Notes under the pieces: generated by a model | Seen by the model: only the letters and a program-made list of their open reading frames with translations | What the model was told of the DNA's origin: nothing | Database searches by the model: none | Translations under genes and position numbers: made by a program | In this document: positions 1 through 64,000 of the stretch, one piece after another | Numbering within the stretch: position 1 is the stretch's first letter | How the letters are laid out: every line of letters begins with the position of its first letter | Origin: a virus | Taxonomy: Duplodnaviria; Caudoviricetes | IMG/VR virus record: IMGVR_UViG_3300033463_000011 | Span: 136,234-200,233 of that record | DNA: 64,000 bases | Strand: one strand, 5' to 3'

Positions 1-44
1 TAATAAACTATGGTCCCTACCTTAAATGATAATGAGGGCAAATT

Positions 45-338
45 ATGATTGTATTCGGTTATGCAAAAGATACAAAATATGCAGGCGATGGAACATTATT
101 AATTCAAACAAGAATTCCTAATGCCCATGGTCCTTATCGTATTACTGATTACAACGGGAAGAAGATAAGAAACTATACAGAAGACAAAGATTTACCTTGG
201 TACCCATCTTTATTGCTTCCATATTTGCCAGGAGATGGAGATGTTGTGGCTCTGACAAGTTTAGACAACACTTCATCTTCCTGGTTAGTATTAGGATTAA
301 CAGGCGGTTCATATAACAACGGAGTAAGAGATTTATGA
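45..338 (+). CDS. Baseplate spike/hub OB-fold protein (gp5-N/GpV-like)
   Basis: RIP..HG, DLPW, P..GD.V and W.VLG pattern typical of gp5/GpV N-terminal OB folds; baseplate neighbourhood. Confidence 0.55.
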   Translation: MIVFGYAKDTKYAGDGTLLIQTRIPNAHGPYRITDYNGKKIRNYTEDKDLPWYPSLLLPYLPGDGDVVALTSLDNTSSSWLVLGLTGGSYNNGVRDL

Positions 339-682
339 AAATTTACTGCACAGAAAATAAACGACCTCTTGATAAATTCATCGGAAAAGATGTATGGATT
401 CGTGTTAAAATACATGAAAGAAACTATGCAGGTAGATGGTACAGTTATTGGGACAAGCCTTACATGATTCGTGTACTTGAATATGACCCTGAAGCAGATT
501 GGTATGTTATTAACAAGATAATAGATACTTTTGGGCATGATAGAGATGGGCAGTATAAAGGAAATAGAACTCAAAAGCAAAAGGCTCGTGAGAATAAACA
601 CTATATCAAAAGAGCAAGTATTAAATTGGTAGAACCTGTTGAGATATTAACAACTCCCGAAATATTTGGAGAAGATTTATGA
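335..682 (+). CDS. MKIY-leader paralogue family protein 1
   Basis: MKIYC leader, LDKFIGKDVWI, C-terminal PVEILTTPEI. Confidence 0.85.
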   Translation: MKIYCTENKRPLDKFIGKDVWIRVKIHERNYAGRWYSYWDKPYMIRVLEYDPEADWYVINKIIDTFGHDRDGQYKGNRTQKQKARENKHYIKRASIKLVEPVEILTTPEIFGEDL

Positions 683-1056
683 AGATATATTGTAATAAAA
701 TTCCTGATATTCCAGATATTGATCCAGAACTAATGCGAGCTATACGTCAAATATGTAACAGAGACGCATGGTTAGCTGTTAGATCAGAGGAATGGTATAA
801 TAAGTGGATTAAAGCAGCAATTGTTAATGGAGAATTAAAATTTGATTCAATATATAATAGTGCTTGGTACCCTAAACACGAAGTTATTGCAAAGGGACAA
901 GACATTTCTTGCTGCGATTTAACTGCTACAGATATCGGTCTTGATGATTGTAGACTAATTAAACCTATAGAGGTGTTATCTTCAGAAGAACTTGCAATGT
1001 ATATTTCATCGGAAGATAATAGATTTAGATTTGACCCAGAGATATATAACGTATGA
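679..1056 (+). CDS. MKIY-leader paralogue family protein 2
   Basis: MKIYC, CNRDAWL, PIEVLSSEEL; ATGA overlap. Confidence 0.85.
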   Translation: MKIYCNKIPDIPDIDPELMRAIRQICNRDAWLAVRSEEWYNKWIKAAIVNGELKFDSIYNSAWYPKHEVIAKGQDISCCDLTATDIGLDDCRLIKPIEVLSSEELAMYISSEDNRFRFDPEIYNV

Positions 1057-1364
1057 AGATATATTGTTCACCAGATGATTATAGAGATTTAATAAAATTC
1101 AAAGGTAAAGACCTTTGGGTCAATGCTTATGTAAGTAAAAGATTTGGCAGCAGGAGCAGGTCATACGAATTTAAGCTTTGGATAAAAATACTGGATGTAT
1201 ATCATGACGAAGCTTCCGATATAACTTATTGTGAATATCTCGCATACACTCCAGATAACATAGTTACAGCGCCTCCATTGCCCGCATATAGAATACAGAT
1301 TATAAAACCTTTTGAAGTAATGACATATAATGAATTAAAGGAGAATTTTGATTCAATCGTATGA
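1053..1364 (+). CDS. MKIY-leader paralogue family protein 3
   Basis: MKIYCS, GKDLWV, PFEVMTYNEL. Confidence 0.85.
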   Translation: MKIYCSPDDYRDLIKFKGKDLWVNAYVSKRFGSRSRSYEFKLWIKILDVYHDEASDITYCEYLAYTPDNIVTAPPLPAYRIQIIKPFEVMTYNELKENFDSIV

Positions 1365-1759
1365 AAATATACGCAGCTACAAGAGAATTATCTTTTTATG
1401 ACTTAATCGGCAAAGATGTTTGGGTTAAGTGCTATCACAAAATTGACGAGGATTTACTTGTTATTCCTCAAAAATTTTATGTTAAGGTTTTATACTTAGA
1501 TGAAAATGAAAAAGGAGTTCCAGTTTTCAAATGCAATGCTATTGACTGTGATTATGTAGCTCGGGCCAACGAATATGAACATTTATCTGCAGAGAAAATA
1601 AATTCTTTTATCAATAAAATTGAAGAATTTCCTGAAGATGAGGACAACTATTTATCTTTAGTAATACAGAAGCCTATACAAGCACTAACTACAGAAGAAA
1701 TAATTGAAGCAATGTCTTCTAACGAAGACGAAGATAATGATGAGGATGAATATTTGTAA
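1361..1759 (+). CDS. MKIY-leader paralogue family protein 4
   Basis: MKIYAA, GKDVWV, PIQALTTEEI. Confidence 0.85.
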   Translation: MKIYAATRELSFYDLIGKDVWVKCYHKIDEDLLVIPQKFYVKVLYLDENEKGVPVFKCNAIDCDYVARANEYEHLSAEKINSFINKIEEFPEDEDNYLSLVIQKPIQALTTEEIIEAMSSNEDEDNDEDEYL

Positions 1760-2103
1760 TGAAGGTAAATCCACTCAATGCAGACAGTAATTTGGAAATA
1801 GCTGATAAACTCATCGGCAAAGATTTGTGGGTTAAGATATATAACCCAGATTACAATGCAATAAATAACACAGCATTCTTGCACGTTTTGCATAAATATA
1901 ACAGAGGTTATGGATATGATAACAAAATGTGGTATAAGTGCGAAATAATTCCTGAATATGCTATTATAGATGGCGGCTATGATTCAGAAGATTGGGAAGT
2001 TATTTCCTCAATTATATTTTACAACGAGTTTGATATGAGAACATTTATATTTCAAGACGAATATTATACTACAGAAGAAATTCAAGAGATGTTTGAACAA
2101 TGA
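1759..2103 (+). CDS. MKIY-leader paralogue family protein 5
   Basis: Variant leader MKVNPLNAD, GKDLWV, YTTEEI. Confidence 0.85.
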   Translation: MKVNPLNADSNLEIADKLIGKDLWVKIYNPDYNAINNTAFLHVLHKYNRGYGYDNKMWYKCEIIPEYAIIDGGYDSEDWEVISSIIFYNEFDMRTFIFQDEYYTTEEIQEMFEQ

Positions 2104-2453
2104 AAATATTAGCTTCAGTACAAGATAATAGAGAATTTTTAGATAAGTTAGTGGGCACAGATAGTTGGGTCTTATGTTATATTAGCAGATCATTTTCACC
2201 TAACGGAGACAGAAGATGGTCTAAAAACAGAATGTGGCTTAATTTTGATAGAAAAGTAGATCCAGCACATTATGTAGTTCACTTAAAAATTGCAGGAATT
2301 GATGGTGATCCATATCTTCCTCCAATGTCGCAATTAGACGATTGTTTACATGGAGAAAGAACACTCTATTTTAGAGATATAAAAGTAGTTAAACCTGTTG
2401 AAATGTTAGCAACAGATGAATTATTTTCTGGACCTGAACTGGACGAGGAGTAA
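2100..2453 (+). CDS. MKIY-leader paralogue family protein 6
   Basis: MKILAS, GTDSWV, PVEMLATDEL. Confidence 0.85.
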   Translation: MKILASVQDNREFLDKLVGTDSWVLCYISRSFSPNGDRRWSKNRMWLNFDRKVDPAHYVVHLKIAGIDGDPYLPPMSQLDDCLHGERTLYFRDIKVVKPVEMLATDELFSGPELDEE

Positions 2454-2455
2454 CA

Positions 2456-2770
2456 ATGAAGATATACGCATCAAAAGTAGATTTAGCTGATCTTGATTAC
2501 TATGTCGGTAAAGATTTATGGGTTAGAGTTACTTCCGCTTCAACTACTTGTTGGGCTAAATTACTATCTAAAGGCGAAGATAGTAGAAGTGTATATTACA
2601 GATGTTTAGCAATATTTGATGGAATGCTAGATGTTGACGGTATGATTCATCTAAACGCTTCAGCATTAGCTGAATTTTACGACCATATATACATAATGTG
2701 GACAGACAACTCGTATGTAGTTCAGCCTATAGATATACTTGAAGAAGACGAAATAATCGAGAGGATATGA
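2456..2770 (+). CDS. MKIY-leader paralogue family protein 7
   Basis: MKIYAS, GKDLWV, PIDILEEDEI; GAGGAG RBS. Confidence 0.85.
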   Translation: MKIYASKVDLADLDYYVGKDLWVRVTSASTTCWAKLLSKGEDSRSVYYRCLAIFDGMLDVDGMIHLNASALAEFYDHIYIMWTDNSYVVQPIDILEEDEIIERI

Positions 2771-2773
2771 TTT

Positions 2774-3118
2774 ATGAAGATATATGCATCATATTATCAT
2801 GACCTAGACCAATTTGCTGGAGAAGATTTATGGGTTAAGATAGATTATCACATGGGTAGTAACTATGATAATCAATCAATGTATGTTAAGGTCTTGCTTA
2901 GTTTTAGGGATACCGAATTCTTGTGGTACGAAGTTCAAGCCGTTGCTACAGATTGGGTAGAGTCCCCAGATTGCTATTTTGGATTAAGAGAATGTATGGA
3001 AAAAGCAAGATTAATAAAAGAAGGTGATTATAGTATATCACGCCCAATGGAATGTTATACTACAGATGAAATGCTAGAGCTTCTTGGAGATTCTCTTGAT
3101 AGAGGAATACTCGATTGA
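2774..3118 (+). CDS. MKIY-leader paralogue family protein 8
   Basis: MKIYAS, GEDLWV, PMECYTTDEM. Confidence 0.85.
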   Translation: MKIYASYYHDLDQFAGEDLWVKIDYHMGSNYDNQSMYVKVLLSFRDTEFLWYEVQAVATDWVESPDCYFGLRECMEKARLIKEGDYSISRPMECYTTDEMLELLGDSLDRGILD

Positions 3119-3127
3119 GGTAACCAT

Positions 3128-3490
3128 ATGAAAATATACGCGTCAACATCGGAAGATAGAAAGCATAAGATCTTGGAAAGCTTAGTAGGTAAAGATCTGT
3201 GGATTAAAGCAAAATTATATGAAGGTAACTTAGCAAAAAATGATTACTATGTGCATATCATTAAGAAACTGCGCCCTCAAATTGGTTTTGATTACGAAGT
3301 TAACCGCATAATGGATAGCTCTGATCTTCCAGGATATGAAGATTCACAAGGAAGAATAACCTTAGATGCTTTTCATAATGCCTATCTTGCACACAGTCAT
3401 TGGATGAATGCATCTGATATACATCCAGTAATTCCAATTGAAGTGTACACATCAGAAGAACTATTTATCGCCCCTGAGGAAGAACAATGA
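3128..3490 (+). CDS. MKIY-leader paralogue family protein 9
   Basis: MKIYAS, GKDLWI, PIEVYTSEEL. Confidence 0.85.
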   Translation: MKIYASTSEDRKHKILESLVGKDLWIKAKLYEGNLAKNDYYVHIIKKLRPQIGFDYEVNRIMDSSDLPGYEDSQGRITLDAFHNAYLAHSHWMNASDIHPVIPIEVYTSEELFIAPEEEQ

Positions 3491-3807
3491 AAATATACGC
3501 AAGCGATCAGAAAAATATTTTAGACAGATTGTGTGGCACAGATCATTGGATAAAAGTCGCTTACAATAACCATATCTATCTGTTTAACATATTAGAACGA
3601 TTTAAGAATATGGATGGCAGAATGATGTTAAGATGCAAAATGGTTATGTGGAATCAACTAGTTATGCCTAAAGATTACAGAAGATCAATAGATTTGATAT
3701 ACAAAATTGACAAATACTATTACGTATATGAAGATCTAGTAACGGTAAAAGAACCAATTGATGTGATAACAGATGACGAATTAATTGATATGATACAAGG
3801 TACCTAA
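3487..3807 (+). CDS. MKIY-leader paralogue family protein 10
   Basis: MKIYAS, GTDHWI, PIDVITDDEL. Confidence 0.85.
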   Translation: MKIYASDQKNILDRLCGTDHWIKVAYNNHIYLFNILERFKNMDGRMMLRCKMVMWNQLVMPKDYRRSIDLIYKIDKYYYVYEDLVTVKEPIDVITDDELIDMIQGT

Positions 3808-3826
3808 AGGTACCTTTAATATTATT

Positions 3827-4138
3827 ATGAAGATATATTGTAGCACAGAATCAGAGTTTGACAAATTTGTAGGAACTGACCTTTGGGTTAGGGCAAATTA
3901 TTATGGAGGAAAATACTTCATAAGGTTTCTGTCCAAAAATAATTATGCAGACGAGCGTGGATATGTTACTAATATGGTTAGAACACTTTGCGCAGGTGAT
4001 GATGGATTCATTCATTATAGTCATGAATATGAATTAGAGTATGTGCAAATGGAAAAAAGTTGGTGTAGTGCAGAAAATCTATTATTAATTAAGCCAATAG
4101 AATGCTATACAACAGATGAATTATTCATAGTAGATTAA
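3827..4138 (+). CDS. MKIY-leader paralogue family protein 11
   Basis: MKIYCS, GTDLWV, PIECYTTDEL. Confidence 0.85.
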   Translation: MKIYCSTESEFDKFVGTDLWVRANYYGGKYFIRFLSKNNYADERGYVTNMVRTLCAGDDGFIHYSHEYELEYVQMEKSWCSAENLLLIKPIECYTTDELFIVD

Positions 4139-4147
4139 GAGAATGTT

Positions 4148-4507
4148 ATGAAGATATATTGTAGTAGAGATCCAAGAAAATTACTAAAACAGTATGTAGG
4201 TAAGGACATATGGATTAAAGTCCACTTGCCTAAATCTGCTCATCACCCAGATGATCCAAATGTCCTCTATATGAGGATATTATCCGAATCGGATAAGTGC
4301 TACACAGTTAACTTACTTAATCCGATAGTTGTAGACTATAACTTCGGCATGAATATAACAGATTATGATTTAAATAAATTCTTAAATAAAATTAGTACTG
4401 TTGACAAAGATGACATAATGTTAATTGAACCTCTAGAAGCATATTCTACAGACGAAATATTTACTGAAGTACCTGATGATTATAACTACGAGGAAGATGG
4501 AGAATAA
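4148..4507 (+). CDS. MKIY-leader paralogue family protein 12
   Basis: MKIYCS, GKDIWI, PLEAYSTDEI. Confidence 0.85.
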   Translation: MKIYCSRDPRKLLKQYVGKDIWIKVHLPKSAHHPDDPNVLYMRILSESDKCYTVNLLNPIVVDYNFGMNITDYDLNKFLNKISTVDKDDIMLIEPLEAYSTDEIFTEVPDDYNYEEDGE

Positions 4508-4510
4508 CAT

Positions 4511-4975
4511 ATGGCAGAAACAACATCGTTATCATTTCCAAATATGTTCAACTTAATAAGTAATCAAGTATCTGTAGACGAGGACTTAAAGTCAGTTACT
4601 ACTAGGTCAAGATTACTTATATTAACTGAGCCCACAGAATTATACAACAACCCTAACTTCGGTGTAGGATTAAAGCGTCATTTGTTTAAGTATAACACTG
4701 AAAATGAAAAAGCATTAATCAAAGATAGGATTGTTGCACAATTAAGATTACATGAACCCGATGTAGTTGCCGAAAAAACATCATTTACTGATGGATTATT
4801 ATTCACAGGAGATTCCAGTTTACAACATGTTGATGATGCAAATGAATTAAATATGACTGTAGCAATGCTAACTACTTTCGGAAAAGAAATCTCACTTGAT
4901 TTAAATCCTAAGCAACCTATAGAAGGCGAGTTAACTATAAATAGTTCGGGCTGGTCTATAACGGAGGTAGATTAA
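4511..4975 (+). CDS. Baseplate wedge / sheath initiator, gp25/GpW-like
   Basis: LILT.P.E...NP.FGVGL...LF and L..HEP pattern of the GPW_gp25 family. Confidence 0.8.
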   Translation: MAETTSLSFPNMFNLISNQVSVDEDLKSVTTRSRLLILTEPTELYNNPNFGVGLKRHLFKYNTENEKALIKDRIVAQLRLHEPDVVAEKTSFTDGLLFTGDSSLQHVDDANELNMTVAMLTTFGKEISLDLNPKQPIEGELTINSSGWSITEVD

Positions 4976-5622
4976 TGAAGATATACGGTGGATATTCAAT
5001 TAAACAAAAACAGAGTATCAATCTTATTAAGCAAGGAATTGATGATCACTTAAGCGAATTTTCTGATTATGTTAGCTATGACATAAAAGCAGTAAAAAAT
5101 GATGTAGATAATAGTTTTAATATATTATTACGCCCTAACTATTACGGCATTACTTGGAAGTATACTGTATCAATTGTACATAATTACATAGGTGAATCTC
5201 TTCATATTTTAGATAGCTATATTAATTCGAACGATACTGATAATTCTTTTGAAAAGATTAAACAATTTTCAGAATTCTTCGAGTACATAAATAATGTGGG
5301 CTGGAGAAGCATACTTTCAAATTATTTTACTTACTTAAATAAAGATCTAAACAATACAATAAAATATTTGAAGAGAATTGAGGGAAAAGACTTGTGGGTT
5401 AAATGTAACTGTCTATGTTATAACGATGACTACGGCAGATATTCTTGGACTTCCGGTGGGTATGTTAAAATTTTACGTATAGAAGACGATGTAATAGAAT
5501 ATAATTACAAAACACTATATGGATCAGATGGCAGCGGATCATGCAATATTTATGATATACAATTATCTAGTCCTTTAGAGGTATTAAGTACAGAAGAGTT
5601 GTTAGATACAGATGCTACATAA
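4975..5622 (+). CDS. MKIY-leader paralogue family protein 13 (N-terminally extended)
   Basis: MKIYGG leader, ~130 aa insertion, then GKDLWV...PLEVLSTEEL. Confidence 0.85.
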   Translation: MKIYGGYSIKQKQSINLIKQGIDDHLSEFSDYVSYDIKAVKNDVDNSFNILLRPNYYGITWKYTVSIVHNYIGESLHILDSYINSNDTDNSFEKIKQFSEFFEYINNVGWRSILSNYFTYLNKDLNNTIKYLKRIEGKDLWVKCNCLCYNDDYGRYSWTSGGYVKILRIEDDVIEYNYKTLYGSDGSGSCNIYDIQLSSPLEVLSTEELLDTDAT

Positions 5623-5651
5623 GACATAAAATAATAAGCAGGAGGTCACTA

Positions 5652-6392
5652 ATGAGAATATATTCATCAAAAACATCAGAAAAACTTGCAAAATTATCCG
5701 AGCTTAAAAGTTCTCAAAGTGAAATCAACAAAGCAAAACGCGCATTGAATAGAAAGATTAATGAAGTAAAGAAGCGAATTGACGCAGAATTTAAAGAAGA
5801 GGCCGCAATACTTCATACTGATTCTTTACTTAAAGTTAAAAATGAAAAATACGGGTTTGTTTTAAGATTTTCTTCTACTTACGGAGTAAGGTGGTATGTA
5901 GATGTAGATGCAGATTCAATTAAGTCGCATATATTCAAAGAAGATAACATAATAGAATGCGGAGATATATTTATTACAATTGGAAATATATTAAATAAAA
6001 TATATAATAATTCGTTTGAAGATGAAATACTGGAGTTAAATACGCTAGACGACGAATATAAGCAATTGCAATCAGATGCTTTATATTTCAAATCGGGAAT
6101 ATCCGCTCTTGAGTTAGAAAAATTTGTTGGTAGAGATATATGGGTCGAAGCAAATATTAAACATCTCACTAATTATTCAGTCCCACAACATGCATTCATA
6201 AAGATAAAAGATATAAAATCAGATAATAAGGTGGCGATTAGTTGGAAATTTGCTCATACTAATCGAGACGGTACAATATATATTTCAGGATATGGTAGAG
6301 ATGATGGATTAACAGATGCATATAACATATCATTAGTACAGCCTATAAATACATTAACAGATGAAGAAATGAATGAATTAATAAATTTGTAA
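5652..6392 (+). CDS. MKIY-leader paralogue family protein 14 (N-terminally extended)
   Basis: MRIYSS leader, helical insertion, GRDIWV...PINTLTDEEM; GGAGG RBS. Confidence 0.85.
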   Translation: MRIYSSKTSEKLAKLSELKSSQSEINKAKRALNRKINEVKKRIDAEFKEEAAILHTDSLLKVKNEKYGFVLRFSSTYGVRWYVDVDADSIKSHIFKEDNIIECGDIFITIGNILNKIYNNSFEDEILELNTLDDEYKQLQSDALYFKSGISALELEKFVGRDIWVEANIKHLTNYSVPQHAFIKIKDIKSDNKVAISWKFAHTNRDGTIYISGYGRDDGLTDAYNISLVQPINTLTDEEMNELINL

Positions 6393-6393
6393 T

Positions 6394-6696
6394 ATGAAGA
6401 TATATGCTACAACAAATCAATATGATCTATCTCGATACTCGGGCAGAGATGTATATGTGTATGCTTGCGTGCAGGGAGTAAAGGTATCTTGGTATAAATG
6501 GACTAAAATAATAGATATTCACGGAGATGTTGCAAGTGTTATATTCTGGGACTATCCAGAATCCAAACAGGTGTTTAATATTCCTCTAGAGTCAATTAGT
6601 ATAGATACAGAGTTTCCTGTTGAGGTTATGACTTATAATGAGATACTAGATGAAAAATTAGACAATGCTAGAAGAAGATTAGCAGGAGAGAATTAA
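6394..6696 (+). CDS. MKIY-leader paralogue family protein 15
   Basis: MKIYAT, GRDVYV, PVEVMTYNEI. Confidence 0.85.
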   Translation: MKIYATTNQYDLSRYSGRDVYVYACVQGVKVSWYKWTKIIDIHGDVASVIFWDYPESKQVFNIPLESISIDTEFPVEVMTYNEILDEKLDNARRRLAGEN

Positions 6697-6697
6697 G

Positions 6698-7012
6698 TTG
6701 AAGATATATTGCAAGGAACAATTACATGAATCAAATCCTTATAAATATATAGGAAGAGATGTATGGATCCATGTTTTGTATGGCGCTGATTATGCTTGGG
6801 TCAAATTCAAAGATAGCGGTAAAGACGAAAACGGATACTACTTCATTGTTGATTATGTAGACGACCAATGGTTAGAAAACCCAGAATGTAATATAGAAAT
6901 TGAAATGGATCATGATGCTAAATGGTATACACACCACATGTGCATATCTAATCCTGTGGAAATATTAACAACGGAAGAACTTTTAGCTAGAGATTATGAT
7001 GCATACATTTGA
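6698..7012 (+). CDS. MKIY-leader paralogue family protein 16
   Basis: TTG start, KIYC, GRDVWI, PVEILTTEEL. Confidence 0.85.
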   Translation: MKIYCKEQLHESNPYKYIGRDVWIHVLYGADYAWVKFKDSGKDENGYYFIVDYVDDQWLENPECNIEIEMDHDAKWYTHHMCISNPVEILTTEELLARDYDAYI

Positions 7013-7036
7013 AGAAGCAACAATAGGTAATACTAT

Positions 7037-7414
7037 ATGAAGATATATTGTAGCACTAACAAAAGTATATTTGAGAAACTTGCAGGTAAAGATATGTGGG
7101 TTAAAGGAACTGCATCTCGTGATGCTGCAGGTATAGTTAGCACATTAACTATATCCGTTTGGTTTAAGATACTTTACGCAGATAGTATTATATGCCGTTT
7201 TAATATAGTTAATCCTTTAGTTATGTCAAATTCAGCTATACTTGAATGCTATATTGACGATACATATACAATGCATACAACAGATAAAGATAGTTCTATG
7301 ACTTATACAATAAACTATCCTTTAGACACTCTTACAGATGAAGAATTCAAAGAGATAAAGCAACAAGACAACTGGACAGCAATTTTGTTTAAAGAGTATT
7401 CTGGAGAAGCCTGA
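7037..7414 (+). CDS. MKIY-leader paralogue family protein 17
   Basis: MKIYCS, GKDMWV, PLDTLTDEEF. Confidence 0.85.
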   Translation: MKIYCSTNKSIFEKLAGKDMWVKGTASRDAAGIVSTLTISVWFKILYADSIICRFNIVNPLVMSNSAILECYIDDTYTMHTTDKDSSMTYTINYPLDTLTDEEFKEIKQQDNWTAILFKEYSGEA

Positions 7415-7734
7415 TGAAGATATATTGTAGTAACAATTCAAACGAACTCGACAAATTTATCGGCAAAGATATCTGGGTTAAGGTATATGACAAATATGTC
7501 GAGTGTTTTAAATACATACGAATTGTATCATCAAATAGCACTTCATACAGCTATAATCAATTATTTGCATCAAGTCTAGAAAATCCTTATGGTGATGTTA
7601 TGTTTACCGGAGGCGGTAATCGCCTTTTAGGATACTTTACAAATAATGTTTATCAAGACTACAAAAGTACTTTAGAAATAGTGCATCCTGTAACTTGTTA
7701 TACCACTTCTGAAATATTTCCGGAGGAAGATTAA
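7414..7734 (+). CDS. MKIY-leader paralogue family protein 18
   Basis: MKIYCS, GKDIWV, PVTCYTTSEI. Confidence 0.85.
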   Translation: MKIYCSNNSNELDKFIGKDIWVKVYDKYVECFKYIRIVSSNSTSYSYNQLFASSLENPYGDVMFTGGGNRLLGYFTNNVYQDYKSTLEIVHPVTCYTTSEIFPEED

Positions 7735-8064
7735 ATGAAAATATACGCAAGTAAAAGATATCATTATTATGAAGATATATTAGACGATATCTGCGGAAAA
7801 GATTTATGGGTATTTATACGATATAATTCATCTACTGTTTATGCACGTGGTGGATACTACCCTCAAAATTATTGGGTACAAGTTGTACGCAAAGACAATG
7901 ATAACTATATTGTAAAAATGATAAATGACAATACTTATGGATTTGACACTTTAGATGACATAGAACCTAATAAACTCAACACATTCAGAATTTTAGACAT
8001 ATATGAACCGTTAGAGTTGTTATCAACAGAAGAATTGATTGAAGATAAGGAATTAGATGAATGA
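7735..8064 (+). CDS. MKIY-leader paralogue family protein 19
   Basis: MKIYAS, GKDLWV, PLELLSTEEL. Confidence 0.85.
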   Translation: MKIYASKRYHYYEDILDDICGKDLWVFIRYNSSTVYARGGYYPQNYWVQVVRKDNDNYIVKMINDNTYGFDTLDDIEPNKLNTFRILDIYEPLELLSTEELIEDKELDE

Positions 8065-8402
8065 AAATATATTGTAGTAGCCAGAAACAGCTCAACAGAT
8101 ATGCAGGTAGAGATTTATGGTTTCATGGTAATATAAATAATCATGTAGCTAAAAATGGAGTTACTACTTGGGTTAGAGTTTTAGATAAAGTGCCTTCGCA
8201 ATATATTGATACTTATAAAGTTCAGTGTGTTCCTGATTTTCTTATTGAAGATGAATATTATTTTGACACTGAAAGAATTGTTGGTTGGCTGCAGGATATA
8301 CGTAATGTGTCTTATGACAAGATTTACATAAGTGATGAAGCATTAACTTCCGAAGAATTGTTTGGAGATAACTTATGGGAAGTTGAGGAGTGGATAAAAT
8401 GA
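8061..8402 (+). CDS. MKIY-leader paralogue family protein 20
   Basis: MKIYCS, GRDLWF, ALTSEEL. Confidence 0.85.
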   Translation: MKIYCSSQKQLNRYAGRDLWFHGNINNHVAKNGVTTWVRVLDKVPSQYIDTYKVQCVPDFLIEDEYYFDTERIVGWLQDIRNVSYDKIYISDEALTSEELFGDNLWEVEEWIK

Positions 8403-8746
8403 AAATATATTGTTCAAAAAATAATCCTACTATAGACGATTTCATCGGCAAAGATGTTTGGGTAAAATGTTATAGGTCTGATAGATATGATTTCAAGAGA
8501 TTAGTTTATGTTAATCTCTACGATAAACTTGGCGAAGATCAGTACTACGGAAAAAATATATCGGCTAATGTTATAGATGATATGCGCACGGTATTTGATC
8601 AATACATGGATGTTAGCGGAAGAGACGATGTGAGAGATTTTGTTGAAGGTGAACCTTGGGAGTTTCCTGCAAAGTTGGAATTATTCAAACCAGTAGAAAT
8701 AATTACACATGATGAATTAATTGATATGCTAGGTGATGAGGAATGA
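8399..8746 (+). CDS. MKIY-leader paralogue family protein 21
   Basis: Start moved to ATG 8399 (MKIYCS) after GAGGAG; GKDVWV, PVEIITHDEL. Confidence 0.85.
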   Translation: MKIYCSKNNPTIDDFIGKDVWVKCYRSDRYDFKRLVYVNLYDKLGEDQYYGKNISANVIDDMRTVFDQYMDVSGRDDVRDFVEGEPWEFPAKLELFKPVEIITHDELIDMLGDEE

Positions 8747-9072
8747 AAATATACGGATTTACAATAAATAAGAAGCTAGATAGATTTGTAGGTAGAGATG
8801 TTTGGGTTAAAGTTTATCAAGACGCCGCTCCTGTTGTTACTGCACCTATTCTCTATATAAGAATTTTATCCAGAGAAGGAAACAAACTTACACTAAACAC
8901 ACTGAATCCAGATATCGTTGAAAATAGCAGACACTGTAGAGATTTACGAATTATTTTTGAAAATATAGTAACTTGGCCTCAAGAAAGAATTTTACTAATA
9001 GAACCAGTTGAAGCATTAACAACAGAAGAACTAAAAGAGATAAACGAAGGAAATACAGATATAGTCGATTGA
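8743..9072 (+). CDS. MKIY-leader paralogue family protein 22
   Basis: MKIYG, GRDVWV, PVEALTTEEL. Confidence 0.85.
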   Translation: MKIYGFTINKKLDRFVGRDVWVKVYQDAAPVVTAPILYIRILSREGNKLTLNTLNPDIVENSRHCRDLRIIFENIVTWPQERILLIEPVEALTTEELKEINEGNTDIVD

Positions 9073-9073
9073 G

Positions 9074-9100
9074 AAGGTTTACAAAATGTAAACCTTTTTT
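9074..9100 (+). terminator. Intrinsic terminator overlapping AACCTTT motif
   Basis: AAGGTTTACA-AAA-TGTAAACCTT followed by T run. Confidence 0.7.
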
Positions 9101-9137
9101 ACTATATATGATATCATAAAATACATAGGAGAATATT

Positions 9138-11030
9138 ATGGCAGATTCAAACCGTGGTCTGATTAATTACGCTTCCCGAGATTATAATGCAATAATGGAG
9201 GAGTTTTGGGCATTAGTTCCAAAGCTCACTAATTTGTGGAAGCCAGAAGCAGACGCAGATCCTGGAGTGGTTTTAGGTAAGATATTGGCCTCAGCTGCAG
9301 ATATGCTAGGAGTAAATGTTGATTACTTGGCCAACGAACTTTTTGCACCTTCAGTAGTTCAAAGGAAAGATGCAGAGAAAATATTTAGACTTATCGGATA
9401 TGATTTAGGCTTTTATACTGCTGCAAGAACTGAAGTAACAATAACTAATAACACTTCAGATACAATGAATCTCGATTTTGGATTCAATGGAGCAAATTTT
9501 TGCACATTAAATGCTTATACCGACATTACTAACACTTCTCGAGTTATAACATATAACATATTGCCGATGACAAATAGTTACGGTAACAATGAAAGCAGAA
9601 GTAGACGAAGTGTCCTTACGGATTATGTTGATGTGTTTGCAGAGTATGATACTGTTGCTTTAGAATCAGGTAAATCTGTAACTCGTGTAGCAATTGAAGG
9701 AGATTTAAGAAGCTATTCAATCGCTGTAGATGAGGTTGTTAAAAATAATTACATTATAACATTACCTTCTCAACACGTAGATACAACAGCTGTTTGGGTT
9801 AAGGGCAAAACATCTTCAGCAGCTACTTCATTCGATAAAACACAATGGATTCAGGTGTCTAATGTTGCAGAATTTAATACTGCAGAACCTAGATATTGCG
9901 TTACCTATGATAACTATTCTAATGCACAAATTACTATTTCTAATTATCTTAATCAGCTATCTAATTACAGTGGATATGTATTAACTATTTTCTGGATTGA
10001 TTGTTCTGGAGTAATTGGTTGCGTAGGTACTGATGTATTAGAAAATTTAGTTTTTGCTAAAACAACAAACAATCCTGAATATGCATCGGGAGAAATATTA
10101 GTATCTAATTTATCCAATACATTAGAGCTCCCACACACTTACACAGTAACTGGTAGGTCTCCAGAAACAGCAAAAGAAGCCTACTATAATAGCAGAAATT
10201 ATATCAACACTTGGGATAGTCTTGTAACACTTCCTGACTACACAAGATTCTTAAGAAGAGAAGCTGGAGTAGATTGTGGAGTAGTTATTGATTGTCAAAA
10301 AGCTGTTGAAATCAATTTAGCAATATATAAAGACGACAATTTAACAGATACACAGAAGAAGAAAATGTATATCACCAATAAGGACTTTGTACAAGGTTCA
10401 TTAAGTGATGTTGATTGGGGCAAAGTTTTGAATTTGGATTTCAATCCTTCTGACCCAACTAAATTTGTTTTCTCAACTAATTTCAAGCCCTATACAGCAA
10501 TGTGCTTTGCTATTCATAATGATTTCAAAGACGATGTGTGGGGACAAGGGCAAATTGATACCGCTCAAATTTCTAACACAACAAGTTTCGTTAGATATAG
10601 ACCTCCGCAAATGTTTATTGATAATGTAATCGCAGATTATAAGCCTTTACAAGCAATGTCTGTTGAAGTGCAATTTGGTTCTTGCAGAGTATTTGACTTC
10701 TATGTAATCGGACAAATTTACACAACAAGACCCGTAACAGAAGATATTGCTAAGATAATATTAAGCAAAGCAAAAGAAGCATTGGCGCTTCATTTTGCTC
10801 CTGCTAATTCTGCATTCAACAAGAAGCCGACCGTTATGGAAGTTGTAGATGTAATTCAAGGCTGCGATGAAAGAGTTAGATATTTTGACGCAGGTTCACC
10901 TTCAAATCCTGTAATTAAATGGCACGGTTGCGATATAGATTGCTTTAATTATATCTCGTTTGCTCGACTGAATTTTCCTGAAAATGCTACAAATGCTTTG
11001 AGGATAGCTCCCGAATGCTTAATAAAGTGA
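9138..11030 (+). CDS. Baseplate wedge protein, T4 gp6/GpJ-like
   Basis: INYASRDY..I...W....DPG N-terminus, ET......A..Y...DSLVT..DY motif typical of gp6/J baseplate proteins. Confidence 0.8.
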   Translation: MADSNRGLINYASRDYNAIMEEFWALVPKLTNLWKPEADADPGVVLGKILASAADMLGVNVDYLANELFAPSVVQRKDAEKIFRLIGYDLGFYTAARTEVTITNNTSDTMNLDFGFNGANFCTLNAYTDITNTSRVITYNILPMTNSYGNNESRSRRSVLTDYVDVFAEYDTVALESGKSVTRVAIEGDLRSYSIAVDEVVKNNYIITLPSQHVDTTAVWVKGKTSSAATSFDKTQWIQVSNVAEFNTAEPRYCVTYDNYSNAQITISNYLNQLSNYSGYVLTIFWIDCSGVIGCVGTDVLENLVFAKTTNNPEYASGEILVSNLSNTLELPHTYTVTGRSPETAKEAYYNSRNYINTWDSLVTLPDYTRFLRREAGVDCGVVIDCQKAVEINLAIYKDDNLTDTQKKKMYITNKDFVQGSLSDVDWGKVLNLDFNPSDPTKFVFSTNFKPYTAMCFAIHNDFKDDVWGQGQIDTAQISNTTSFVRYRPPQMFIDNVIADYKPLQAMSVEVQFGSCRVFDFYVIGQIYTTRPVTEDIAKIILSKAKEALALHFAPANSAFNKKPTVMEVVDVIQGCDERVRYFDAGSPSNPVIKWHGCDIDCFNYISFARLNFPENATNALRIAPECLIK

Positions 11031-11221
11031 TACGTGAAGAAGAGATTAGGGCTAGAGAATTAGCCTCTAAAGTACTTGGAGACGAAGCAGAATCTCATGG
11101 AATTTGGAGGTTCATTCGTATCAAGATAGAAGATGACCCTAAGTATTCGAATCAATTGGAGTTATTTGCAATTTTAGATAAATATTTAACCTTAGGTTAT
11201 ATTAAAGGAAAGATAAAATGA
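11027..11221 (+). CDS. Hypothetical protein
   Basis: Short ORF with GTG overlapping the upstream stop; fills the gap. Confidence 0.5.
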   Translation: MIREEEIRARELASKVLGDEAESHGIWRFIRIKIEDDPKYSNQLELFAILDKYLTLGYIKGKIK

Positions 11222-11589
11222 GGAGAAATATCATTAAGGTGTTTAATCAGATGAGTAATTTAATCAGTTTTATACAATTAAAGAACTTTAGCAAATATCT
11301 AGATTCAAATTACTGGATTCTTGCACATGAAACATTATCTCAAAATACTCTGTATATAAGGCCATTGTATATGTCCAGAGGTAAGTTATATTATAATTGT
11401 ATTGGGCAAGGTTGGTTGGATCCGGAGGCACATCCATCTGATAGGCCATTTTCTGATAAATACTTGTTAGAGCATGTTAAAAACACATATCTTATGGATA
11501 TAAAAATATTTCAGCCGCTTGATATATTTACAACCGATGAAATATTAGATTTTCTTAAAGATGTTCCTGTTACAGAAGGCGGTGTATAA
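11218..11589 (+). CDS. Divergent MKIY-family paralogue 23
   Basis: FSKYLDSNYWI and PLDIFTTDEI match the family core; leader degenerate. Confidence 0.7.
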   Translation: MRRNIIKVFNQMSNLISFIQLKNFSKYLDSNYWILAHETLSQNTLYIRPLYMSRGKLYYNCIGQGWLDPEAHPSDRPFSDKYLLEHVKNTYLMDIKIFQPLDIFTTDEILDFLKDVPVTEGGV

Positions 11590-11859
11590 ATGAAAATATA
11601 CGCAACCGGAGTTCATAATGATATACTAAACAAAATAGTTGGTAAAGAATTATGGATAGAGGGTTCTTTAGAGCCCGATGACGAACCTGTGTATACATGG
11701 ATACAGATAGCCGAAATAGATACATATGATGAGTCTTGTTATATTCATTTCGTAGATAATTGCATAATCCGCTGTTTTTGGTGCCCAATTAATAATATTT
11801 CACTCAAATTTCCATATAATATCATAACAACTGACGAATTATCTGAATTGACATTATGA
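11590..11859 (+). CDS. MKIY-leader paralogue family protein 24
   Basis: MKIYAT, GKELWI, PYNIITTDEL. Confidence 0.85.
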   Translation: MKIYATGVHNDILNKIVGKELWIEGSLEPDDEPVYTWIQIAEIDTYDESCYIHFVDNCIIRCFWCPINNISLKFPYNIITTDELSELTL

Positions 11860-12206
11860 AAATATACGCTAACAATTCAATCAAATCAATTTTAGACAAA
11901 TTTATCGGCAAAGATTTGTGGATAAGAGTTCAGTTATGCGATCATATACCATATAGCATGTATTGGATAATTATATTAGATAAATTTGAAAATCTTGACG
12001 GAACTTATTCTTATCATATAATGAAAGCACCTTCAACAGATAAAATTTTTGACGACTATTCATACAACACGCTTTCTAGAAAAATACGTAGCCGAATAGC
12101 AGAAAGAGATTCTGATTTTGTTTTTGACATTAGTTGTGATAAAATTAGATTGACTAAGCCTCTTGATGTAGCAACAACTGAAGAATTGTTTGGAGAACAA
12201 GAATGA
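11856..12206 (+). CDS. MKIY-leader paralogue family protein 25
   Basis: MKIYAN, GKDLWI, PLDVATTEEL. Confidence 0.85.
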   Translation: MKIYANNSIKSILDKFIGKDLWIRVQLCDHIPYSMYWIIILDKFENLDGTYSYHIMKAPSTDKIFDDYSYNTLSRKIRSRIAERDSDFVFDISCDKIRLTKPLDVATTEELFGEQE

Positions 12207-13270
12207 AAATTAGAGATATAGCAGTACCCGAAGTATACGAAAAGTCAGCCGATTTTAGGTTTTTCTTAAAATGGTTCGATTACGCATTATCAAAAACACA
12301 ATATGATACTGCTAATATGGTTGATTTATACGATCCATTACGGTGTCCTAAAGACTTGTTATGGATGCTTGGAGATACGATGGGCTATCAATATGACGAC
12401 CGAGATGGATTATGCGAGGCGTTTAATCGATTTGTAATGCTCTACTTTATGTCTATGATAAGATATAAGGGCAGCCAACTTGGAGTTACACTTGCTGCAG
12501 AAGTTAATCTTAAGCAAAAAGATATTAATGATTATGGTAAGGAAAATGAGATACTTTATAGCCGATTAGAAGACACATCAATTCCAAATAATTCAGTATA
12601 TGTAGAATCAAATGTCGATTCAGGATATATTAATGTAGTATATTTTACTGATGAAACACCAATTGATACTTGTATAGAGTATGTAAGGCCTTTAGGAATG
12701 TATTGTTTTCAATATGCAGGCGTTAGAATTGATTCAAACACAAAGATTTCTGTAGATGCAAGATTAGCAAAAGCAACTGATGCTACAGGAATAGTTGGAC
12801 CTACAAAGGTGGGACACTATAATCGAAACGACTACGCAAGATTGCAGAAGATGAAACATGAATCTGCTCCTGAATTATTAAACACAAGCGATACTCGCAG
12901 AATGGTTTATTCTAATAATTCTGAAATAGAAGGAGACCCTAAAGTTAACGCAGGTTACAGAGCACTTAACTCGCTGCAAATGGCTAACAATGAACACATT
13001 GTTAAGTCGTTATTTAGCAAACCTATATTCAACTTAGGCTATGGTCCGAGATTAGAAGTTGATACGATTGTAGACACTGATGTGAACGATCCTAAATTCA
13101 ATCTTAAGTATAACAGAACAACTGATTTACAATCATATGATGATTATTATCCTACTACAGAGCATCTGCCTGTGGATACTCTTGATACAAGTAAAACATC
13201 TACTCCAGTAGATCCTAAGCCTAAGGTCAATGGAATTATGACACAATTCGGTGAACAGCTAGATACGTGA
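12203..13270 (+). CDS. Baseplate protein, P2 gpI / T4 gp7-like
   Basis: YDPLRCPKDLLWMLGDTMG and R.KG motifs of gpI-like tail proteins; follows the gp6-like gene. Confidence 0.65.
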   Translation: MKIRDIAVPEVYEKSADFRFFLKWFDYALSKTQYDTANMVDLYDPLRCPKDLLWMLGDTMGYQYDDRDGLCEAFNRFVMLYFMSMIRYKGSQLGVTLAAEVNLKQKDINDYGKENEILYSRLEDTSIPNNSVYVESNVDSGYINVVYFTDETPIDTCIEYVRPLGMYCFQYAGVRIDSNTKISVDARLAKATDATGIVGPTKVGHYNRNDYARLQKMKHESAPELLNTSDTRRMVYSNNSEIEGDPKVNAGYRALNSLQMANNEHIVKSLFSKPIFNLGYGPRLEVDTIVDTDVNDPKFNLKYNRTTDLQSYDDYYPTTEHLPVDTLDTSKTSTPVDPKPKVNGIMTQFGEQLDT

Positions 13271-13282
13271 TGAGGTGATTAT

Positions 13283-13615
13283 ATGGCAGATAAATTTAGA
13301 TTAGCTCAAGGCCCTGCAGTAATAGCAACACCTGAAGAAGTAGCTAAAGAAACAGATCCCGGATATACTAGACCAAATCTTCACAGAAGAATTGATAACG
13401 ATATCGGGATAATGCCAAACGAAGACGCATATTTTCTAACATCGGAAGGTTACTATTTAACCACAGAAGATGATTATTGCATATTAGTAAGTGTTCCTGA
13501 ATCTGTTTCTTCATATCTATATCATTATGATATAACTGTAGGTGGAGTACAATCATTTAGAACATCTACTACAACAATTCACAACGAAGATGATAACTCA
13601 TCGGAGATACCATAA
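13283..13615 (+). CDS. Hypothetical (probable virion) protein
   Basis: GAGGTG RBS; FLTSEG/YLTTED repeats often seen in tail proteins. Confidence 0.65.
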   Translation: MADKFRLAQGPAVIATPEEVAKETDPGYTRPNLHRRIDNDIGIMPNEDAYFLTSEGYYLTTEDDYCILVSVPESVSSYLYHYDITVGGVQSFRTSTTTIHNEDDNSSEIP

Positions 13616-13718
13616 TCGTTATAATTAATAGAGGTCACGAATTTATAACCTTTTATTAAATTACTGGCACAATTAATAGAAAACATCATATCTACGGAGA
13701 ACGCTGGAGATAATTCAA

Positions 13719-15131
13719 ATGTCGAATAATATGAATCCACTTGACATTATTAAACGACTTGATGTGAAACAAAACGTCACTATAAGAGTTATAGATGAAC
13801 CTACTGGAAAAGTAGTTCAAGAACATATCGGACACAACGCTGCTACTAATTCTTTGCTTACAGGAATAGCACATTATCTTATGGGAGATGGAGTTCTTAA
13901 TCAAGCTAAAGACACATTATCAATGTGGATTCCACAATACATTTCATTAGGAACAATGGGGCTTACTTCTCAAGATGCAGAAGATTACCTTCCTGTAGGA
14001 TTAGGATACACTCCAGTTGCTCCTGCAAATGCAACTGAAAATGAGAAAAAGTTAAACGAAGAATTAAGATTTTCTGAATATGTAAATCAGTCTCCTGGAT
14101 TTGGCGCAGATGGATACGATGCATACACAAACAACGACAGAGAGTGGTTCGGGTTAGGTAGGCCATATTCCAGCAAACCTGCTAAAGCGGTTCAGGATTT
14201 TTATAACAAAGACGATGAATATATTCTTACATCAACTCCATTAACTGGTACAAAGGATAGCGTAATTTCATTAATCATATATCCTTATGGAGAAATTAAT
14301 CAAGATATGCATGATACATCTATTTCAAGAATAGCAGTATCTGTAGATGATTACGATATATCATTAAATGATAACAATCAGTACGAGCTGACAATATCGA
14401 CAGCTATTCCCGATGGCAGTAGAATTGCATTGATATATACAGTTGAAAGCAAAGATGCTGCTAATTGTGAGCTTATACAAGCTGATACACTCAGAAGTAA
14501 GATAACTTATAGGAATTTAATTCCGGAAGTGCAATCTGAAATTCCTAATACTTTAGACGTAATCTATTCTGCGTTTGTATCAACTGGTGCATTAAAAGAA
14601 TTCAGAGGAGATAATGATTACATTTATATAACTGAAGCAGGATTATGGTCAAAGCCATATTATAATAATAGCGGAGATAACGGACTCCTTGCCGGTTATA
14701 GAATTATGCCAACAGATGATGAAGTGTTAGAACTTGCTCTCGAAGAAACCTTTACAGGTGACGGAATTACAACTGAGTTCACACTTGAGCAGACTGCAAT
14801 TGAAATTAGCTCAGTTCAAGTTAACGGAGAATTTGTATCAGACTATAATTTAGACACTAGTACAAATAAAGTGGTGTTTGTTGAAGCACCTTCAGATTCT
14901 GCAGAAATAATAGTCATTTATGTATATAAGACAACTGATTCTTGGAAGAATATGTCAATTCCAGAAAATAGAGAAGCAGTTCAAAAAAGTATCATAAGAA
15001 TAGGAACTAATCAAGTAGCTCAAGTTATTTGGAAATTACAGCTTGGAGGACTTGAACAGCTTAATGGATTAAGGTACATTTATCCTTCTCAATATCCTAA
15101 AGAAGTTTGGAATGTTTGGAGTACATCATGA
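13719..15131 (+). CDS. Tail/baseplate structural protein
   Basis: HN, YISLGT and ITEAGL motifs of fibre-attachment proteins; FTGDG.TTEFTL...VNG...DY...F..AP beta-sandwich. Confidence 0.65.
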   Translation: MSNNMNPLDIIKRLDVKQNVTIRVIDEPTGKVVQEHIGHNAATNSLLTGIAHYLMGDGVLNQAKDTLSMWIPQYISLGTMGLTSQDAEDYLPVGLGYTPVAPANATENEKKLNEELRFSEYVNQSPGFGADGYDAYTNNDREWFGLGRPYSSKPAKAVQDFYNKDDEYILTSTPLTGTKDSVISLIIYPYGEINQDMHDTSISRIAVSVDDYDISLNDNNQYELTISTAIPDGSRIALIYTVESKDAANCELIQADTLRSKITYRNLIPEVQSEIPNTLDVIYSAFVSTGALKEFRGDNDYIYITEAGLWSKPYYNNSGDNGLLAGYRIMPTDDEVLELALEETFTGDGITTEFTLEQTAIEISSVQVNGEFVSDYNLDTSTNKVVFVEAPSDSAEIIVIYVYKTTDSWKNMSIPENREAVQKSIIRIGTNQVAQVIWKLQLGGLEQLNGLRYIYPSQYPKEVWNVWSTS

Positions 15132-15463
15132 TTATTAAGAATTTAAACATCACAGCAAGCAGTTGGTTAGGCGAATACAACGCAGATTATTCATTAGAAC
15201 AGCTAAATGAAAATATAGCGTATCCTTTGCAGGATATGGTTGAGGGATACTATAATGATATTCAAGTATTTTTCCGGCCGTATATTGTAGATGGGCATGT
15301 TGAGGTAGATTGCAGTGTACCTGATATTGATGCATTTACAATATATGCGAAAATTGACAATAGAAAAATAAAATCTTGTAAAGATTTAGAAAAATTAGTA
15401 CCCGAATTATTCTTGCAGTTTGACGACAAATATACTAAGTTAACTAGTTATGATGAGGAATAA
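15128..15463 (+). CDS. Hypothetical protein with ITAS leader
   Basis: ATGA overlap at 15128, MIIKNLNITASS. Confidence 0.7.
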   Translation: MIIKNLNITASSWLGEYNADYSLEQLNENIAYPLQDMVEGYYNDIQVFFRPYIVDGHVEVDCSVPDIDAFTIYAKIDNRKIKSCKDLEKLVPELFLQFDDKYTKLTSYDEE

Positions 15464-15517
15464 CCTTTAATCATATCGTATGAACAGGATATGATACAAG
15501 GTATTGGAGAAGATAAA

Positions 15518-15883
15518 ATGGACAACGAACTTTTATTTACACCGGCAGCTCTTCTTGACTTCTTATTACAAATAGACGAGTTAGCTAATTATGAAATCTC
15601 TGTACAAGAATCACCTAACGGAGTGCAAGTCCAGATAGGTGATTCTTCTTATGCAATTAGATTCTTAGATGCTGAACCTGTTGAAGTACCTAATGAAGTT
15701 GTAGAAGAAGTTGGCAATATAAACGAAGAAACATATCAAGAAATTGCTAATACAGATTATAATCAAGTAGATGATGAACCTGTAGAGGCAGGAATAATCA
15801 GCGAACTGATTAAAACATTAGCAGTAGGTGGCATGGTAAGATTAACAGGCAAGCTGCTTGGAAATGATATAAAGGGGAAGTAA
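15518..15883 (+). CDS. Hypothetical acidic protein
   Basis: GGAG RBS before ATG 15518; AACCTT motif upstream at 15461. Confidence 0.7.
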   Translation: MDNELLFTPAALLDFLLQIDELANYEISVQESPNGVQVQIGDSSYAIRFLDAEPVEVPNEVVEEVGNINEETYQEIANTDYNQVDDEPVEAGIISELIKTLAVGGMVRLTGKLLGNDIKGK

Positions 15884-15885
15884 TC

Positions 15886-17004
15886 ATGAAAAGAAGATTT
15901 ACAAAATATCCTTCAAACTATGTAGGTGCTGCATCTGAAACATCTGGTGCGGCTATGCGTAGAAAGAAAAGAGAAGCTGAGCAAAAAGGCACAGAAGGCG
16001 CTGAACTTTTAGCTACCGATGGAGAATGGGAGCTGTGGACTCCTCATACATTTGAAGCTTCTGTTTATTTAGCAAACAAGGGCGGTAACAAAGCAATTTG
16101 GGATACAGCATACGAAGGTGGTGGATCTCATTACTTCGATATGTATACCGAAAAGGGTCCGCTTTATATATTTATCAACAAAGCAACAGGTGAAAAATAC
16201 CAATCTCACCCCGCTACTAAGTCTTGGTTCTTTGATGCAAAAGATAGAAACTATGGTAGAGACGCACTTGAAGCATTCTGCTGCAAGCATCCAGCATTTG
16301 CAGAATTCTTTGATGTAAAATGCGACGAAGATATCGAAGGTTGCGGAGATATCAAAGCGTCTACCGGAGTAATAGCCTCTAGTTGTGATTACTTTATTGA
16401 TAACGGAGCTGGTTTAGGTACACTCGGTGAAAAATTCACATTAGGTGAACTTAAAACAGAATATTATAGATTATGTGCAGAAGATGACCCTATTTGTGCA
16501 GAATATGGTTCATTTGAAGCGTGGCTTGATGATACACTGGATTCCGGTTTACTTACATGCTATAATGATTATGATACTATTGATGCTTGTGGTCCTGTTG
16601 AATCTTGTGGAGATATCAACGCATGTGGAGATACAAGATATGCAGCAGATATGAGCAATTGTATTAATTGTAGTGACGATGCAGTATATGAACTTGCTTC
16701 GAATCTTGTACATGATTACTTTGATTCATTCATTAAAGACGCAGAAAAGAATAATTTAGGTTTTATAGTAGATGACGATATATTTGTATATGCAGTAGAC
16801 GAAGCAGTAAATACTGGTTCATTTTCAGAGTGTATTAACTTTGTAGTTGATGCAATTAACGCAGACCCCGATGATGATATTGACGGTATTGTAGATGATA
16901 TGGTAGATGAATGTGTAACTACATTATATGATATGTCCGATATTATTAAATTGTTTAAGAAATACGATAAATTCAAAGATATGCCTGATTGGTATTTTGA
17001 TTGA
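15886..17004 (+). CDS. Multi-domain putative head protein with repeated IxA/S/C motifs
   Basis: MKRRF...YVGAAS leader; internal IKAS, VIAS, IDAC, VESC, INAC, INCS; W.TA...Y...GPLY domain. Confidence 0.75.
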   Translation: MKRRFTKYPSNYVGAASETSGAAMRRKKREAEQKGTEGAELLATDGEWELWTPHTFEASVYLANKGGNKAIWDTAYEGGGSHYFDMYTEKGPLYIFINKATGEKYQSHPATKSWFFDAKDRNYGRDALEAFCCKHPAFAEFFDVKCDEDIEGCGDIKASTGVIASSCDYFIDNGAGLGTLGEKFTLGELKTEYYRLCAEDDPICAEYGSFEAWLDDTLDSGLLTCYNDYDTIDACGPVESCGDINACGDTRYAADMSNCINCSDDAVYELASNLVHDYFDSFIKDAEKNNLGFIVDDDIFVYAVDEAVNTGSFSECINFVVDAINADPDDDIDGIVDDMVDECVTTLYDMSDIIKLFKKYDKFKDMPDWYFD

Positions 17005-17178
17005 TACTATTGATTATATACAAATGATATCTTATAATATGGTTGCTAAAAGAAATTTATAAGATATCTAAATAGCTGTACTGAGGATGTTCCTCTGTAT
17101 TATATAAACACCGCCTATCTTATGAATTTCTTTTAGCATAGAATTCTATCCGGCGGTGTTTTATTTTAGGAGAACAAA

Positions 17179-17976
17179 ATGAAAAGATATGTAAGAAATA
17201 AAGTTTACGCAGGAGTCTACATAGACAATTCAGGTAAACTTAAAATTAATTCCACTAAAGATAAAATGCACAGAGATTTGATTTTGTTTAATCAAAACAC
17301 TTCTGGTAAACTTTGGGTTGGCAGCGTACCTATTATATATGGATATCAATATAATCTTAATTGTGACCAAAAGGATTATGTTAAATTTAGAAAATTAATA
17401 AAGCACCCAAATAGCATAGAACATTTAGACGAATTTATCGAGCGGGGTGTACTTCATATGGATCAATTTGTTCCATTAGATGAGTTTGACATCATAATAA
17501 GAATCAAACCTACATCCAGACCATCTATTTTAGATAACATTTTAGTTTGTTTACTAGACCATGTTAGTCATCATACAGTAACACTTGAACTAATAAAGCA
17601 AACATATGAACATGTTAAGTTTGATGCAGATCAGGCAATTAGAGATATGATAGCTGCAGGTTTTGATGAAGACTACGCGTATACACAGGTGGGCGATATG
17701 AATATTTTATTTGAAAATCTTAAAGCTAAAAATGAATTATTCCAGATGAAACGCTTTTTACCTAGAGTTCTAAGAGCAAATTTTTCAAATTACTTAAAGT
17801 TCGAGACTGAACAAGAAAAACAGCTATACATGGACTTACAGGGCAAAAATGTTCTCATATATGATGATTTTCTTACAAGTGGAGCAACATTAAAAGAAGC
17901 ATCACGCTACTTAACAGCAATAAATCCTACAAATACATTAACTTGTTTTGTATTAATTCAACAAAATAACAAATAA
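17179..17976 (+). CDS. Phosphoribosyltransferase (type I PRTase) domain protein
   Basis: VLIYDDFLTSGATL PRPP-binding loop. Confidence 0.8.
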   Translation: MKRYVRNKVYAGVYIDNSGKLKINSTKDKMHRDLILFNQNTSGKLWVGSVPIIYGYQYNLNCDQKDYVKFRKLIKHPNSIEHLDEFIERGVLHMDQFVPLDEFDIIIRIKPTSRPSILDNILVCLLDHVSHHTVTLELIKQTYEHVKFDADQAIRDMIAAGFDEDYAYTQVGDMNILFENLKAKNELFQMKRFLPRVLRANFSNYLKFETEQEKQLYMDLQGKNVLIYDDFLTSGATLKEASRYLTAINPTNTLTCFVLIQQNNK

Positions 17977-18000
17977 TCATATCTACAACTTAAATTAATG

Positions 18001-18030
18001 AGGTTAGTTGCATATAGTAACTAACCTTTT
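18001..18030 (+). terminator. Intrinsic terminator overlapping AACCTTT motif
   Basis: AGGTTAGTTGC-ATATA-GTAACTAACCT then TTT. Confidence 0.65.
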
Positions 18031-18074
18031 ATATTGATATCCATTATGATATTATATTACGGAGGCGATATTAA

Positions 18075-19568
18075 ATGGCTAAAAAAGCTACAGTAACATC
18101 AGCTATCGAAGAGCCTAAGAATACATCTTCTGTGCTCGGAACATTTACTGGTAAGTGTTGCGATGCAGCTGTGTTCAACAATAACTCAATGAAGCTTAAT
18201 AGGGAGTTATTTGAGAAGTTACTTGATTCTGATGAATACAAGGACGCAATAGAGCATAGATATTATATCGGATTTTTAGGTCACCCAGAAGATCCCGGTT
18301 GCCAAAATTTCAAAGATGCATGTATTGTAATGACATCTATGGAAATAACTTCTGATGATGAAATACTCGGCACATTTGACTTAGTAGATACTCCTGTAGG
18401 TAGGATTGTTAAGTCATTTATCGATGCAGGTGTTGAATGGGGAATTTCAATCAGAGGCGCAGGCGATGTAGATAGTGAAGGTAATGTAGATCCTGATACA
18501 TTCGTATTTAGAGGTTTCGACTTAGTTGCATTTCCTGCTTACGGTGACGCAGTTCCTGAATTCCAGCAAGTTGCAGCTTCATCTAACCTTGATGACCAAG
18601 TTAAGTTTAAGCGAGTTTGTGCTGCAATTGAAAAGAACATTAAAGAAGTTACTAGCCTTAATTCTATTGAAGCTATGCAGGAACAGTTTAATCCTGATTC
18701 AGACCAATATAAGAAGCTTGAAGCAAGGAAAGAAGATATTGGTGTAGGTACTGAAGATGAGTGCCCTGAATGTTCTGATGAAGATAAACAGGAAATACTC
18801 GCTAAGAAACTTCAAGCAGTAACAAATCTTTACATTGAAGAACACAATAAAAATAAAGAACTCGAATCTGCTTTAGCATCAACTCAATTACAATATGATA
18901 GAGAAATACAGAGCATCAAGAGAATAAAAGCAAGTCAAGATAAGTTAATGCAATCCAAGTTGGAAACTATTAAAGCATCAAATCAAAAATTATTAAAATC
19001 TAATCACGGATTAGTGCTCGCTAACAAGCAGTTATCTAACGATTTAGAAACATTAGAAGCGGAAAATTCTCAAATAGCTAAAGAATTAAACGCATCTAAT
19101 AAAAATAACCTTATTTATAAACAGAAGATAGAGAGTTCCTCTACTGATATCCAAACTAAAGATACGCAGATTGCTGAATTGCGTGAAAAGCTTAACAAGA
19201 CTGTTGTTGCAAGTACAAACGCAAGGAAAGAAGCATCAAACCGTGGTGAGCAACTGGAAAGCCTTAAGGAAGAGATATCAGCTTCTAATCAAGAGCTTGA
19301 TGAAATGTTAACACGAATTCAAGCGATGGAAGAAACGATTCATGAATATCAGCAAGCATACGCTAATATTTATGCAAACGCAATAGGAATTCAAGCATCT
19401 GGTTTATCTGTTACTGCATCAACTTCTGTTAGCGATTTGGAAAACTTAATCAAATGCGCAACGAATACATCAAATATCGGAGCAATGCCGTCGTTCAGTG
19501 AAGAAGACGAAGAAGCATTTCTTCCATCCGATGTAACTAACAGTGGAAACGATTTAGCAGTACTTTAA
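18075..19568 (+). CDS. Prohead protease (T4 gp21-like, clan SH) fused to coiled-coil scaffold
   Basis: LGHP, DTPVG, GISIRGAG, FDLVAFPA motifs; long heptad C-terminus; directly upstream of the capsid gene. Confidence 0.88.
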   Translation: MAKKATVTSAIEEPKNTSSVLGTFTGKCCDAAVFNNNSMKLNRELFEKLLDSDEYKDAIEHRYYIGFLGHPEDPGCQNFKDACIVMTSMEITSDDEILGTFDLVDTPVGRIVKSFIDAGVEWGISIRGAGDVDSEGNVDPDTFVFRGFDLVAFPAYGDAVPEFQQVAASSNLDDQVKFKRVCAAIEKNIKEVTSLNSIEAMQEQFNPDSDQYKKLEARKEDIGVGTEDECPECSDEDKQEILAKKLQAVTNLYIEEHNKNKELESALASTQLQYDREIQSIKRIKASQDKLMQSKLETIKASNQKLLKSNHGLVLANKQLSNDLETLEAENSQIAKELNASNKNNLIYKQKIESSSTDIQTKDTQIAELREKLNKTVVASTNARKEASNRGEQLESLKEEISASNQELDEMLTRIQAMEETIHEYQQAYANIYANAIGIQASGLSVTASTSVSDLENLIKCATNTSNIGAMPSFSEEDEEAFLPSDVTNSGNDLAVL

Positions 19569-19602
19569 TTATTTTAAAGATATTAAACATTAGGAGACTA
19601 AC

Positions 19603-21042
19603 ATGGCTATTAAAAAGACAACTCGTAGAGTTACCCCTACTAGCATTACAGCTGCAAGAAGTCTTAATAGACCCGCAAGAATTGGTTATTCCGCACCTCG
19701 CAGCATCAATGCAGGCACATCAATCACATCTGCTTCTCGCAGATCCGCAAGACCTGTAAGCAGAACAGCTTCTTCTGTAGAGCTTACACAGCAGCAGAGA
19801 GTTTTCTGCAATCAGCTCATTGCAAACACACGTAAGCTTGCTCCTGTTATGGCAGCAACAAACACATCAAACATCATGGCTAAGCCTGAGTTCACAGAGC
19901 TCCTTCCTCTCTTCGTACAGAAGTTGCTCGTTCTCGATGTATTTGGTTCAGTAGCAATGAATTCTCGTCAGCAGATCATTCCTTACTTCAAGTTCATCGC
20001 AGAGAACACAAAGGGTGAGACAGCTGCAGGTACAATCCTCTCTTCTGCTTTCGTAAACAGACAGGGAATGGATCCGAACTTCACAGGTCGTGTAATTAAG
20101 AATGAGGCAGTTGCTAACAGCACACTCGTTTATACACCTATCCTTCCTGGTTCAGTTTCTATCTCCGATGGTACTAATGTATACATCGACGATGGTGCTG
20201 GTAACCTCATTAAGAAGTCTGATTCTTCTAGCGCAGGTACAATCAATTATGCTACTGGTGCAATTGGCACACTTGTAGGAACACTTTCTGCTTCTTATGA
20301 GTATGACAACGAGACAGTAGGTCCTGACCAGAATGGTCAGTATGGTGCTAAGATGGCTAAGGGCTATCTCCAGCTCGATGAGATCAACATGGTAGCAGAA
20401 GCACACGAGATCGCTTGCTACTGGTCAATCTATTCTGCATTCGCAGCTCAGCAGGAGTACGGTGCAAACATCGGCGAGATTTCTAAGGAAGCTGCTTTCT
20501 CTGAACTCACAGCAGAAATCAACAGCGCTTGCTTCAACGAACTCGCTCAGGCAGCTACATACAATCCTCAGTTCAACTGGGATGCATCTCTTGCATTCAA
20601 CGGTGCTGTAATGCCTTCTGATTTCCTTAACCTCTTCAAGTTCAAGCTTGACGATGCAGCTAACGCAGTATACCAGGCAACAAACCTCACAAGACCTAAC
20701 AGACTCATTGTTGGTACAAAGGTTGCTTCTCTCATTTCCAGACTTCCTGGTTTCTCTTCTGGTGCACCTGAGGAAACAGTTGGACCTTACAAGCTCGGTA
20801 CACTTGATCAGTATGTTATCTACGTAGATCCTTACTATGATCCGAATACTTGGGTAATGTGCGCTAAGAGCAACGACATTAGACGTAACTCTGCACTTTA
20901 CGGCGAATATATGCCTATGGTAAAGACAGACGATATCGGTCTTGCTAACGCTAGTGTACAATCCGGTTTTGCAACTATGTACGCAACCAAGATCGTCAAT
21001 CCGGCAACAATTATTTCCGGTAAGGTTCTCGGCGCATTCTAA
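19603..21042 (+). CDS. Major capsid protein, T4 gp23-like
   Basis: W S..AAQ, EL.AEIN, G.L....IYVDPY, Y..YMP, GF.T.YA motifs; strong high-expression codon bias. Confidence 0.9.
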   Translation: MAIKKTTRRVTPTSITAARSLNRPARIGYSAPRSINAGTSITSASRRSARPVSRTASSVELTQQQRVFCNQLIANTRKLAPVMAATNTSNIMAKPEFTELLPLFVQKLLVLDVFGSVAMNSRQQIIPYFKFIAENTKGETAAGTILSSAFVNRQGMDPNFTGRVIKNEAVANSTLVYTPILPGSVSISDGTNVYIDDGAGNLIKKSDSSSAGTINYATGAIGTLVGTLSASYEYDNETVGPDQNGQYGAKMAKGYLQLDEINMVAEAHEIACYWSIYSAFAAQQEYGANIGEISKEAAFSELTAEINSACFNELAQAATYNPQFNWDASLAFNGAVMPSDFLNLFKFKLDDAANAVYQATNLTRPNRLIVGTKVASLISRLPGFSSGAPEETVGPYKLGTLDQYVIYVDPYYDPNTWVMCAKSNDIRRNSALYGEYMPMVKTDDIGLANASVQSGFATMYATKIVNPATIISGKVLGAF

Positions 21043-21117
21043 TTCAATTAGAATTAACAGTGCCTTTACCTGACCAGTTTAGGTACTTTCAAAATTTCGA
21101 TTTCACTTCAAAATTAG

Positions 21118-21146
21118 AGACCCTCGAGAAATCGAGGGTCTTTTTT
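21118..21146 (+). terminator. Intrinsic terminator after the major capsid gene
   Basis: AGACCCTCGA-GAAA-TCGAGGGTCT + T run. Confidence 0.9.
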
Positions 21147-21244
21147 ATTTGTTAAAAATATTCTTAATAACGCAGAGTTTTCGAATATATCGTTTATTTT
21201 TGTTATAATTGATATTATAATATTAGTATAGGAGGCAATACATA

Positions 21245-23131
21245 ATGAGTACACCCGGACCTAATGTTATTAAGATATGTAAGAAATGTGGTATAGAATA
21301 TCATCCTAAATCCTGTAGGCAACAATGTTGCAACAGACCGATTAAAACACCTTGTGTTGTTTGCGGTAAATTAATGGATCAAATATGTACATTTGCTGCA
21401 CAGAATGAGACTTGCAGTATTGAATGTCAAACTATTTTGATTAAGCAGAAAAGAGAGGCTTCAGCTAAGAAAATAACTAAGAAGTGCAAATGGTGCGGAA
21501 AAGAATTTAGCCCAAATTCTGTTAGAGACGTATATTGTTCTGGACCTCATTATGCTACTTGTGAAGCCTGCGGTAAGCAATTTGAAATAGATGTTAAAAA
21601 AGATATAAATAGAAAAACTTGTTCAAATGAATGCAGATACATAATAGCTCAACAAAATACAGATAGAGAAGCTGTTGTTAATCATATGAAGGAAAACCTT
21701 AAAGCTAAATACGGCGAAGGGGTTGAAAATCCTATGCAAGTTCCTGGAGTTATTGAAAAAATAAAAGAGACAAATAAAAAGAAATATGGAACTGAATGGT
21801 ATACACAAACTCAATCATACCGAGATTCAGTTAAAACAACATGTTTAGAGAAGTACGGCGTTGAACATCATTTATCCGCAGGAGAAGTAATTGCAAAGAG
21901 AGCTGATACAGTTAAGAAAAAATATGGTGTTGATAACGTGTTTAAATGCGATGCGATTAAGAAACAATCTAAACAATCTTTGTTAGCAAAATATGGTGTT
22001 GAGTATCCGAGTCAGTCTCCAGAAATACACAAGAAGCAATATATAAATAGAAAAAATAATATTGCATCTGATGGTAAACTATTTGACAGTAGTTATGAAC
22101 GGCAGTTTTACGATTTTTTGATACAATTAGGATATCAAGATATAATCCAAACACAAGTGCCTATCTCTTTTGAATATAACGGAAAATCTCATGTATTACT
22201 TATAGACTTTAAAGTAGGTGAGCTGCTATTTGAAGTTAAAGGATCGCATTTACTAGACGGTGTATATGATCATAAACAAGTAATCCCTATTGATATCAAG
22301 CTTGATGTGTATAGGAAGAATCATGTTATCATAATAACAGATAAAACTGATAAAGTAGATGATATATTTGGTAGACCTGATAGTTCTAAATCTAATGGAT
22401 TTCGGTATCCAGAAAAATGTCAATATCCGCTTATAGGTATAGACATTGATTTATTTTCAGAACACCCCGAATTTCCATATGCTTCTGATAAGCCTAAATG
22501 TTTCTATAATGTACAAGTAGACGGAAATACAAGTACTTATGACGCCTTCTATGACCCTAAGATTCGATGGAAAATGATTATCAACAGAATAGAATATGTT
22601 GGCGGATTTATAGATAATAAGCAAATATTGACTGCAATGAATGTTACTCGAACAAGTAAGCAACCTTCCTGGTTTTCTACAGAATACGCAGTTAATTTAA
22701 TTCAAAAATATTGTACTTCTAATATAATCGTAGACCCATTCGCAGGTTGGGGAGCAAGATGTGATGCTTCCAGATATTTAGGTAAACAATATATCGGAGT
22801 AGATTTGAATTCAGAATTAGTAGATTGGCATAAATCTCTAGGGCGACCGATTGAATTAGGTGATGCTAAAGAATTTAAATATGATAAAGAATGTTCAGTG
22901 TTTATTTGTCCTCCATATGGTGATAGAGAAATCTATTTTGAAGGGCAAGATACAGAATTATCCGAATGTCAATGGTTAAGTATAGTAATGAAAAATGTAC
23001 CTAATGCAAGCGAATATGTAATGGTATGTAAGCAAGTGGACTCAGGTTGGGAAAAATACATAGTTGAAACGAAAGAAAACAAAAGTCATCTAGGGAAGAA
23101 TATTGAATATGTTTTACTTGTCCGCAAATAA
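21245..23131 (+). CDS. Zn-finger/KYG-repeat PD-(D/E)xK endonuclease-like protein fused to a DNA amino-methyltransferase domain
   Basis: CxxC repeats, KYG repeats, FDSSYE...IDF...EVKG, then VDPFAGWG (motif I) and CPPY (motif IV). Confidence 0.7.
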   Translation: MSTPGPNVIKICKKCGIEYHPKSCRQQCCNRPIKTPCVVCGKLMDQICTFAAQNETCSIECQTILIKQKREASAKKITKKCKWCGKEFSPNSVRDVYCSGPHYATCEACGKQFEIDVKKDINRKTCSNECRYIIAQQNTDREAVVNHMKENLKAKYGEGVENPMQVPGVIEKIKETNKKKYGTEWYTQTQSYRDSVKTTCLEKYGVEHHLSAGEVIAKRADTVKKKYGVDNVFKCDAIKKQSKQSLLAKYGVEYPSQSPEIHKKQYINRKNNIASDGKLFDSSYERQFYDFLIQLGYQDIIQTQVPISFEYNGKSHVLLIDFKVGELLFEVKGSHLLDGVYDHKQVIPIDIKLDVYRKNHVIIITDKTDKVDDIFGRPDSSKSNGFRYPEKCQYPLIGIDIDLFSEHPEFPYASDKPKCFYNVQVDGNTSTYDAFYDPKIRWKMIINRIEYVGGFIDNKQILTAMNVTRTSKQPSWFSTEYAVNLIQKYCTSNIIVDPFAGWGARCDASRYLGKQYIGVDLNSELVDWHKSLGRPIELGDAKEFKYDKECSVFICPPYGDREIYFEGQDTELSECQWLSIVMKNVPNASEYVMVCKQVDSGWEKYIVETKENKSHLGKNIEYVLLVRK

Positions 23132-23156
23132 AATTTAGATTTCACTTCAAAAATTC

Positions 23157-23186
23157 AGGGCTTCCGGGAAATCGGGAGCCCTTTTT
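23157..23186 (+). terminator. Intrinsic terminator
   Basis: AGGGCTTCCGG-GAAA-TCGGGAGCCCT + T run. Confidence 0.85.
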
Positions 23187-23275
23187 ATTTTGGTATTCTA
23201 TATTTAAATTTACTACGATATATACTATAATAATGATCAATATATAATCGTTATTTAATTTAGGAGGATATTATT

Positions 23276-25084
23276 ATGTTATATCATAAGATATGTGAAA
23301 AATGTAATTTACCTTTTGATACTACTAATTATAGAAAACGATTTTGTGATAGAGAGCATTATAGTATATGTAAGGTATGCGGTAGCAATTATTTGCTTAC
23401 TAATGATCAGTTGATTAATCCTAATCAAAAATGTACATGTTCTAAGAAATGTGCTGCACAATTACGTAAGCAGACTAATTTAGACAAATATGGTGCAGAA
23501 AATCCTATGCAAGCAGAATCTGTTAAAGCAAAAGCAATAGACACTAATATGAAGAAATATGGGGTCGCTAATCCTATGCAGTCTGAAGAGATAAGGAGAC
23601 GATGGGAGGATAATAATGAAAAGCGCACAGGATACAGGCATCATTGGGCTAATCCAGAAGTAATTGCTAAAAGCGAATCTACTTGGGAACTTAATTATGG
23701 CGAGAATATTAAACGACCACTTCAATCTGATAAAGTTAAACAACGTGCGATAGCTACATGTCTAGACAAATACAGTGCAGAAAATCCTATGCAGAATCTA
23801 GATATTAAATCTAAAGCGCAGAATACTAATCTTATTCGATATGGAAGTAAGAATGTAATGGCTAATGACGAGATTAGGAAAAGACAACAGAATACTATGT
23901 TAATTCGATATGGTGTTCCGTTTCATTCTCAGACTGATGCACACATATTATCAGTTATGCTGAATCCATCAAGGTTATCGTTCTATCGTGAATTTCAAAG
24001 AGATCCTAAAGCGTTTATCCACAAGTACTTCAAAGAAAAACCTAGTTTAGATGAACTATATGAAATAACTGGTGTAGGTCATGAAGCTGTTACTAATACT
24101 TTAGCTAAGTTTGATTGCAGAGACGAAGTAGCTTTTGTATATTCTACTATGGAAAGAGAAGTTATACACACGCTAAGAAATATAGATTCTAGCATAGTAA
24201 TAGAAACAAATACTCATAAGATTATAACTCCATATGAAATAGACATCTATTTACCTGAATATAAGATAGGCATTGAATGTAATCCGACTTCAACTCATAA
24301 TTCTTCTATAGCTCTGTTTAATATAGATGACAAAAATGAACCTACTCCTAAAGGTTATCATAAAATGAAATCAGATTTAGCTGAGCAGAACGGGATATTT
24401 TTATTTCATATTTTTGGTTATGAGTGGAAGTATAAGCAAGAGATAATTATATCTATGTTGCAAAATCTTATTGGTAAGAATGAGAATAAGATATATGCGA
24501 GAAATACTGTGATTCGAGAAGTAGATAGTGTTACTGCAGTGCAGTTTCTTAATGCTAATCATCGCCAGGGCAGAGTATTTTCTCCGATTAGATTAGGTTT
24601 ATATACTAAAGATACTAACGAATTAGTTTCTTTGATGACTTTCGGCAAGTTAAGGAGGACTATGGGCACTAATAAAGAAGTAGGCGAAAATGTTTGGGAG
24701 TTAACTAGATTCTGCAACAAGATTAATACATCAGTAGTCGGCGGAGCAAGCAAGTTATTTAAGTATTTTGTAGATAATTATCAGCCAGAAGAAATTCGCT
24801 CATTTTCTGATAGAGCTCATACTAGAGGTAATCTTTATTCTACTTTAGGATTTACTGAATTAAGACGAAGTGGAGAAAGTTATGTCTGGATAGATCTAAA
24901 AACAGACAGAGCATTTCACAGAATTCATGCACAGAAGCATAACATAAAGAGATTCTTAAATGATTATGATATAGATTTAAATAAAACAGAATTCCAGATA
25001 ATGGAAGAACATGGATTTGTTTCATTATTTGATAGCGGAACAATAACTTGGCAATGGAAGCCTGATAACCTTTTATGTATATAG
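23276..25084 (+). CDS. Hef-like putative homing endonuclease with C-terminal GNAT-like domain
   Basis: Zn fingers, KYG repeats, EIDIYLP..KIGIECN nuclease core, WELTRFC..VGGASKL..SDR..Y..LGF C-terminal domain. Confidence 0.7.
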   Translation: MLYHKICEKCNLPFDTTNYRKRFCDREHYSICKVCGSNYLLTNDQLINPNQKCTCSKKCAAQLRKQTNLDKYGAENPMQAESVKAKAIDTNMKKYGVANPMQSEEIRRRWEDNNEKRTGYRHHWANPEVIAKSESTWELNYGENIKRPLQSDKVKQRAIATCLDKYSAENPMQNLDIKSKAQNTNLIRYGSKNVMANDEIRKRQQNTMLIRYGVPFHSQTDAHILSVMLNPSRLSFYREFQRDPKAFIHKYFKEKPSLDELYEITGVGHEAVTNTLAKFDCRDEVAFVYSTMEREVIHTLRNIDSSIVIETNTHKIITPYEIDIYLPEYKIGIECNPTSTHNSSIALFNIDDKNEPTPKGYHKMKSDLAEQNGIFLFHIFGYEWKYKQEIIISMLQNLIGKNENKIYARNTVIREVDSVTAVQFLNANHRQGRVFSPIRLGLYTKDTNELVSLMTFGKLRRTMGTNKEVGENVWELTRFCNKINTSVVGGASKLFKYFVDNYQPEEIRSFSDRAHTRGNLYSTLGFTELRRSGESYVWIDLKTDRAFHRIHAQKHNIKRFLNDYDIDLNKTEFQIMEEHGFVSLFDSGTITWQWKPDNLLCI

Positions 25085-25117
25085 CGAAACTTATTTTTGA
25101 TAGGTAAAATACAGTAT

Positions 25118-25867
25118 ATGAAGATATACATAAAGAGCACCATATCAAATACTAGGAATTATGATCGTGTAAGGGCATCAAAAGTTACACGAGATTTTGT
25201 TATTTCTTTTTTCAATAAAAATAGCGTTGTTCTTTCTAGAAGCCAAATAAATGATATTGTATCCGGAATTCTTATGTGGAAAAATAAGAATGGCCTTTGT
25301 TATCATCATGTAGATTTAAACCCCAGACATAATGAAATCTTAAACAATATTGTATTAATAACTAGCAGTGCTCACGGATATATTCATATACCTTCAGTTG
25401 AGTTGAAATTATATAGAAGATATCATCTAGTAATTCCAGGATATATTCAAGGTCCTAAAGCAGAAGAACTAGAATTAAAAATGTATAATAACTTATTTGA
25501 TGAACTTGGTGGATCCGCTAAATACTGTGTTTTGCAATTAGTTGAACCACTATTAAACTACGTATCTAATAATCCTTCATTTGATGCTAATGATATCTTA
25601 AATTATTTATCGGGGTGTAATATCATATGGATAGATAAACATATTATTGCAGATATTGTAAACAGCGTTGATTACAATAACACTGAAAATGTGAATTACG
25701 TAGATGAAGTAACGGGAGCTGAAATTTCTAATTTAATTGTATCCAAGTATGCAAATTCCGAAGATAAGTTTACACAGACTACAATACCATGCATATTAGA
25801 TTTTATAAATTCTAATATGATGACACGAGAAGAAATTCTTAAATATTGCATCGAGTTAGACAACTAA
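25118..25867 (+). CDS. HNH-motif protein with MKIYIKS leader
   Basis: HHVDLNPRHNEILNN.....AH..IH HNH signature; start moved to ATG 25118. Confidence 0.65.
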   Translation: MKIYIKSTISNTRNYDRVRASKVTRDFVISFFNKNSVVLSRSQINDIVSGILMWKNKNGLCYHHVDLNPRHNEILNNIVLITSSAHGYIHIPSVELKLYRRYHLVIPGYIQGPKAEELELKMYNNLFDELGGSAKYCVLQLVEPLLNYVSNNPSFDANDILNYLSGCNIIWIDKHIIADIVNSVDYNNTENVNYVDEVTGAEISNLIVSKYANSEDKFTQTTIPCILDFINSNMMTREEILKYCIELDN

Positions 25868-25981
25868 CAATTTATTTTTTTCATTAAATGATTAACAAAC
25901 GGCCTCATTAACTTGAGGCCATTATTATGTCCGATAAACCTTTTTTAATAGTAACATATATTTTATTAATGGAGAATTACT

Positions 25982-26911
25982 GTGAAAATATATTGTAGGA
26001 CTGCGGATATGGAAAACAGCAACGACCGCAAGCTGATTGCAGATTTTGAAGAACAAGTTGCGCATTATTCTGATGTAGTAACGCTTAAAATAGATAATGT
26101 TTATGATGCACATTCTGATGAATGCGATTTTGTTGTACATCCTGAAATTGGCTCAATTAATGTTCCCGGATTTACATTTACATTTGATGAAGATAATATG
26201 CATTGGTTTGCAACTTATGATAAATCAGGGCTTTCATTAGAAGTTCATTGGGTTTATATTAATCATTTAGATTATAGTATTGCTAACGGATTTGAGCTTT
26301 CTAATGATTTTGTCAGATGTATTTCAAAACAAGAAGAAGACATACAAGAAGTTTGTAGTAAGTTGAGAAATTTTAATTCGTATAAGAAATATCTCAGCAG
26401 AATTAAATCCGCAGTAGAGTCTAAGATTGATAATATATCTTTAGATGTAGAAACTTGCAATGAAAATCCTGCAAATGTACCTGCAGCAGATTTTCAATTA
26501 TACATAAACGGCAATCTATATAGAGATGGTAGAGGAAGATCAATATTTCCACTCACAGAGTCAATATATGATACAGATATAGCTTTTATAGTTAAAACTG
26601 TATCTAGATATGTTAATAAATATAAGAAAAATCCTGTAACAATGCGGTCAATGAGGGAGATGTATTCTATAGCTCCTAATGAAATTAAGAGCATTGCTAG
26701 TAGTTATAGATGGTGGATATGCAATGAGAAATGCGGCGGAGCTAATACTTTAGACGACGCACTAGAATACGTTCTCAAAAGAACATTCAATAATTCTCGC
26801 TGTTGGTTTCACAATGACGAAAAAACTCCACAAGATTTAAACATATTATTTAATTACGCAAAAGAAAATAATTTGTCAGTATCTGATTTCATAAAATTCT
26901 GTAGAGGATAA
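25982..26911 (+). CDS. Hypothetical protein with KIYC leader
   Basis: GTG start with GGAG RBS; AACCTT motif upstream. Confidence 0.75.
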   Translation: MKIYCRTADMENSNDRKLIADFEEQVAHYSDVVTLKIDNVYDAHSDECDFVVHPEIGSINVPGFTFTFDEDNMHWFATYDKSGLSLEVHWVYINHLDYSIANGFELSNDFVRCISKQEEDIQEVCSKLRNFNSYKKYLSRIKSAVESKIDNISLDVETCNENPANVPAADFQLYINGNLYRDGRGRSIFPLTESIYDTDIAFIVKTVSRYVNKYKKNPVTMRSMREMYSIAPNEIKSIASSYRWWICNEKCGGANTLDDALEYVLKRTFNNSRCWFHNDEKTPQDLNILFNYAKENNLSVSDFIKFCRG

Positions 26912-26915
26912 TATA

Positions 26916-27929
26916 ATGAAGCGATATATAAAAGCAGTTGATATAACAGATGATTTTGTTACGCAGTTAAGACAAGCAATAAATTATTTGTTTAAATACA
27001 CCTGCGATAAATATGGATTTGATTTGAGTAAAATCAGGATAGAAACGATCAAATTAGCAGAAAACTCCGTTAGAGTTTATTTCAGATATGAAAATAATTT
27101 ATTAGATATTAGCCTTAAGATACCATTTGATGAGTCTGTTACGCTCGAAGAAAATTTATGGGCAAACTGGATGATTGACGGTAAAAGTGATTATTATCCT
27201 GAAATGATAAAGGAGTTAATTGAGCATTCAGCACAGTTTAGCACGTATAGAGATAACATAATTTCTGCATACAATAGTATTGTAGAAATATTAAATAATT
27301 CTGAATTACTTGAATATTCGTTACAATTATCAACTCATTATAAAAATCGTGCTATAATATCTGGATTAGATGAGTTAAACGAATTCCTTGAGAGTACTGT
27401 ACTTAGGCAAGGTAGTTTCATTAATTTTAAAGTAGATCCTATAAGAATAAAATATTATCCTAACAGATTTTCAATAACTTTCGAAGACCCCGGCAATGGC
27501 CTTAATAGCCTTATCATTAAAGATAGTAAACATAATAACACAATTCAAATAAGTAGATGGCGATTATGCGATATTGGAACCAGCTTTGCATATGGTAACA
27601 AATTTAATGCTTCTGCATTCGAGAACAAGGTAAAAATTTACGAAGAAGATTTCAAAGAATACTTGTCAAGATTGATACATCTAAACGCATACAACAAACG
27701 TATCGCAGAATTTATAGCTAAAGCAGAAAAAGCTATCCCCGGTATTGAAATAGATTATCAATCAAATTATAACAACATTATATCACCGGAGTTCAAATAT
27801 CAAATTTCATATCCCTCATTGTTTGGTTCATTAGATAGACAAATTGATGATATATTCATTGATGACTTGGATAAGGTGATTAAAAATCTAAAGGCAACTG
27901 TAGCAAGGTATAAGAAGTCAGCAAAATAG
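26916..27929 (+). CDS. Hypothetical protein with MKRYIKA leader
   Basis: Long ORF; N-terminus resembles the next gene. Confidence 0.8.
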   Translation: MKRYIKAVDITDDFVTQLRQAINYLFKYTCDKYGFDLSKIRIETIKLAENSVRVYFRYENNLLDISLKIPFDESVTLEENLWANWMIDGKSDYYPEMIKELIEHSAQFSTYRDNIISAYNSIVEILNNSELLEYSLQLSTHYKNRAIISGLDELNEFLESTVLRQGSFINFKVDPIRIKYYPNRFSITFEDPGNGLNSLIIKDSKHNNTIQISRWRLCDIGTSFAYGNKFNASAFENKVKIYEEDFKEYLSRLIHLNAYNKRIAEFIAKAEKAIPGIEIDYQSNYNNIISPEFKYQISYPSLFGSLDRQIDDIFIDDLDKVIKNLKATVARYKKSAK

Positions 27930-27952
27930 TTCGATATAGTGAGGAAGATTAA

Positions 27953-29017
27953 ATGAAAATATACGCAGCAAAGAAATTAACAGTAGATAAAGAATCATTA
28001 AAGCGTTCTATATTCTATTTATTTAATTATGTTTCTGAACAACTTAATCTAGAACCTGGTCAACTCAAGATAAAGAAAATGGAACTCTATAGAGGAGGAC
28101 ATGGAAGTCGAGTATACTATGTATTAGATATATATTATAAGATAAACGATATACTAGATAAGCTATCAATAGAGGATGTTCCGATGAATCAAGAAATCCC
28201 TGAAGATTTTTGGATAGATTATAAGAGATATCCTTGGTATAAAATATCTTTTAGCCAGGAATTTATGGAAACTATTGAAGATGAAGTTACTATAGATATA
28301 AATAAACTAAACGACGCATTTGAAGAGTTTAAACAAGTTATTAATACAAATTCAAATCAGATAATGTATTCATTTAGTCAAAGCGAAACTTATCTTAGTG
28401 AATGCCTTGACCGAGAATATAGTAATGGTATATGGGCGTTTAGAGCAAATGTATTTGGTATCAATAATCCAAATTTCAAATGCAAGAAATGCAGTTGGTA
28501 CACGTGGGAAATAACTAAAATTGATACTGGAAAATCTATAAAGGTTCAATTAAATTTTAATAATATATTTATTCACTATAATGTTATTAGTGGCCAATTT
28601 GTTGACGACAATGGAAACACAATAAATAATATATCAGAACACTTAGAAAGTCGAATAGACGAAAATGAGAGCAAAATACAAGAGGAGTTAAACAAATTCA
28701 GATATCAAAAAATGTATTATAGAAAGGTATCTGAAATTGATGAATATATAAATAGTCAATTAATTGACGGGGCTGTATTTGTTGTAATGTCAGATATAGA
28801 AAAAATGCCAAATTTGTTATATGACGCAACACATGATGGCGCATCATTATGTAAATCAGATTACGGTGAAATAGAAGATGTTTTAACTGTCGATAAAGAA
28901 GAGCTAGATAAAGTTGTTAAAAGAATAAATACTTGGGTCAAGGGCAGAACATCTAGAAGTAAAAATAAAACTGCACAGGATGAAGAACGCGTAATCTACG
29001 AAGATTTAGACGAATAA
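27953..29017 (+). CDS. Hypothetical protein with MKIYAA leader
   Basis: Long ORF, GAGG RBS; probable paralogue of 26916. Confidence 0.8.
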   Translation: MKIYAAKKLTVDKESLKRSIFYLFNYVSEQLNLEPGQLKIKKMELYRGGHGSRVYYVLDIYYKINDILDKLSIEDVPMNQEIPEDFWIDYKRYPWYKISFSQEFMETIEDEVTIDINKLNDAFEEFKQVINTNSNQIMYSFSQSETYLSECLDREYSNGIWAFRANVFGINNPNFKCKKCSWYTWEITKIDTGKSIKVQLNFNNIFIHYNVISGQFVDDNGNTINNISEHLESRIDENESKIQEELNKFRYQKMYYRKVSEIDEYINSQLIDGAVFVVMSDIEKMPNLLYDATHDGASLCKSDYGEIEDVLTVDKEELDKVVKRINTWVKGRTSRSKNKTAQDEERVIYEDLDE

Positions 29018-29055
29018 CCTTTTATCATATAAATGAAAGCACAGGAGTTTTTGAT

Positions 29056-29943
29056 ATGCCTGAATACATAAAAGCAGCATTTGATAATGAAATTCCGTTT
29101 TGGTTAAGAAAAGATAAAGAAGCTCTCAGAGCACTTAATCGAAACGGGATAGATTTAAAGAAAGCAGAATATAGCATAAATAAAACAGGAAAAGCTGCAG
29201 ACGATTTTGCAGTTTACTGTTTACAGCCTTATGAAGGGCATAGTAAATTAATAGTATGGATTCCGGGAATATATAATGACGATGAATATCTTGATGATCC
29301 GTATGATGATAAATATAAAGCAATCAAGTACATATCAAAGAAAAATCTCCCTATTAGAGATGTAGTATACATTAATAAGAAATCGAATGCAAAGGAATGG
29401 AGAGATAAGTATAGAGATCCTAGATATACGTATCCAGATAATCGTCATGGTAGATATGCTGGTCAGTACTATACGCCCCCTAGAACAAACTGGCGTGGGG
29501 AAGAAACTCCCGGAGAATGGAGTGAAACTGGAGAAAGGGTAAGATATGGAGAATATCGAGATAAATCTGGATATATTATTCCTGACCCTAAAGATAAACT
29601 TCTCGAATTTTATTCTTCAGACAAGGGCTATACAAGAATCAAAAAGAGACTTGAACAGGTTTATGCGGACCTAATTCAACTCCGCAAAGATTTATTTGAC
29701 GTGGATTTTATGTCATTTGGGGAATACGAAGGTAGCACAGATTATATGAACATGTTGAATAGATTTGGCGATGTTTGTAGAGATTATAGATTGTGTATTA
29801 AGCGGTTGCAGGAATTTGAAAATCTTCCTGACACTGAGAAACAATACGGGCGATATTCTATTGAAAGCGTATTTGATGACTTAAGAAGCATGCTTGATGA
29901 TATCAAGAGAATACGCAAAGCAATAGAATCAGGTAGATATTAA
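29056..29943 (+). CDS. Hypothetical protein (YIKAA leader)
   Basis: AGGAG RBS; AACCTT motif at 29015. Confidence 0.8.
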   Translation: MPEYIKAAFDNEIPFWLRKDKEALRALNRNGIDLKKAEYSINKTGKAADDFAVYCLQPYEGHSKLIVWIPGIYNDDEYLDDPYDDKYKAIKYISKKNLPIRDVVYINKKSNAKEWRDKYRDPRYTYPDNRHGRYAGQYYTPPRTNWRGEETPGEWSETGERVRYGEYRDKSGYIIPDPKDKLLEFYSSDKGYTRIKKRLEQVYADLIQLRKDLFDVDFMSFGEYEGSTDYMNMLNRFGDVCRDYRLCIKRLQEFENLPDTEKQYGRYSIESVFDDLRSMLDDIKRIRKAIESGRY

Positions 29944-29964
29944 TATAAAGAGGAGTAACTATAT

Positions 29965-30219
29965 ATGAAATTTGATTTTTCACCTTATACAGGAATTAAA
30001 GCATCTGAAAAAGAAGCATCAAAAGATCCTCAGGAGAGGGTTGAAGATCAGTGCGATGCCATCGAAGCAGATTTTGATTTTGCGTTAGCAGGTATTGAAA
30101 AGTTAGCTAGAGATGGTGAGTATGAAGCTGCAAGCGATGCTGCAAACAAAATTCACGCAGTATTAAACGAAGTTATCGCAGATATTGGAGATAACTTTAC
30201 AAATGCTCAAGGGGTATAA
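29965..30219 (+). CDS. Hypothetical protein (IKAS leader)
   Basis: GAGGAG RBS. Confidence 0.75.
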   Translation: MKFDFSPYTGIKASEKEASKDPQERVEDQCDAIEADFDFALAGIEKLARDGEYEAASDAANKIHAVLNEVIADIGDNFTNAQGV

Positions 30220-30222
30220 CAA

Positions 30223-30855
30223 ATGAAACTTTATATCTATGCTGAGAGAGATTTACATGATAGTAAGCCTCATATATTTTATAGTGAGGATTTCAGTGAT
30301 AACGACATCGGCAATTGTTATGAAGTACTGAAGACATTCTTTGTAGATTGGCTTAATGAAAATGACAATCCTTTCTTGGATGACGAAATGGATCACTTTG
30401 TACGTCGTGTAGACGGAAAACCTGCTATTGTAATTCCTAAAGGTGATATTATCACTATAACAGATATTGATAATGGCGCTTTTGAGTTTGAAGTTCCATT
30501 TAACTACGAATCAGATACTTTTAGGTTTTGGGTAGGCGATAAATATGATACTCCGATGTATTTAAGATGCACTGAAAGTGAATTAGTTGCTTGTGATATA
30601 ACTGCTAATGAATCTTTAGATACTTGTGACAAGTATCAAGTTAGACATTTCGCTGGCGAAGGATGCGGACTCTTGGATTATTTCTCTTCAGATAATTGGA
30701 GTGATATTGAAGAAAAAGCACATGAAATGATTTCCAAAGGCGGATACATAGAATTAGCTAACACTGAAAGCGGAATCATGCTATTGATGTCTCATGATAA
30801 TTACTTTGATGAGTTTGAAGGTGAATTTCCTATTAAAGAAGAGTGGATGTATTAA
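30223..30855 (+). CDS. Hypothetical acidic protein (MKLYIYA leader)
   Basis: Tightly packed ORF; internal ITAN motif. Confidence 0.75.
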   Translation: MKLYIYAERDLHDSKPHIFYSEDFSDNDIGNCYEVLKTFFVDWLNENDNPFLDDEMDHFVRRVDGKPAIVIPKGDIITITDIDNGAFEFEVPFNYESDTFRFWVGDKYDTPMYLRCTESELVACDITANESLDTCDKYQVRHFAGEGCGLLDYFSSDNWSDIEEKAHEMISKGGYIELANTESGIMLLMSHDNYFDEFEGEFPIKEEWMY

Positions 30856-31224
30856 ATGAAGGTCTACGTTAAATCGGCATTAGACAACTCAAACATTCCT
30901 GATGAAAATAAGAACGGTGACTGCTTCAAAGTTGCGTTTGAAGCGTTAACACGAAATCATAACACAGGTTATTTAGTACATGGAGTTGTAACTGGTAGAG
31001 GTGCTATTGAAGGATTACAATATGCACATGCTTGGGTAGAAGATGCTGGTGAAGTATTTGATAATACACTTCCTGATGGATTAAAACAACTTCCAAAAGA
31101 AGTATACTATGGATTAGCTAATGTTGTATTGACACGTAAATATAATTTTAAACAAGCATTAGAAAATGCAGTTAGTACTGAAACATATGGACCTTGGGAT
31201 AATGTATTTGATAATTATTATTAA
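30856..31224 (+). CDS. Transglutaminase/papain-like fold protein (MKVYVKSA leader)
   Basis: GDC...LVHG...HAWVE...FD Cys-His-acid pattern. Confidence 0.55.
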   Translation: MKVYVKSALDNSNIPDENKNGDCFKVAFEALTRNHNTGYLVHGVVTGRGAIEGLQYAHAWVEDAGEVFDNTLPDGLKQLPKEVYYGLANVVLTRKYNFKQALENAVSTETYGPWDNVFDNYY

Positions 31225-31233
31225 GGAATTCGC

Positions 31234-31593
31234 ATGAAAATATTTCTAAACAACTCTCCAGACAACACACTTTACGATGATATAGCTGAATCATTATATG
31301 ATTTAGGTTCAGTTGAATTTAGAGATTATTATAAGATACACGTAAATTTTGTAAATGATGAATGGATAATCAATTGCGACCCAAAATCAAGCGAACTTCC
31401 TTCGTTAAAATTAACAACTATCGTTAATGAACATAATGGTGTAGAAGTATTAAGGGTTGAACCTGATGAAATTGCTAAGTTTCCCAAATCAATTAGTTTC
31501 AACGACTATAATTCTTGTCTCGATACTGCAAATAAATATATAAATCTTATGGACTTTTTATCCGCATTATATGATTTTGAATACGAATTATAA
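31234..31593 (+). CDS. Hypothetical protein
   Basis: AAGGA RBS, operon packing. Confidence 0.7.
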   Translation: MKIFLNNSPDNTLYDDIAESLYDLGSVEFRDYYKIHVNFVNDEWIINCDPKSSELPSLKLTTIVNEHNGVEVLRVEPDEIAKFPKSISFNDYNSCLDTANKYINLMDFLSALYDFEYEL

Positions 31594-31611
31594 CAAACGG
31601 GAGGATATTTC

Positions 31612-32049
31612 ATGTTAACTCCAGAAGAATTAAGCATAATTGAAGAAAACGCAGTAGATAATTATTTAGAAGATATCAGCAATAACGACAGCGATTTTTC
31701 TGATGAAGAATTAAGAGGAGATATTCCTAATTGGTATGATGCAGATAGTTATCGCCTTGCAGCTGCAAAGTGCATACTTCCTGGAGAAGTAATTCAGCAA
31801 TGGTTATACGAATCTGATTTCGTAGACATGTACCTCAAAACTAAAGATGCTAGATCTATTTCAGAATGCATTCTTGATTCAGATAAAGAAGATCCAGATA
31901 CATTTTATCAAGCTTGCATAGATGTATGCGATGATGCTAAAAACTATTGGTTCAATACGTATTATCCCGATAAATGCGATGAATATTTTGATAAAAATGC
32001 AGAGCCTATAGATGATAGCGAATACTATAGTGACAGCTATTACGATTAA
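31612..32049 (+). CDS. Hypothetical acidic protein
   Basis: GGAGG RBS. Confidence 0.7.
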   Translation: MLTPEELSIIEENAVDNYLEDISNNDSDFSDEELRGDIPNWYDADSYRLAAAKCILPGEVIQQWLYESDFVDMYLKTKDARSISECILDSDKEDPDTFYQACIDVCDDAKNYWFNTYYPDKCDEYFDKNAEPIDDSEYYSDSYYD

Positions 32050-32160
32050 TCATATCAAAATAAAATAACCTTATTTAATTTTAGGAAGTGAAATTTGTAA
32101 ATTCTCGACTGGTCATCGAGAGAAAACAAATTTATATCTATATTAAGGAGGCAAACAGTT

Positions 32161-32502
32161 ATGGCAACTATTACCATTACTTATGTAAAGCCTGTTGACG
32201 CCACAGCAGTTCCTGCATCTCAGATTTGTGCTACTTTCGTTCCTACGAATGCAGCAGCTGACAACACAGTATTTGACAATACTTACTACGATACAAACGT
32301 AGCAGGTTATGGCGATGCTCTCAGCCTTGACGCATTCTTCGCAGCTCAGGTTGCACATCCTGGTCTTATTGCTGCTCTTAGAGCTGCAATTCGTGCTGGT
32401 TCCTATGATTGGGACGCAACAGCTGAAGATGTTCAGTATGTAGGCGAGATTGCTCCGGCACTTGCTGAGCAGGGCTTCACATTTGGCGGATCTGGATCTT
32501 AA
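32161..32502 (+). CDS. Abundant structural protein (possible head decoration)
   Basis: AAGGAGG RBS, capsid-like codon bias, AACCTT motif at 32066. Confidence 0.6.
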   Translation: MATITITYVKPVDATAVPASQICATFVPTNAAADNTVFDNTYYDTNVAGYGDALSLDAFFAAQVAHPGLIAALRAAIRAGSYDWDATAEDVQYVGEIAPALAEQGFTFGGSGS

Positions 32503-32533
32503 TCTTTTTCAAGAATAAGGTAGCGTTTAACTT

Positions 32534-33244
32534 ATGACAATGCAAGAGATAGTACAGCAAGTAAGCTTCATGCTCGGAATGCCTGCAGTGGATAATACCG
32601 AACAATTGCAAGTTGAACAAGCTGTTTTAATCGCATTTCGTGAATTAAAACGCTACATGAAGACACCAGTAGACATAACAATTCCTTTCGAGAAAAGAGT
32701 TGATCTCGTCAAGTTAGGAATTAAAACAAAAAAGGTATTAAACGTACAAGCTGCGTATCCTCGTGTAGGTCTCGTAATGAGTTCTATAGATAGCGGAAAC
32801 GTATTTCAAGTAGCTGCAGCTGTTAATACATATTCTGCCATAGGTCAAACTTCAGCATTGAATATTGATCCAATTATGACAGAGATGGCAATGGCTCAGG
32901 TTAGAAATACATTATCTACTGACTTCCAGTGGAAGCACGATGTAGACAACGAAGTAGTTTATATAACTCATCGAGAACCTATACCTACTCAAGTAACAAT
33001 AACTTATGTTCCTGATTATCAGGATGTAAGCGAAATAAAAAGTGATACTTGGATAGACTACCTAATAAGAATGTCTGAAGCAAATATGAAAAAGGCATTA
33101 GGGAGAACTCGTAGTAAATACACAATACAAGGATCTAATGTATCGCTAGATGGTGACACTTTATTATCTGAAGCAAATGCTGAATTAGAGACAATAAGGA
33201 CAGAACTTGAAGCGAGAAAGAACAAATTAGTAGCACTTAATTAA
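32534..33244 (+). CDS. Head completion / neck protein, T4 gp13-like
   Basis: LGRTRSKY...VSLDGDTLLSEA..EL C-terminal motif of gp13-like neck proteins. Confidence 0.7.
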   Translation: MTMQEIVQQVSFMLGMPAVDNTEQLQVEQAVLIAFRELKRYMKTPVDITIPFEKRVDLVKLGIKTKKVLNVQAAYPRVGLVMSSIDSGNVFQVAAAVNTYSAIGQTSALNIDPIMTEMAMAQVRNTLSTDFQWKHDVDNEVVYITHREPIPTQVTITYVPDYQDVSEIKSDTWIDYLIRMSEANMKKALGRTRSKYTIQGSNVSLDGDTLLSEANAELETIRTELEARKNKLVALN

Positions 33245-33259
33245 TTAAGGAGAAATGAT

Positions 33260-33667
33260 ATGAAATTTACAAAGACAGTTCGCGCAAGCAAGAAGGTAGA
33301 GCCTTCAACAAAGCGTCCTATCCGCGCAAATCGTAGAGTGATCCGTTCTGACGAGGAAATTGAAGACATCGAAGATATCGATGTACCCGTTGACGAAGAG
33401 ATCATTGATGAAGAGCCTGTTCAGGAAGAGCTTCTTTTCGAGGTTGGTGACGTTGCAGAAGTTATCGCTGAAGTTACAGGTGAGCCTGTTGACTATACAG
33501 TAGACGATGAGACAGCAGAAGTTACATTCTCTTATGGTGAGGATGAAATCACTGTTACCCCTGAGGGAACAGAGGAAGTTGTTGAAGATTCTACAAGAAT
33601 CAGCAAAGCTGCAAAGAAGATCGCTGCTGCTAAGAAGGTAGCTGCTCCTCGCAAGCTTCGCAGATAA
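33260..33667 (+). CDS. Putative prohead core protein (basic termini, acidic core)
   Basis: MKFTKTVRAS, IRAN, IRSD motifs; capsid-like codon bias; AAGGAG RBS. Confidence 0.6.
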   Translation: MKFTKTVRASKKVEPSTKRPIRANRRVIRSDEEIEDIEDIDVPVDEEIIDEEPVQEELLFEVGDVAEVIAEVTGEPVDYTVDDETAEVTFSYGEDEITVTPEGTEEVVEDSTRISKAAKKIAAAKKVAAPRKLRR

Positions 33668-33699
33668 TTTTTTAAAAGTTATCTAAATGCATAACAATC

Positions 33700-33737
33700 A
33701 GCCTCACAGGTAATTAGCAATAATCGCCTGTGAGGTT
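33700..33737 (+). terminator. Probable terminator hairpin
   Basis: AGCCTCACAGG...CCTGTGAGGTT. Confidence 0.55.
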
Positions 33738-33766
33738 ATTTACTTTAAATTTAGGGAGAAAGCATA

Positions 33767-35242
33767 ATGGCTGATAACAATTTATTAAATATAGGAAAAG
33801 TAAAATCTATAATTGATAAATTATTCAAGAGTATGTATAGTATTCTTGATGGCTATTCTGTAAAAGACGGGGAAGTAGAAGCTAAACAGGGTCAATTAAC
33901 GTCTCATGTCGAGATGGAACCTAATTTAGTTATTGATTTAACTGCGACAAATATAGGATACGTTTTTAGAGATATAATAAAAGCAATCAACGAATTATCT
34001 GATTTAGACTTTTATACTAGAAATAATAAAGCAAAAGAGATAGTAGAAAAGCTTGTTGGAGTTGAATTAAAAACAAATGATGAAAATCAATATGTCGGTA
34101 ATGACATATCACTTGAAACAGCTAAGAAGAATAAATCAGGAATGCTCGGAATTGATATAGACGCATTTGACCTTAATTCAGGAAATGCAGCATTTCAAGA
34201 TTGGATGGGGATAGCATTTAATGTACTTAAATACACGTTAGATTGCGAAGCAGATGGATTTGACCACGGCAAAGTTGCAGATGTTTCATTACAAGAAGCT
34301 GCTAATTGGATTTTCAAGTATGTTGATATAATCCGTGGAAAATCAAACAATAGCAAGCAGTTGTCTCATGAAGAAAAAGGCAAAATTTCTAAAAACGCAG
34401 ATTTAGTAGGCTTTTCTTTAGTTAAGCCGATACTTATACAGATACAAAGCGAATTAAGAAAATTGTATCAACAAAGACTGAATGAAGAATTATCATTAGA
34501 TAAAAACATTCCTCAGAATGAAGAAAATGTCGAAGATACATCTGGAGAAAATACAGAAGATACATCTGGAGATGTTTTTGAAAATAAAGAACAAGAAAGC
34601 GGTGGTAATGTGACTACAAGTAAACAGATCAAAATTAAACTTAAAAAGATCGAAGGTTCTATTGATTTAATTGGTCTTGAATCTAATTACGAACCTGCAG
34701 CTACATTAGCTGATATAGACGACATCGTTAATCAAGATGAATTTATTGACGCATTAAGCGATGAAGTTGAAACATATACAATTGATGTAGACGAAGACGG
34801 ATATGATATTGAACAGTGCGAAACTTGCGAAATTGATCCTTGCCAAAGCTTAAACTCAGTAATGAACACAGCAATAATAATGTATCGCAACCTCTATATC
34901 CTGCATTGGATGGCAAAGGGCAACGATATGATGAAGTTACATCTTTTAACAGAAGAACTTTATAGCAAACTTATTCAAGAGATTGATACATTAGGCGAAC
35001 TTTTAGTAGAGAAATGCGGAACTGTTCAGAATTTAGATTTTGAATGGACACCAATCGCAGTAAGGAATTATGAGTTCCAAGAATCGTTATTTATACTGAA
35101 GGATTTCATTCAGAATTATATTGACACAATTGATTACGCTTATCCTAACCAGGCAAGTGATGTTCAGAGTACGCTTGATGAGTGGCTTAGGTATTGGAAC
35201 AAGCAAATGAATTATTTTATTAAGAATCAAGAAGAGCAATGA
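33767..35242 (+). CDS. Large protein with C-terminal Dps/ferritin-like domain
   Basis: LHW..KG...LH.L.EELY......D.LGE ferroxidase-site pattern. Confidence 0.7.
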   Translation: MADNNLLNIGKVKSIIDKLFKSMYSILDGYSVKDGEVEAKQGQLTSHVEMEPNLVIDLTATNIGYVFRDIIKAINELSDLDFYTRNNKAKEIVEKLVGVELKTNDENQYVGNDISLETAKKNKSGMLGIDIDAFDLNSGNAAFQDWMGIAFNVLKYTLDCEADGFDHGKVADVSLQEAANWIFKYVDIIRGKSNNSKQLSHEEKGKISKNADLVGFSLVKPILIQIQSELRKLYQQRLNEELSLDKNIPQNEENVEDTSGENTEDTSGDVFENKEQESGGNVTTSKQIKIKLKKIEGSIDLIGLESNYEPAATLADIDDIVNQDEFIDALSDEVETYTIDVDEDGYDIEQCETCEIDPCQSLNSVMNTAIIMYRNLYILHWMAKGNDMMKLHLLTEELYSKLIQEIDTLGELLVEKCGTVQNLDFEWTPIAVRNYEFQESLFILKDFIQNYIDTIDYAYPNQASDVQSTLDEWLRYWNKQMNYFIKNQEEQ

Positions 35243-35367
35243 AACTTTACAAACGAACAAGAAATACTAATAAGCCTGTTATGAATGCTTCTCAACAAAG
35301 GGGCTATGACAAGGCTATGCCTTACATTAAAAAGTATGCAAAGGCTATGAAGGTGCTTGGTAGATGA
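35239..35367 (+). CDS. Small putative Phd-like antitoxin (42 aa)
   Basis: ATGA overlaps at both ends; C-terminal KKYAKAMKVLGR helix directly upstream of doc. Confidence 0.45.
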   Translation: MKLYKRTRNTNKPVMNASQQRGYDKAMPYIKKYAKAMKVLGR

Positions 35368-35450
35368 TTTCTTTTGACGAGCTTGTAGGTGTAAATATTG
35401 CTGTATGTACCGTTGCTGGAGAGCAATCAGTGGTTATAAATGAGAATAAT

Positions 35451-36971
35451 AAGCCGATTTTGTAAATAATCATATAACATTATAAATATTATTGCTTGAT
35501 TTTTTTATATTTTTAAATTTCTAAATAAATTACTTTATTTTTATTTAGAATTATACTATAATCATAATATCAAATCTACAAGAGAGGAGGTAATGTAATG
35601 GAGTTAGTTACTTGGAAATGTAAACTTAAGAATTTGACTGCTCAAGAATATCAATATCTTCGAGAGATGTGTTATCTTAGCAAGAATGTCTACAATGAAG
35701 CCGTATATAATATTCGTCAGCATTATTTTGCTGAAGGTACATATCTTCGCTACGAAGCTAATTTTGGTCAGATGAAATTTTCTGAAAATTATATCAATCT
35801 AGGATCTAATGTATCTCAAGCTACGATGCGTAAAGCAGATCAATCTTTTAAGTCATTCTTTGGGTTGCTTAAGAAGTCGAAACAAGGAATATATGAAAAC
35901 TGGAAAATTCGGCTACCCCATTATCTGAAGAAAGATCCATTTTATCCTGTTGAGTTTATTCATGCAGGAGAAGCTGATTTATCTAAAGGTAAGTTTAAGA
36001 TTCCAAAATCTAAGTATCTTAGAGATAAATATCCTGGATTGAAATTGTATATAACAATTCCAGAATACATTCGAGACAAGAAGGTACATACGATTTCTAT
36101 TGTTCCTAAATACAATGGAAGATACTTCGAAACAAGAATTGTATTTGAAAAAGAAGATACATCACTTGAATTAGATTCCAAAAATGCACTTGCAGTTGAT
36201 CTAGGTGTAAATAATTTTGCAACTTGTGTGACTTCTAGTGGAAATTCTTTCATAATTGATGGTAAAGAAGTAAAATCAATCAATCAATGGTATAACAAAG
36301 AAAATGCCAGACTTCAATCTGTGAAAGATAAGCAGAAGATTAAAGGCTATACAAAGAAACAATATCTGATATCAGGCAAGCGAGATCGACGGATTCAAGA
36401 TTTCATTTACAGTTCCACGAAGTATATTGTGAAGTATTGTATCGACAATGATATCGGCAATCTGGTAGTTGGTTATAATGATGGATTTCAAGATAAAGTT
36501 AATCTTGGCAAGGTTAATAATCAACAGTTTGTACTGCTACCTTATGGAAAATTCAAGACTCGCCTCGAATATCTTTGCAATTTGTATGGTATTAATTATG
36601 TGGAACAAGAAGAAAGCTACACATCTAAAGCAAGTTTCTGGGATCAAGATGAAATGCCTAAATGGAATCCTTTAAATCCGAAACAAGGAGAATTTTCAGG
36701 TAAGCGGATCAAGCGTGGGCTGTATCAAACAAAATCAGGTAAGTTGCTCAATGCTGATGTTAACGGGGCATTAAATATTCTAAGAAAAAGTAAAGTTGTG
36801 AGTCTTGAGACTCTATACCGTAGGGGCGAAGTCCTAACGCCTACAAGAATAAGGCTTGCCTAAGGAATTAGGTGGAAACTTAAATAGCAAACTTCTCCAT
36901 AAAAAGAATTATATAAAATTCGATATAGATTTTTTATATTTATATATGATTTTATATAAAACTTATAGGAT
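35451..36971 (+). mobile_element. Non-autonomous TnpB-only IS (IS200/IS605 or IS607 family), ~1.5 kb
   Basis: Boundaries inferred from restoring the doc frame (plus or minus 3 nt); contains only tnpB; AT-rich ends. Confidence 0.75.
35598..36863 (+). CDS. tnpB: RNA-guided endonuclease TnpB
   Basis: LAVDLGVNN (RuvC I), EESYTSKAS, RGLY, NADVNGALNILRK (RuvC III). Confidence 0.92.
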   Translation: MELVTWKCKLKNLTAQEYQYLREMCYLSKNVYNEAVYNIRQHYFAEGTYLRYEANFGQMKFSENYINLGSNVSQATMRKADQSFKSFFGLLKKSKQGIYENWKIRLPHYLKKDPFYPVEFIHAGEADLSKGKFKIPKSKYLRDKYPGLKLYITIPEYIRDKKVHTISIVPKYNGRYFETRIVFEKEDTSLELDSKNALAVDLGVNNFATCVTSSGNSFIIDGKEVKSINQWYNKENARLQSVKDKQKIKGYTKKQYLISGKRDRRIQDFIYSSTKYIVKYCIDNDIGNLVVGYNDGFQDKVNLGKVNNQQFVLLPYGKFKTRLEYLCNLYGINYVEQEESYTSKASFWDQDEMPKWNPLNPKQGEFSGKRIKRGLYQTKSGKLLNADVNGALNILRKSKVVSLETLYRRGEVLTPTRIRLA

Positions 36972-37238
36972 CTACTATCTGCATTAAGTGTTCAACAATG
37001 GTACGAAGATGATAGATTGTTAGCAAGTGCATTAATAAGGTCTATCACAATAGGTCACGGCTTTCAAGATGGTAATAAACGAACCGCAGCTATTGTAGGT
37101 GCGATTATTTGTGATTATACTTGTAGCGAAGATACTATGATTGATTGCATCTTAGATATCGCAAAAGGAAACTTGCGAGATGTAGAAGAGATTGCGAATA
37201 TTTTGTATAGTTGAGATATTGAAAGTAGGAAATTAAAC

Positions 37239-37763
37239 ATGAAACGCTACATAAAATCTTCAATAAAACCAATAGATGCCATACCCGAGAATCCAAATAT
37301 AAAGTCACGGGATTTGACACCTAAGAATTATAGCCAAAAAATTTATGATGATTTAAAAGAGGCATATGATAAACATATTGCCGTTTTTGAATTTGAGGGC
37401 GATTATAACTACAATAACTTTACAACTTATGCACATGAGCCTATTAAAAGACTTACTCAGGAACTTATAGTGCCTGGAGTTGAGAAGGCAATAAAAGAAA
37501 AGTTTATGAAAGATATGCATAAGGATATAAGCTATTTACCTAATGACCTTATTAAGTTAAATTTGGTAGATGGTTATGGTTCTTTTATAACAATAGTTAC
37601 TATTCGTGGTGAAGATAGAAAACATGTTTATGGTAAAATAAATTTCAATTATGCCGAAGAACTTAAAACCCGTTGCATAAGGAGAATTAAATTGCATTTG
37701 CAAGAACGACAATTTGAAAGAAACGCAGAACGTAGAAGGCGTAGTAAACTAGGAGGAATATAA
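37239..37763 (+). CDS. Hypothetical protein (MKRYIKSS leader)
   Basis: AGGA RBS. Confidence 0.75.
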   Translation: MKRYIKSSIKPIDAIPENPNIKSRDLTPKNYSQKIYDDLKEAYDKHIAVFEFEGDYNYNNFTTYAHEPIKRLTQELIVPGVEKAIKEKFMKDMHKDISYLPNDLIKLNLVDGYGSFITIVTIRGEDRKHVYGKINFNYAEELKTRCIRRIKLHLQERQFERNAERRRRSKLGGI

Positions 37764-45617: not shown

Positions 45618-45911
45618 TTGATGGAAGTTCAAGAAATAAACGGTGAAGTATTGAAGAAAATAATAAAATGTCAACCGGGCGAGTTCATATTTGCAACATA
45701 CGATTCTACAAAAGATCCAGAAATAACTTCTGATGAGATACAAGAATTGATTAAGTATTGCCAAGATAACAACTGCCCGTGTTTATTTTTACCTGAAAAG
45801 GATGAACAGGTATCTGTAGCAATCCAGGATTATGATGCAGAATCGTTAAGAAGATTGGAGGGGCTTGTACATCAAGCGTTACAGAAGAAATCTAAAATCA
45901 TACTGTCTTAA
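45618..45911 (+). CDS. Hypothetical protein
   Basis: AAGGAGG RBS (ATG at 45621 is an alternative start). Confidence 0.7.
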   Translation: MMEVQEINGEVLKKIIKCQPGEFIFATYDSTKDPEITSDEIQELIKYCQDNNCPCLFLPEKDEQVSVAIQDYDAESLRRLEGLVHQALQKKSKIILS

Positions 45912-45922
45912 GGAATTATGTT

Positions 45923-46576
45923 ATGAATGTACTAATAACGGGAACATCTCAAGGAATGGGAAGAGAAATAGCTATTAAGTTCTTAGCCGAAGGCCATCAT
46001 GTCTTCGGCATTGACATTTCTGAATCCACTATAACTGATAACAGATATAATCACTGTAAATGTGATATCTCAAAAGACGAACTTCCGAATCTACCTTATA
46101 ACATTCACATACTTATAAATAATGCAGGAATTCAAGGAACAGACGATGATATAAATGTAAACTTGAATGGAGTTATAAGATGTACTGAAAAATACGCATT
46201 AAATAATCCTTCCATTAAATCCGTCATCAATCAAGCAGCAGCGTCAGGAAGCACTGGTGCAGATTTTGGAAAATATGTAGCAAGCAAGGGCGGAGTTATT
46301 GCATATACAAAGTATACTGCAAAAGAAATTGCTAAATACGGAGCTACATGTAACAGTATCAGTTTTGGAGGAGTTTTATCTCCTGTTAACTGGGGAGTAA
46401 TGAATGACATTAAAAAGTGGAATAAGATAATGTCTATGACCCCACTTAAGAAATGGGCAACTGCTTCTGAAGCAGCAGATTGGATCTACTTCCTCGCTGT
46501 AGTAAACAAAAGCTGCACTGCTCAAGATATCATAGTAGATAATGGAGAAACATATAATCATAATTTTGTATGGTAA
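45923..46576 (+). CDS. Short-chain dehydrogenase/reductase (SDR)
   Basis: TGTSQGMG Rossmann motif, NNAG, YVASK catalytic motif. Confidence 0.9.
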   Translation: MNVLITGTSQGMGREIAIKFLAEGHHVFGIDISESTITDNRYNHCKCDISKDELPNLPYNIHILINNAGIQGTDDDINVNLNGVIRCTEKYALNNPSIKSVINQAAASGSTGADFGKYVASKGGVIAYTKYTAKEIAKYGATCNSISFGGVLSPVNWGVMNDIKKWNKIMSMTPLKKWATASEAADWIYFLAVVNKSCTAQDIIVDNGETYNHNFVW

Positions 46577-46684
46577 TGATATACCACGAGATTTAGTCGA
46601 TCTTTAATTCTCGCTAATTTTACTATAGAATATATCTATCTATAAAATTAACATTAAATCTCAAGGTTATGCGAAGGTGACATT

Positions 46685-46834
46685 ATGGAAAACGACAAAA
46701 CAACTTTTACAAAGTTAGAAATTTGCAAAGCATTAAGCGATAGATTTTGTAAGAACTGCAGCTCTCCTTGCAGTATTTGTAAGATAAAAGAAGCAATAGT
46801 AACTATAGCAAAAATGACTAAAGATGAAACATGA
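46685..46834 (+). CDS. Small Cys-rich hypothetical protein (49 aa)
   Basis: AAGGTG RBS, stop overlaps the helicase ATG. Confidence 0.55.
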   Translation: MENDKTTFTKLEICKALSDRFCKNCSSPCSICKIKEAIVTIAKMTKDET

Positions 46835-49542
46835 TAACTGCAGTACAACAAGGTGAAGTTTATGTTGTAAAGTTTCCATATGACAGGAACTTAATATACA
46901 TTGTAAAAACAATTCCAGGTCGCAGATGGGACCCGGATAATAAATATTGGACAATTCCTGTTGATAGGTTAGGATTTCTTATAGCACAACTTCGTGGATC
47001 TCAATATGAAGAAATGCTGCAGATTTATTCCGCAGAACATATTAATCAAAATGCAAAAATAGATACTAATCCTGCTTCAAGTATTCCTGATATTGATATT
47101 TCCAAAGTACCTTTATATGTTGAGAAAGGCAAAGAGTTATTTTCACATCAAAAGGACTTTATGAAATTTGCAATAGATAGACAACAAAGAGGGCTAACTA
47201 GTGGGTTCATTGTTGCGGACGAGATGGGCTGCATATCTGGTTCAGCTTCGATTAGAATTCATGAAAATGGAAAAAGCTATCGAGATTGCACTTTACATAA
47301 TGCATATAGATTATATTCATCTGGAGTTACATTCAAGATAAAATCTATGTGCAATGATAGATTTATGTATATGCCTATTTCTAATATAATTGATAAAGGA
47401 ATTAAACAAGTTATAAAGATACATGCAGGCGGGCATGAACTTATATGTACTCCAGATCATGAACTATATACTCCAAATGGATGGGTTAGAGCAGATTCTC
47501 TTAGAATTGGTGATGATGTATTTGCTAATGGAGATCTATATAAATGCCCTATATGTGGAAGTTCAGAAGATATAGTGACTTCTAAAGGAGCTAAATTTGA
47601 AGGTTTCTGCAGATCCTGTATGTATAAATCTAGGGAAGGCACTAGATATAAAGGAGACCAAATATATAAATCTATTAATAAAGATGGATATGTTATGCTC
47701 AAAGGGAAACCTATACGCAAAAGTCCCGTATATCAAAGATGCCATGTACTAACCGAATATGGAGTATATGAACATCATCAGGTGTGGTATGAGCATACAG
47801 GCCATATAGTTGATCCATCAGTAGAAGCGATACATCATAAGAATCATATTAAAACTGATAATCGATTTGAAAATTTAGAATTGGTTACATTATCTGAACA
47901 TGGTAAGATTCATGCAGATGCTTCAACTAAACATCTTCCCCAGAATTCTGCAGCAGAATTCTACATGTGTCATGGAGTTAAAACATGGGTCATTCCCCAT
48001 ATCGTTACAATAGATAGTATAGAAGATGCAGGTAGTGATCATGTATATGACGTAACAATAGATGACCCATATATTCATAATTTTATTGCTAATAATTTCA
48101 TAGTCCACAATTGCGGTAAGACACTAGAAGCTATGAATCTTGCATTGTATAATAAAAAGTATAACAAGGTTAAACATTGTTTAATAATTGCATGTGTAAA
48201 TTCCGCAAAATATAACTGGATAGAAGATATAAGGAAACATACTAATTGCGAATATGTTCCCTACCTTCTTGGATCTAAATTAAAGCGAGATGGAACTTTA
48301 TCGCAAGAAAACGGTAGCGAAGACAAATTAAAAGATCTAATGTATGGACACATGTATGGAAAAAAGGATGCTCCAGAACTTCCATTTTTCTTAATAATGA
48401 ATATTGAAGCATTACGAATGCGCAGGGACAGACACTACCTTATTCGAGAGAGATTAGCTGCGCTTATTAATAAGGGATACATTGGAATGGTTATCCTAGA
48501 CGAAATTCATCGCGGAGCTTCTCCTAGTTCCATGCAAGGAAAGCAACTACTTAAACTTAAGAAAGATACAGAAAAAGCAAAAGTAGAGTGGTTGCCCATG
48601 ACAGGTACCCCTATTGTTAATAAACCTACAGACGTATTTACTCCCCTTAAGTTGATAGGCGGTCATGATTTCACAAGTTATCATTTATGGTGTCAGCATT
48701 TCTGCGTATACGGCGGATTTGGAGGGCATGACATAATTGGGTACAAGAATATTCCTGAATTGAAAAACATGCTTCAAGGTAATATGATAAGACGACTAAA
48801 ATCTGAGATATTAGATTTACCTCCTAAGCTACACACAATTGAATATGTTGAAAATACATCGTACCAAGATAAATTATACAAAGAAATTCTTAAGGATACG
48901 GTAGCACATAGAGAGGAAATTCTTTCTGCGTTAAATCCTATGGTGCGATTGCTTAAACTTCGACAAGTTAACGGTAGCCCAGAATTAGTAGATCCTAATC
49001 TTGTAGTAGACAAATCATACCTTTCTAAAAATTCTAAGATGCAAAGATTAGTTGATCTAGTTGACGTAATTGTATCTAGTGGGCAAAAAGTAGTAATATT
49101 TTCCAATTGGGTAGAATCTTTAAGAACTGTATATAAATTCTTAGCTCTGCATTACAAGGTATGCTGTTTTACAGGAACAATGAAGCCTGAGGAAGCAGAG
49201 AAAAATAAGAAGATGTTTATAGAAGATCCTGAATGTATGATAATGATTGGTACTGTAGCTAAGTTAGGAGTATCTCATACTCTCACAGTCGCTAATAATG
49301 TAATCTTCTATGACTTGCCCTGGAATCCAGCTACTATGGAACAAGCAGAAGATAGATGTCATCGTGCTGGAACAACAAGCACTGTTAACATATATAGCAT
49401 TATAACTAAGGATACTGTAGATGAGAAAGTTTATAAATTGATTCAAGATAAGGATGGGGTTGCTAAGTATATTGTAGATAATCAGCTATCTTTTCACAAT
49501 AATCCCGAATTATTTGAAATTTTATTTGGAAAAAATAAATAA
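46831..49542 (+). CDS. SNF2-family helicase/annealing ATPase containing an intein
   Basis: N-terminal HARP-like domain, ADEMG[intein]CGKT, DEIH, TGTP, QAEDRCHR.G. Confidence 0.9.
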   Translation: MITAVQQGEVYVVKFPYDRNLIYIVKTIPGRRWDPDNKYWTIPVDRLGFLIAQLRGSQYEEMLQIYSAEHINQNAKIDTNPASSIPDIDISKVPLYVEKGKELFSHQKDFMKFAIDRQQRGLTSGFIVADEMGCISGSASIRIHENGKSYRDCTLHNAYRLYSSGVTFKIKSMCNDRFMYMPISNIIDKGIKQVIKIHAGGHELICTPDHELYTPNGWVRADSLRIGDDVFANGDLYKCPICGSSEDIVTSKGAKFEGFCRSCMYKSREGTRYKGDQIYKSINKDGYVMLKGKPIRKSPVYQRCHVLTEYGVYEHHQVWYEHTGHIVDPSVEAIHHKNHIKTDNRFENLELVTLSEHGKIHADASTKHLPQNSAAEFYMCHGVKTWVIPHIVTIDSIEDAGSDHVYDVTIDDPYIHNFIANNFIVHNCGKTLEAMNLALYNKKYNKVKHCLIIACVNSAKYNWIEDIRKHTNCEYVPYLLGSKLKRDGTLSQENGSEDKLKDLMYGHMYGKKDAPELPFFLIMNIEALRMRRDRHYLIRERLAALINKGYIGMVILDEIHRGASPSSMQGKQLLKLKKDTEKAKVEWLPMTGTPIVNKPTDVFTPLKLIGGHDFTSYHLWCQHFCVYGGFGGHDIIGYKNIPELKNMLQGNMIRRLKSEILDLPPKLHTIEYVENTSYQDKLYKEILKDTVAHREEILSALNPMVRLLKLRQVNGSPELVDPNLVVDKSYLSKNSKMQRLVDLVDVIVSSGQKVVIFSNWVESLRTVYKFLALHYKVCCFTGTMKPEEAEKNKKMFIEDPECMIMIGTVAKLGVSHTLTVANNVIFYDLPWNPATMEQAEDRCHRAGTTSTVNIYSIITKDTVDEKVYKLIQDKDGVAKYIVDNQLSFHNNPELFEILFGKNK
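47230..48111 (+). mobile_element. Intein (294 aa) with HNH homing endonuclease
   Basis: Starts Cys, TPDH block B, ends VYDV...HNFIANNFIVHN, +1 Cys; HHKNHIKTDNRFENL...H HNH. Confidence 0.9.
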
Positions 49543-49568
49543 TATTTAATAAATAGGAGGACATCTAA

Positions 49569-49985
49569 ATGAAATTGTACTACGACATGTTAGTTCCTTA
49601 TATGCCGGATTCTGTAAAGGACGCTGAAGGTAACTTAGTTAAGAGTGATAAGAGGGCATCTGGTAGAGATGCAATGATTGATCTGTCTAATTTTCAACAA
49701 TCAGGAGATGTTAACTCACTATATCATTCAGTACTTTCTGCATGTATTTATACAGATAAAGACTTAGTAGACGTTATCGTAAACATTCCTGAAGATGTTG
49801 AAGTACCTAATGGAACTTCCATAGATAAAGTACTGGATGATTCTGCTAAGATGCTGTTTAGTTCTATTAAAGATATGAATAATTTTGATATTAATGTATA
49901 TGTATGTAATTTGCTCACTGCAGCACATGCAATTTTAGTCAATAGGTCTGCTGAAAATGCTAAACTTGATGACAAGAAATCATAA
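49569..49985 (+). CDS. Hypothetical protein
   Basis: AGGAGG RBS. Confidence 0.75.
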   Translation: MKLYYDMLVPYMPDSVKDAEGNLVKSDKRASGRDAMIDLSNFQQSGDVNSLYHSVLSACIYTDKDLVDVIVNIPEDVEVPNGTSIDKVLDDSAKMLFSSIKDMNNFDINVYVCNLLTAAHAILVNRSAENAKLDDKKS

Positions 49986-50016
49986 GAAGTAAGCTGAAGT
50001 AAACTATAATCAGAAC

Positions 50017-50043
50017 AACAGATGTCTCAGGACATCTGTTTTT
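50017..50043 (+). terminator. Intrinsic terminator
   Basis: AACAGATGTC-TCAG-GACATCTGTT + TTT. Confidence 0.8.
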
Positions 50044-50111
50044 AATTAAGAATCGTTATAGTAAATGTGAAGCAAAAACACATTCATTTAAAATTGAAAT
50101 GGAGGAAGTAT

Positions 50112-51038
50112 ATGAGAACATCAACATTTGCATATATTGGTACAGATACGTCAAAATGCAAGACGTCAGAAGAAGTGCTTAATGCTGCAGGTCTTAATTA
50201 TAACGTAGTTAAGAAGGGAATAAAGTATCTTGGAGATGATGGAGAAACTTACTATGATTATCCAGATAAAGTTCTAACCGTCAACGAATCTAATGGAAAC
50301 ATCTTCGGCGTAGTATCTAGTAAGTATGAGATCTGTCAGAACAGAGATGCTTTTAATTTTATTGATTACATCGGTGCCGATAATGAAGGATTTGAATATG
50401 TTAAAGCAGGAGAGATATCTAACGGAGGAAGTTCAGGCCTAGTTTACATCATTTCAAAGATACCTGATATAACACTTCTTGGAGATACTATAACTCCATA
50501 CATAATTTTTCAGAATTCTCATGATGGTATGAATTCAGTCAAAGCAACTATTTCGCCGCTTAGAATTGTTTGTCAGAATCAATTCAATCTTGCTTTTAGA
50601 GAAGCATCTAATACAGTAAGAATTGTTCACTCATCTAAGATGGATTCTAGATTACTTACTGCAAGAAACATGATGCATGATGTAGCGAATTATATGTCTA
50701 CTTTTGAAGATACAGCTGAAGAGCTTGCAACTAAACGTATTTCTTTTGATAAAGTTGTTAACATTTTTAATGATGTATTCAAATATGATCCAGAAAAGAT
50801 GTCTAATAAACAAGTCACTAATTTTGAGATGAATCGAGCAGAATTCCTGAGTTGTTATAAGAACGAAGATAATCAGAATTTCCAAGGTACTGCTTGGGGA
50901 GTTATCAACGGAGCTGCAGATTATCTTACGCATCACACAGGATCTCGCAAACCTACAGCAGATGCGATGTTTGTTAATACAACATTCTTATCTGTTGCAC
51001 TCAATCAGATATTTAACAGAGTTAACGCTGCTGTTTAA
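50112..51038 (+). CDS. DUF932 (TIGR03299-like) phage/plasmid protein
   Basis: AGLNY.V, GVVS..Y...QN..AF, NSHDG, PLRIVCQN, GTAWG..N motifs; start at ATG 50112 after GGAGG. Confidence 0.85.
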   Translation: MRTSTFAYIGTDTSKCKTSEEVLNAAGLNYNVVKKGIKYLGDDGETYYDYPDKVLTVNESNGNIFGVVSSKYEICQNRDAFNFIDYIGADNEGFEYVKAGEISNGGSSGLVYIISKIPDITLLGDTITPYIIFQNSHDGMNSVKATISPLRIVCQNQFNLAFREASNTVRIVHSSKMDSRLLTARNMMHDVANYMSTFEDTAEELATKRISFDKVVNIFNDVFKYDPEKMSNKQVTNFEMNRAEFLSCYKNEDNQNFQGTAWGVINGAADYLTHHTGSRKPTADAMFVNTTFLSVALNQIFNRVNAAV

Positions 51039-51078
51039 AATAAGAATCGTTAATATCAATACATAATATTTTAGTGCA

Positions 51079-52053
51079 ATGCACAGAAAGGATCAAGTTA
51101 TGTCAAAAGATGGAAAGTCAAGAAAGTCCTATGCTTATTCCTTTAATTCAGATTTCTGGAGCGAGCAGAGAGTAAAGAAGGGGCTTACACTTAAGCAGAT
51201 TGCTAGAACACTTGGAGTATCTAGAAGTGCGGTAGGCAACTACTTTTCAGGTAAAACAATACCACATGATACTTTTATCGTGCGCGTATGCGATCTGTTA
51301 GGTGTAGACCACGATAAGGGAATGCTTGAATTTCAGCGAGCTAATCGTGCATACAATTCAGGAGCTAAGAAATCTTCTCGCTCTGGATCTAGCGTAGCAT
51401 TCTCAACTAAGCGACCTTATGTTAAGAAGGGACAGAGACCTCAACAGCCTAAGCGGTTAGACAATTTCTGGATAAACAAGAAAAATGAGTTTAAGCTCAC
51501 TAATAAAGAGATTGGCGAAATGCTTAAACTCAATGCTAACACTGTATGGGCTTATCTCAGCGGCTACCTTATACCTCCGCAGAAAGCAATGGAAGACATC
51601 TGTGATCTCTTTGGAGTAAGTATTACTAGAGGTAAGCAGGAGTTCGAATTAGCACATAAGCAGTATGAGGAAGACCATTCTGGTAAGTACTACGCACCAG
51701 CTACTAAGCCGGAGCCTGCTGCAGAACCTAAAGTTGAACCCGCTGCAGAACCTAAAGTTGAACCTGCTGCAGAACCTGATGTTATTATTTATGAACACAG
51801 TAAGCCTGCTAAGCCCACTAACTACGCAAGAGAATATGCTATTGCTTCATGTCTCTACAAGTCAATACCTTCTTATGAGAAGTTTATAACACTTCTTACA
51901 ATTATTGAGAATAACTCAAGTAACATACTTGAAGCTGCATATAAGAAGGTTGATTTTGATACCTATCTTGAATTAGTATCAGCGGTTAGAGAAGTTGATA
52001 CTGAAGATGACGATATGATGAAAGACGCTATTTTTAATCTTTTGAAGAGGTAA
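51079..52053 (+). CDS. Double XRE-HTH DNA-binding protein
   Basis: Two HTH units (LTLKQIA..LGVS....NYFSG; LTNKEIG..L.L.....AYLSG), PAAEPKVE linker repeats. Confidence 0.8.
   Translation: MHRKDQVMSKDGKSRKSYAYSFNSDFWSEQRVKKGLTLKQIARTLGVSRSAVGNYFSGKTIPHDTFIVRVCDLLGVDHDKGMLEFQRANRAYNSGAKKSSRSGSSVAFSTKRPYVKKGQRPQQPKRLDNFWINKKNEFKLTNKEIGEMLKLNANTVWAYLSGYLIPPQKAMEDICDLFGVSITRGKQEFELAHKQYEEDHSGKYYAPATKPEPAAEPKVEPAAEPKVEPAAEPDVIIYEHSKPAKPTNYAREYAIASCLYKSIPSYEKFITLLTIIENNSSNILEAAYKKVDFDTYLELVSAVREVDTEDDDMMKDAIFNLLKR
51712..51777 (+). repeat. 24-nt coding tandem repeat (EPAAEPKV, ~2.7 copies)
   Basis: gctgcagaacctaaagttgaacc repeated. Confidence 0.8.
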
Positions 52054-52054
52054 C

Positions 52055-52249
52055 ATGCCCCGAAAGCTAAACTACAAACCTAAAGGGATTCTTTGTTCGG
52101 AATGTTATTTTGCTATGAAAATTGATAATAGTAAAGAAATTTACTATTGTACAAAATTCATAGCAAATAACCGAAATCAAGTATTCAAAGGTGTCCATTC
52201 TTGTGAATTTGGAACAAAAGAAAAACCTGCGGAACTGCAGGAAGTATAA
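52055..52249 (+). CDS. Small Cys-containing hypothetical protein
   Basis: GAGG RBS, CxxC...C...C. Confidence 0.6.
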   Translation: MPRKLNYKPKGILCSECYFAMKIDNSKEIYYCTKFIANNRNQVFKGVHSCEFGTKEKPAELQEV

Positions 52250-52257
52250 CCTTTTAT
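52247..52257 (+). promoter_or_regulatory. TAACCTT(T/A) putative late promoter (representative copy)
   Basis: Copies at about 9090, 13646, 15461, 18022, 19106, 25066, 25936, 29015, 32066, 54539, 63289, mostly just upstream of structural or leader-bearing genes. Confidence 0.65.
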
Positions 52258-52289
52258 AGATATATGTTTAATTAGGAGGTTATCTGAAG

Positions 52290-52631
52290 ATGAATCTTAA
52301 ACATACAAAGATAATGGCAGCTGATGATTTATTTGACGAAAATATGAATTCTGACGAAGAGGCCTTAGGCAATCAGTTAGATGATATTCAAGACAACATT
52401 GAGGATATTCAAGATACCGTAGACGATATTCAAGAAGATGATATCGCTATTGATGTTGATAACAACATTGTTAATCACCTCATTGCAGAATGCGAAAATT
52501 GCAAAGGTATATTTATTTCAGCAATGATTGCATCTGACCAAGATGTTGATAGCATAAACGGTGTATGTCCTCTTTGTAATAAAGACACTACACAAAATCT
52601 TAAATGGATTATCAAAGAGTATCCGGAGTAA
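52290..52631 (+). CDS. Acidic zinc-ribbon protein with IMAA leader
   Basis: AGGAGG RBS; CENC...CPLC. Confidence 0.75.
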   Translation: MNLKHTKIMAADDLFDENMNSDEEALGNQLDDIQDNIEDIQDTVDDIQEDDIAIDVDNNIVNHLIAECENCKGIFISAMIASDQDVDSINGVCPLCNKDTTQNLKWIIKEYPE

Positions 52632-52774
52632 TATTTTGATCTGATTAATTAAACAAAATTATTTACTCTGGAGAATCTCATATGTCAGAAGAAGAATTAG
52701 AGTTCTGGCTTAACATCGTGTTGCCAGAAAAAGAGCAAACATCAGAAACAGAAAAGGAAGCATAATATTACTTT

Positions 52775-52806
52775 GAAACTCAGAGAAAATCTCTGAGTTT
52801 CTTTTT
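52775..52806 (+). terminator. Intrinsic terminator
   Basis: GAAACTCAGAG-AAAAT-CTCTGAGTTTC + T run. Confidence 0.8.
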
Positions 52807-52813
52807 ATACCAC

Positions 52814-53716
52814 ATGAATAATTCTATTGATGCAGTCATCTCATACGTAAATCCTAGTGATAGATTATGGGCTAAAGACTATTCCACAGCCACAGGAAAT
52901 TTCAATGTAAATGGTCCAAGATTTAGATCTTGGGGAACATTAAAATATCTTTTTAGATCTATATCAGAAAATATGCCTTTTGTGGATAGAATAGTTTTAA
53001 TTGTAGCACGTGAGAGCCAAGTACCTATATGGGCTAACAGAGACAATGTAAAAATAATTTATCACGAGGATTTTATACCTAAACAATTCTTACCTACGTT
53101 TAATAGCTGTACTATTGAATCATTTTTATGGAATATATCAGATTTATCAGACAAGATAATTTATTTTAATGATGATATGTTTGTAATAAATCAATTAACT
53201 GCAGATAATTTTTTCACTAAAGATATTCCTCATCTATATTTTGAGGGCCCTATAGGTTATTCTAAGAAAAACATTTTTCGCTCTCAATGTAGAACAGGTA
53301 TGGATATGATTGCTAACGCACTTAACATTCCGTTAATTGATTCTGATAATATTATCAAGCCCCTACATATTGCATTACCAATCACTAAAGATAGTTTATT
53401 TAAGGTTTCTGAATTGTGCGAAGATAAAATCAACAAATCTATATCTATGCTGCGAAAATCGTCAAATGTAAACCAATATATTTATTCTTATTATCAATAT
53501 TTTACTAATAACTATATATGCAGTTCCCCTACATATCAATATTTTGAAATTACAGAAAAAACTATTTTAGAAATTACAGACACTATTTTGACAAAAGATA
53601 TCCAATTGATTTGTATTAATGATTCCGACAATTTATACAATTATACAAATCTTCGCGATCAAATTCAGAAATGTTTTGAATCAAAGTTTCCAAATAAATG
53701 TAGATATGAATTGTGA
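52814..53716 (+). CDS. Stealth-family hexose-1-phosphoryl transferase
   Basis: IDAVISYVN (CR1), LKY.FRSI..NMP, LPTFNS..IE, YFNDDMF (CR2), CIND (CR4). Confidence 0.88.
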   Translation: MNNSIDAVISYVNPSDRLWAKDYSTATGNFNVNGPRFRSWGTLKYLFRSISENMPFVDRIVLIVARESQVPIWANRDNVKIIYHEDFIPKQFLPTFNSCTIESFLWNISDLSDKIIYFNDDMFVINQLTADNFFTKDIPHLYFEGPIGYSKKNIFRSQCRTGMDMIANALNIPLIDSDNIIKPLHIALPITKDSLFKVSELCEDKINKSISMLRKSSNVNQYIYSYYQYFTNNYICSSPTYQYFEITEKTILEITDTILTKDIQLICINDSDNLYNYTNLRDQIQKCFESKFPNKCRYEL

Positions 53717-54548
53717 AATATTATTTTCTTTAATAATACCAATATATAATGTTCCGCGAGAATTATTAATTGGTTGTCTAGATAGCGTAGTAACTCAACT
53801 TGCTAAGCATTCTGATTGTGAGTGCTTGCTTATTGATGATGGAAGCACTGACGGGTCAGGAACTATTTGTGATACATATGCAAGTAAATATAGCATATTT
53901 AAAGTATTCCATCGAAGTAATCAAGGAAATAGCTTTGCACGAAATTATGGCATTTCTCAGTCGAGTGGAGAGTGGGTACTATTTTTAGATGATGATGATT
54001 ATCTGTTGGACCGATACTATAATAATATACTTAATGCAGTAGCTACTTACGGTTCCCATTTCAAAAATATATGCTTCAATCATAAACGGCTTAATCACAG
54101 CGCCAATGATGCGGAATATATTGCAGTCAAAAAGAATGCTGCAATTAGGGAACCTAAAATCTATACTGTAGATAATTCTAGTTTTAACGCTCATTGTGTT
54201 ATATGGACCCACATATATAATCGAAAGTGGTTGATTGAGAATAATATAAAGTTCCCAGAAACTTATACTTGCCCAGAATTACATCAATATAGAGATGAGG
54301 ATAGCTATTTTAATTATCTTTGTTTTAACTATGAAGAACTTGTTTTGGAACTGCCCTTTTATGGTATTGCTCATCGTATTCGTAAAGGATCTACCAACCA
54401 GAATCAATTGCGTATGATGAATCTACCTAAAGGACATTATCTTGCTGATCTTTATACTGATATATTATGTCGAAATATTCAGAACGGTCGATTGCTTAGT
54501 TACCTATTTCAAAAAGCTAAAGAGTTGCAAATATCGCTTAAACCTTAA
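53706..54548 (+). CDS. Glycosyltransferase family 2
   Basis: SLIIPIYN, DDGSTDGS, ARN.G, FLDDDD, ED motifs; start at ATG 53706. Confidence 0.88.
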   Translation: MNCEILFSLIIPIYNVPRELLIGCLDSVVTQLAKHSDCECLLIDDGSTDGSGTICDTYASKYSIFKVFHRSNQGNSFARNYGISQSSGEWVLFLDDDDYLLDRYYNNILNAVATYGSHFKNICFNHKRLNHSANDAEYIAVKKNAAIREPKIYTVDNSSFNAHCVIWTHIYNRKWLIENNIKFPETYTCPELHQYRDEDSYFNYLCFNYEELVLELPFYGIAHRIRKGSTNQNQLRMMNLPKGHYLADLYTDILCRNIQNGRLLSYLFQKAKELQISLKP

Positions 54549-54623
54549 ATAATTATACCTCACAGTTAATACCTCCGAATCGTTAATTACATCACACCAC
54601 ACAATACGATTCGGAGGTTTATT

Positions 54624-55343
54624 ATGATTGATTTAAATGAAATAGAATTCAATTTAAATGATTATATTGAAATGGTAGGTAAAGAGCAGGATATAGTAAA
54701 TAATCATCATGAAGCTAGAATAACTATATATGAGAGTTTGATAGCAGGTTCATTAGCAATTCGCTCTCTTACACGAGTATCAGAAGCAAATGACAATGAT
54801 TTTAGCAAAGTAATTCCTTCTATTAAAGCAATGATTGAATGGTTGAGAACCACTGATTTTTATAAGGCTCCAGCATCGACAAAATATCATGAGCCTTTTC
54901 ATGGTGGCTTATTACTCCATTCACTTAAAGTGTATAATAGCATGATTGAGTTAAGCAAATTAAAATGTTTCAGCAAGGTTAACATTGCTTCAGCTACTTT
55001 AGTTGCATTAACACATGATTGGTGCAAGATAGGTAAGTATGAACCTTACTTCAAAAATGAAAAGAATCCAACAACGCATCTATGGGAAGAGAAATTAGCA
55101 TATAAATATAGCGACAAATATCTAGGATTAGGTCATGGACCTCAGTCATTAATGATGGTATCTAGATTCTGCACAACTCCTGCAACTGTTCTTTCGTTTG
55201 ATGAGATGTCTGCTATTAGATGGCACATGTTTACTTATGATGTAACTAGTTACGACATAAATGATTTAAATAAATGTAGTAATAAGATACCGCTAGTATT
55301 GTTAACTCAGTTTGCGGATCAATTAGCTGCAGGAGATTACTGA
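54624..55343 (+). CDS. HD-domain phosphohydrolase (YhaM-like HD)
   Basis: APAS..YH....GGL..HS, THDWCK, WHM, AD. Confidence 0.85.
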   Translation: MIDLNEIEFNLNDYIEMVGKEQDIVNNHHEARITIYESLIAGSLAIRSLTRVSEANDNDFSKVIPSIKAMIEWLRTTDFYKAPASTKYHEPFHGGLLLHSLKVYNSMIELSKLKCFSKVNIASATLVALTHDWCKIGKYEPYFKNEKNPTTHLWEEKLAYKYSDKYLGLGHGPQSLMMVSRFCTTPATVLSFDEMSAIRWHMFTYDVTSYDINDLNKCSNKIPLVLLTQFADQLAAGDY

Positions 55344-55378
55344 TAAGAATCGTTATATCTAGTAAGGAGGTATATAAT

Positions 55379-55726
55379 ATGAGGAAAATAATTACATGTA
55401 TATTATACGGGATAGCTTTAACATCATTAATATTAGCAACAGGTGTGAAAGAAGTAGCAAATTGGTGGGAAATTGCTAAACCATTGTTACTAGTATTTGT
55501 TATTTCAGCATTCCTTGCGTTAACTATTAGTAATATTGATAATATACGAAGAGTAACATATCCATCATTTGTTTGCTTATGTGCTTATTTGTATAAGAAC
55601 AAAATCATCATGACTAGATTCACTCGTAATTCTTATAGATTATATAAATTCAAAAATAGGTCATATTGTGATTTATATGACTATGTTCAAGATTTGTTTG
55701 ACTTGTTTTGCAAAATAAGCATTTGA
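55379..55726 (+). CDS. Membrane protein
   Basis: Two hydrophobic helices; AAGGAGG RBS. Confidence 0.7.
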   Translation: MRKIITCILYGIALTSLILATGVKEVANWWEIAKPLLLVFVISAFLALTISNIDNIRRVTYPSFVCLCAYLYKNKIIMTRFTRNSYRLYKFKNRSYCDLYDYVQDLFDLFCKISI

Positions 55727-55741
55727 AAGGCGTAGCAAATT

Positions 55742-56389
55742 ATGCATGAAGTTACAGTGACTACTAAACCATTTGATGATGATTTAAAGCTCTATAGCCG
55801 AAAGCAATTTATCTTGAAACCTGGAATAAACAGTCTTGTCGGCTGCAATGGTTCAGGTAAATCTACTTTTATAGATTGCTTTTTGTATCCGCAACTCCGT
55901 AGAGAAAATATCGCTTGCTATAAGCATAATGATAGAACATCCGGTCATTCTCATTATATGGAGAAGTTGGCTTTTATGAATGACTTTGACGGAGTTGCCC
56001 AGATGTATATGTCATCTGAAGGTGAGCAGATCGTATTTGCACTCCATTCAGTAATACGTACTATTGTATCTCTTTGTAAAGAGAATAAGGGCAAAAAGGT
56101 ATTTATTATTTTCGATGCTATTGATTCAGGTATGTCCGTAGATGAAATTATAGAGATAAGAGGATTGTTTCTTGACCTTGTAATACCTGATATGAAATCT
56201 AAATTCAAAGTGGATTTATATGTAGTAGTTGCTGCTAATAATTACGAGTGGTGCAATGATGAGAGAATCCATAATATCAATATTACAAATGGTTCTGAAT
56301 TAAAAATCACTTCTTATGAAAATTACAAAGAGTGTATTTTAAAATCAGGAAAGAACAAAGATAAGATGAGAGGTTACAATGAGTCTTAA
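55742..56389 (+). CDS. ABC/AAA-type P-loop ATPase
   Basis: GCNGSGKST Walker A, SEGE signature, IIFDAIDSG Walker B. Confidence 0.8.
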   Translation: MHEVTVTTKPFDDDLKLYSRKQFILKPGINSLVGCNGSGKSTFIDCFLYPQLRRENIACYKHNDRTSGHSHYMEKLAFMNDFDGVAQMYMSSEGEQIVFALHSVIRTIVSLCKENKGKKVFIIFDAIDSGMSVDEIIEIRGLFLDLVIPDMKSKFKVDLYVVVAANNYEWCNDERIHNINITNGSELKITSYENYKECILKSGKNKDKMRGYNES

Positions 56390-57977
56390 TAAAGAACAAC
56401 AACAAGCGGTAAATTCTGAATCAGATAGAATCCTTTGTCTTGCTGGTGCAGGTGCAGGTAAAACTTTCACTATGATGGAAAGAATATCCAAGCTTGTAGA
56501 AAGTGGTATTAGCCCAGATTCTATATTAGCATTAACATTTACTAATGCTGCAGGTGCAGAGATGCGAGAAAGATATGAATCTAAACACATAGGGCAAAAA
56601 ACGCCACAATTCAGAACATTTCATTCGTTTTGCTATTCAATTGTATGCAGGGACTATGCTATCAGAAATGCATTAGGATATAAAACTGTTCCAAATATTA
56701 CCTCAGAATCTCAAGAAAAAGAAATCATTGAAAGGGCAAAAGCACAATGTAGAATATGTTTATCTGAAGATCAGTTGAACCATAGAGATGAATTAACTAA
56801 AAAAGAAAAATTCCAAGCAGAATTATATGATAAAGCAGTATATAGATTACTTCGCCAAGATAATCTTATAACATTTGATAAGTTAAATAGCGAAGTGGCA
56901 GATTTATTTGCAGCAGATCCTATATGTACTAAACCATATAAACAACAATATAAATACATATTTGTTGATGAATTTCAAGATACTGATGGATTTCAGATGA
57001 AATTTCTTAATTCTTTCCCCGAAACACATTTTTTCTTGGTTGGTGATTGTCTGCAAAATATTTATGCGTTTCGTGGCACTAGTAATGAGTATATCAAAAT
57101 AATATCAAATGCACCTGATTGGGAGAAGATTAAGCTATTCACTAATTATCGTTCAACCAATCAGATATGCGAATATGCAAATAACTTCAGCAAAACTTAT
57201 TCAGAAGATTCATATAGAATTGAAATGAAAGGTACACGAGATGGTGAAAAAGTTATCACTAAAATAGTAGATGGACCTAGAGGCTATTCTGCAATCAACC
57301 TCAATAGCATTGATGATGTATTAAAAGAAATTAATAATTTATCAGGAAATTCTGCAATATTGTGTAGAAGTAATAAAGAAATACAGGAAGTAACTGCTTA
57401 TTTAAAGCAGAAGGATATTGAATACACTTCGAGTAGAGATACACAATTATCTCATATACTTGAAAGTTCTGTTTCTGATACCTATATGATAGGTTGGTTA
57501 GCTTCGCATTTAACTTCAGATAAATATGGAGAATACATTAGGTTATCTATTAATCACACAAATGATATTAACTGGTTTTTGAAAACATATGGATCCAATT
57601 CAAAAATATCAAAATACGCTGATAAGATAGGAAAACTCAGAGAAATAGCCGTGGATAACAAATTAGTTAAAGAAAAAATAAAAGAGGTAGAATCGTTAAT
57701 TAAGATACCCAACATTGAGGTGCCAGATAAAGAGTTATTTGGAATGGAGTTTCTTAAATATATAAAAGAAGCTGCACAAGAAATAAAGTCCTCTGAAATA
57801 TATGTAGGCACAATACATTCAGTAAAAGGGCTAGAATATGATAATGTATTTGTGATGAATGCTAATTCATATTCATTTAAGATAGATAAAAATGAGGAAA
57901 TGAGCAATCTGTTCTATGTAGCAGTAACTAGAGCAAAGAATCGTTTATTTGTTTACAAAATAGCAGATTGGTTCTGA
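56379..57977 (+). CDS. UvrD/PcrA-like SF1 helicase
   Basis: AGAGAGKT, TFTN, DEFQD, VGD..QNIY.FRG, NYRS, TIHSVKGLE, YVAVTRA. Confidence 0.92.
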   Translation: MSLNKEQQQAVNSESDRILCLAGAGAGKTFTMMERISKLVESGISPDSILALTFTNAAGAEMRERYESKHIGQKTPQFRTFHSFCYSIVCRDYAIRNALGYKTVPNITSESQEKEIIERAKAQCRICLSEDQLNHRDELTKKEKFQAELYDKAVYRLLRQDNLITFDKLNSEVADLFAADPICTKPYKQQYKYIFVDEFQDTDGFQMKFLNSFPETHFFLVGDCLQNIYAFRGTSNEYIKIISNAPDWEKIKLFTNYRSTNQICEYANNFSKTYSEDSYRIEMKGTRDGEKVITKIVDGPRGYSAINLNSIDDVLKEINNLSGNSAILCRSNKEIQEVTAYLKQKDIEYTSSRDTQLSHILESSVSDTYMIGWLASHLTSDKYGEYIRLSINHTNDINWFLKTYGSNSKISKYADKIGKLREIAVDNKLVKEKIKEVESLIKIPNIEVPDKELFGMEFLKYIKEAAQEIKSSEIYVGTIHSVKGLEYDNVFVMNANSYSFKIDKNEEMSNLFYVAVTRAKNRLFVYKIADWF

Positions 57978-57987
57978 AGGAGGACAA

Positions 57988-58179
57988 ATGTTTAATTTAC
58001 CAGAAGAATTATCACATGATTTAGAGTTCATTAAGGATCTTGCTAATTTCTGCAATGAAAGAGGATACACAATAGTTGCTAAAAATCCGCAGGTTATCAT
58101 AGATAATTCGAGGAGAACTGCAAAGTTTGAAATACTATTTTCAAGGAATCTTGTTTCAGGAAACCTAGAGGATACTTGA
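57988..58179 (+). CDS. Hypothetical protein
   Basis: AAGGAGG RBS. Confidence 0.6.
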   Translation: MFNLPEELSHDLEFIKDLANFCNERGYTIVAKNPQVIIDNSRRTAKFEILFSRNLVSGNLEDT

Positions 58180-58180
58180 C

Positions 58181-58372
58181 ATGAGATACAATCATCGAGA
58201 TGGTACTTGGCATTTGATGTATAAATGGTGCGATACTTCTACAATAATCAGGACTTGCCCTATATGCGGATTCTCGCAGCCTATAGATTCTAGAATGATT
58301 GGTTTAATGGATTTCAGGACTTGTCCAAAATGTAAGGCAAAGTTAGATATACCTAAGAAATTGGGGGTTTGA
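58181..58372 (+). CDS. Small zinc-ribbon protein
   Basis: CPICG...CPKC. Confidence 0.65.
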   Translation: MRYNHRDGTWHLMYKWCDTSTIIRTCPICGFSQPIDSRMIGLMDFRTCPKCKAKLDIPKKLGV

Positions 58373-58375
58373 TCT

Positions 58376-58687
58376 ATGATAAAGGAAAGAAATGGCGATA
58401 GGATGTTTGAAAAAATGACTAGGTGGAATACTATTGAGTATACCACTATCAGTTATAAGAATATAAATGCACAGTATGCTGACCCATCAAGTGCTGGTGG
58501 TGCTAGATTATTTCTTACTTATATTAAAAGACATGGAGAAATAGTCCCTATTAGAAAATTTAAGCCTTTAGATTCACCGGTTATGTTGGAAGACCTTACA
58601 GTACTTACTGCAGTAGATACTGAAAAAGGGCTTTGGCTTGAGATGAATGAAGATAAAGATAAAGTTAGATTATATCAGGAGATTTAA
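58376..58687 (+). CDS. Hypothetical protein
   Basis: Operon packing; start uncertain. Confidence 0.6.
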   Translation: MIKERNGDRMFEKMTRWNTIEYTTISYKNINAQYADPSSAGGARLFLTYIKRHGEIVPIRKFKPLDSPVMLEDLTVLTAVDTEKGLWLEMNEDKDKVRLYQEI

Positions 58688-58690
58688 TGA

Positions 58691-59314
58691 ATGGAAGATA
58701 AGAAACCGCTTATAGTAATTATGGTGTTATACACCATATTAGTTATTAGCATTTTAGGTGCAGCAGATTTTTCGGATAATTTAAGGGCTAAAGAAATTGC
58801 TCATAATGTTGAGGTATCTCAGTTAAAAACAGAGATTGCTATATTGAAGATTACCCCTACACCTACCCCTACGAGTACGCCTACTCCAACCCCTACCAAT
58901 ACACCGACACCTACTCCAAAGCCGACACCTATATGTAAGTTGAGTAATCAGGAATGGTATGACGAATGTGTAGCAAGAGGATTAGTAACCCCGGCAAATG
59001 AATATAATAATCGAATTACAAGGGAACGTGGCGGCTATATGGGGCCATCAGGTAGGGAAACTTATTACAATTTGAACATGGAAAATTGCATCTGGTATAT
59101 GCGAGAACTTGGATATAGTGCAGAGGAATATCCATACTGGATACGTGATGATGGTGCAAAGATGTTAGGAAATTATGTAATGTGTGCCGCTAACTGGGCG
59201 ATCAGACCTAAGGGTACAATCATTCCTACATCATTAGGTGATGCCATAGTGGTAGATACCGGTGCTTTTGTTTCGACATATCCCTATGGTGTTGATCTTG
59301 CAGTAGATTGGTGA
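58691..59314 (+). CDS. Membrane-anchored protein with PT linker and 3D-like (cell-wall enzyme) domain
   Basis: N-terminal TM, (TP)n linker, TYY...CAA...P.GT.I......V.DTG....VD. Confidence 0.6.
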   Translation: MEDKKPLIVIMVLYTILVISILGAADFSDNLRAKEIAHNVEVSQLKTEIAILKITPTPTPTSTPTPTPTNTPTPTPKPTPICKLSNQEWYDECVARGLVTPANEYNNRITRERGGYMGPSGRETYYNLNMENCIWYMRELGYSAEEYPYWIRDDGAKMLGNYVMCAANWAIRPKGTIIPTSLGDAIVVDTGAFVSTYPYGVDLAVDW

Positions 59315-59323
59315 GGTAAAATA

Positions 59324-59512
59324 ATGAGAACGATTGATGCAGATTTATTGAGAAAAAATATGGAATTTATCTGTATGGGCATTATGGCAGGCACAGAACC
59401 TTATAATGCACCATTAACAGAAATCGACAATGCCCCGACAGTTGATACAGATACTTGCGAGGGTTGTCCGTATTGCCCACCTAATAATGGAATACCGATA
59501 GGAGTTGAATGA
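59324..59512 (+). CDS. Hypothetical phage protein (IDAD..IDNAPTV family)
   Basis: Motif common in Bacillota phages; GAGG RBS. Confidence 0.65.
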   Translation: MRTIDADLLRKNMEFICMGIMAGTEPYNAPLTEIDNAPTVDTDTCEGCPYCPPNNGIPIGVE

Positions 59513-59888
59513 TATGGACAACGATGTAATCAGCCGTAGTGCTTTGAAAAATGCTTTTAAGGCATGGAAAACAATGGATGATTATTACCACGACACAGAT
59601 TGTAATGATATACCATTATCAGAGGCTTTTGATTTAATCGACAATGCCCCGATAGTTGCATACCCATTCGAAAAATTTCGGATTATGCTATGCGGAACTT
59701 GCCAAGCAAATATGAGAATTGAACCCGACAGACCGCAAGGTGAGTGGGTAAAAGTAGTTAATAAGATAAGCGAATGTGAAACGGAAACTCACTGGGAATG
59801 TTCTGAATGTCATAACCCTGATTTTAGATTAGGTGAAGCTGAATTTTGTTCTTTTTGCGGTGCTTCGATGAAAGGCGGTACGGAATGA
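59505..59888 (+). CDS. Hypothetical zinc-ribbon phage protein
   Basis: ISR, IDNAP, RPQGEW, CSEC...CSFCGA.M. Confidence 0.7.
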   Translation: MNDMDNDVISRSALKNAFKAWKTMDDYYHDTDCNDIPLSEAFDLIDNAPIVAYPFEKFRIMLCGTCQANMRIEPDRPQGEWVKVVNKISECETETHWECSECHNPDFRLGEAEFCSFCGASMKGGTE

Positions 59889-60172
59889 ATAATAAAGATG
59901 CAATATATTTTTTATTAAGAAGTAATGAGTATCATCATGCGAAAGGTGATTTGCCACATTCTGCTGCAAGTATTGAGGCATTTAATAAAGCAGTAGAGGC
60001 ATTGAAAGCAGAAAGACCGCACGGCGAGTGGATAGAAAACAAAGGAAAAGATATAAGAGATCATTTTTATACCTGTTCTATTTGTGGAAGAACTATAAAT
60101 GTAATATGTGGTGAAACGCTTAAAGATTATCCGTTCTGCCATTGTGGAGCAGACATGAGAGGTGAAGAATGA
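59885..60172 (+). CDS. Hypothetical zinc-ribbon phage protein
   Basis: ATGA overlap at 59885; RPHGEW, CSICG...CHCGADM. Confidence 0.7.
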   Translation: MNNKDAIYFLLRSNEYHHAKGDLPHSAASIEAFNKAVEALKAERPHGEWIENKGKDIRDHFYTCSICGRTINVICGETLKDYPFCHCGADMRGEE

Positions 60173-60274
60173 CATACATATTAGATTGTTTAATATGTGC
60201 GATTATATGGTTTTCACTATTAGCGATAGTTGGTATTATATCTTGGCTAAAAGACAGAAAAAGGAGAAAAAAGA

Positions 60275-60610
60275 ATGAGATTAGGTGATTTAGACGCTTT
60301 AAGAGAAGATTTATTTATCAAGTTCGGTAATCAGTTGCCTAATGGTTTATTAGAAGAAATCGACAATGCCCCGGCAGTAGTCATTGATGAAGAAATTGAA
60401 CGACAAAGAGAAGAAATGTATCAATCAAGCAAAAAATTATATGCTACTGCTCGAATGTTAGGAGTAGAAAGACCGCAAGGCAAATGGGAAGAATATGCTT
60501 GCTCTGACGAGCGTGGTTGTTCTTTATGCGGTTATATGGTTAGATTTTATTTTGAATACCGCTATTGCCCGAATTGCGGAGCAAAGATGGAGGACGATTT
60601 AAATGAATAA
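60275..60610 (+). CDS. Hypothetical zinc-ribbon phage protein
   Basis: IDNAP, RPQGKW, CSLCG...CPNCGAKM. Confidence 0.7.
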   Translation: MRLGDLDALREDLFIKFGNQLPNGLLEEIDNAPAVVIDEEIERQREEMYQSSKKLYATARMLGVERPQGKWEEYACSDERGCSLCGYMVRFYFEYRYCPNCGAKMEDDLNE

Positions 60611-60902
60611 ATACACAGTAATAGATAAATTTGGAACAACTTATTCTATAGAAGCAGATTATGTTTTGGCTACTGATGACTGTCAGAATGTTTCTTTTAT
60701 CAATAAGACAGATGATTTAGAGTGGAACAAAGTAGTTGCTCAGTTTACAAGAGAGAATATTATCGGGTTCTACGATAGTTCTTGTGCAAGCAAGGTAGAA
60801 CCTCATTCTTGCGATGGTTGTAAATATGAACATTTAGATTGTAGTCAGGAGCCTTGCCATAGTTGTAATGATAATTGTGATAAGTGGGAGGCTAACGAAT
60901 GA
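60603..60902 (+). CDS. Hypothetical Cys-rich protein
   Basis: GGAGG RBS; C-terminal CDGC...C..C. Confidence 0.65.
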   Translation: MNKYTVIDKFGTTYSIEADYVLATDDCQNVSFINKTDDLEWNKVVAQFTRENIIGFYDSSCASKVEPHSCDGCKYEHLDCSQEPCHSCNDNCDKWEANE

Positions 60903-61135
60903 AAACGATCAGGTGCGATAGATGTGGTGAATTGATTACAGATGGTTCCTACCGAGAAATAACTTCCGGTATTAGAAATCATATTACATATGACAACGGA
61001 GTTTACACAGCTACTTGCGAGTTCAGACCGCCGATAGTAAACGATCTATGTGCTACATGTAGCAGAGATTTTGATAAGGCATTTGATGATTTTGTCTTTA
61101 AATTTTTATATGAAGGGAAACCTAAGAATGTATAA
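60899..61135 (+). CDS. Small zinc-finger protein
   Basis: CDRCG...DLCATC. Confidence 0.65.
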   Translation: MKTIRCDRCGELITDGSYREITSGIRNHITYDNGVYTATCEFRPPIVNDLCATCSRDFDKAFDDFVFKFLYEGKPKNV

Positions 61136-61499
61136 CCGAAAACTTTTACGGACATTAGAAGATAGGTTTGATAAATTACAAGCATATCTATTTCGTTCTT
61201 TTGACGGTGAGGAAGACCTTTATTCCTATATCGCTCATATAATGTATAACCGAGATTATGTTGATTGTTGTGAGATGAGACCTGATGGAACACCTAATCC
61301 TGATGGGAAATACTATCGTAATAAAGCAAAAGAATTTATTCTTCCATTAGTAGCCGAGTGTGGTGGTCTGCTTGAGGGCGAGAAATATAAGACTTGCAAC
61401 ACCTGCAAATTTCATATTAATCGCAATGATGATTCGTTAGTAACACAGTGCAAGCCTTGTGAAAACTATTCTAAATGGGAGGACTATAATGAAAATTAA
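61128..61499 (+). CDS. Protein resembling a family A DNA polymerase fingers fragment
   Basis: DLY..IA...Y.....C.E...DG..N..GK..R.KAK..IL; start at ATG 61128. Confidence 0.5.
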   Translation: MYNRKLLRTLEDRFDKLQAYLFRSFDGEEDLYSYIAHIMYNRDYVDCCEMRPDGTPNPDGKYYRNKAKEFILPLVAECGGLLEGEKYKTCNTCKFHINRNDDSLVTQCKPCENYSKWEDYNEN

Positions 61500-63291
61500 A
61501 TCAATCTACATTGATGGTCTGCATAATGCAGTAAATAAGACATACCAATTTGGTGATATAGCATATCTCTTTGGCAATAACGGAGCAGGTAAATCTACAG
61601 TTCTTCAAGCAATTCAGTTTGCTTTGCTTGGATATATTCCAGGTACTGCTAAAAATTCAAGAGAAGCAATTCTTAGGCACTCACCTAAAGGAAGTATTGA
61701 AGTTACTATTACGCTTTCAGATACAGATATTGGTACTGATATTATAGTTAATCGAAAGCTTACTTCTAAATCGACTGAAGTTAATACGATTCCTGGAAAT
61801 GTATATATTTCAGATATCATTCAAGATATTGAACTTCCTATTTTTAACTTCAATGAGTTTGTAGGTCAGACCGCTAATAAGTTAAAAGAATATTTTATTA
61901 AAAACATATTGCCTACGACAGATGGCGATTTGGATTGGGAGAAAATTCTTTCTGAGAGCATAATTGATTGCAATTTCCAGGATAGAAAAGCAATTATTGA
62001 TTATGGTATGTCTGTAATTGACGGTATTGATGGGGAGATCTTAGATCAGGTAGTGCAGGCAAATGCTAAATTCAAAGCAGAGCAGTCGTTTAATAAGACT
62101 GAACAACAGAGATTACAGAACACAATAGATTCTTTAATCTTTTATGATGATTATGCTGGACCTACTAATATTAATGAAATAAATTCTCAATTATTGTCCT
62201 TAGGAGCAATTCGAGATCAACTTATTAGATATGAATCTGCAGCTTCTGCTACAAAAACTGCTAAAGATGAGTTTGATAGATTAGAAGAAGATATTAATTC
62301 GCTCGGTGGAAAAGAGAAGTATGATAGTTTAGTTTCATTGCTTGCGCAGCTCAAACAGCAGAATACTGCACTATCTAAAAAGATAGCTGATATGAATAAT
62401 GAATTAGCAGGCTTAATCGCTATAGATAAAGCATCTGATGCAATAATTAACAGCAAAGGAATATGCCCATACACTAAAGAAGAGTGCAAGTCGATGGTTA
62501 GTAAGATTGACGGGCTTAGAAGCGATGCAGTTATGCATAAAGCAAAGATGATTGAACAACGAGCTCAAATAGAAAATTTGTCTTCTGAATTAAATGTAGT
62601 TCAATCAAGTATTCGTCAGTGTGAATCTAAGATTCAAGATTATCAAACTATATGGAACAGATTAGTCACTTTGCAAAAAACAATGAGTGATTTACCTCAA
62701 AAACCTAATACTAATAAAACTATATATGAACTAGATTCAGAAATAGAATTGCTTACTCAAAGCAAATCTAAGTTGCAAGCTAATATCAAGTATAATGAAA
62801 CAATTGAATACATTACAAAATTGAAGTTCGAAGAAGAACTCAAAGGCAGGGCATTATCTGCTTGGGTTAAAAAGACAGACACTAATGGACTTCAAACAAC
62901 TCTAATGATTAAGCCGTTTGAAGAGCTTGCAGCAACAATGACCAAATACATTCAGAACATGTACGGCAGACAAGATATTAAAGCACATTTCAATCTGTCT
63001 ACTAAATCAAATTCATTCAGTTTTGGATTGATAAGAGATAACATTTATATACCTTATGACCTACTGTCTTCTGGAGAGAAGTGTCTTTATACATTAGCAT
63101 TGATGATGTGCATAACAAATAATAGTAAATCACCGCTAAAATTGCTTCTCTGTGATGATATCTTTGATCATCTTGATGCAAACACCATTGAAACTACATT
63201 TACATCATTAAAGAACATATCAAATATTCAATTCATTTTTGCAGGAGTTAGAAATTGCGAAAATGCAAAAGATATCATTTTGAAAATCTAA
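61489..63291 (+). CDS. SbcC/Rad50-like SMC ATPase
   Basis: GNNGAGKST, coiled coils with central CPYTKEEC, LSSGEK, LLCDD.F..LD; start at ATG 61489. Confidence 0.88.
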   Translation: MKIKSIYIDGLHNAVNKTYQFGDIAYLFGNNGAGKSTVLQAIQFALLGYIPGTAKNSREAILRHSPKGSIEVTITLSDTDIGTDIIVNRKLTSKSTEVNTIPGNVYISDIIQDIELPIFNFNEFVGQTANKLKEYFIKNILPTTDGDLDWEKILSESIIDCNFQDRKAIIDYGMSVIDGIDGEILDQVVQANAKFKAEQSFNKTEQQRLQNTIDSLIFYDDYAGPTNINEINSQLLSLGAIRDQLIRYESAASATKTAKDEFDRLEEDINSLGGKEKYDSLVSLLAQLKQQNTALSKKIADMNNELAGLIAIDKASDAIINSKGICPYTKEECKSMVSKIDGLRSDAVMHKAKMIEQRAQIENLSSELNVVQSSIRQCESKIQDYQTIWNRLVTLQKTMSDLPQKPNTNKTIYELDSEIELLTQSKSKLQANIKYNETIEYITKLKFEEELKGRALSAWVKKTDTNGLQTTLMIKPFEELAATMTKYIQNMYGRQDIKAHFNLSTKSNSFSFGLIRDNIYIPYDLLSSGEKCLYTLALMMCITNNSKSPLKLLLCDDIFDHLDANTIETTFTSLKNISNIQFIFAGVRNCENAKDIILKI

Positions 63292-63366
63292 CCTTAAATA
63301 GTTTTAAGAAACGTGATATAAGCTGATCACCTTGTATGTTCCATTGGACATACCTCCTTTCAAATT

Positions 63367-63399
63367 CTCCCTGCAAGGCGGCACACTTGCAGGGAGTTT
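63367..63399 (+). terminator. Intrinsic terminator
   Basis: CTCCCTGCAAG-loop-CTTGCAGGGAG + TTT. Confidence 0.8.
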
Positions 63400-63544
63400 A
63401 ATTTTGTTCGAAAAAATCGTTATGTTTAAATAAGAATCGTTATAGAAATCATCAATCAACGATTCTACAAGAAAGGAGAATAAAAAATGAGTGAAATCAG
63501 GCCAATAGATGCTAATGCATTGATAGAAAAACTTAATACAAAAA

Positions 63545-63763
63545 TTGGGTACGTCATTGGTTGCGGTTATTAATGTTCCAGATGACTACGAAACGGGAAA
63601 TTGTGAAAATTGTCCTTTGTGTGCAAAGAGTTATTTTGAAAATCATTATATTCAAGAAAATATCAGTTGCAAAATAGGTTTTACTTCTTTGAGTTGTCCG
63701 CTAATTGTCAAGCATATTAATGTAAAAGAAGGAGGTAAAGAAAGTGACAAAAATATTAATTGA
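63545..63763 (+). CDS. Small Cys-rich phage protein (start uncertain)
   Basis: C.NCPLC...C.....CPL motif. Confidence 0.55.
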   Translation: MGTSLVAVINVPDDYETGNCENCPLCAKSYFENHYIQENISCKIGFTSLSCPLIVKHINVKEGGKESDKNIN

Positions 63764-63971
63764 TATACCTGAGGATGATTACAATGCAATCAGAGATAAT
63801 ATTAAAGCATACAGTCTTGCCGATATGTTATTTGGTGCAGTTCAGTGTGGCATAGTTCTGCCAAAAGGGCATGGGAGATTGATAGATGCAGAAGATGTCG
63901 ATAATCACATCATAGGAAGTGTTGATTTAAGAGATTGTCCGACAATCATTGAGGCAGACAAAGGAGAATAA
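63744..63971 (+). CDS. Hypothetical phage protein (HGRLIDA family)
   Basis: GTG start with AAGGAGG RBS; LPKGHGRLIDA, PTIIEAD. Confidence 0.7.
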   Translation: MTKILIDIPEDDYNAIRDNIKAYSLADMLFGAVQCGIVLPKGHGRLIDAEDVDNHIIGSVDLRDCPTIIEADKGE

Positions 63972-64000
63972 AGAATGAGTACTTATGGTGAAAGAGTGTA

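What the first reader, a model, noticed from the sequence alone, without database searches (positions are those of the whole stretch)
335..52631. Candidate capsid-targeting and protease-release system tagging about 40 proteins with an MK.Y..[IV]x[A/C/S] leader
Seen: nearly all of the 25 array paralogues start MKIY[A/C/G/S]. Unrelated proteins start similarly: 15128 ITAS, 15886 YVGAAS, 17179 MKRY..VYAG, 25118 MKIYIKS, 25982 KIYC, 26916 MKRYIKA, 27953 MKIYAA, 29056 YIKAA, 29965 IKAS, 30223 MKLYIYA, 30856 MKVYVKSA, 33260 VRAS, 35239 MKLY..MNAS, 37239 MKRYIKSS, 52290 IMAA. The same [IVL]xA-[S/A/N] motif recurs about 10 times in the scaffold part of the prohead protease and about 5 times in the capsid propeptide. 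It does not appear at the N-termini of the baseplate or replication proteins. Known: T4 internal proteins carry a 10-aa capsid-targeting leader that the prohead protease removes, and IPI* is an injected anti-restriction protein. Inference: this phage packages and injects an unusually large arsenal of cargo proteins using a minimal 5-7 aa tag.
Basis: partly seen in the sequence, partly recalled or inferred. Interest (0 to 1): 0.92.

Follow-up and report, generated by a model that had tools for sequence, protein, structure and literature searches.

The report
Clip-off leader tags on phage proteins
About one in five proteins of this uncultured 200-kb phage starts with the same 5-8-residue tag. 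The tag ends in what comparative evidence indicates is the cutting site of the phage's T4-type head protease, an Ala|Ser site like that of herpesvirus proteases rather than T4's Glu site. These proteins are therefore probably loaded into the head and clipped, but no cut or packaging has been shown.

Summary
In the whole 200,233-bp genome, 55 of 84 proteins that start M-K have Tyr at position 4 (P about 6e-48). Outside the ~36-member GKDxWV small-protein family the figure is 26 of 55 (P about 2e-18).

The tag is selected at protein level. It lies outside the predicted fold, and in two-domain homologues it sits only at the extreme N-terminus.

New here: the motif that ends the tag, [IV]-x-A|S, is almost certainly the cleavage site of the gp21-type prohead protease.
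- It is enriched in the fused scaffold tails of about 70 related proteases.
- It replaces, position for position, the [LIVM]-x-E|S sites of a sister clade at two protease autoprocessing sites and at the capsid maturation site. T4 gp21 matches the first protease site.
- It co-varies with an Arg-to-Pro change next to the catalytic His.
- The site resembles herpesvirus assemblin sites.

The link between protease and tag is well supported by comparison. Packaging, cleavage and injection are inferred by analogy with T4.

First readers noted the same tag in other windows of this genome. The scan has also reported T4-like leader systems with x-E or Phe-ended motifs in other uncultured phages. Interest is moderate to high, as a new variant of a known kind.

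The parts
335..4507 (+). Twelve tandem genes of the ~110-aa GKDxWV family. Ten start M-K-I-Y-[A/C]-[S/A/T/N]; the genes at 1759 and 2100 have decayed tags.
   Evidence: the model puts residues 1-10 outside the fold
4975..6392 (+). Two longer tagged proteins (215 and 246 aa; M-K-I-Y-G-G and M-R-I-Y-S-S), BLAST-linked to the family. They lie just after a baseplate wedge gene (4511-4975, untagged).
6394..9072 (+). Nine more tandem family genes with the M-K-I-Y-[A/C/G] tag
11590..12206 (+). Two family genes after the gp6-like baseplate wedge gene (9138-11030, untagged)
15128..15463 (+). Small protein with a basic leader ending I-T-A-S. Its orthologues in relatives end I-T-A-S or I-K-A-S.
15886..17004 (+). 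372-aa acidic, Cys-rich protein with the long leader class (M-K-R-x-F-T-K-Y-P-S-N-Y-V-G-A-A-S). It also has internal I-K-A-S and V-I-A-S sites.
17179..17976 (+). 265-aa protein starting M-K-R-Y-V-R-N, with a C-terminal phosphoribosyltransferase domain. It is a weak tag member: no A/S at the expected place until Y-A-G at residues 10-12.
18075..19568 (+). Prohead protease fused to a scaffold. The gp21/assemblin-fold domain spans aa ~20-165, with near-invariant H70 and invariant S125. The coiled-coil tail carries 9 strict [IVL]-x-A-[SA] sites.
18570..18626 (+). Predicted autoprocessing sites at the end of the protease domain: V-A-A|S (aa 166-169) and V-C-A-A (aa 181-184). They align with V-V-E|S and L-K-E|S of the Glu-type sister clade; the first also aligns with I-T-E|S of T4 gp21.
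19603..21042 (+). gp23-type major capsid protein
19603..19854 (+). Predicted capsid propeptide (aa 1-84). It is basic and Ser/Thr/Arg-rich, with five loose sites. The predicted maturation cut is V82-M-A84|A85-T, aligned with [ML]-x-E|[ST]-T of three cultured Glu-type phages.
25118..31224 (+). Block of eight tagged genes downstream of the capsid gene, starting at 25118, 25982, 26916, 27953, 29056, 29965, 30223 and 30856. None matches Pfam or PHROGs. Only 25982 and 26916 show BLAST similarity to each other.
33260..33667 (+). 135-aa basic protein after the gp13-like neck gene. Its N-terminal region has repeated [IV]-R-A-[SN] sites that are conserved in relatives.
35239..35367 (+). 42-aa ORF starting M-K-L-Y-K-R, with V-M-N-A-S at residues 14-18
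37239..37763 (+). 174-aa basic protein starting M-K-R-Y-I-K-S-S
52290..52631 (+). 113-aa protein with I-M-A-A at residues 8-11. It is a weak candidate: it has the motif only, without M-K-x-Y.

Best explanation
The tags are short N-terminal propeptides. They present the recognition site of the phage's own gp21-family prohead protease.

In this clade the protease's preferred site appears to have changed from the T4-type [L/I]-x-Glu| to [I/V]-x-Ala|Ser, the same kind of site that herpesvirus assemblins cut. Tagged proteins would be M-K-x-Y-I-[K/R]-A|S, M-K-I-Y-[A/C]|S, or a basic leader ending [I/V]-x-A|[S/A].

By analogy with the T4 capsid targeting sequence, which also starts M-K-x-Y, tagged proteins would be taken into the scaffolding core of the prohead and clipped once by the protease. 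The scaffold tail and the capsid propeptide would be chopped at many such sites. The clipped proteins would then stay in the head and probably leave with the DNA at infection.

Shown by computation: the tag exists and is N-terminus specific; the protease fold is established; the motif is enriched; the motif co-varies by position across clades.

Inferred: the actual cleavage, the exact scissile bond, packaging, ejection, and any function in the host.
For: 1. Tag statistics and protein-level selection. Synonymous codons are mixed (AAA 33 / AAG 27, TAT 38 / TAC 26) and position 3 varies among I, L, R, V and Q.

2. The tag is not part of a domain. The family model (pLDDT 89.6) has residues 1-10 as coil with pLDDT 65. 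The linker to the first conserved element varies in length. Two-domain homologues from other metagenomes carry the tag only at the very N-terminus, not before the second domain.

3. Protease identity. Pfam gives Peptidase_S77. The clade profile hits T4 gp21 (5JBL) at E 2.6e-14. The model's best fold match is 5JBL (rmsd 2.1 A), followed by HCMV, KSHV, PrV, HSV, EBV and VZV proteases.

4. Motif enrichment. In the own proteome the protease-scaffold protein is the top carrier of [IVL]-x-A-[SA] (9 against 1.5 expected). In about 70 of 81 full-length representatives at 41-63% identity, the tails are enriched in this motif (z above 2, mostly 3-7) and not in [IVL]-x-E. In 54 at 30-42% identity the reverse holds. 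Over 389 tail sites, P3 is I/V (4.6x), P1 is A (5x) and P1' is S (3.4x).

5. Position-specific covariation. At the end of the protease domain, I/V/L-A-A|S is present in 45 of the 47 near-clade homologues aligned, where the sister clade has V-V-E|S and T4 has I-T-E|S. A second site, [IV]-C-A-[SA], stands where the sister clade has L-K-E|S. The capsid maturation site is [IV]-x-[AG]|A-T where HSE3, LIS04 and GXN1 have [ML]-x-E|[ST]-T.

6. A candidate pocket change. Arg four residues after the catalytic His is present in 100% of the Glu-type clade and in T4. It is Pro in 88% of the Ala-type clade.

7. Clade distribution. The long-form tag occurs 16, 15, 11 and 5 times in four related IMG/VR records, always on the coding strand. 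It occurs 0 times in the reversed control and 0 times in the 181-kb Glu-type phage LIS04.

8. Precedent. The T4 CTS M-K-T-Y-Q-E-F-I-A-E is cut once by gp21 and loads about 1000 internal protein molecules or any fused protein (PMC8442874). T4 internal proteins are a diverse defence-countering set sharing only the CTS (PMC3012670). PrV assemblin sites are Y-L-Q-A|T and V-Q-A|S (PMC4498786).
Against: There are no proteomic or biochemical data: no cut and no virion presence has been shown.

Tagged proteins are mostly acidic (median pI 4.9 for the family, 5.4 for the others), unlike the highly basic T4 internal proteins (PMC8442874).

Sixty-odd cargo species, 22% of the ORFs, is far more than in any characterised phage.

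Several tagged genes sit behind the same promoter-like motif (G-A-A-T-C-G-T-T-A-T-A) as replication genes, so late co-expression with head genes is not established.

A site only 5-7 residues from the N-terminus gives the protease very little on the P side.

All characterised gp21-family phage proteases cut after Glu (PMC5694885), so the Ala|Ser specificity has no experimental precedent in phages.

Coiled-coil periodicity could contribute to motif enrichment in the tails. It would not explain the positional replacements.
Confidence: 0.55

Rival explanations
1. The tags are cut by the prohead protease, but the tagged proteins are disposable prohead core or scaffold-associated components. They would be degraded or expelled on maturation rather than retained and injected.
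For: In T4 most core proteins are degraded and expelled (PMC8442874). Some tagged proteins have further internal sites: 15886, 25118 and 33260. The acidic charge argues against co-packing with DNA.
Against: Most family members have only the single N-terminal site. Forty hypervariable paralogues are hard to explain as scaffold parts. Orphan, fast-evolving proteins fit host-interaction roles better.
Confidence: 0.15
2. The tag is a recognition or handling signal for something other than the head protease, such as a modifying enzyme, a chaperone, a stability signal or a localisation signal. Its resemblance to the protease motif would be coincidental.
For: Elsewhere in this scan, a shared N-terminal tag first read as a capsid signal was linked instead to a radical-SAM enzyme (e1-127136). 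The M-K-x-Y part is not explained by the cleavage motif alone. Some tagged genes share a promoter-like motif with replication genes.
Against: No candidate partner enzyme was seen to co-vary with the tag. The end of the tag matches the motif that is enriched and positionally conserved in the protease, scaffold and capsid propeptide. The capsid protein and protease themselves carry N-terminal sites of the same type.
Confidence: 0.17
3. The tag is a passive inheritance: a shared 5' gene end spread by duplication or cassette recombination, or a translation-initiation optimum, with no function as a peptide.
For: Most carriers are paralogues. The same genome has a conserved junction linker between cassettes elsewhere (e1-5666460). 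AAA as the second codon is common in AT-rich genomes.
Against: Synonymous codons are freely mixed and the upstream DNA differs. Twenty-four unrelated proteins carry the tag. Tyr4 and the [AS] positions are conserved as amino acids across relatives at 58-84% protease identity. The low-GC phage LIS04 has none.
Confidence: 0.05

Closest known systems
Phage T4 capsid targeting sequence (CTS) on internal proteins IPI, IPII, IPIII and Alt, removed by prohead protease gp21 (Mullaney and Black 1996, cited in PMC5694885; PMC3012670; PMC8442874)
   Same: A gp21-family protease plus a gp23-type capsid. A short N-terminal leader is shared by otherwise unrelated, fast-evolving proteins. The leader starts M-K-x-Y and ends in the protease's hydrophobic-x-P1 motif, which is also used in the scaffold and the capsid propeptide.
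   Different: P1 is Ala (or Cys/Ser), not Glu. The tag is 5-8 residues, not 10. About 60 carriers (22% of ORFs) against fewer than 10 in T4. Carriers are mostly acidic, not basic. The protease is fused to its scaffold. Nothing has been shown experimentally.
Herpesvirus assemblin (MEROPS S21) release and maturation sites, e.g. PrV Y-L-Q-A|T and V-Q-A|S (PMC4498786)
   Same: Same protease fold. The protease is N-terminally fused to a scaffold. A conserved [V/L/I]-x-A|S site lies exactly at the end of the protease domain. The long tag, Y-[IV]-[KRQ]-A-[SA], reads like a release site.
   Different: By sequence the enzyme belongs with T4 gp21 (Pfam S77; 5JBL is the best match), not S21. The site similarity may be convergence or retention. 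Herpesviruses are not known to use such sites as N-terminal tags on many cargo proteins.
Propeptide processing of head, inner-body and ejection proteins in giant phages phiKZ, 201phi2-1 and SPN3US by gp175/gp245 (PMC5694885, PMC10052503)
   Same: A large phage with a gp21-like protease. [quoted passage not shown] The protease cuts its own C-terminus just after the catalytic domain.
   Different: Those proteases cut after Glu (S/A/G-x-E or A-x-E). Their propeptides are usually 20-130 residues. They process 8-19 substrates, not about 60.

Membership tests
T4-type CTS / gp21-cleaved propeptide system | Phage encodes a gp21-family (Pfam S77, clan SH) prohead protease | tested here: met
   Pfam S77 E 7.5e-5 for the single sequence. 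The clade profile hits 5JBL at E 2.6e-14. Foldseek top hit is 5JBL (prob 1.0, rmsd 2.1 A). S125 is invariant and H70 near-invariant.
T4-type CTS / gp21-cleaved propeptide system | gp23-type capsid protein with an N-terminal propeptide | tested here: met
   Pfam Gp23 E 1.5e-17, aligned from residue 107. An ~84-aa basic N-terminal extension is absent from the aligned core.
T4-type CTS / gp21-cleaved propeptide system | One short N-terminal leader shared by otherwise unrelated proteins | tested here: met
   24 singleton or paired proteins plus a family of 36; P 2e-18 outside the family.
T4-type CTS / gp21-cleaved propeptide system | Leader ends in the protease's cleavage motif, which also recurs in the scaffold and the capsid propeptide | tested here: met
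   Met by sequence inference only.
T4-type CTS / gp21-cleaved propeptide system | Cleavage C-terminal to Glu in [L/I]-x-E | tested here: not met
   Tags lack the Glu motif. [IVL]-x-E is not enriched in near-clade tails (z about 0) or at N-termini (66/283 against 52/250 in interiors).
T4-type CTS / gp21-cleaved propeptide system | Tagged proteins present in virions with the leader removed; leader sufficient to load a foreign protein | not testable with these tools
   The phage is uncultured and no proteome is available.
T4-type CTS / gp21-cleaved propeptide system | Internal proteins highly basic | tested here: not met
   Median pI is 4.9 for the family and 5.4 for other tagged proteins; 23% of the latter are above 8.5.
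Herpesvirus assemblin (S21) type processing | Assemblin fold with a Ser/His catalytic centre | tested here: met
   Herpesvirus proteases rank 4-43 in Foldseek (E 2e-3 to 9e-2), below T4 gp21.
Herpesvirus assemblin (S21) type processing | [V/L/I]-x-A|S site at the protease/scaffold boundary (release site) | tested here: inconclusive
   The motif I/V/L-A-A-S is present at that boundary in 45 of the 47 near-clade homologues aligned. Cleavage was not testable.
Herpesvirus assemblin (S21) type processing | Sequence membership in S21 | tested here: not met
   Pfam and PDB profile searches give only S77 / T4 gp21.
phiKZ-like giant-phage propeptide processing | S/A/G-x-E cleavage motif | tested here: not met
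   Same evidence as for the Glu motif above.

The most novel reading that the evidence does not exclude
A widespread clade of uncultured large phages has re-tuned the T4-type head protease from Glu to Ala|Ser specificity, matching herpesvirus assemblin. It uses a minimal 5-7-residue clip-off tag to load more than a fifth of its proteome into the capsid for delivery into the host. That cargo includes a 40-member hypervariable family and phage-specific expansions. This would be the largest injected-protein repertoire known and the shortest natural capsid-loading tag.
Probability: 0.3. Interest if true: 0.85.

Novelty: new variant of a known kind. Interest (0 to 1): 0.64.

Why it matters
If the inference holds, it matters in four ways.

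1. It gives the first phage example of a gp21-family protease with assemblin-like Ala|Ser specificity. This links the phage and herpesvirus maturation systems at the level of substrate code, not only fold. It also offers a simple candidate determinant to test, Arg to Pro next to the catalytic His.

2. The protease's substrate code can be read from genomes alone, through motif enrichment in the fused scaffold and positional covariation. That method is reusable for predicting virion cargo in uncultured phages.

3. It points to a very large, fast-evolving set of probable head-delivered proteins of unknown function. This is a natural place to look for new counter-defence activities.

4. A 5-7-residue tag would be an attractive minimal handle for loading foreign proteins into capsids.

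A specificity switch could also matter for host sensors that detect head-protease activity through decoy loops carrying the T4-type motif (PMC12991175). That link is speculation.

Tried and rejected
- Complex prediction of the protease domain with a family member gave no answer. It counts neither for nor against binding.
- Pfam and PHROG scans of 30 tagged proteins gave nothing except BspA-type LRRs in two and one weak DUF hit.
- The fold search of the family model against the PDB gave no match below E 1e-3, only weak SH3/Tudor-like barrels.
- A homologue search for the tagged protein at 26916 found only itself and one fragment.
- A single-sequence PDB search with the protease found nothing; the profile was needed.
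- A DNA-level or recombination origin of the tag is rejected on codon diversity.
- Lipoprotein or secretion signals are rejected: the tag is too short, is not hydrophobic, and has no lipobox.
- I looked for an analogous uniform tag in the Glu-type cultured phages LIS04 (first 50 kb) and HSE3 (41 kb). None was found. LIS04 shows only a mild N-terminal excess of [ILVM]-x-E (33/73 against 19/68, P 0.04).
- I searched for a late-promoter signature to time the tagged genes. The T4 late box T-A-T-A-A-A-T-A is not positioned upstream of genes. The one enriched intergenic motif precedes replication genes and some tagged genes alike, so timing stays open.
- More distant near-clade contigs (L015-L018) were too short to count tags.

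Full report
SETTING. The window is the last 64 kb of a single 200,233-bp phage contig (GC 0.35) with nearly all genes on the + strand. The nearest cultured phages share only 27-29% capsid protein identity: Bacillus phage HSE3, Listeria phage LIS04 and Streptococcus phage GXN1. The paralogue family has no match among 50,697 phage records.

THE OBSERVATION.
- Genome-wide, 61 of 279 + strand ORFs have M-[KR]-x-Y within the first 12 residues; in the window, 31 of 94 do.
- Of 84 ORFs that start M-K, 55 have Tyr at position 4, against a Tyr frequency of 5.6% (P 6e-48). Leaving out the paralogue family, 26 of 55 do (P 2e-18).
- Internal M-K-x-Y occurs three times in 57,000 residues.
- After trimming the first 10 residues, all-against-all BLAST joins 36 proteins into one family (the ~110-aa GKDxWV proteins), makes two pairs, and leaves about 22 singletons.
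- The family uses M-K-I-Y-[A/C]-S. The others use M-K-[ILRV]-Y-I-[KR]-[AS]-[AS].
- A looser third class has a basic leader ending [IV]-[TKR]-A-[SA]. It includes the capsid protein (I-T-A-A at residues 15-18) and the genes at 15128, 15886, 29965, 33260 and 35239.

PROTEIN-LEVEL SIGNAL, NOT DNA. Synonymous codons are mixed (AAA 33 / AAG 27; TAT 38 / TAC 26; all Ala and Ser codons are used). Position 3 varies among five amino acids, and the upstream DNA differs between genes.

THE TAG IS AN APPENDAGE.
- In the family alignment the spacer between the tag and the first conserved element (L-D-K-F-[IV]-G-K-D-x-W-V) varies in length.
- The AlphaFold model (pLDDT 89.6) has residues 1-10 as coil with pLDDT 65; the fold starts at residue 11.
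- Homologues from other metagenomes include two-domain proteins. These carry the tag only at the extreme N-terminus, never before the second domain.

THE HEAD MODULE IS T4-LIKE. The gene at 19603-21042 is a gp23-type capsid protein (Pfam E 1.5e-17). The gene at 18075-19568 is a gp21-type protease fused to a coiled-coil scaffold. A profile of 64 homologues hits T4 gp21 (5JBL) at E 2.6e-14. The model (pLDDT 89) matches 5JBL best (rmsd 2.1 A), followed by a long list of herpesvirus assemblins. S125 is invariant and H70 nearly invariant. Both align with positions that are Ala in the crystallised gp21 chain. I take these to be inactivating mutations of the catalytic pair; that is my inference.

WHAT THE PROTEASE CUTS. 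This is the main new result. It rests on five lines of evidence.
(a) Within the proteome, the protease-scaffold protein is the top carrier of [IVL]-x-A-[SA]: 9 sites against 1.5 expected, reached in 0 of 500 shuffles.
(b) An exhaustive search found 2,666 homologues of the protease domain. I ran a shuffle test on their C-terminal tails.
  - Of 81 full-length representatives at 41-63% identity, about 70 are enriched in [IVL]-x-A-[SA] (z above 2, mostly 3-7) and the group is not enriched in [IVL]-x-E.
  - In 54 representatives at 30-42% identity the pattern is reversed.
  - HSE3 likewise has 32 Glu-type sites and 2 Ala-type sites.
  - Over 389 tail sites, P3 is I/V (4.6-fold), P1 is Ala (5-fold), P1' is Ser (3.4-fold) and P2 is often Thr.
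(c) At the end of the protease domain, 45 of the 47 near-clade homologues aligned read I/V/L-A-A-S. The sister clade reads V-V-E-S there, and T4 gp21 reads I-T-E-S. About fifteen residues on, [IV]-C-A-[SA] stands where the sister clade has L-K-E-S. C-terminal self-cleavage just after the catalytic domain is a conserved trait of this protease family (PMC5694885). It is also the position of the herpesvirus release site (PMC4498786).
(d) At the capsid maturation site the near clade has [IV]-x-[AG]|A-T-N (here V82-M-A84|A85). This aligns column for column with [ML]-x-E|[ST]-T in HSE3, LIS04 and GXN1.
(e) The only clade-specific change from basic to non-basic lies four residues after the catalytic His. 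It is Arg in all Glu-type members and in T4, and Pro in 88% of the Ala-type clade.
Together these make it very likely (my estimate 0.8) that this clade cuts [I/V]-x-A|S. Published gp21-family phage proteases all cut after Glu (PMC5694885, PMC12991175). Herpesvirus assemblins cut Y-L-Q-A|T and V-Q-A|S type sites (PMC4498786).

LINK TO THE TAGS. The long tag ends Y-I-[KR]-A-S, the short one K-I-Y-[A/C]-S, and the basic class [IV]-x-A-[SA]. All fit the inferred site. I-K-A-S occurs verbatim twice in the scaffold tail. [IVL]-x-A-[SA] is enriched in the first 15 residues of proteins here (31/283 against 9/250 in interiors, P 0.0015), and [ILVM]-x-E is not. The T4 CTS is M-K-T-Y-Q-E-F-I-A-E, cut once after the final Glu (PMC8442874). 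It shares the M-K-x-Y start and the I-x-P1 end with the tags found here.

CLADE DISTRIBUTION. Six IMG/VR relatives (protease 58-84% identical) carry the same tags on other genes, including their own paralogue expansions. They also carry a second, longer leader class ending Y-[IV]-x-A-[SA]; the window gene at 15886 has this class too. A degenerate DNA pattern for the long tag hits 16, 15, 11 and 5 times in four partial relative genomes and 17 times in this genome. All hits are on the coding strand. There are no hits for the reversed control and none in the 181-kb LIS04 genome. More distant clade members show looser forms, but those contigs were short.

WHAT REMAINS INFERENCE. No data show cleavage, virion presence or injection.
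- Tagged proteins have essentially no known domains.
- They have few homologues.
- They are mostly acidic, unlike the basic T4 internal proteins.
- Their expression timing is open: a promoter-like motif precedes replication genes and some tagged genes alike.
- The complex prediction gave no answer.

My odds: tags cut by the head protease 0.65; tagged proteins enter proheads 0.55-0.6; proteins retained and injected with host-directed functions about 0.3.

RELATION TO EARLIER NOTES. First readers flagged the same tag in other windows of this genome (e1-5666486, e1-5666474, e1-5666498). I confirmed it genome-wide. The scan has also reported T4-like leader systems with x-Glu or Phe-ended motifs in other uncultured phages. 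One case, e1-127136, turned out to be linked to a different enzyme; I keep that as a rival reading.

Noticed in passing
window 15886-17004; L008:5320-6202, L009:5220-5471 and 9013-9543, L011:2676-3433 and 7766-8477, L012:4101-4722: A second, longer leader class (M-K-R-x-F-T-K-Y-P-S-N-Y-[IV]-x-A-[SA]) heads several small proteins clustered near the conserved 470-aa gene in relatives, and one protein here. It ends in the same Y-[IV]-x-A-[SA] core as the short tag.
   Followed up: partly
window 18294-18296 (protease residue 74): Pro in 88% of the Ala-type clade against Arg in 100% of the Glu-type clade and in T4 gp21, four residues after the catalytic His. This is a candidate P1-pocket determinant.
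   Followed up: partly
P0151-P0157, P0161, P0166 (other metagenomes): Tandem two-domain versions of the GKDxWV family, many with strongly acidic C-terminal tails. The tag is present only at the N-terminus.
   Followed up: partly
window 21245-25084: Two large proteins follow the capsid gene. Each has an N-terminal zinc ribbon, DUF7487, and a C-terminal DNA-methylase-like or Mom-like domain. They are conserved at this place in several relatives (L009, L012, L015) and are probably DNA-modification enzymes.
   Followed up: no
window 40440-41168 and 45363-45436: A tRNA cluster (Leu-taa, Pro-tgg, Gln-ttg and others). ARAGORN reads the tRNA at 40529-40609 with a four-base anticodon (t-t-t-c, 8-nt loop).
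   Followed up: no
window 43140-45300: About 2 kb with no ORF of 50 aa or more, higher GC (0.41) and no Rfam match at gathering score. Two copies of the promoter-like motif lie at its start.
   Followed up: no
genome-wide, e.g. window 13615, 39285, 42134, 50052, 55349, 63436: A promoter-like motif (G-A-A-T-C-G-T-T-A-T-A) lies 11-134 nt (often 40-65 nt) upstream of about 25 genes. These include replication, queuosine-pathway and some tagged genes. The T4 late box is not used in this way.
   Followed up: partly
L006:4406-7387 (genome 104406-107387): Two tagged proteins (560 and 426 aa) carry BspA-type leucine-rich repeats. They are the only large tagged proteins and the only ones with a clear Pfam domain.
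   Followed up: no
window 17179-17976: A protein with a tag-like start and a C-terminal phosphoribosyltransferase domain (Pfam E 3e-6) sits just upstream of the protease gene.
   Followed up: no

Follow-up and report, generated by a model that had tools for sequence, protein, structure and literature searches.

With a probability that we put at roughly 0.8, the phage studied here encodes an S77-fold prohead protease that is fused to the scaffold, with a P1 residue that shifted from Glu to a small residue and with substrates that were rewritten. The enzymes of its clade (NEAR) appear to cut after alanine and before serine, as herpesvirus proteases do. The studied head proteases of the T4 family (T4, phiKZ, 201phi2-1, and SPN3US) all cut after Glu (PMC5694885, PMC9026906, PMC10052503). 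The main evidence for a changed code, which we regard as decisive at the level of sequence, is the comparison of NEAR with FAR, a set of 53 Glu-type protease-scaffold fusions that, together with the cultured phages SP-15, LIS04, and GXN1, are the nearest relatives of NEAR. This contrast represents a single evolutionary event; therefore, the way in which cleavage sites, leaders, and enzyme residues covary is coherent but unreplicated.

The source is an uncultured phage with a genome of ~200 kb, in which 276 genes were called; the window is the whole 64,000-nucleotide stretch of this genome that was analyzed. Positions 18075-19870 comprise the entire protease-scaffold gene (18075-19568) and the capsid gene (19603-21042) as far as codon 89, and the features are listed in Table 1, where ↓ marks a predicted scissile bond. 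The fusion had >1200 homologs of ~500 aa (~85 clusters at 50% identity), and clusters at 50% identity also served as the NEAR and FAR representatives. The motif scan included 79 diverse NEAR fusions, and the protease alignment contained 80 NEAR, 53 FAR, and 7 cultured sequences (T4, Syn9, HTVC008M, phiLo, SP-15, LIS04, and GXN1). Conservation of the scaffold sites was scored in six full-length sequences, namely that of the window and those of five relatives.

Table 1. Features of the protease-scaffold and capsid genes (positions in the window)
Feature	Position	Strand	Basis
Protease-scaffold fusion gene, 497 aa	18075..19568	+	ORF
V7-T-S-A10, candidate N-terminal autoprocessing site (weak evidence)	18093..18104	+	[VI]-[TK]-[SA]-[AN] in most close relatives
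Protease domain, residues ~17-165, T4 gp21/assemblin fold	18123..18569	+	AF2 model, mean pLDDT 90
Loop N36-N-S-M-K-L41, candidate S1 specificity determinant	18180..18197	+	Alignment of 80 NEAR, 53 FAR, 7 cultured
Catalytic His70 (GHPED) = T4 gp21 His85	18282..18284	+	Alignment
Catalytic Ser125 in G-I-S125-I-R-G (residues 123-128) = T4 Ser140	18441..18458	+	Alignment
Asp149, third catalytic residue = T4 Asp168	18519..18521	+	Alignment
V166-A-A168↓S169, predicted release-type site ending the protease fold	18570..18581	+	Alignment with FAR and T4
Acidic scaffold, residues 169-497, pI 4.7: CPEC-motif linker, coiled coil, conserved hydrophobic C-terminus DLAVL	18579..19565	+	Sequence
I-K-A↓S, residues 284-287, candidate site	18924..18935	+	RI[KST]ASQ in 6/6 full-length sequences
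I-K-A↓S, residues 299-302, candidate site	18969..18980	+	[IV]xAS in 5/6 full-length sequences
V-L-A↓N, residues 314-317, candidate site	19014..19025	+	[VI]xAN in 5/6 full-length sequences
L-N-A↓S, residues 338-341, candidate site	19086..19097	+	Weakly conserved; A/S swapped or lost in relatives
I-E-S↓S, residues 352-355, candidate site	19128..19139	+	KIESSS in 6/6 full-length sequences (one as KVESSS)
V-V-A↓S, residues 377-380, candidate site	19203..19214	+	TVVAST invariant
I-S-A↓S, residues 401-404, candidate site	19275..19286	+	[ILMV]-[ST]-[AS]-S in 6/6 full-length sequences
I-Q-A↓S, residues 439-442, candidate site	19389..19400	+	3/6 full-length sequences; weakly conserved
V-T-A↓S, residues 446-449, candidate maturation-type site, 48 residues from C-terminus	19410..19421	+	VTAST invariant
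I-K-C↓A-T-N-T-S-N-I, residues 459-469, last candidate site, 35 residues from C-terminus	19449..19481	+	Motif in homologs
Major capsid protein gene, gp23 type, 479 aa	19603..21042	+	PF07068 Gp23, E 1.5e-17
Arg-rich capsid propeptide (predicted), residues 1-84	19603..19854	+	pI 12.0; 12 R, 3 K, 0 D, 1 E
V82-M-A84↓A85, predicted cut for capsid maturation, giving the N-terminus ATNTSNIMAKPEF	19846..19857	+	Alignment

The fusion matched the PF03420 Peptidase_S77 model with an E-value of 7.5e-5 and 22.7 bits, under the curated 27-bit cut-off, and the head maturation protease family phrog_207 at 8e-19. Most of its close homologs carried a precomputed PF03420 match, and the NEAR clade sits at the edge of this model. 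In a Foldseek search, the top three matches were chains of 5JBL (T4 gp21; E 6e-7 to 2e-6, TM 0.58/0.66, rmsd 2.2 over 140 columns), followed by the proteases of HCMV, KSHV, PrV, EBV, HSV, and VZV, which lay structurally far behind (E ~1e-3, 6-13% identity). Structural alignment gave 23% identity between the window protease and T4 gp21, and NEAR and FAR protease domains shared 33-44%. The catalytic Ser and Asp were invariant across the aligned sequences, and the frequency of the His was 0.97 in NEAR and 1.00 in FAR. H85/S140 have been mutated to inactivate gp21 (PMC12991175), and a His-Ser-Asp triad has been described for gp21 and gp245 (PMC5694885).

At the predicted release-type site that ends the protease fold, NEAR sequences carried I/V (0.94), A (0.96), A (1.00), and S (0.96), so that the consensus I-A-A-S aligned with [VL]-x-E(0.96)-S in FAR, I185-T-E187-S188 in T4, and x-x-E-S in SP-15 and phiLo; Glu was missing from this site in 100% of NEAR. 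At the N-terminal end, where the candidate autoprocessing site lies, LIE-9 occurs in T4 and LxLIE↓S in FAR.

The scaffold part matched only coiled coils in the PDB. Residues 161-497 contained eight [VIL]xAS sites, whereas the remaining phage proteome predicted 0.23 (Poisson 2e-10) and composition shuffles predicted 0.65, with eight reached in 0/5000 shuffles. No enrichment of [VIL]xE or [SAG]xE was detected in the scaffold, where the seven [VIL]xE motifs were at or below expectation. Six relatives (58-84% identity) kept the [VIL]xAS sites despite divergence of the coiled coil around them. A coiled coil could by itself favor hydrophobic-x-small patterns; the shuffles and the Glu-type sister clade speak against this. 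Among P1-P1' pairs in NEAR, A-N, as in the candidate site at residue 314, ranked second in enrichment. Additionally, the scaffold tail behind the last candidate site resembled the predicted new N-terminus of the capsid protein (local alignment to the capsid N-arm, z 3-8), and the motif [VIL]x[GACS]AxNxxN[IVL] was present in 101/119 close homologs versus only 6/80 diverse clade members.

The capsid protein scored 64.5 bits against PF07068 (cut-off 24.4), and its tblastn matches were annotated major capsid proteins. Its residues 1-61 were disordered in the AF2 model, which was of moderate quality (pLDDT 64). Candidate sites inside the propeptide are ITA↓A (15-18), INA↓G (35-38), and ITS↓A (41-44). 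RTAS (54) is the weakest of the listed sites because its P3 is not hydrophobic in the window's phage, and it was weakly conserved among relatives. SVE60 is the sole Glu-type candidate of the capsid leader, and relatives have Q, N, K, or R in its place. At the maturation columns, NEAR carried [VI]-[MT]-[AG]-A, FAR carried [IL]-x-E-A, and T4 gp23 carried L-T-E65↓A66; nearly all NEAR capsid proteins listed had [VI]-[MT]-[AG]-A-T-N-T. T4 gp23 loses 65 residues (PMC9958956). The preliminary description had placed the capsid cut near VMA↓A, which is exactly where the alignment with T4 gp23 E65↓A66 puts it. NEAR capsid propeptides contained 3.5 [VIL]xA[SGANT] and 0.04 [VIL]xE sites each, and 25/56 were without any Glu. 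FAR propeptides contained 2.3 [VIL]xE sites each, and all contained Glu.

The leaders YIKA, YVKS, and IYAS, earlier proposed as release sites of cargo proteins, were present: such N-termini (MKRYIKA, MKVYVKS, MKIYAS, and similar) start 42/276 genes (~15%), 23 of them within the window. Among the genes neighboring NEAR fusions, a Y[VIL]x[AS][SA] leader occurred in 1.9% versus 0.2% in the control, and 10.0% of those neighboring FAR fusions had [VIL]xE[SAG] within their initial 14 residues, versus 2.2% in a control stretch. The other motifs cited in the preliminary description were likewise all found in the translations, from QQVAASS (residues 164-170) through the scaffold motifs between IKAS at 284 and VTAS at 446 (Table 1), as were the Arg-rich capsid N-terminus and its ITAA, INAG, ITSA, RTAS, and VMAA.

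When the residue following [VIL]-x was scanned without bias in the C-terminal regions of the representatives (79 NEAR and 53 FAR fusions), each clade showed an enrichment of ~6-fold, involving A-S in NEAR (299 observed vs 50 expected) and E-S in FAR (339 vs 58). I, V, or L occupied P3 in 73% of the NEAR A-S dipeptides and 68% of the FAR E-S dipeptides. The FAR motif is the published gp21 motif L/I-x-E (PMC12991175, PMC9026906), and SPN3US gp245 prefers Ser at P1' (PMC10052503). Three homologous kinds of site switch, column by column, from Glu to Ala/Gly between the clades: the end of the protease domain, the capsid maturation site, and the leaders of neighboring genes. FAR, SP-15, LIS04, and GXN1 share with the window a protease plus coiled-coil architecture of ~500-570 aa followed by a gp23-type capsid gene. 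Unlike the window, they have [VIL]xE-type sites (6-15 in the three cultured phages, 7-38 in FAR representatives) with 0-2 [VIL]xAS in both groups, have capsid propeptides with LxE↓, and retain an R-N-x-R-x-Y loop and G-V-S-S-R-G.

That loop aligned with the candidate specificity loop of the window (Table 1) and corresponds to R52, R55, and Y57 of T4. These residues and S141 were conserved in T4, Syn9, HTVC008M, phiLo, SP-15, LIS04, and GXN1 and were the commonest residues in FAR (0.98, 0.74, 0.98, and 0.96 for R52, R55, Y57, and S141, respectively). NEAR carried a variable residue, L/M, I/L, and V/I at the same positions; the residue after the catalytic Ser was Val/Ile in NEAR and Ser in Glu-type enzymes. 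NEAR also gained invariant R146 and F153. Our guess is that the switched residues might act in the S1 pocket. The clade-wide enrichment, the Glu-type sister control, the Glu-to-Ala columns, and the lost Glu-type residues support in silico the earlier proposal of a T4-type protease with assemblin-like (V/I/L)xA↓S specificity.

The direct results of the analysis are the fold, the catalytic residues, the motif statistics, and the homology of the sites to T4 cleavage motifs, of which that of gp23 is an established one. From these sequence data we infer a course of head maturation, including the cleavage of each site, the scissile bonds, propeptide removal, the specificity residues, and the sequence of steps. 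The fusion would co-assemble with the capsid protein, and after prohead closure the protease would free itself at V-A-A168↓S169. Cuts at ~10 [I/V/L]-x-[A/S/C]↓[S/A/N] sites would reduce the scaffold to peptides of a size that can exit, the 84-residue Arg-rich capsid propeptide would be fragmented and removed with a final cut at V-M-A84↓A85, and cargo leaders of 5-7 residues would be trimmed (MKIYA↓S, MKxYIKA↓S). At P1, the Glu used by T4, phiKZ, and SPN3US would have given way to Ala and less often Gly, Ser, or Cys, whereas P3 would have stayed hydrophobic and P1' Ser/Ala. The resulting (V/I/L)-x-A↓S code would be that of herpesvirus assemblin.

The alanine specificity is probably derived, and the likeness to assemblin would therefore reflect convergence and not shared inheritance. 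The preliminary description had left both origins open; convergence is now the more likely, with the root of the tree unproven. An alternative that concerns the origin only, and that we consider unlikely, is that Ala↓Ser specificity was ancestral, present in the common ancestor of assemblins and phage S77 enzymes, and that Glu specificity arose later in T4, phiKZ, and FAR. Herpesviruses have both the fusion and the code (PMC4498786), and this history requires an equal number of changes (one) on an unrooted tree if the root lies on the NEAR stem, a very long branch (2.84 in the protease tree, 2.1 in the capsid tree). An AU test did not reject all Glu-type fusions as one clade apart from NEAR (p 0.72); therefore, a position of NEAR nested inside FAR is not established. 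However, NEAR is closer to FAR than to T4 gp21 by the protease identities given above, and the two clades have in common the fusion, the gene order, and an A-T-N-x-x-N-I capsid N-terminus. In addition, NEAR falls inside FAR or next to it in protease and capsid trees rooted on T4-like sequences, the window protease and T4 gp21 both have Asp as the third catalytic residue where herpesviruses use His, and all other sampled lineages, even the far more distant phiKZ group, cut after Glu (PMC5694885, PMC9026906).

It is very improbable that the protease still cuts after Glu, with [VIL]xA[SA] being structural (coiled-coil packing or capsid-binding repeats) or otherwise used and the Arg-rich arm being kept for DNA binding. 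Coiled coils do show periodic hydrophobic and small residues, [VIL]xE motifs do remain in the scaffold, and Arg-rich N-terminal arms are retained in the particles of other viruses. Nevertheless, these remaining motifs do not exceed expectation, the Glu at the domain end is gone from all NEAR sequences, the column of T4 E65 is Ala/Gly, nearly half of the NEAR capsid propeptides are Glu-free, and the residues common to Glu-type enzymes have disappeared. The motif also occurs in non-coiled contexts, namely the leaders of 5-7 residues and the disordered capsid leader.

Equally hard to sustain is the explanation that the sites are real but are cut by another enzyme, from the host or an unrecognised phage protease, with the S77-fold domain in another or a reduced role. 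The heads of staphylococcal phage 80alpha are matured by the host protease Prp, and a small P1 with an aliphatic P3 resembles signal-peptidase-type rules; against this, the catalytic His, Ser, and Asp are conserved across NEAR and the domain is therefore under selection as an enzyme, the switch of the sites coincides with a burst of protease change on the NEAR stem and with changes beside the catalytic Ser, a search of the genome for S78, ClpP, and S49 proteases gave no match (the S77-fold gene is single-copy), and the leaders are without a hydrophobic signal-peptide core.

Under the preferred reading, a change of P1 in a fused S77-fold protease, the system remains close to T4. T4 gp21 (MEROPS S77, 5JBL; substrates gp22, gp23, gp24, and internal proteins) has the same fold and His-Ser-Asp residues, a cleavage motif where the fold ends C-terminally, a capsid propeptide ending at the homologous position (E65↓A66 vs predicted A84↓A85), and a code with a hydrophobic P3, Ser/Ala at P1', and many scaffold sites. 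The cargo leaders of the window also resemble the capsid-targeting sequence of T4 (PMC9958956, PMC9026906). The window differs from T4 in a P1 inferred to be Ala/Gly/Ser/Cys, in the replacement of R52, R55, Y57, and S141, in one gene for protease and scaffold where T4 has two (genes 21 and 22), in a strongly basic capsid propeptide, and in leaders of only 5-7 residues. The phiKZ gp175, 201phi2-1 gp268, and SPN3US gp245 enzymes are, like that of the window, diverged S77-type proteases. Members of this group process their own C-terminus and cleave many head proteins at a motif of three residues, favoring Ser at P1' (PMC5694885, PMC10052503), but their cuts fall after Glu (S/A/G-x-E), and no long coiled-coil scaffold is fused to them.

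The herpesvirus assemblin precursor (HSV/PrV pUL26, HCMV pUL80a; MEROPS S21) has a homologous fold with the scaffold fused behind the N-terminal protease, a site at the domain boundary, and another near the scaffold C-terminus (35-48 residues from it in the window). The PrV sites YLQA↓T and VQA↓S follow a hydrophobic-x-Ala↓Ser/Thr code (PMC4498786), and the Y-[IV]-K-A↓S leaders of the window match the herpesvirus R-site type with Tyr at P4. In contrast, the third catalytic residue, assigned through the T4 gp21 alignment, is Asp149, and the herpesvirus triad is Ser-His-His (PMC4498786). No nested in-frame scaffold start of the UL26.5 type was found among canonical starts by a simple criterion (ATG, GTG, or TTG with a Shine-Dalgarno-like motif in codons 120-330). 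The window has ~10 candidate scaffold sites versus two in assemblin, so the scaffold would be shredded like T4 gp22, and the capsid protein itself is predicted to be processed. In silico, the fusion and the sites of (V/L/I)-x-A↓S type are features in common with assemblin. The earlier characterization as herpesvirus-like maturation logic was overstated, since the fusion also occurs in Glu-type relatives (SP-15, LIS04, and GXN1 among them), a nested start was not found, the scaffold sites are numerous, and the Asp is that of T4.

The Glu rule is used for predicting processed and packaged head proteins, and it would mis-annotate the large uncultured NEAR clade if the Ala↓Ser code is true; from sequence alone, an Ala↓Ser rule predicts where mature capsid proteins start and which cargo is packaged. 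The Glu-type and Ala-type sister clades represent a natural swap that provides a short list of candidate specificity residues and shows how dozens of substrates can be jointly rewritten. The herpesvirus (V/L/I)-x-A↓S code appears to be reachable from a Glu-specific phage enzyme, in a fold common to herpesvirus proteases, which are drug targets.

CBASS CD-NTases contain Glu-containing loops that act as tripwires for T4-type head proteases (PMC12991175), and a change of specificity would matter in phage-host conflict if hosts sense head proteases via cleavable loops. As a speculative and rather doubtful extension, a single S1-pocket change, in which the R-N-x-R-x-Y loop disappeared together with the Ser beside the catalytic one, might have moved an entire and highly successful clade of ~200-kb phages from Glu to Ala and forced the concerted rewriting of substrates, possibly driven by escape from host tripwires. 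If true, this would be both a natural experiment on the co-evolution of a protease with its substrate set and an anti-defence adaptation. The substrates concerned would be the autocleavage site, the ~10 sites in the scaffold, the 3-4 in the capsid propeptide, and the leaders of dozens of cargo proteins.

The protease-scaffold fusion, encoded in the terminal 64 kb of a 200,233-bp IMG/VR phage record, was single-copy in the genome according to a protein search, and no other prohead protease family was encoded in the genome. A full-length alignment profile run against PDB sequences matched only coiled coils (P22 gp26 and similar) and did not reach gp21, so that a fold search with the model of the domain was required. 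Residues 1-190 were modeled by AlphaFold with a pLDDT of 90, and the best match was T4 gp21 (5JBL; E 6e-7, TM 0.58/0.66), followed by the herpesvirus proteases of HCMV, KSHV, PrV, EBV, HSV, and VZV. H85, S140, and D168 of T4 aligned with His70, Ser125 (in GISIRG), and Asp149 of the fusion, and residues 169-497 made up a linker and a coiled coil, both in an acidic region (pI 4.7). Additionally, a Cys-Pro-[EDK]-Cys motif (DECPECSDEDK in this phage) was conserved in the linker between protease and coiled coil, was missing from one relative (L005), and could bind a metal or form a disulfide.

Features of the head-gene region and other elements in the window
Feature	Position (nt)	Evidence or remark
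Baseplate genes		Upstream of the protease/capsid pair
Protein with the longer leader, 372 aa	15886-17004	Cys-rich; internal CGDIKAS, VIASS
Phosphoribosyltransferase-domain protein	17179-17976	PF00156, 27 bits; immediately upstream of protease
Protease-scaffold fusion, 497 aa	18075-19568	ORF; Pfam Peptidase_S77 E 7.5e-5, 22.7 bits (under the cut-off of 27); PHROG 207 'head maturation protease' 8e-19
Cys-Pro-[EDK]-Cys motif	18750-18770	Fusion residues 226-232
Scaffold C-terminal tail	19449-19496	Resembles the predicted capsid N-terminus
gp23-type major capsid protein, 479 aa	19603-21042	Next ORF after the fusion; PF07068, 1.5e-17
Predicted new capsid N-terminus	19846-19893	
Two large homing-endonuclease-type genes	21245-23131, 23276-25084	phrog_3339, phrog_12131, phrog_559; directly after the capsid gene
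Neck protein		Downstream of the protease/capsid pair
Transposase-family ORF	35598-36863	phrog_506, 3.7e-39

All motifs listed as candidate cleavage sites in the preliminary description were found in the translation (↓ marks the inferred scissile bond). The scaffold part contained eight [VIL]xAS motifs versus an expectation of 0.23 (other proteins of the phage) or 0.65 (shuffles), and 0 of 5000 shuffles reached this count; [VIL]xE and [SAG]xE showed no excess in the scaffold, with counts at or below expectation. Across six relatives of 58-84% identity, four-residue sites were fixed in place while the surrounding coiled coil had diverged. The conserved sites were V/I-A-A-S (domain end), RI[KST]ASQ, KIESSS, TVVAST, and VTAST in the scaffold part, and [IV]TA[AS], I[NS]AG, and [VI]-[MT]-[AG]-A-T-N-T in the capsid leader; several individual candidates were only weakly conserved. 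A T4/phiKZ-type cut in the capsid leader, S-V-E60↓L, was rejected because relatives carry Q, N, K, or R in place of the Glu of this lone Glu-type candidate. For the capsid protein, the AF2 model had low confidence (pLDDT 64) and was used solely for the disorder of residues 1-61.

A protease-domain query against 1.84 billion representatives recovered two groups, each of ~500-aa fusions: the Ala-type clade of this phage (domain identity of at least 45%, n = 79 full-length representatives) and the Glu-type group, its nearest relatives (33-44%, n = 53 full-length representatives). [VIL]xAS occurred 1-8 times per scaffold in the former and 0-2 times, mostly 0, in the latter, whose scaffolds carried 7-38 [VIL]xE motifs. 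In an unbiased tally of the residues after [VIL]-x, compared with shuffles, the Ala-type clade was enriched in A-S (299 observed versus 50 expected), then A-N and A-A, and the Glu-type group in E-S (339 versus 58). P3 was I, V, or L in 73% of all Ala-type A-S and 68% of all Glu-type E-S dipeptides, with a preference for Ile/Val and Leu, respectively. The Glu-type motif is the L/I-x-E rule established by experiment for T4 (PMC12991175, PMC9026906), and Ser at P1' is also preferred by SPN3US gp245 (PMC10052503). SP-15, LIS04, and GXN1, which are cultured relatives, belong to the Glu type. These results indicate that motif density follows the protease clade and not coiled-coil composition. A search of 50,697 phage records yielded no cultured representative of the Ala-type clade, all matches being below 40% identity.

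Three kinds of homologous sites switch together from Glu to Ala or Gly: the end of the protease fold, the capsid protein, and the leaders of neighboring genes. The protease fold ends in I/V-A-A-S in the Ala-type clade (A168 in 100%) and, in the same columns, in V/L-x-E-S in the Glu-type group (E in 96%), aligned with V-V-E-S in SP-15, I-V-E-S in phiLo, I-M-E-G in Syn9, and I185-T-E187-S188 in T4. C-terminal autoprocessing is common to gp21, gp175, gp268, and gp245 (PMC5694885, PMC9026906), and cleavage of T4 gp23 removes 65 residues (PMC9958956). Column for column, L-T-E65↓A66 of T4 gp23 corresponds to [IL]-x-E-A in the Glu-type group and [VI]-[MT]-[AG]-A in the Ala-type clade; the putative cut in the window, V82-M-A84↓A85, is the one anticipated in the preliminary description and coincides with the T4 cleavage columns. 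Capsid propeptides of the Ala-type clade (n = 56) averaged 3.5 [VIL]xA[SGANT] and 0.04 [VIL]xE per protein. Arg made up 13% of their residues and Glu 0.9%, and 25 of the 56 lacked Glu entirely; those of the Glu-type group (n = 32) averaged 2.3 [VIL]xE, and all contained Glu. Judged by these propeptides, many Ala-type capsid proteins could not be processed by a Glu-specific enzyme. As for leaders, starts of the MIIKLVES- and MVKKLKES-types made up 10.0% in Glu-type loci versus 2.2% in a control stretch, and MKxY[IV]xA[SA] starts made up 1.9% versus 0.2% in Ala-type loci.

The Glu/Ala contrast between the clades is a single evolutionary event, and we estimate a probability of about 0.8 that the switch from Glu to Ala is derived, i.e., convergent with assemblin, the herpesvirus protease. 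Quick maximum-likelihood trees of the protease and the capsid protein, rooted on T4-like sequences, both placed a monophyletic Ala-type clade (100) among Glu-type lineages. The AU test did not reject a constrained tree that unites all Glu-type fusions (p 0.72), and this tree scored even higher; thus, nesting is not claimed, and polarity is therefore based on outgroups. Retention of an ancestral Ala code, rather than a newly derived one, is improbable, because T4-like and far more distant phiKZ-like enzymes all cleave after Glu, and because the fusion, the gene order, and the capsid N-terminus A-T-N-x-x-N-I are common to both groups. The Ala-type stem was exceptionally long in both trees (protease, 2.84 substitutions per site; capsid protein, 2.1), which points to a burst of head-module co-evolution at the switch.

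The enzyme itself also differed between the groups. R52, R55, and Y57 of T4 (loop R-N-x-R-x-Y) and S141, which adjoins the catalytic Ser, were kept in T4, Syn9, HTVC008M, phiLo, SP-15, LIS04, and GXN1, and were the most frequent residues at their positions in the Glu-type group. At these four positions, the Ala-type clade had, in order, a variable residue, Leu or Met, Ile or Leu, and Val or Ile, together with the invariant gains R146 and F153. The absence of the two arginines fits the putative loss of a carboxylate-binding S1 pocket.

The herpesvirus-like maturation logic proposed in the preliminary description held in part. Like assemblin precursors (PMC4498786), the Ala-type phages have the fold, an N-terminal protease joined to a scaffold, and a release-type site; this phage additionally shares sites 35-48 residues before the scaffold C-terminus, the inferred [VIL]-x-A↓S code, and Tyr at P4 in leaders, as in R sites. 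In contrast, the third catalytic residue is Asp (His in assemblin), a nested in-frame internal scaffold start resembling UL26.5 was not found in the fusion gene, and the sequence predicts ~10 scaffold sites, a capsid protein that is itself processed, and CTS-like cargo leaders. With ~10 sites, the core would be shredded, as T4 gp22 is. The fusion is independent of the Ala code, since Glu-type relatives carry it too. The system would be best described as a T4-type maturation system that has gained the assemblin cleavage code.

The scaffold C-terminal tail, LIKC↓ATNTSNIGAMPSF, copies the predicted new N-terminus of the capsid protein, VMA↓ATNTSNIMAKPEF. Among close homologs, 101 of 119 had this tail, versus 6 of 80 diverse members of the clade, and the Glu-type group lacked it; it was therefore rejected as a clade-wide feature, being restricted to a close subclade. 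The tail may offer the protease a docking element common to both proteins, or it may fill the position that the capsid N-arm takes up later.

In the genome of this phage, 42 of 276 called genes begin with MKIY[ACGS][ASTG] or M[KRP]xY[IV]x[AS][ASTV]. At the Glu-type loci (L010-L089), ~10% of head-module neighbors carry an N-terminal capsid-targeting leader resembling that of T4, M-[IV]-[KR]-[KR]-L-x-E↓S; therefore, large sets of tagged cargo may be older than the specificity switch. A second, longer leader, MKR[RKT]FTKYPSxY[IV]xA↓[SA], was found on several unrelated small proteins near head genes, in the window and at four loci of relatives (L002, L003, L005, and L006). The phosphoribosyltransferase-domain protein has a leader-like start, MKRYVRNKVYAG, and may thus be an enzyme that is packaged.

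In addition, the C-terminal part of the first homing-endonuclease-type gene is methyltransferase-like, and the capsid gene of SP-15 is interrupted by an intervening sequence with an endonuclease. The transposase-family ORF also lies within the phage genome.
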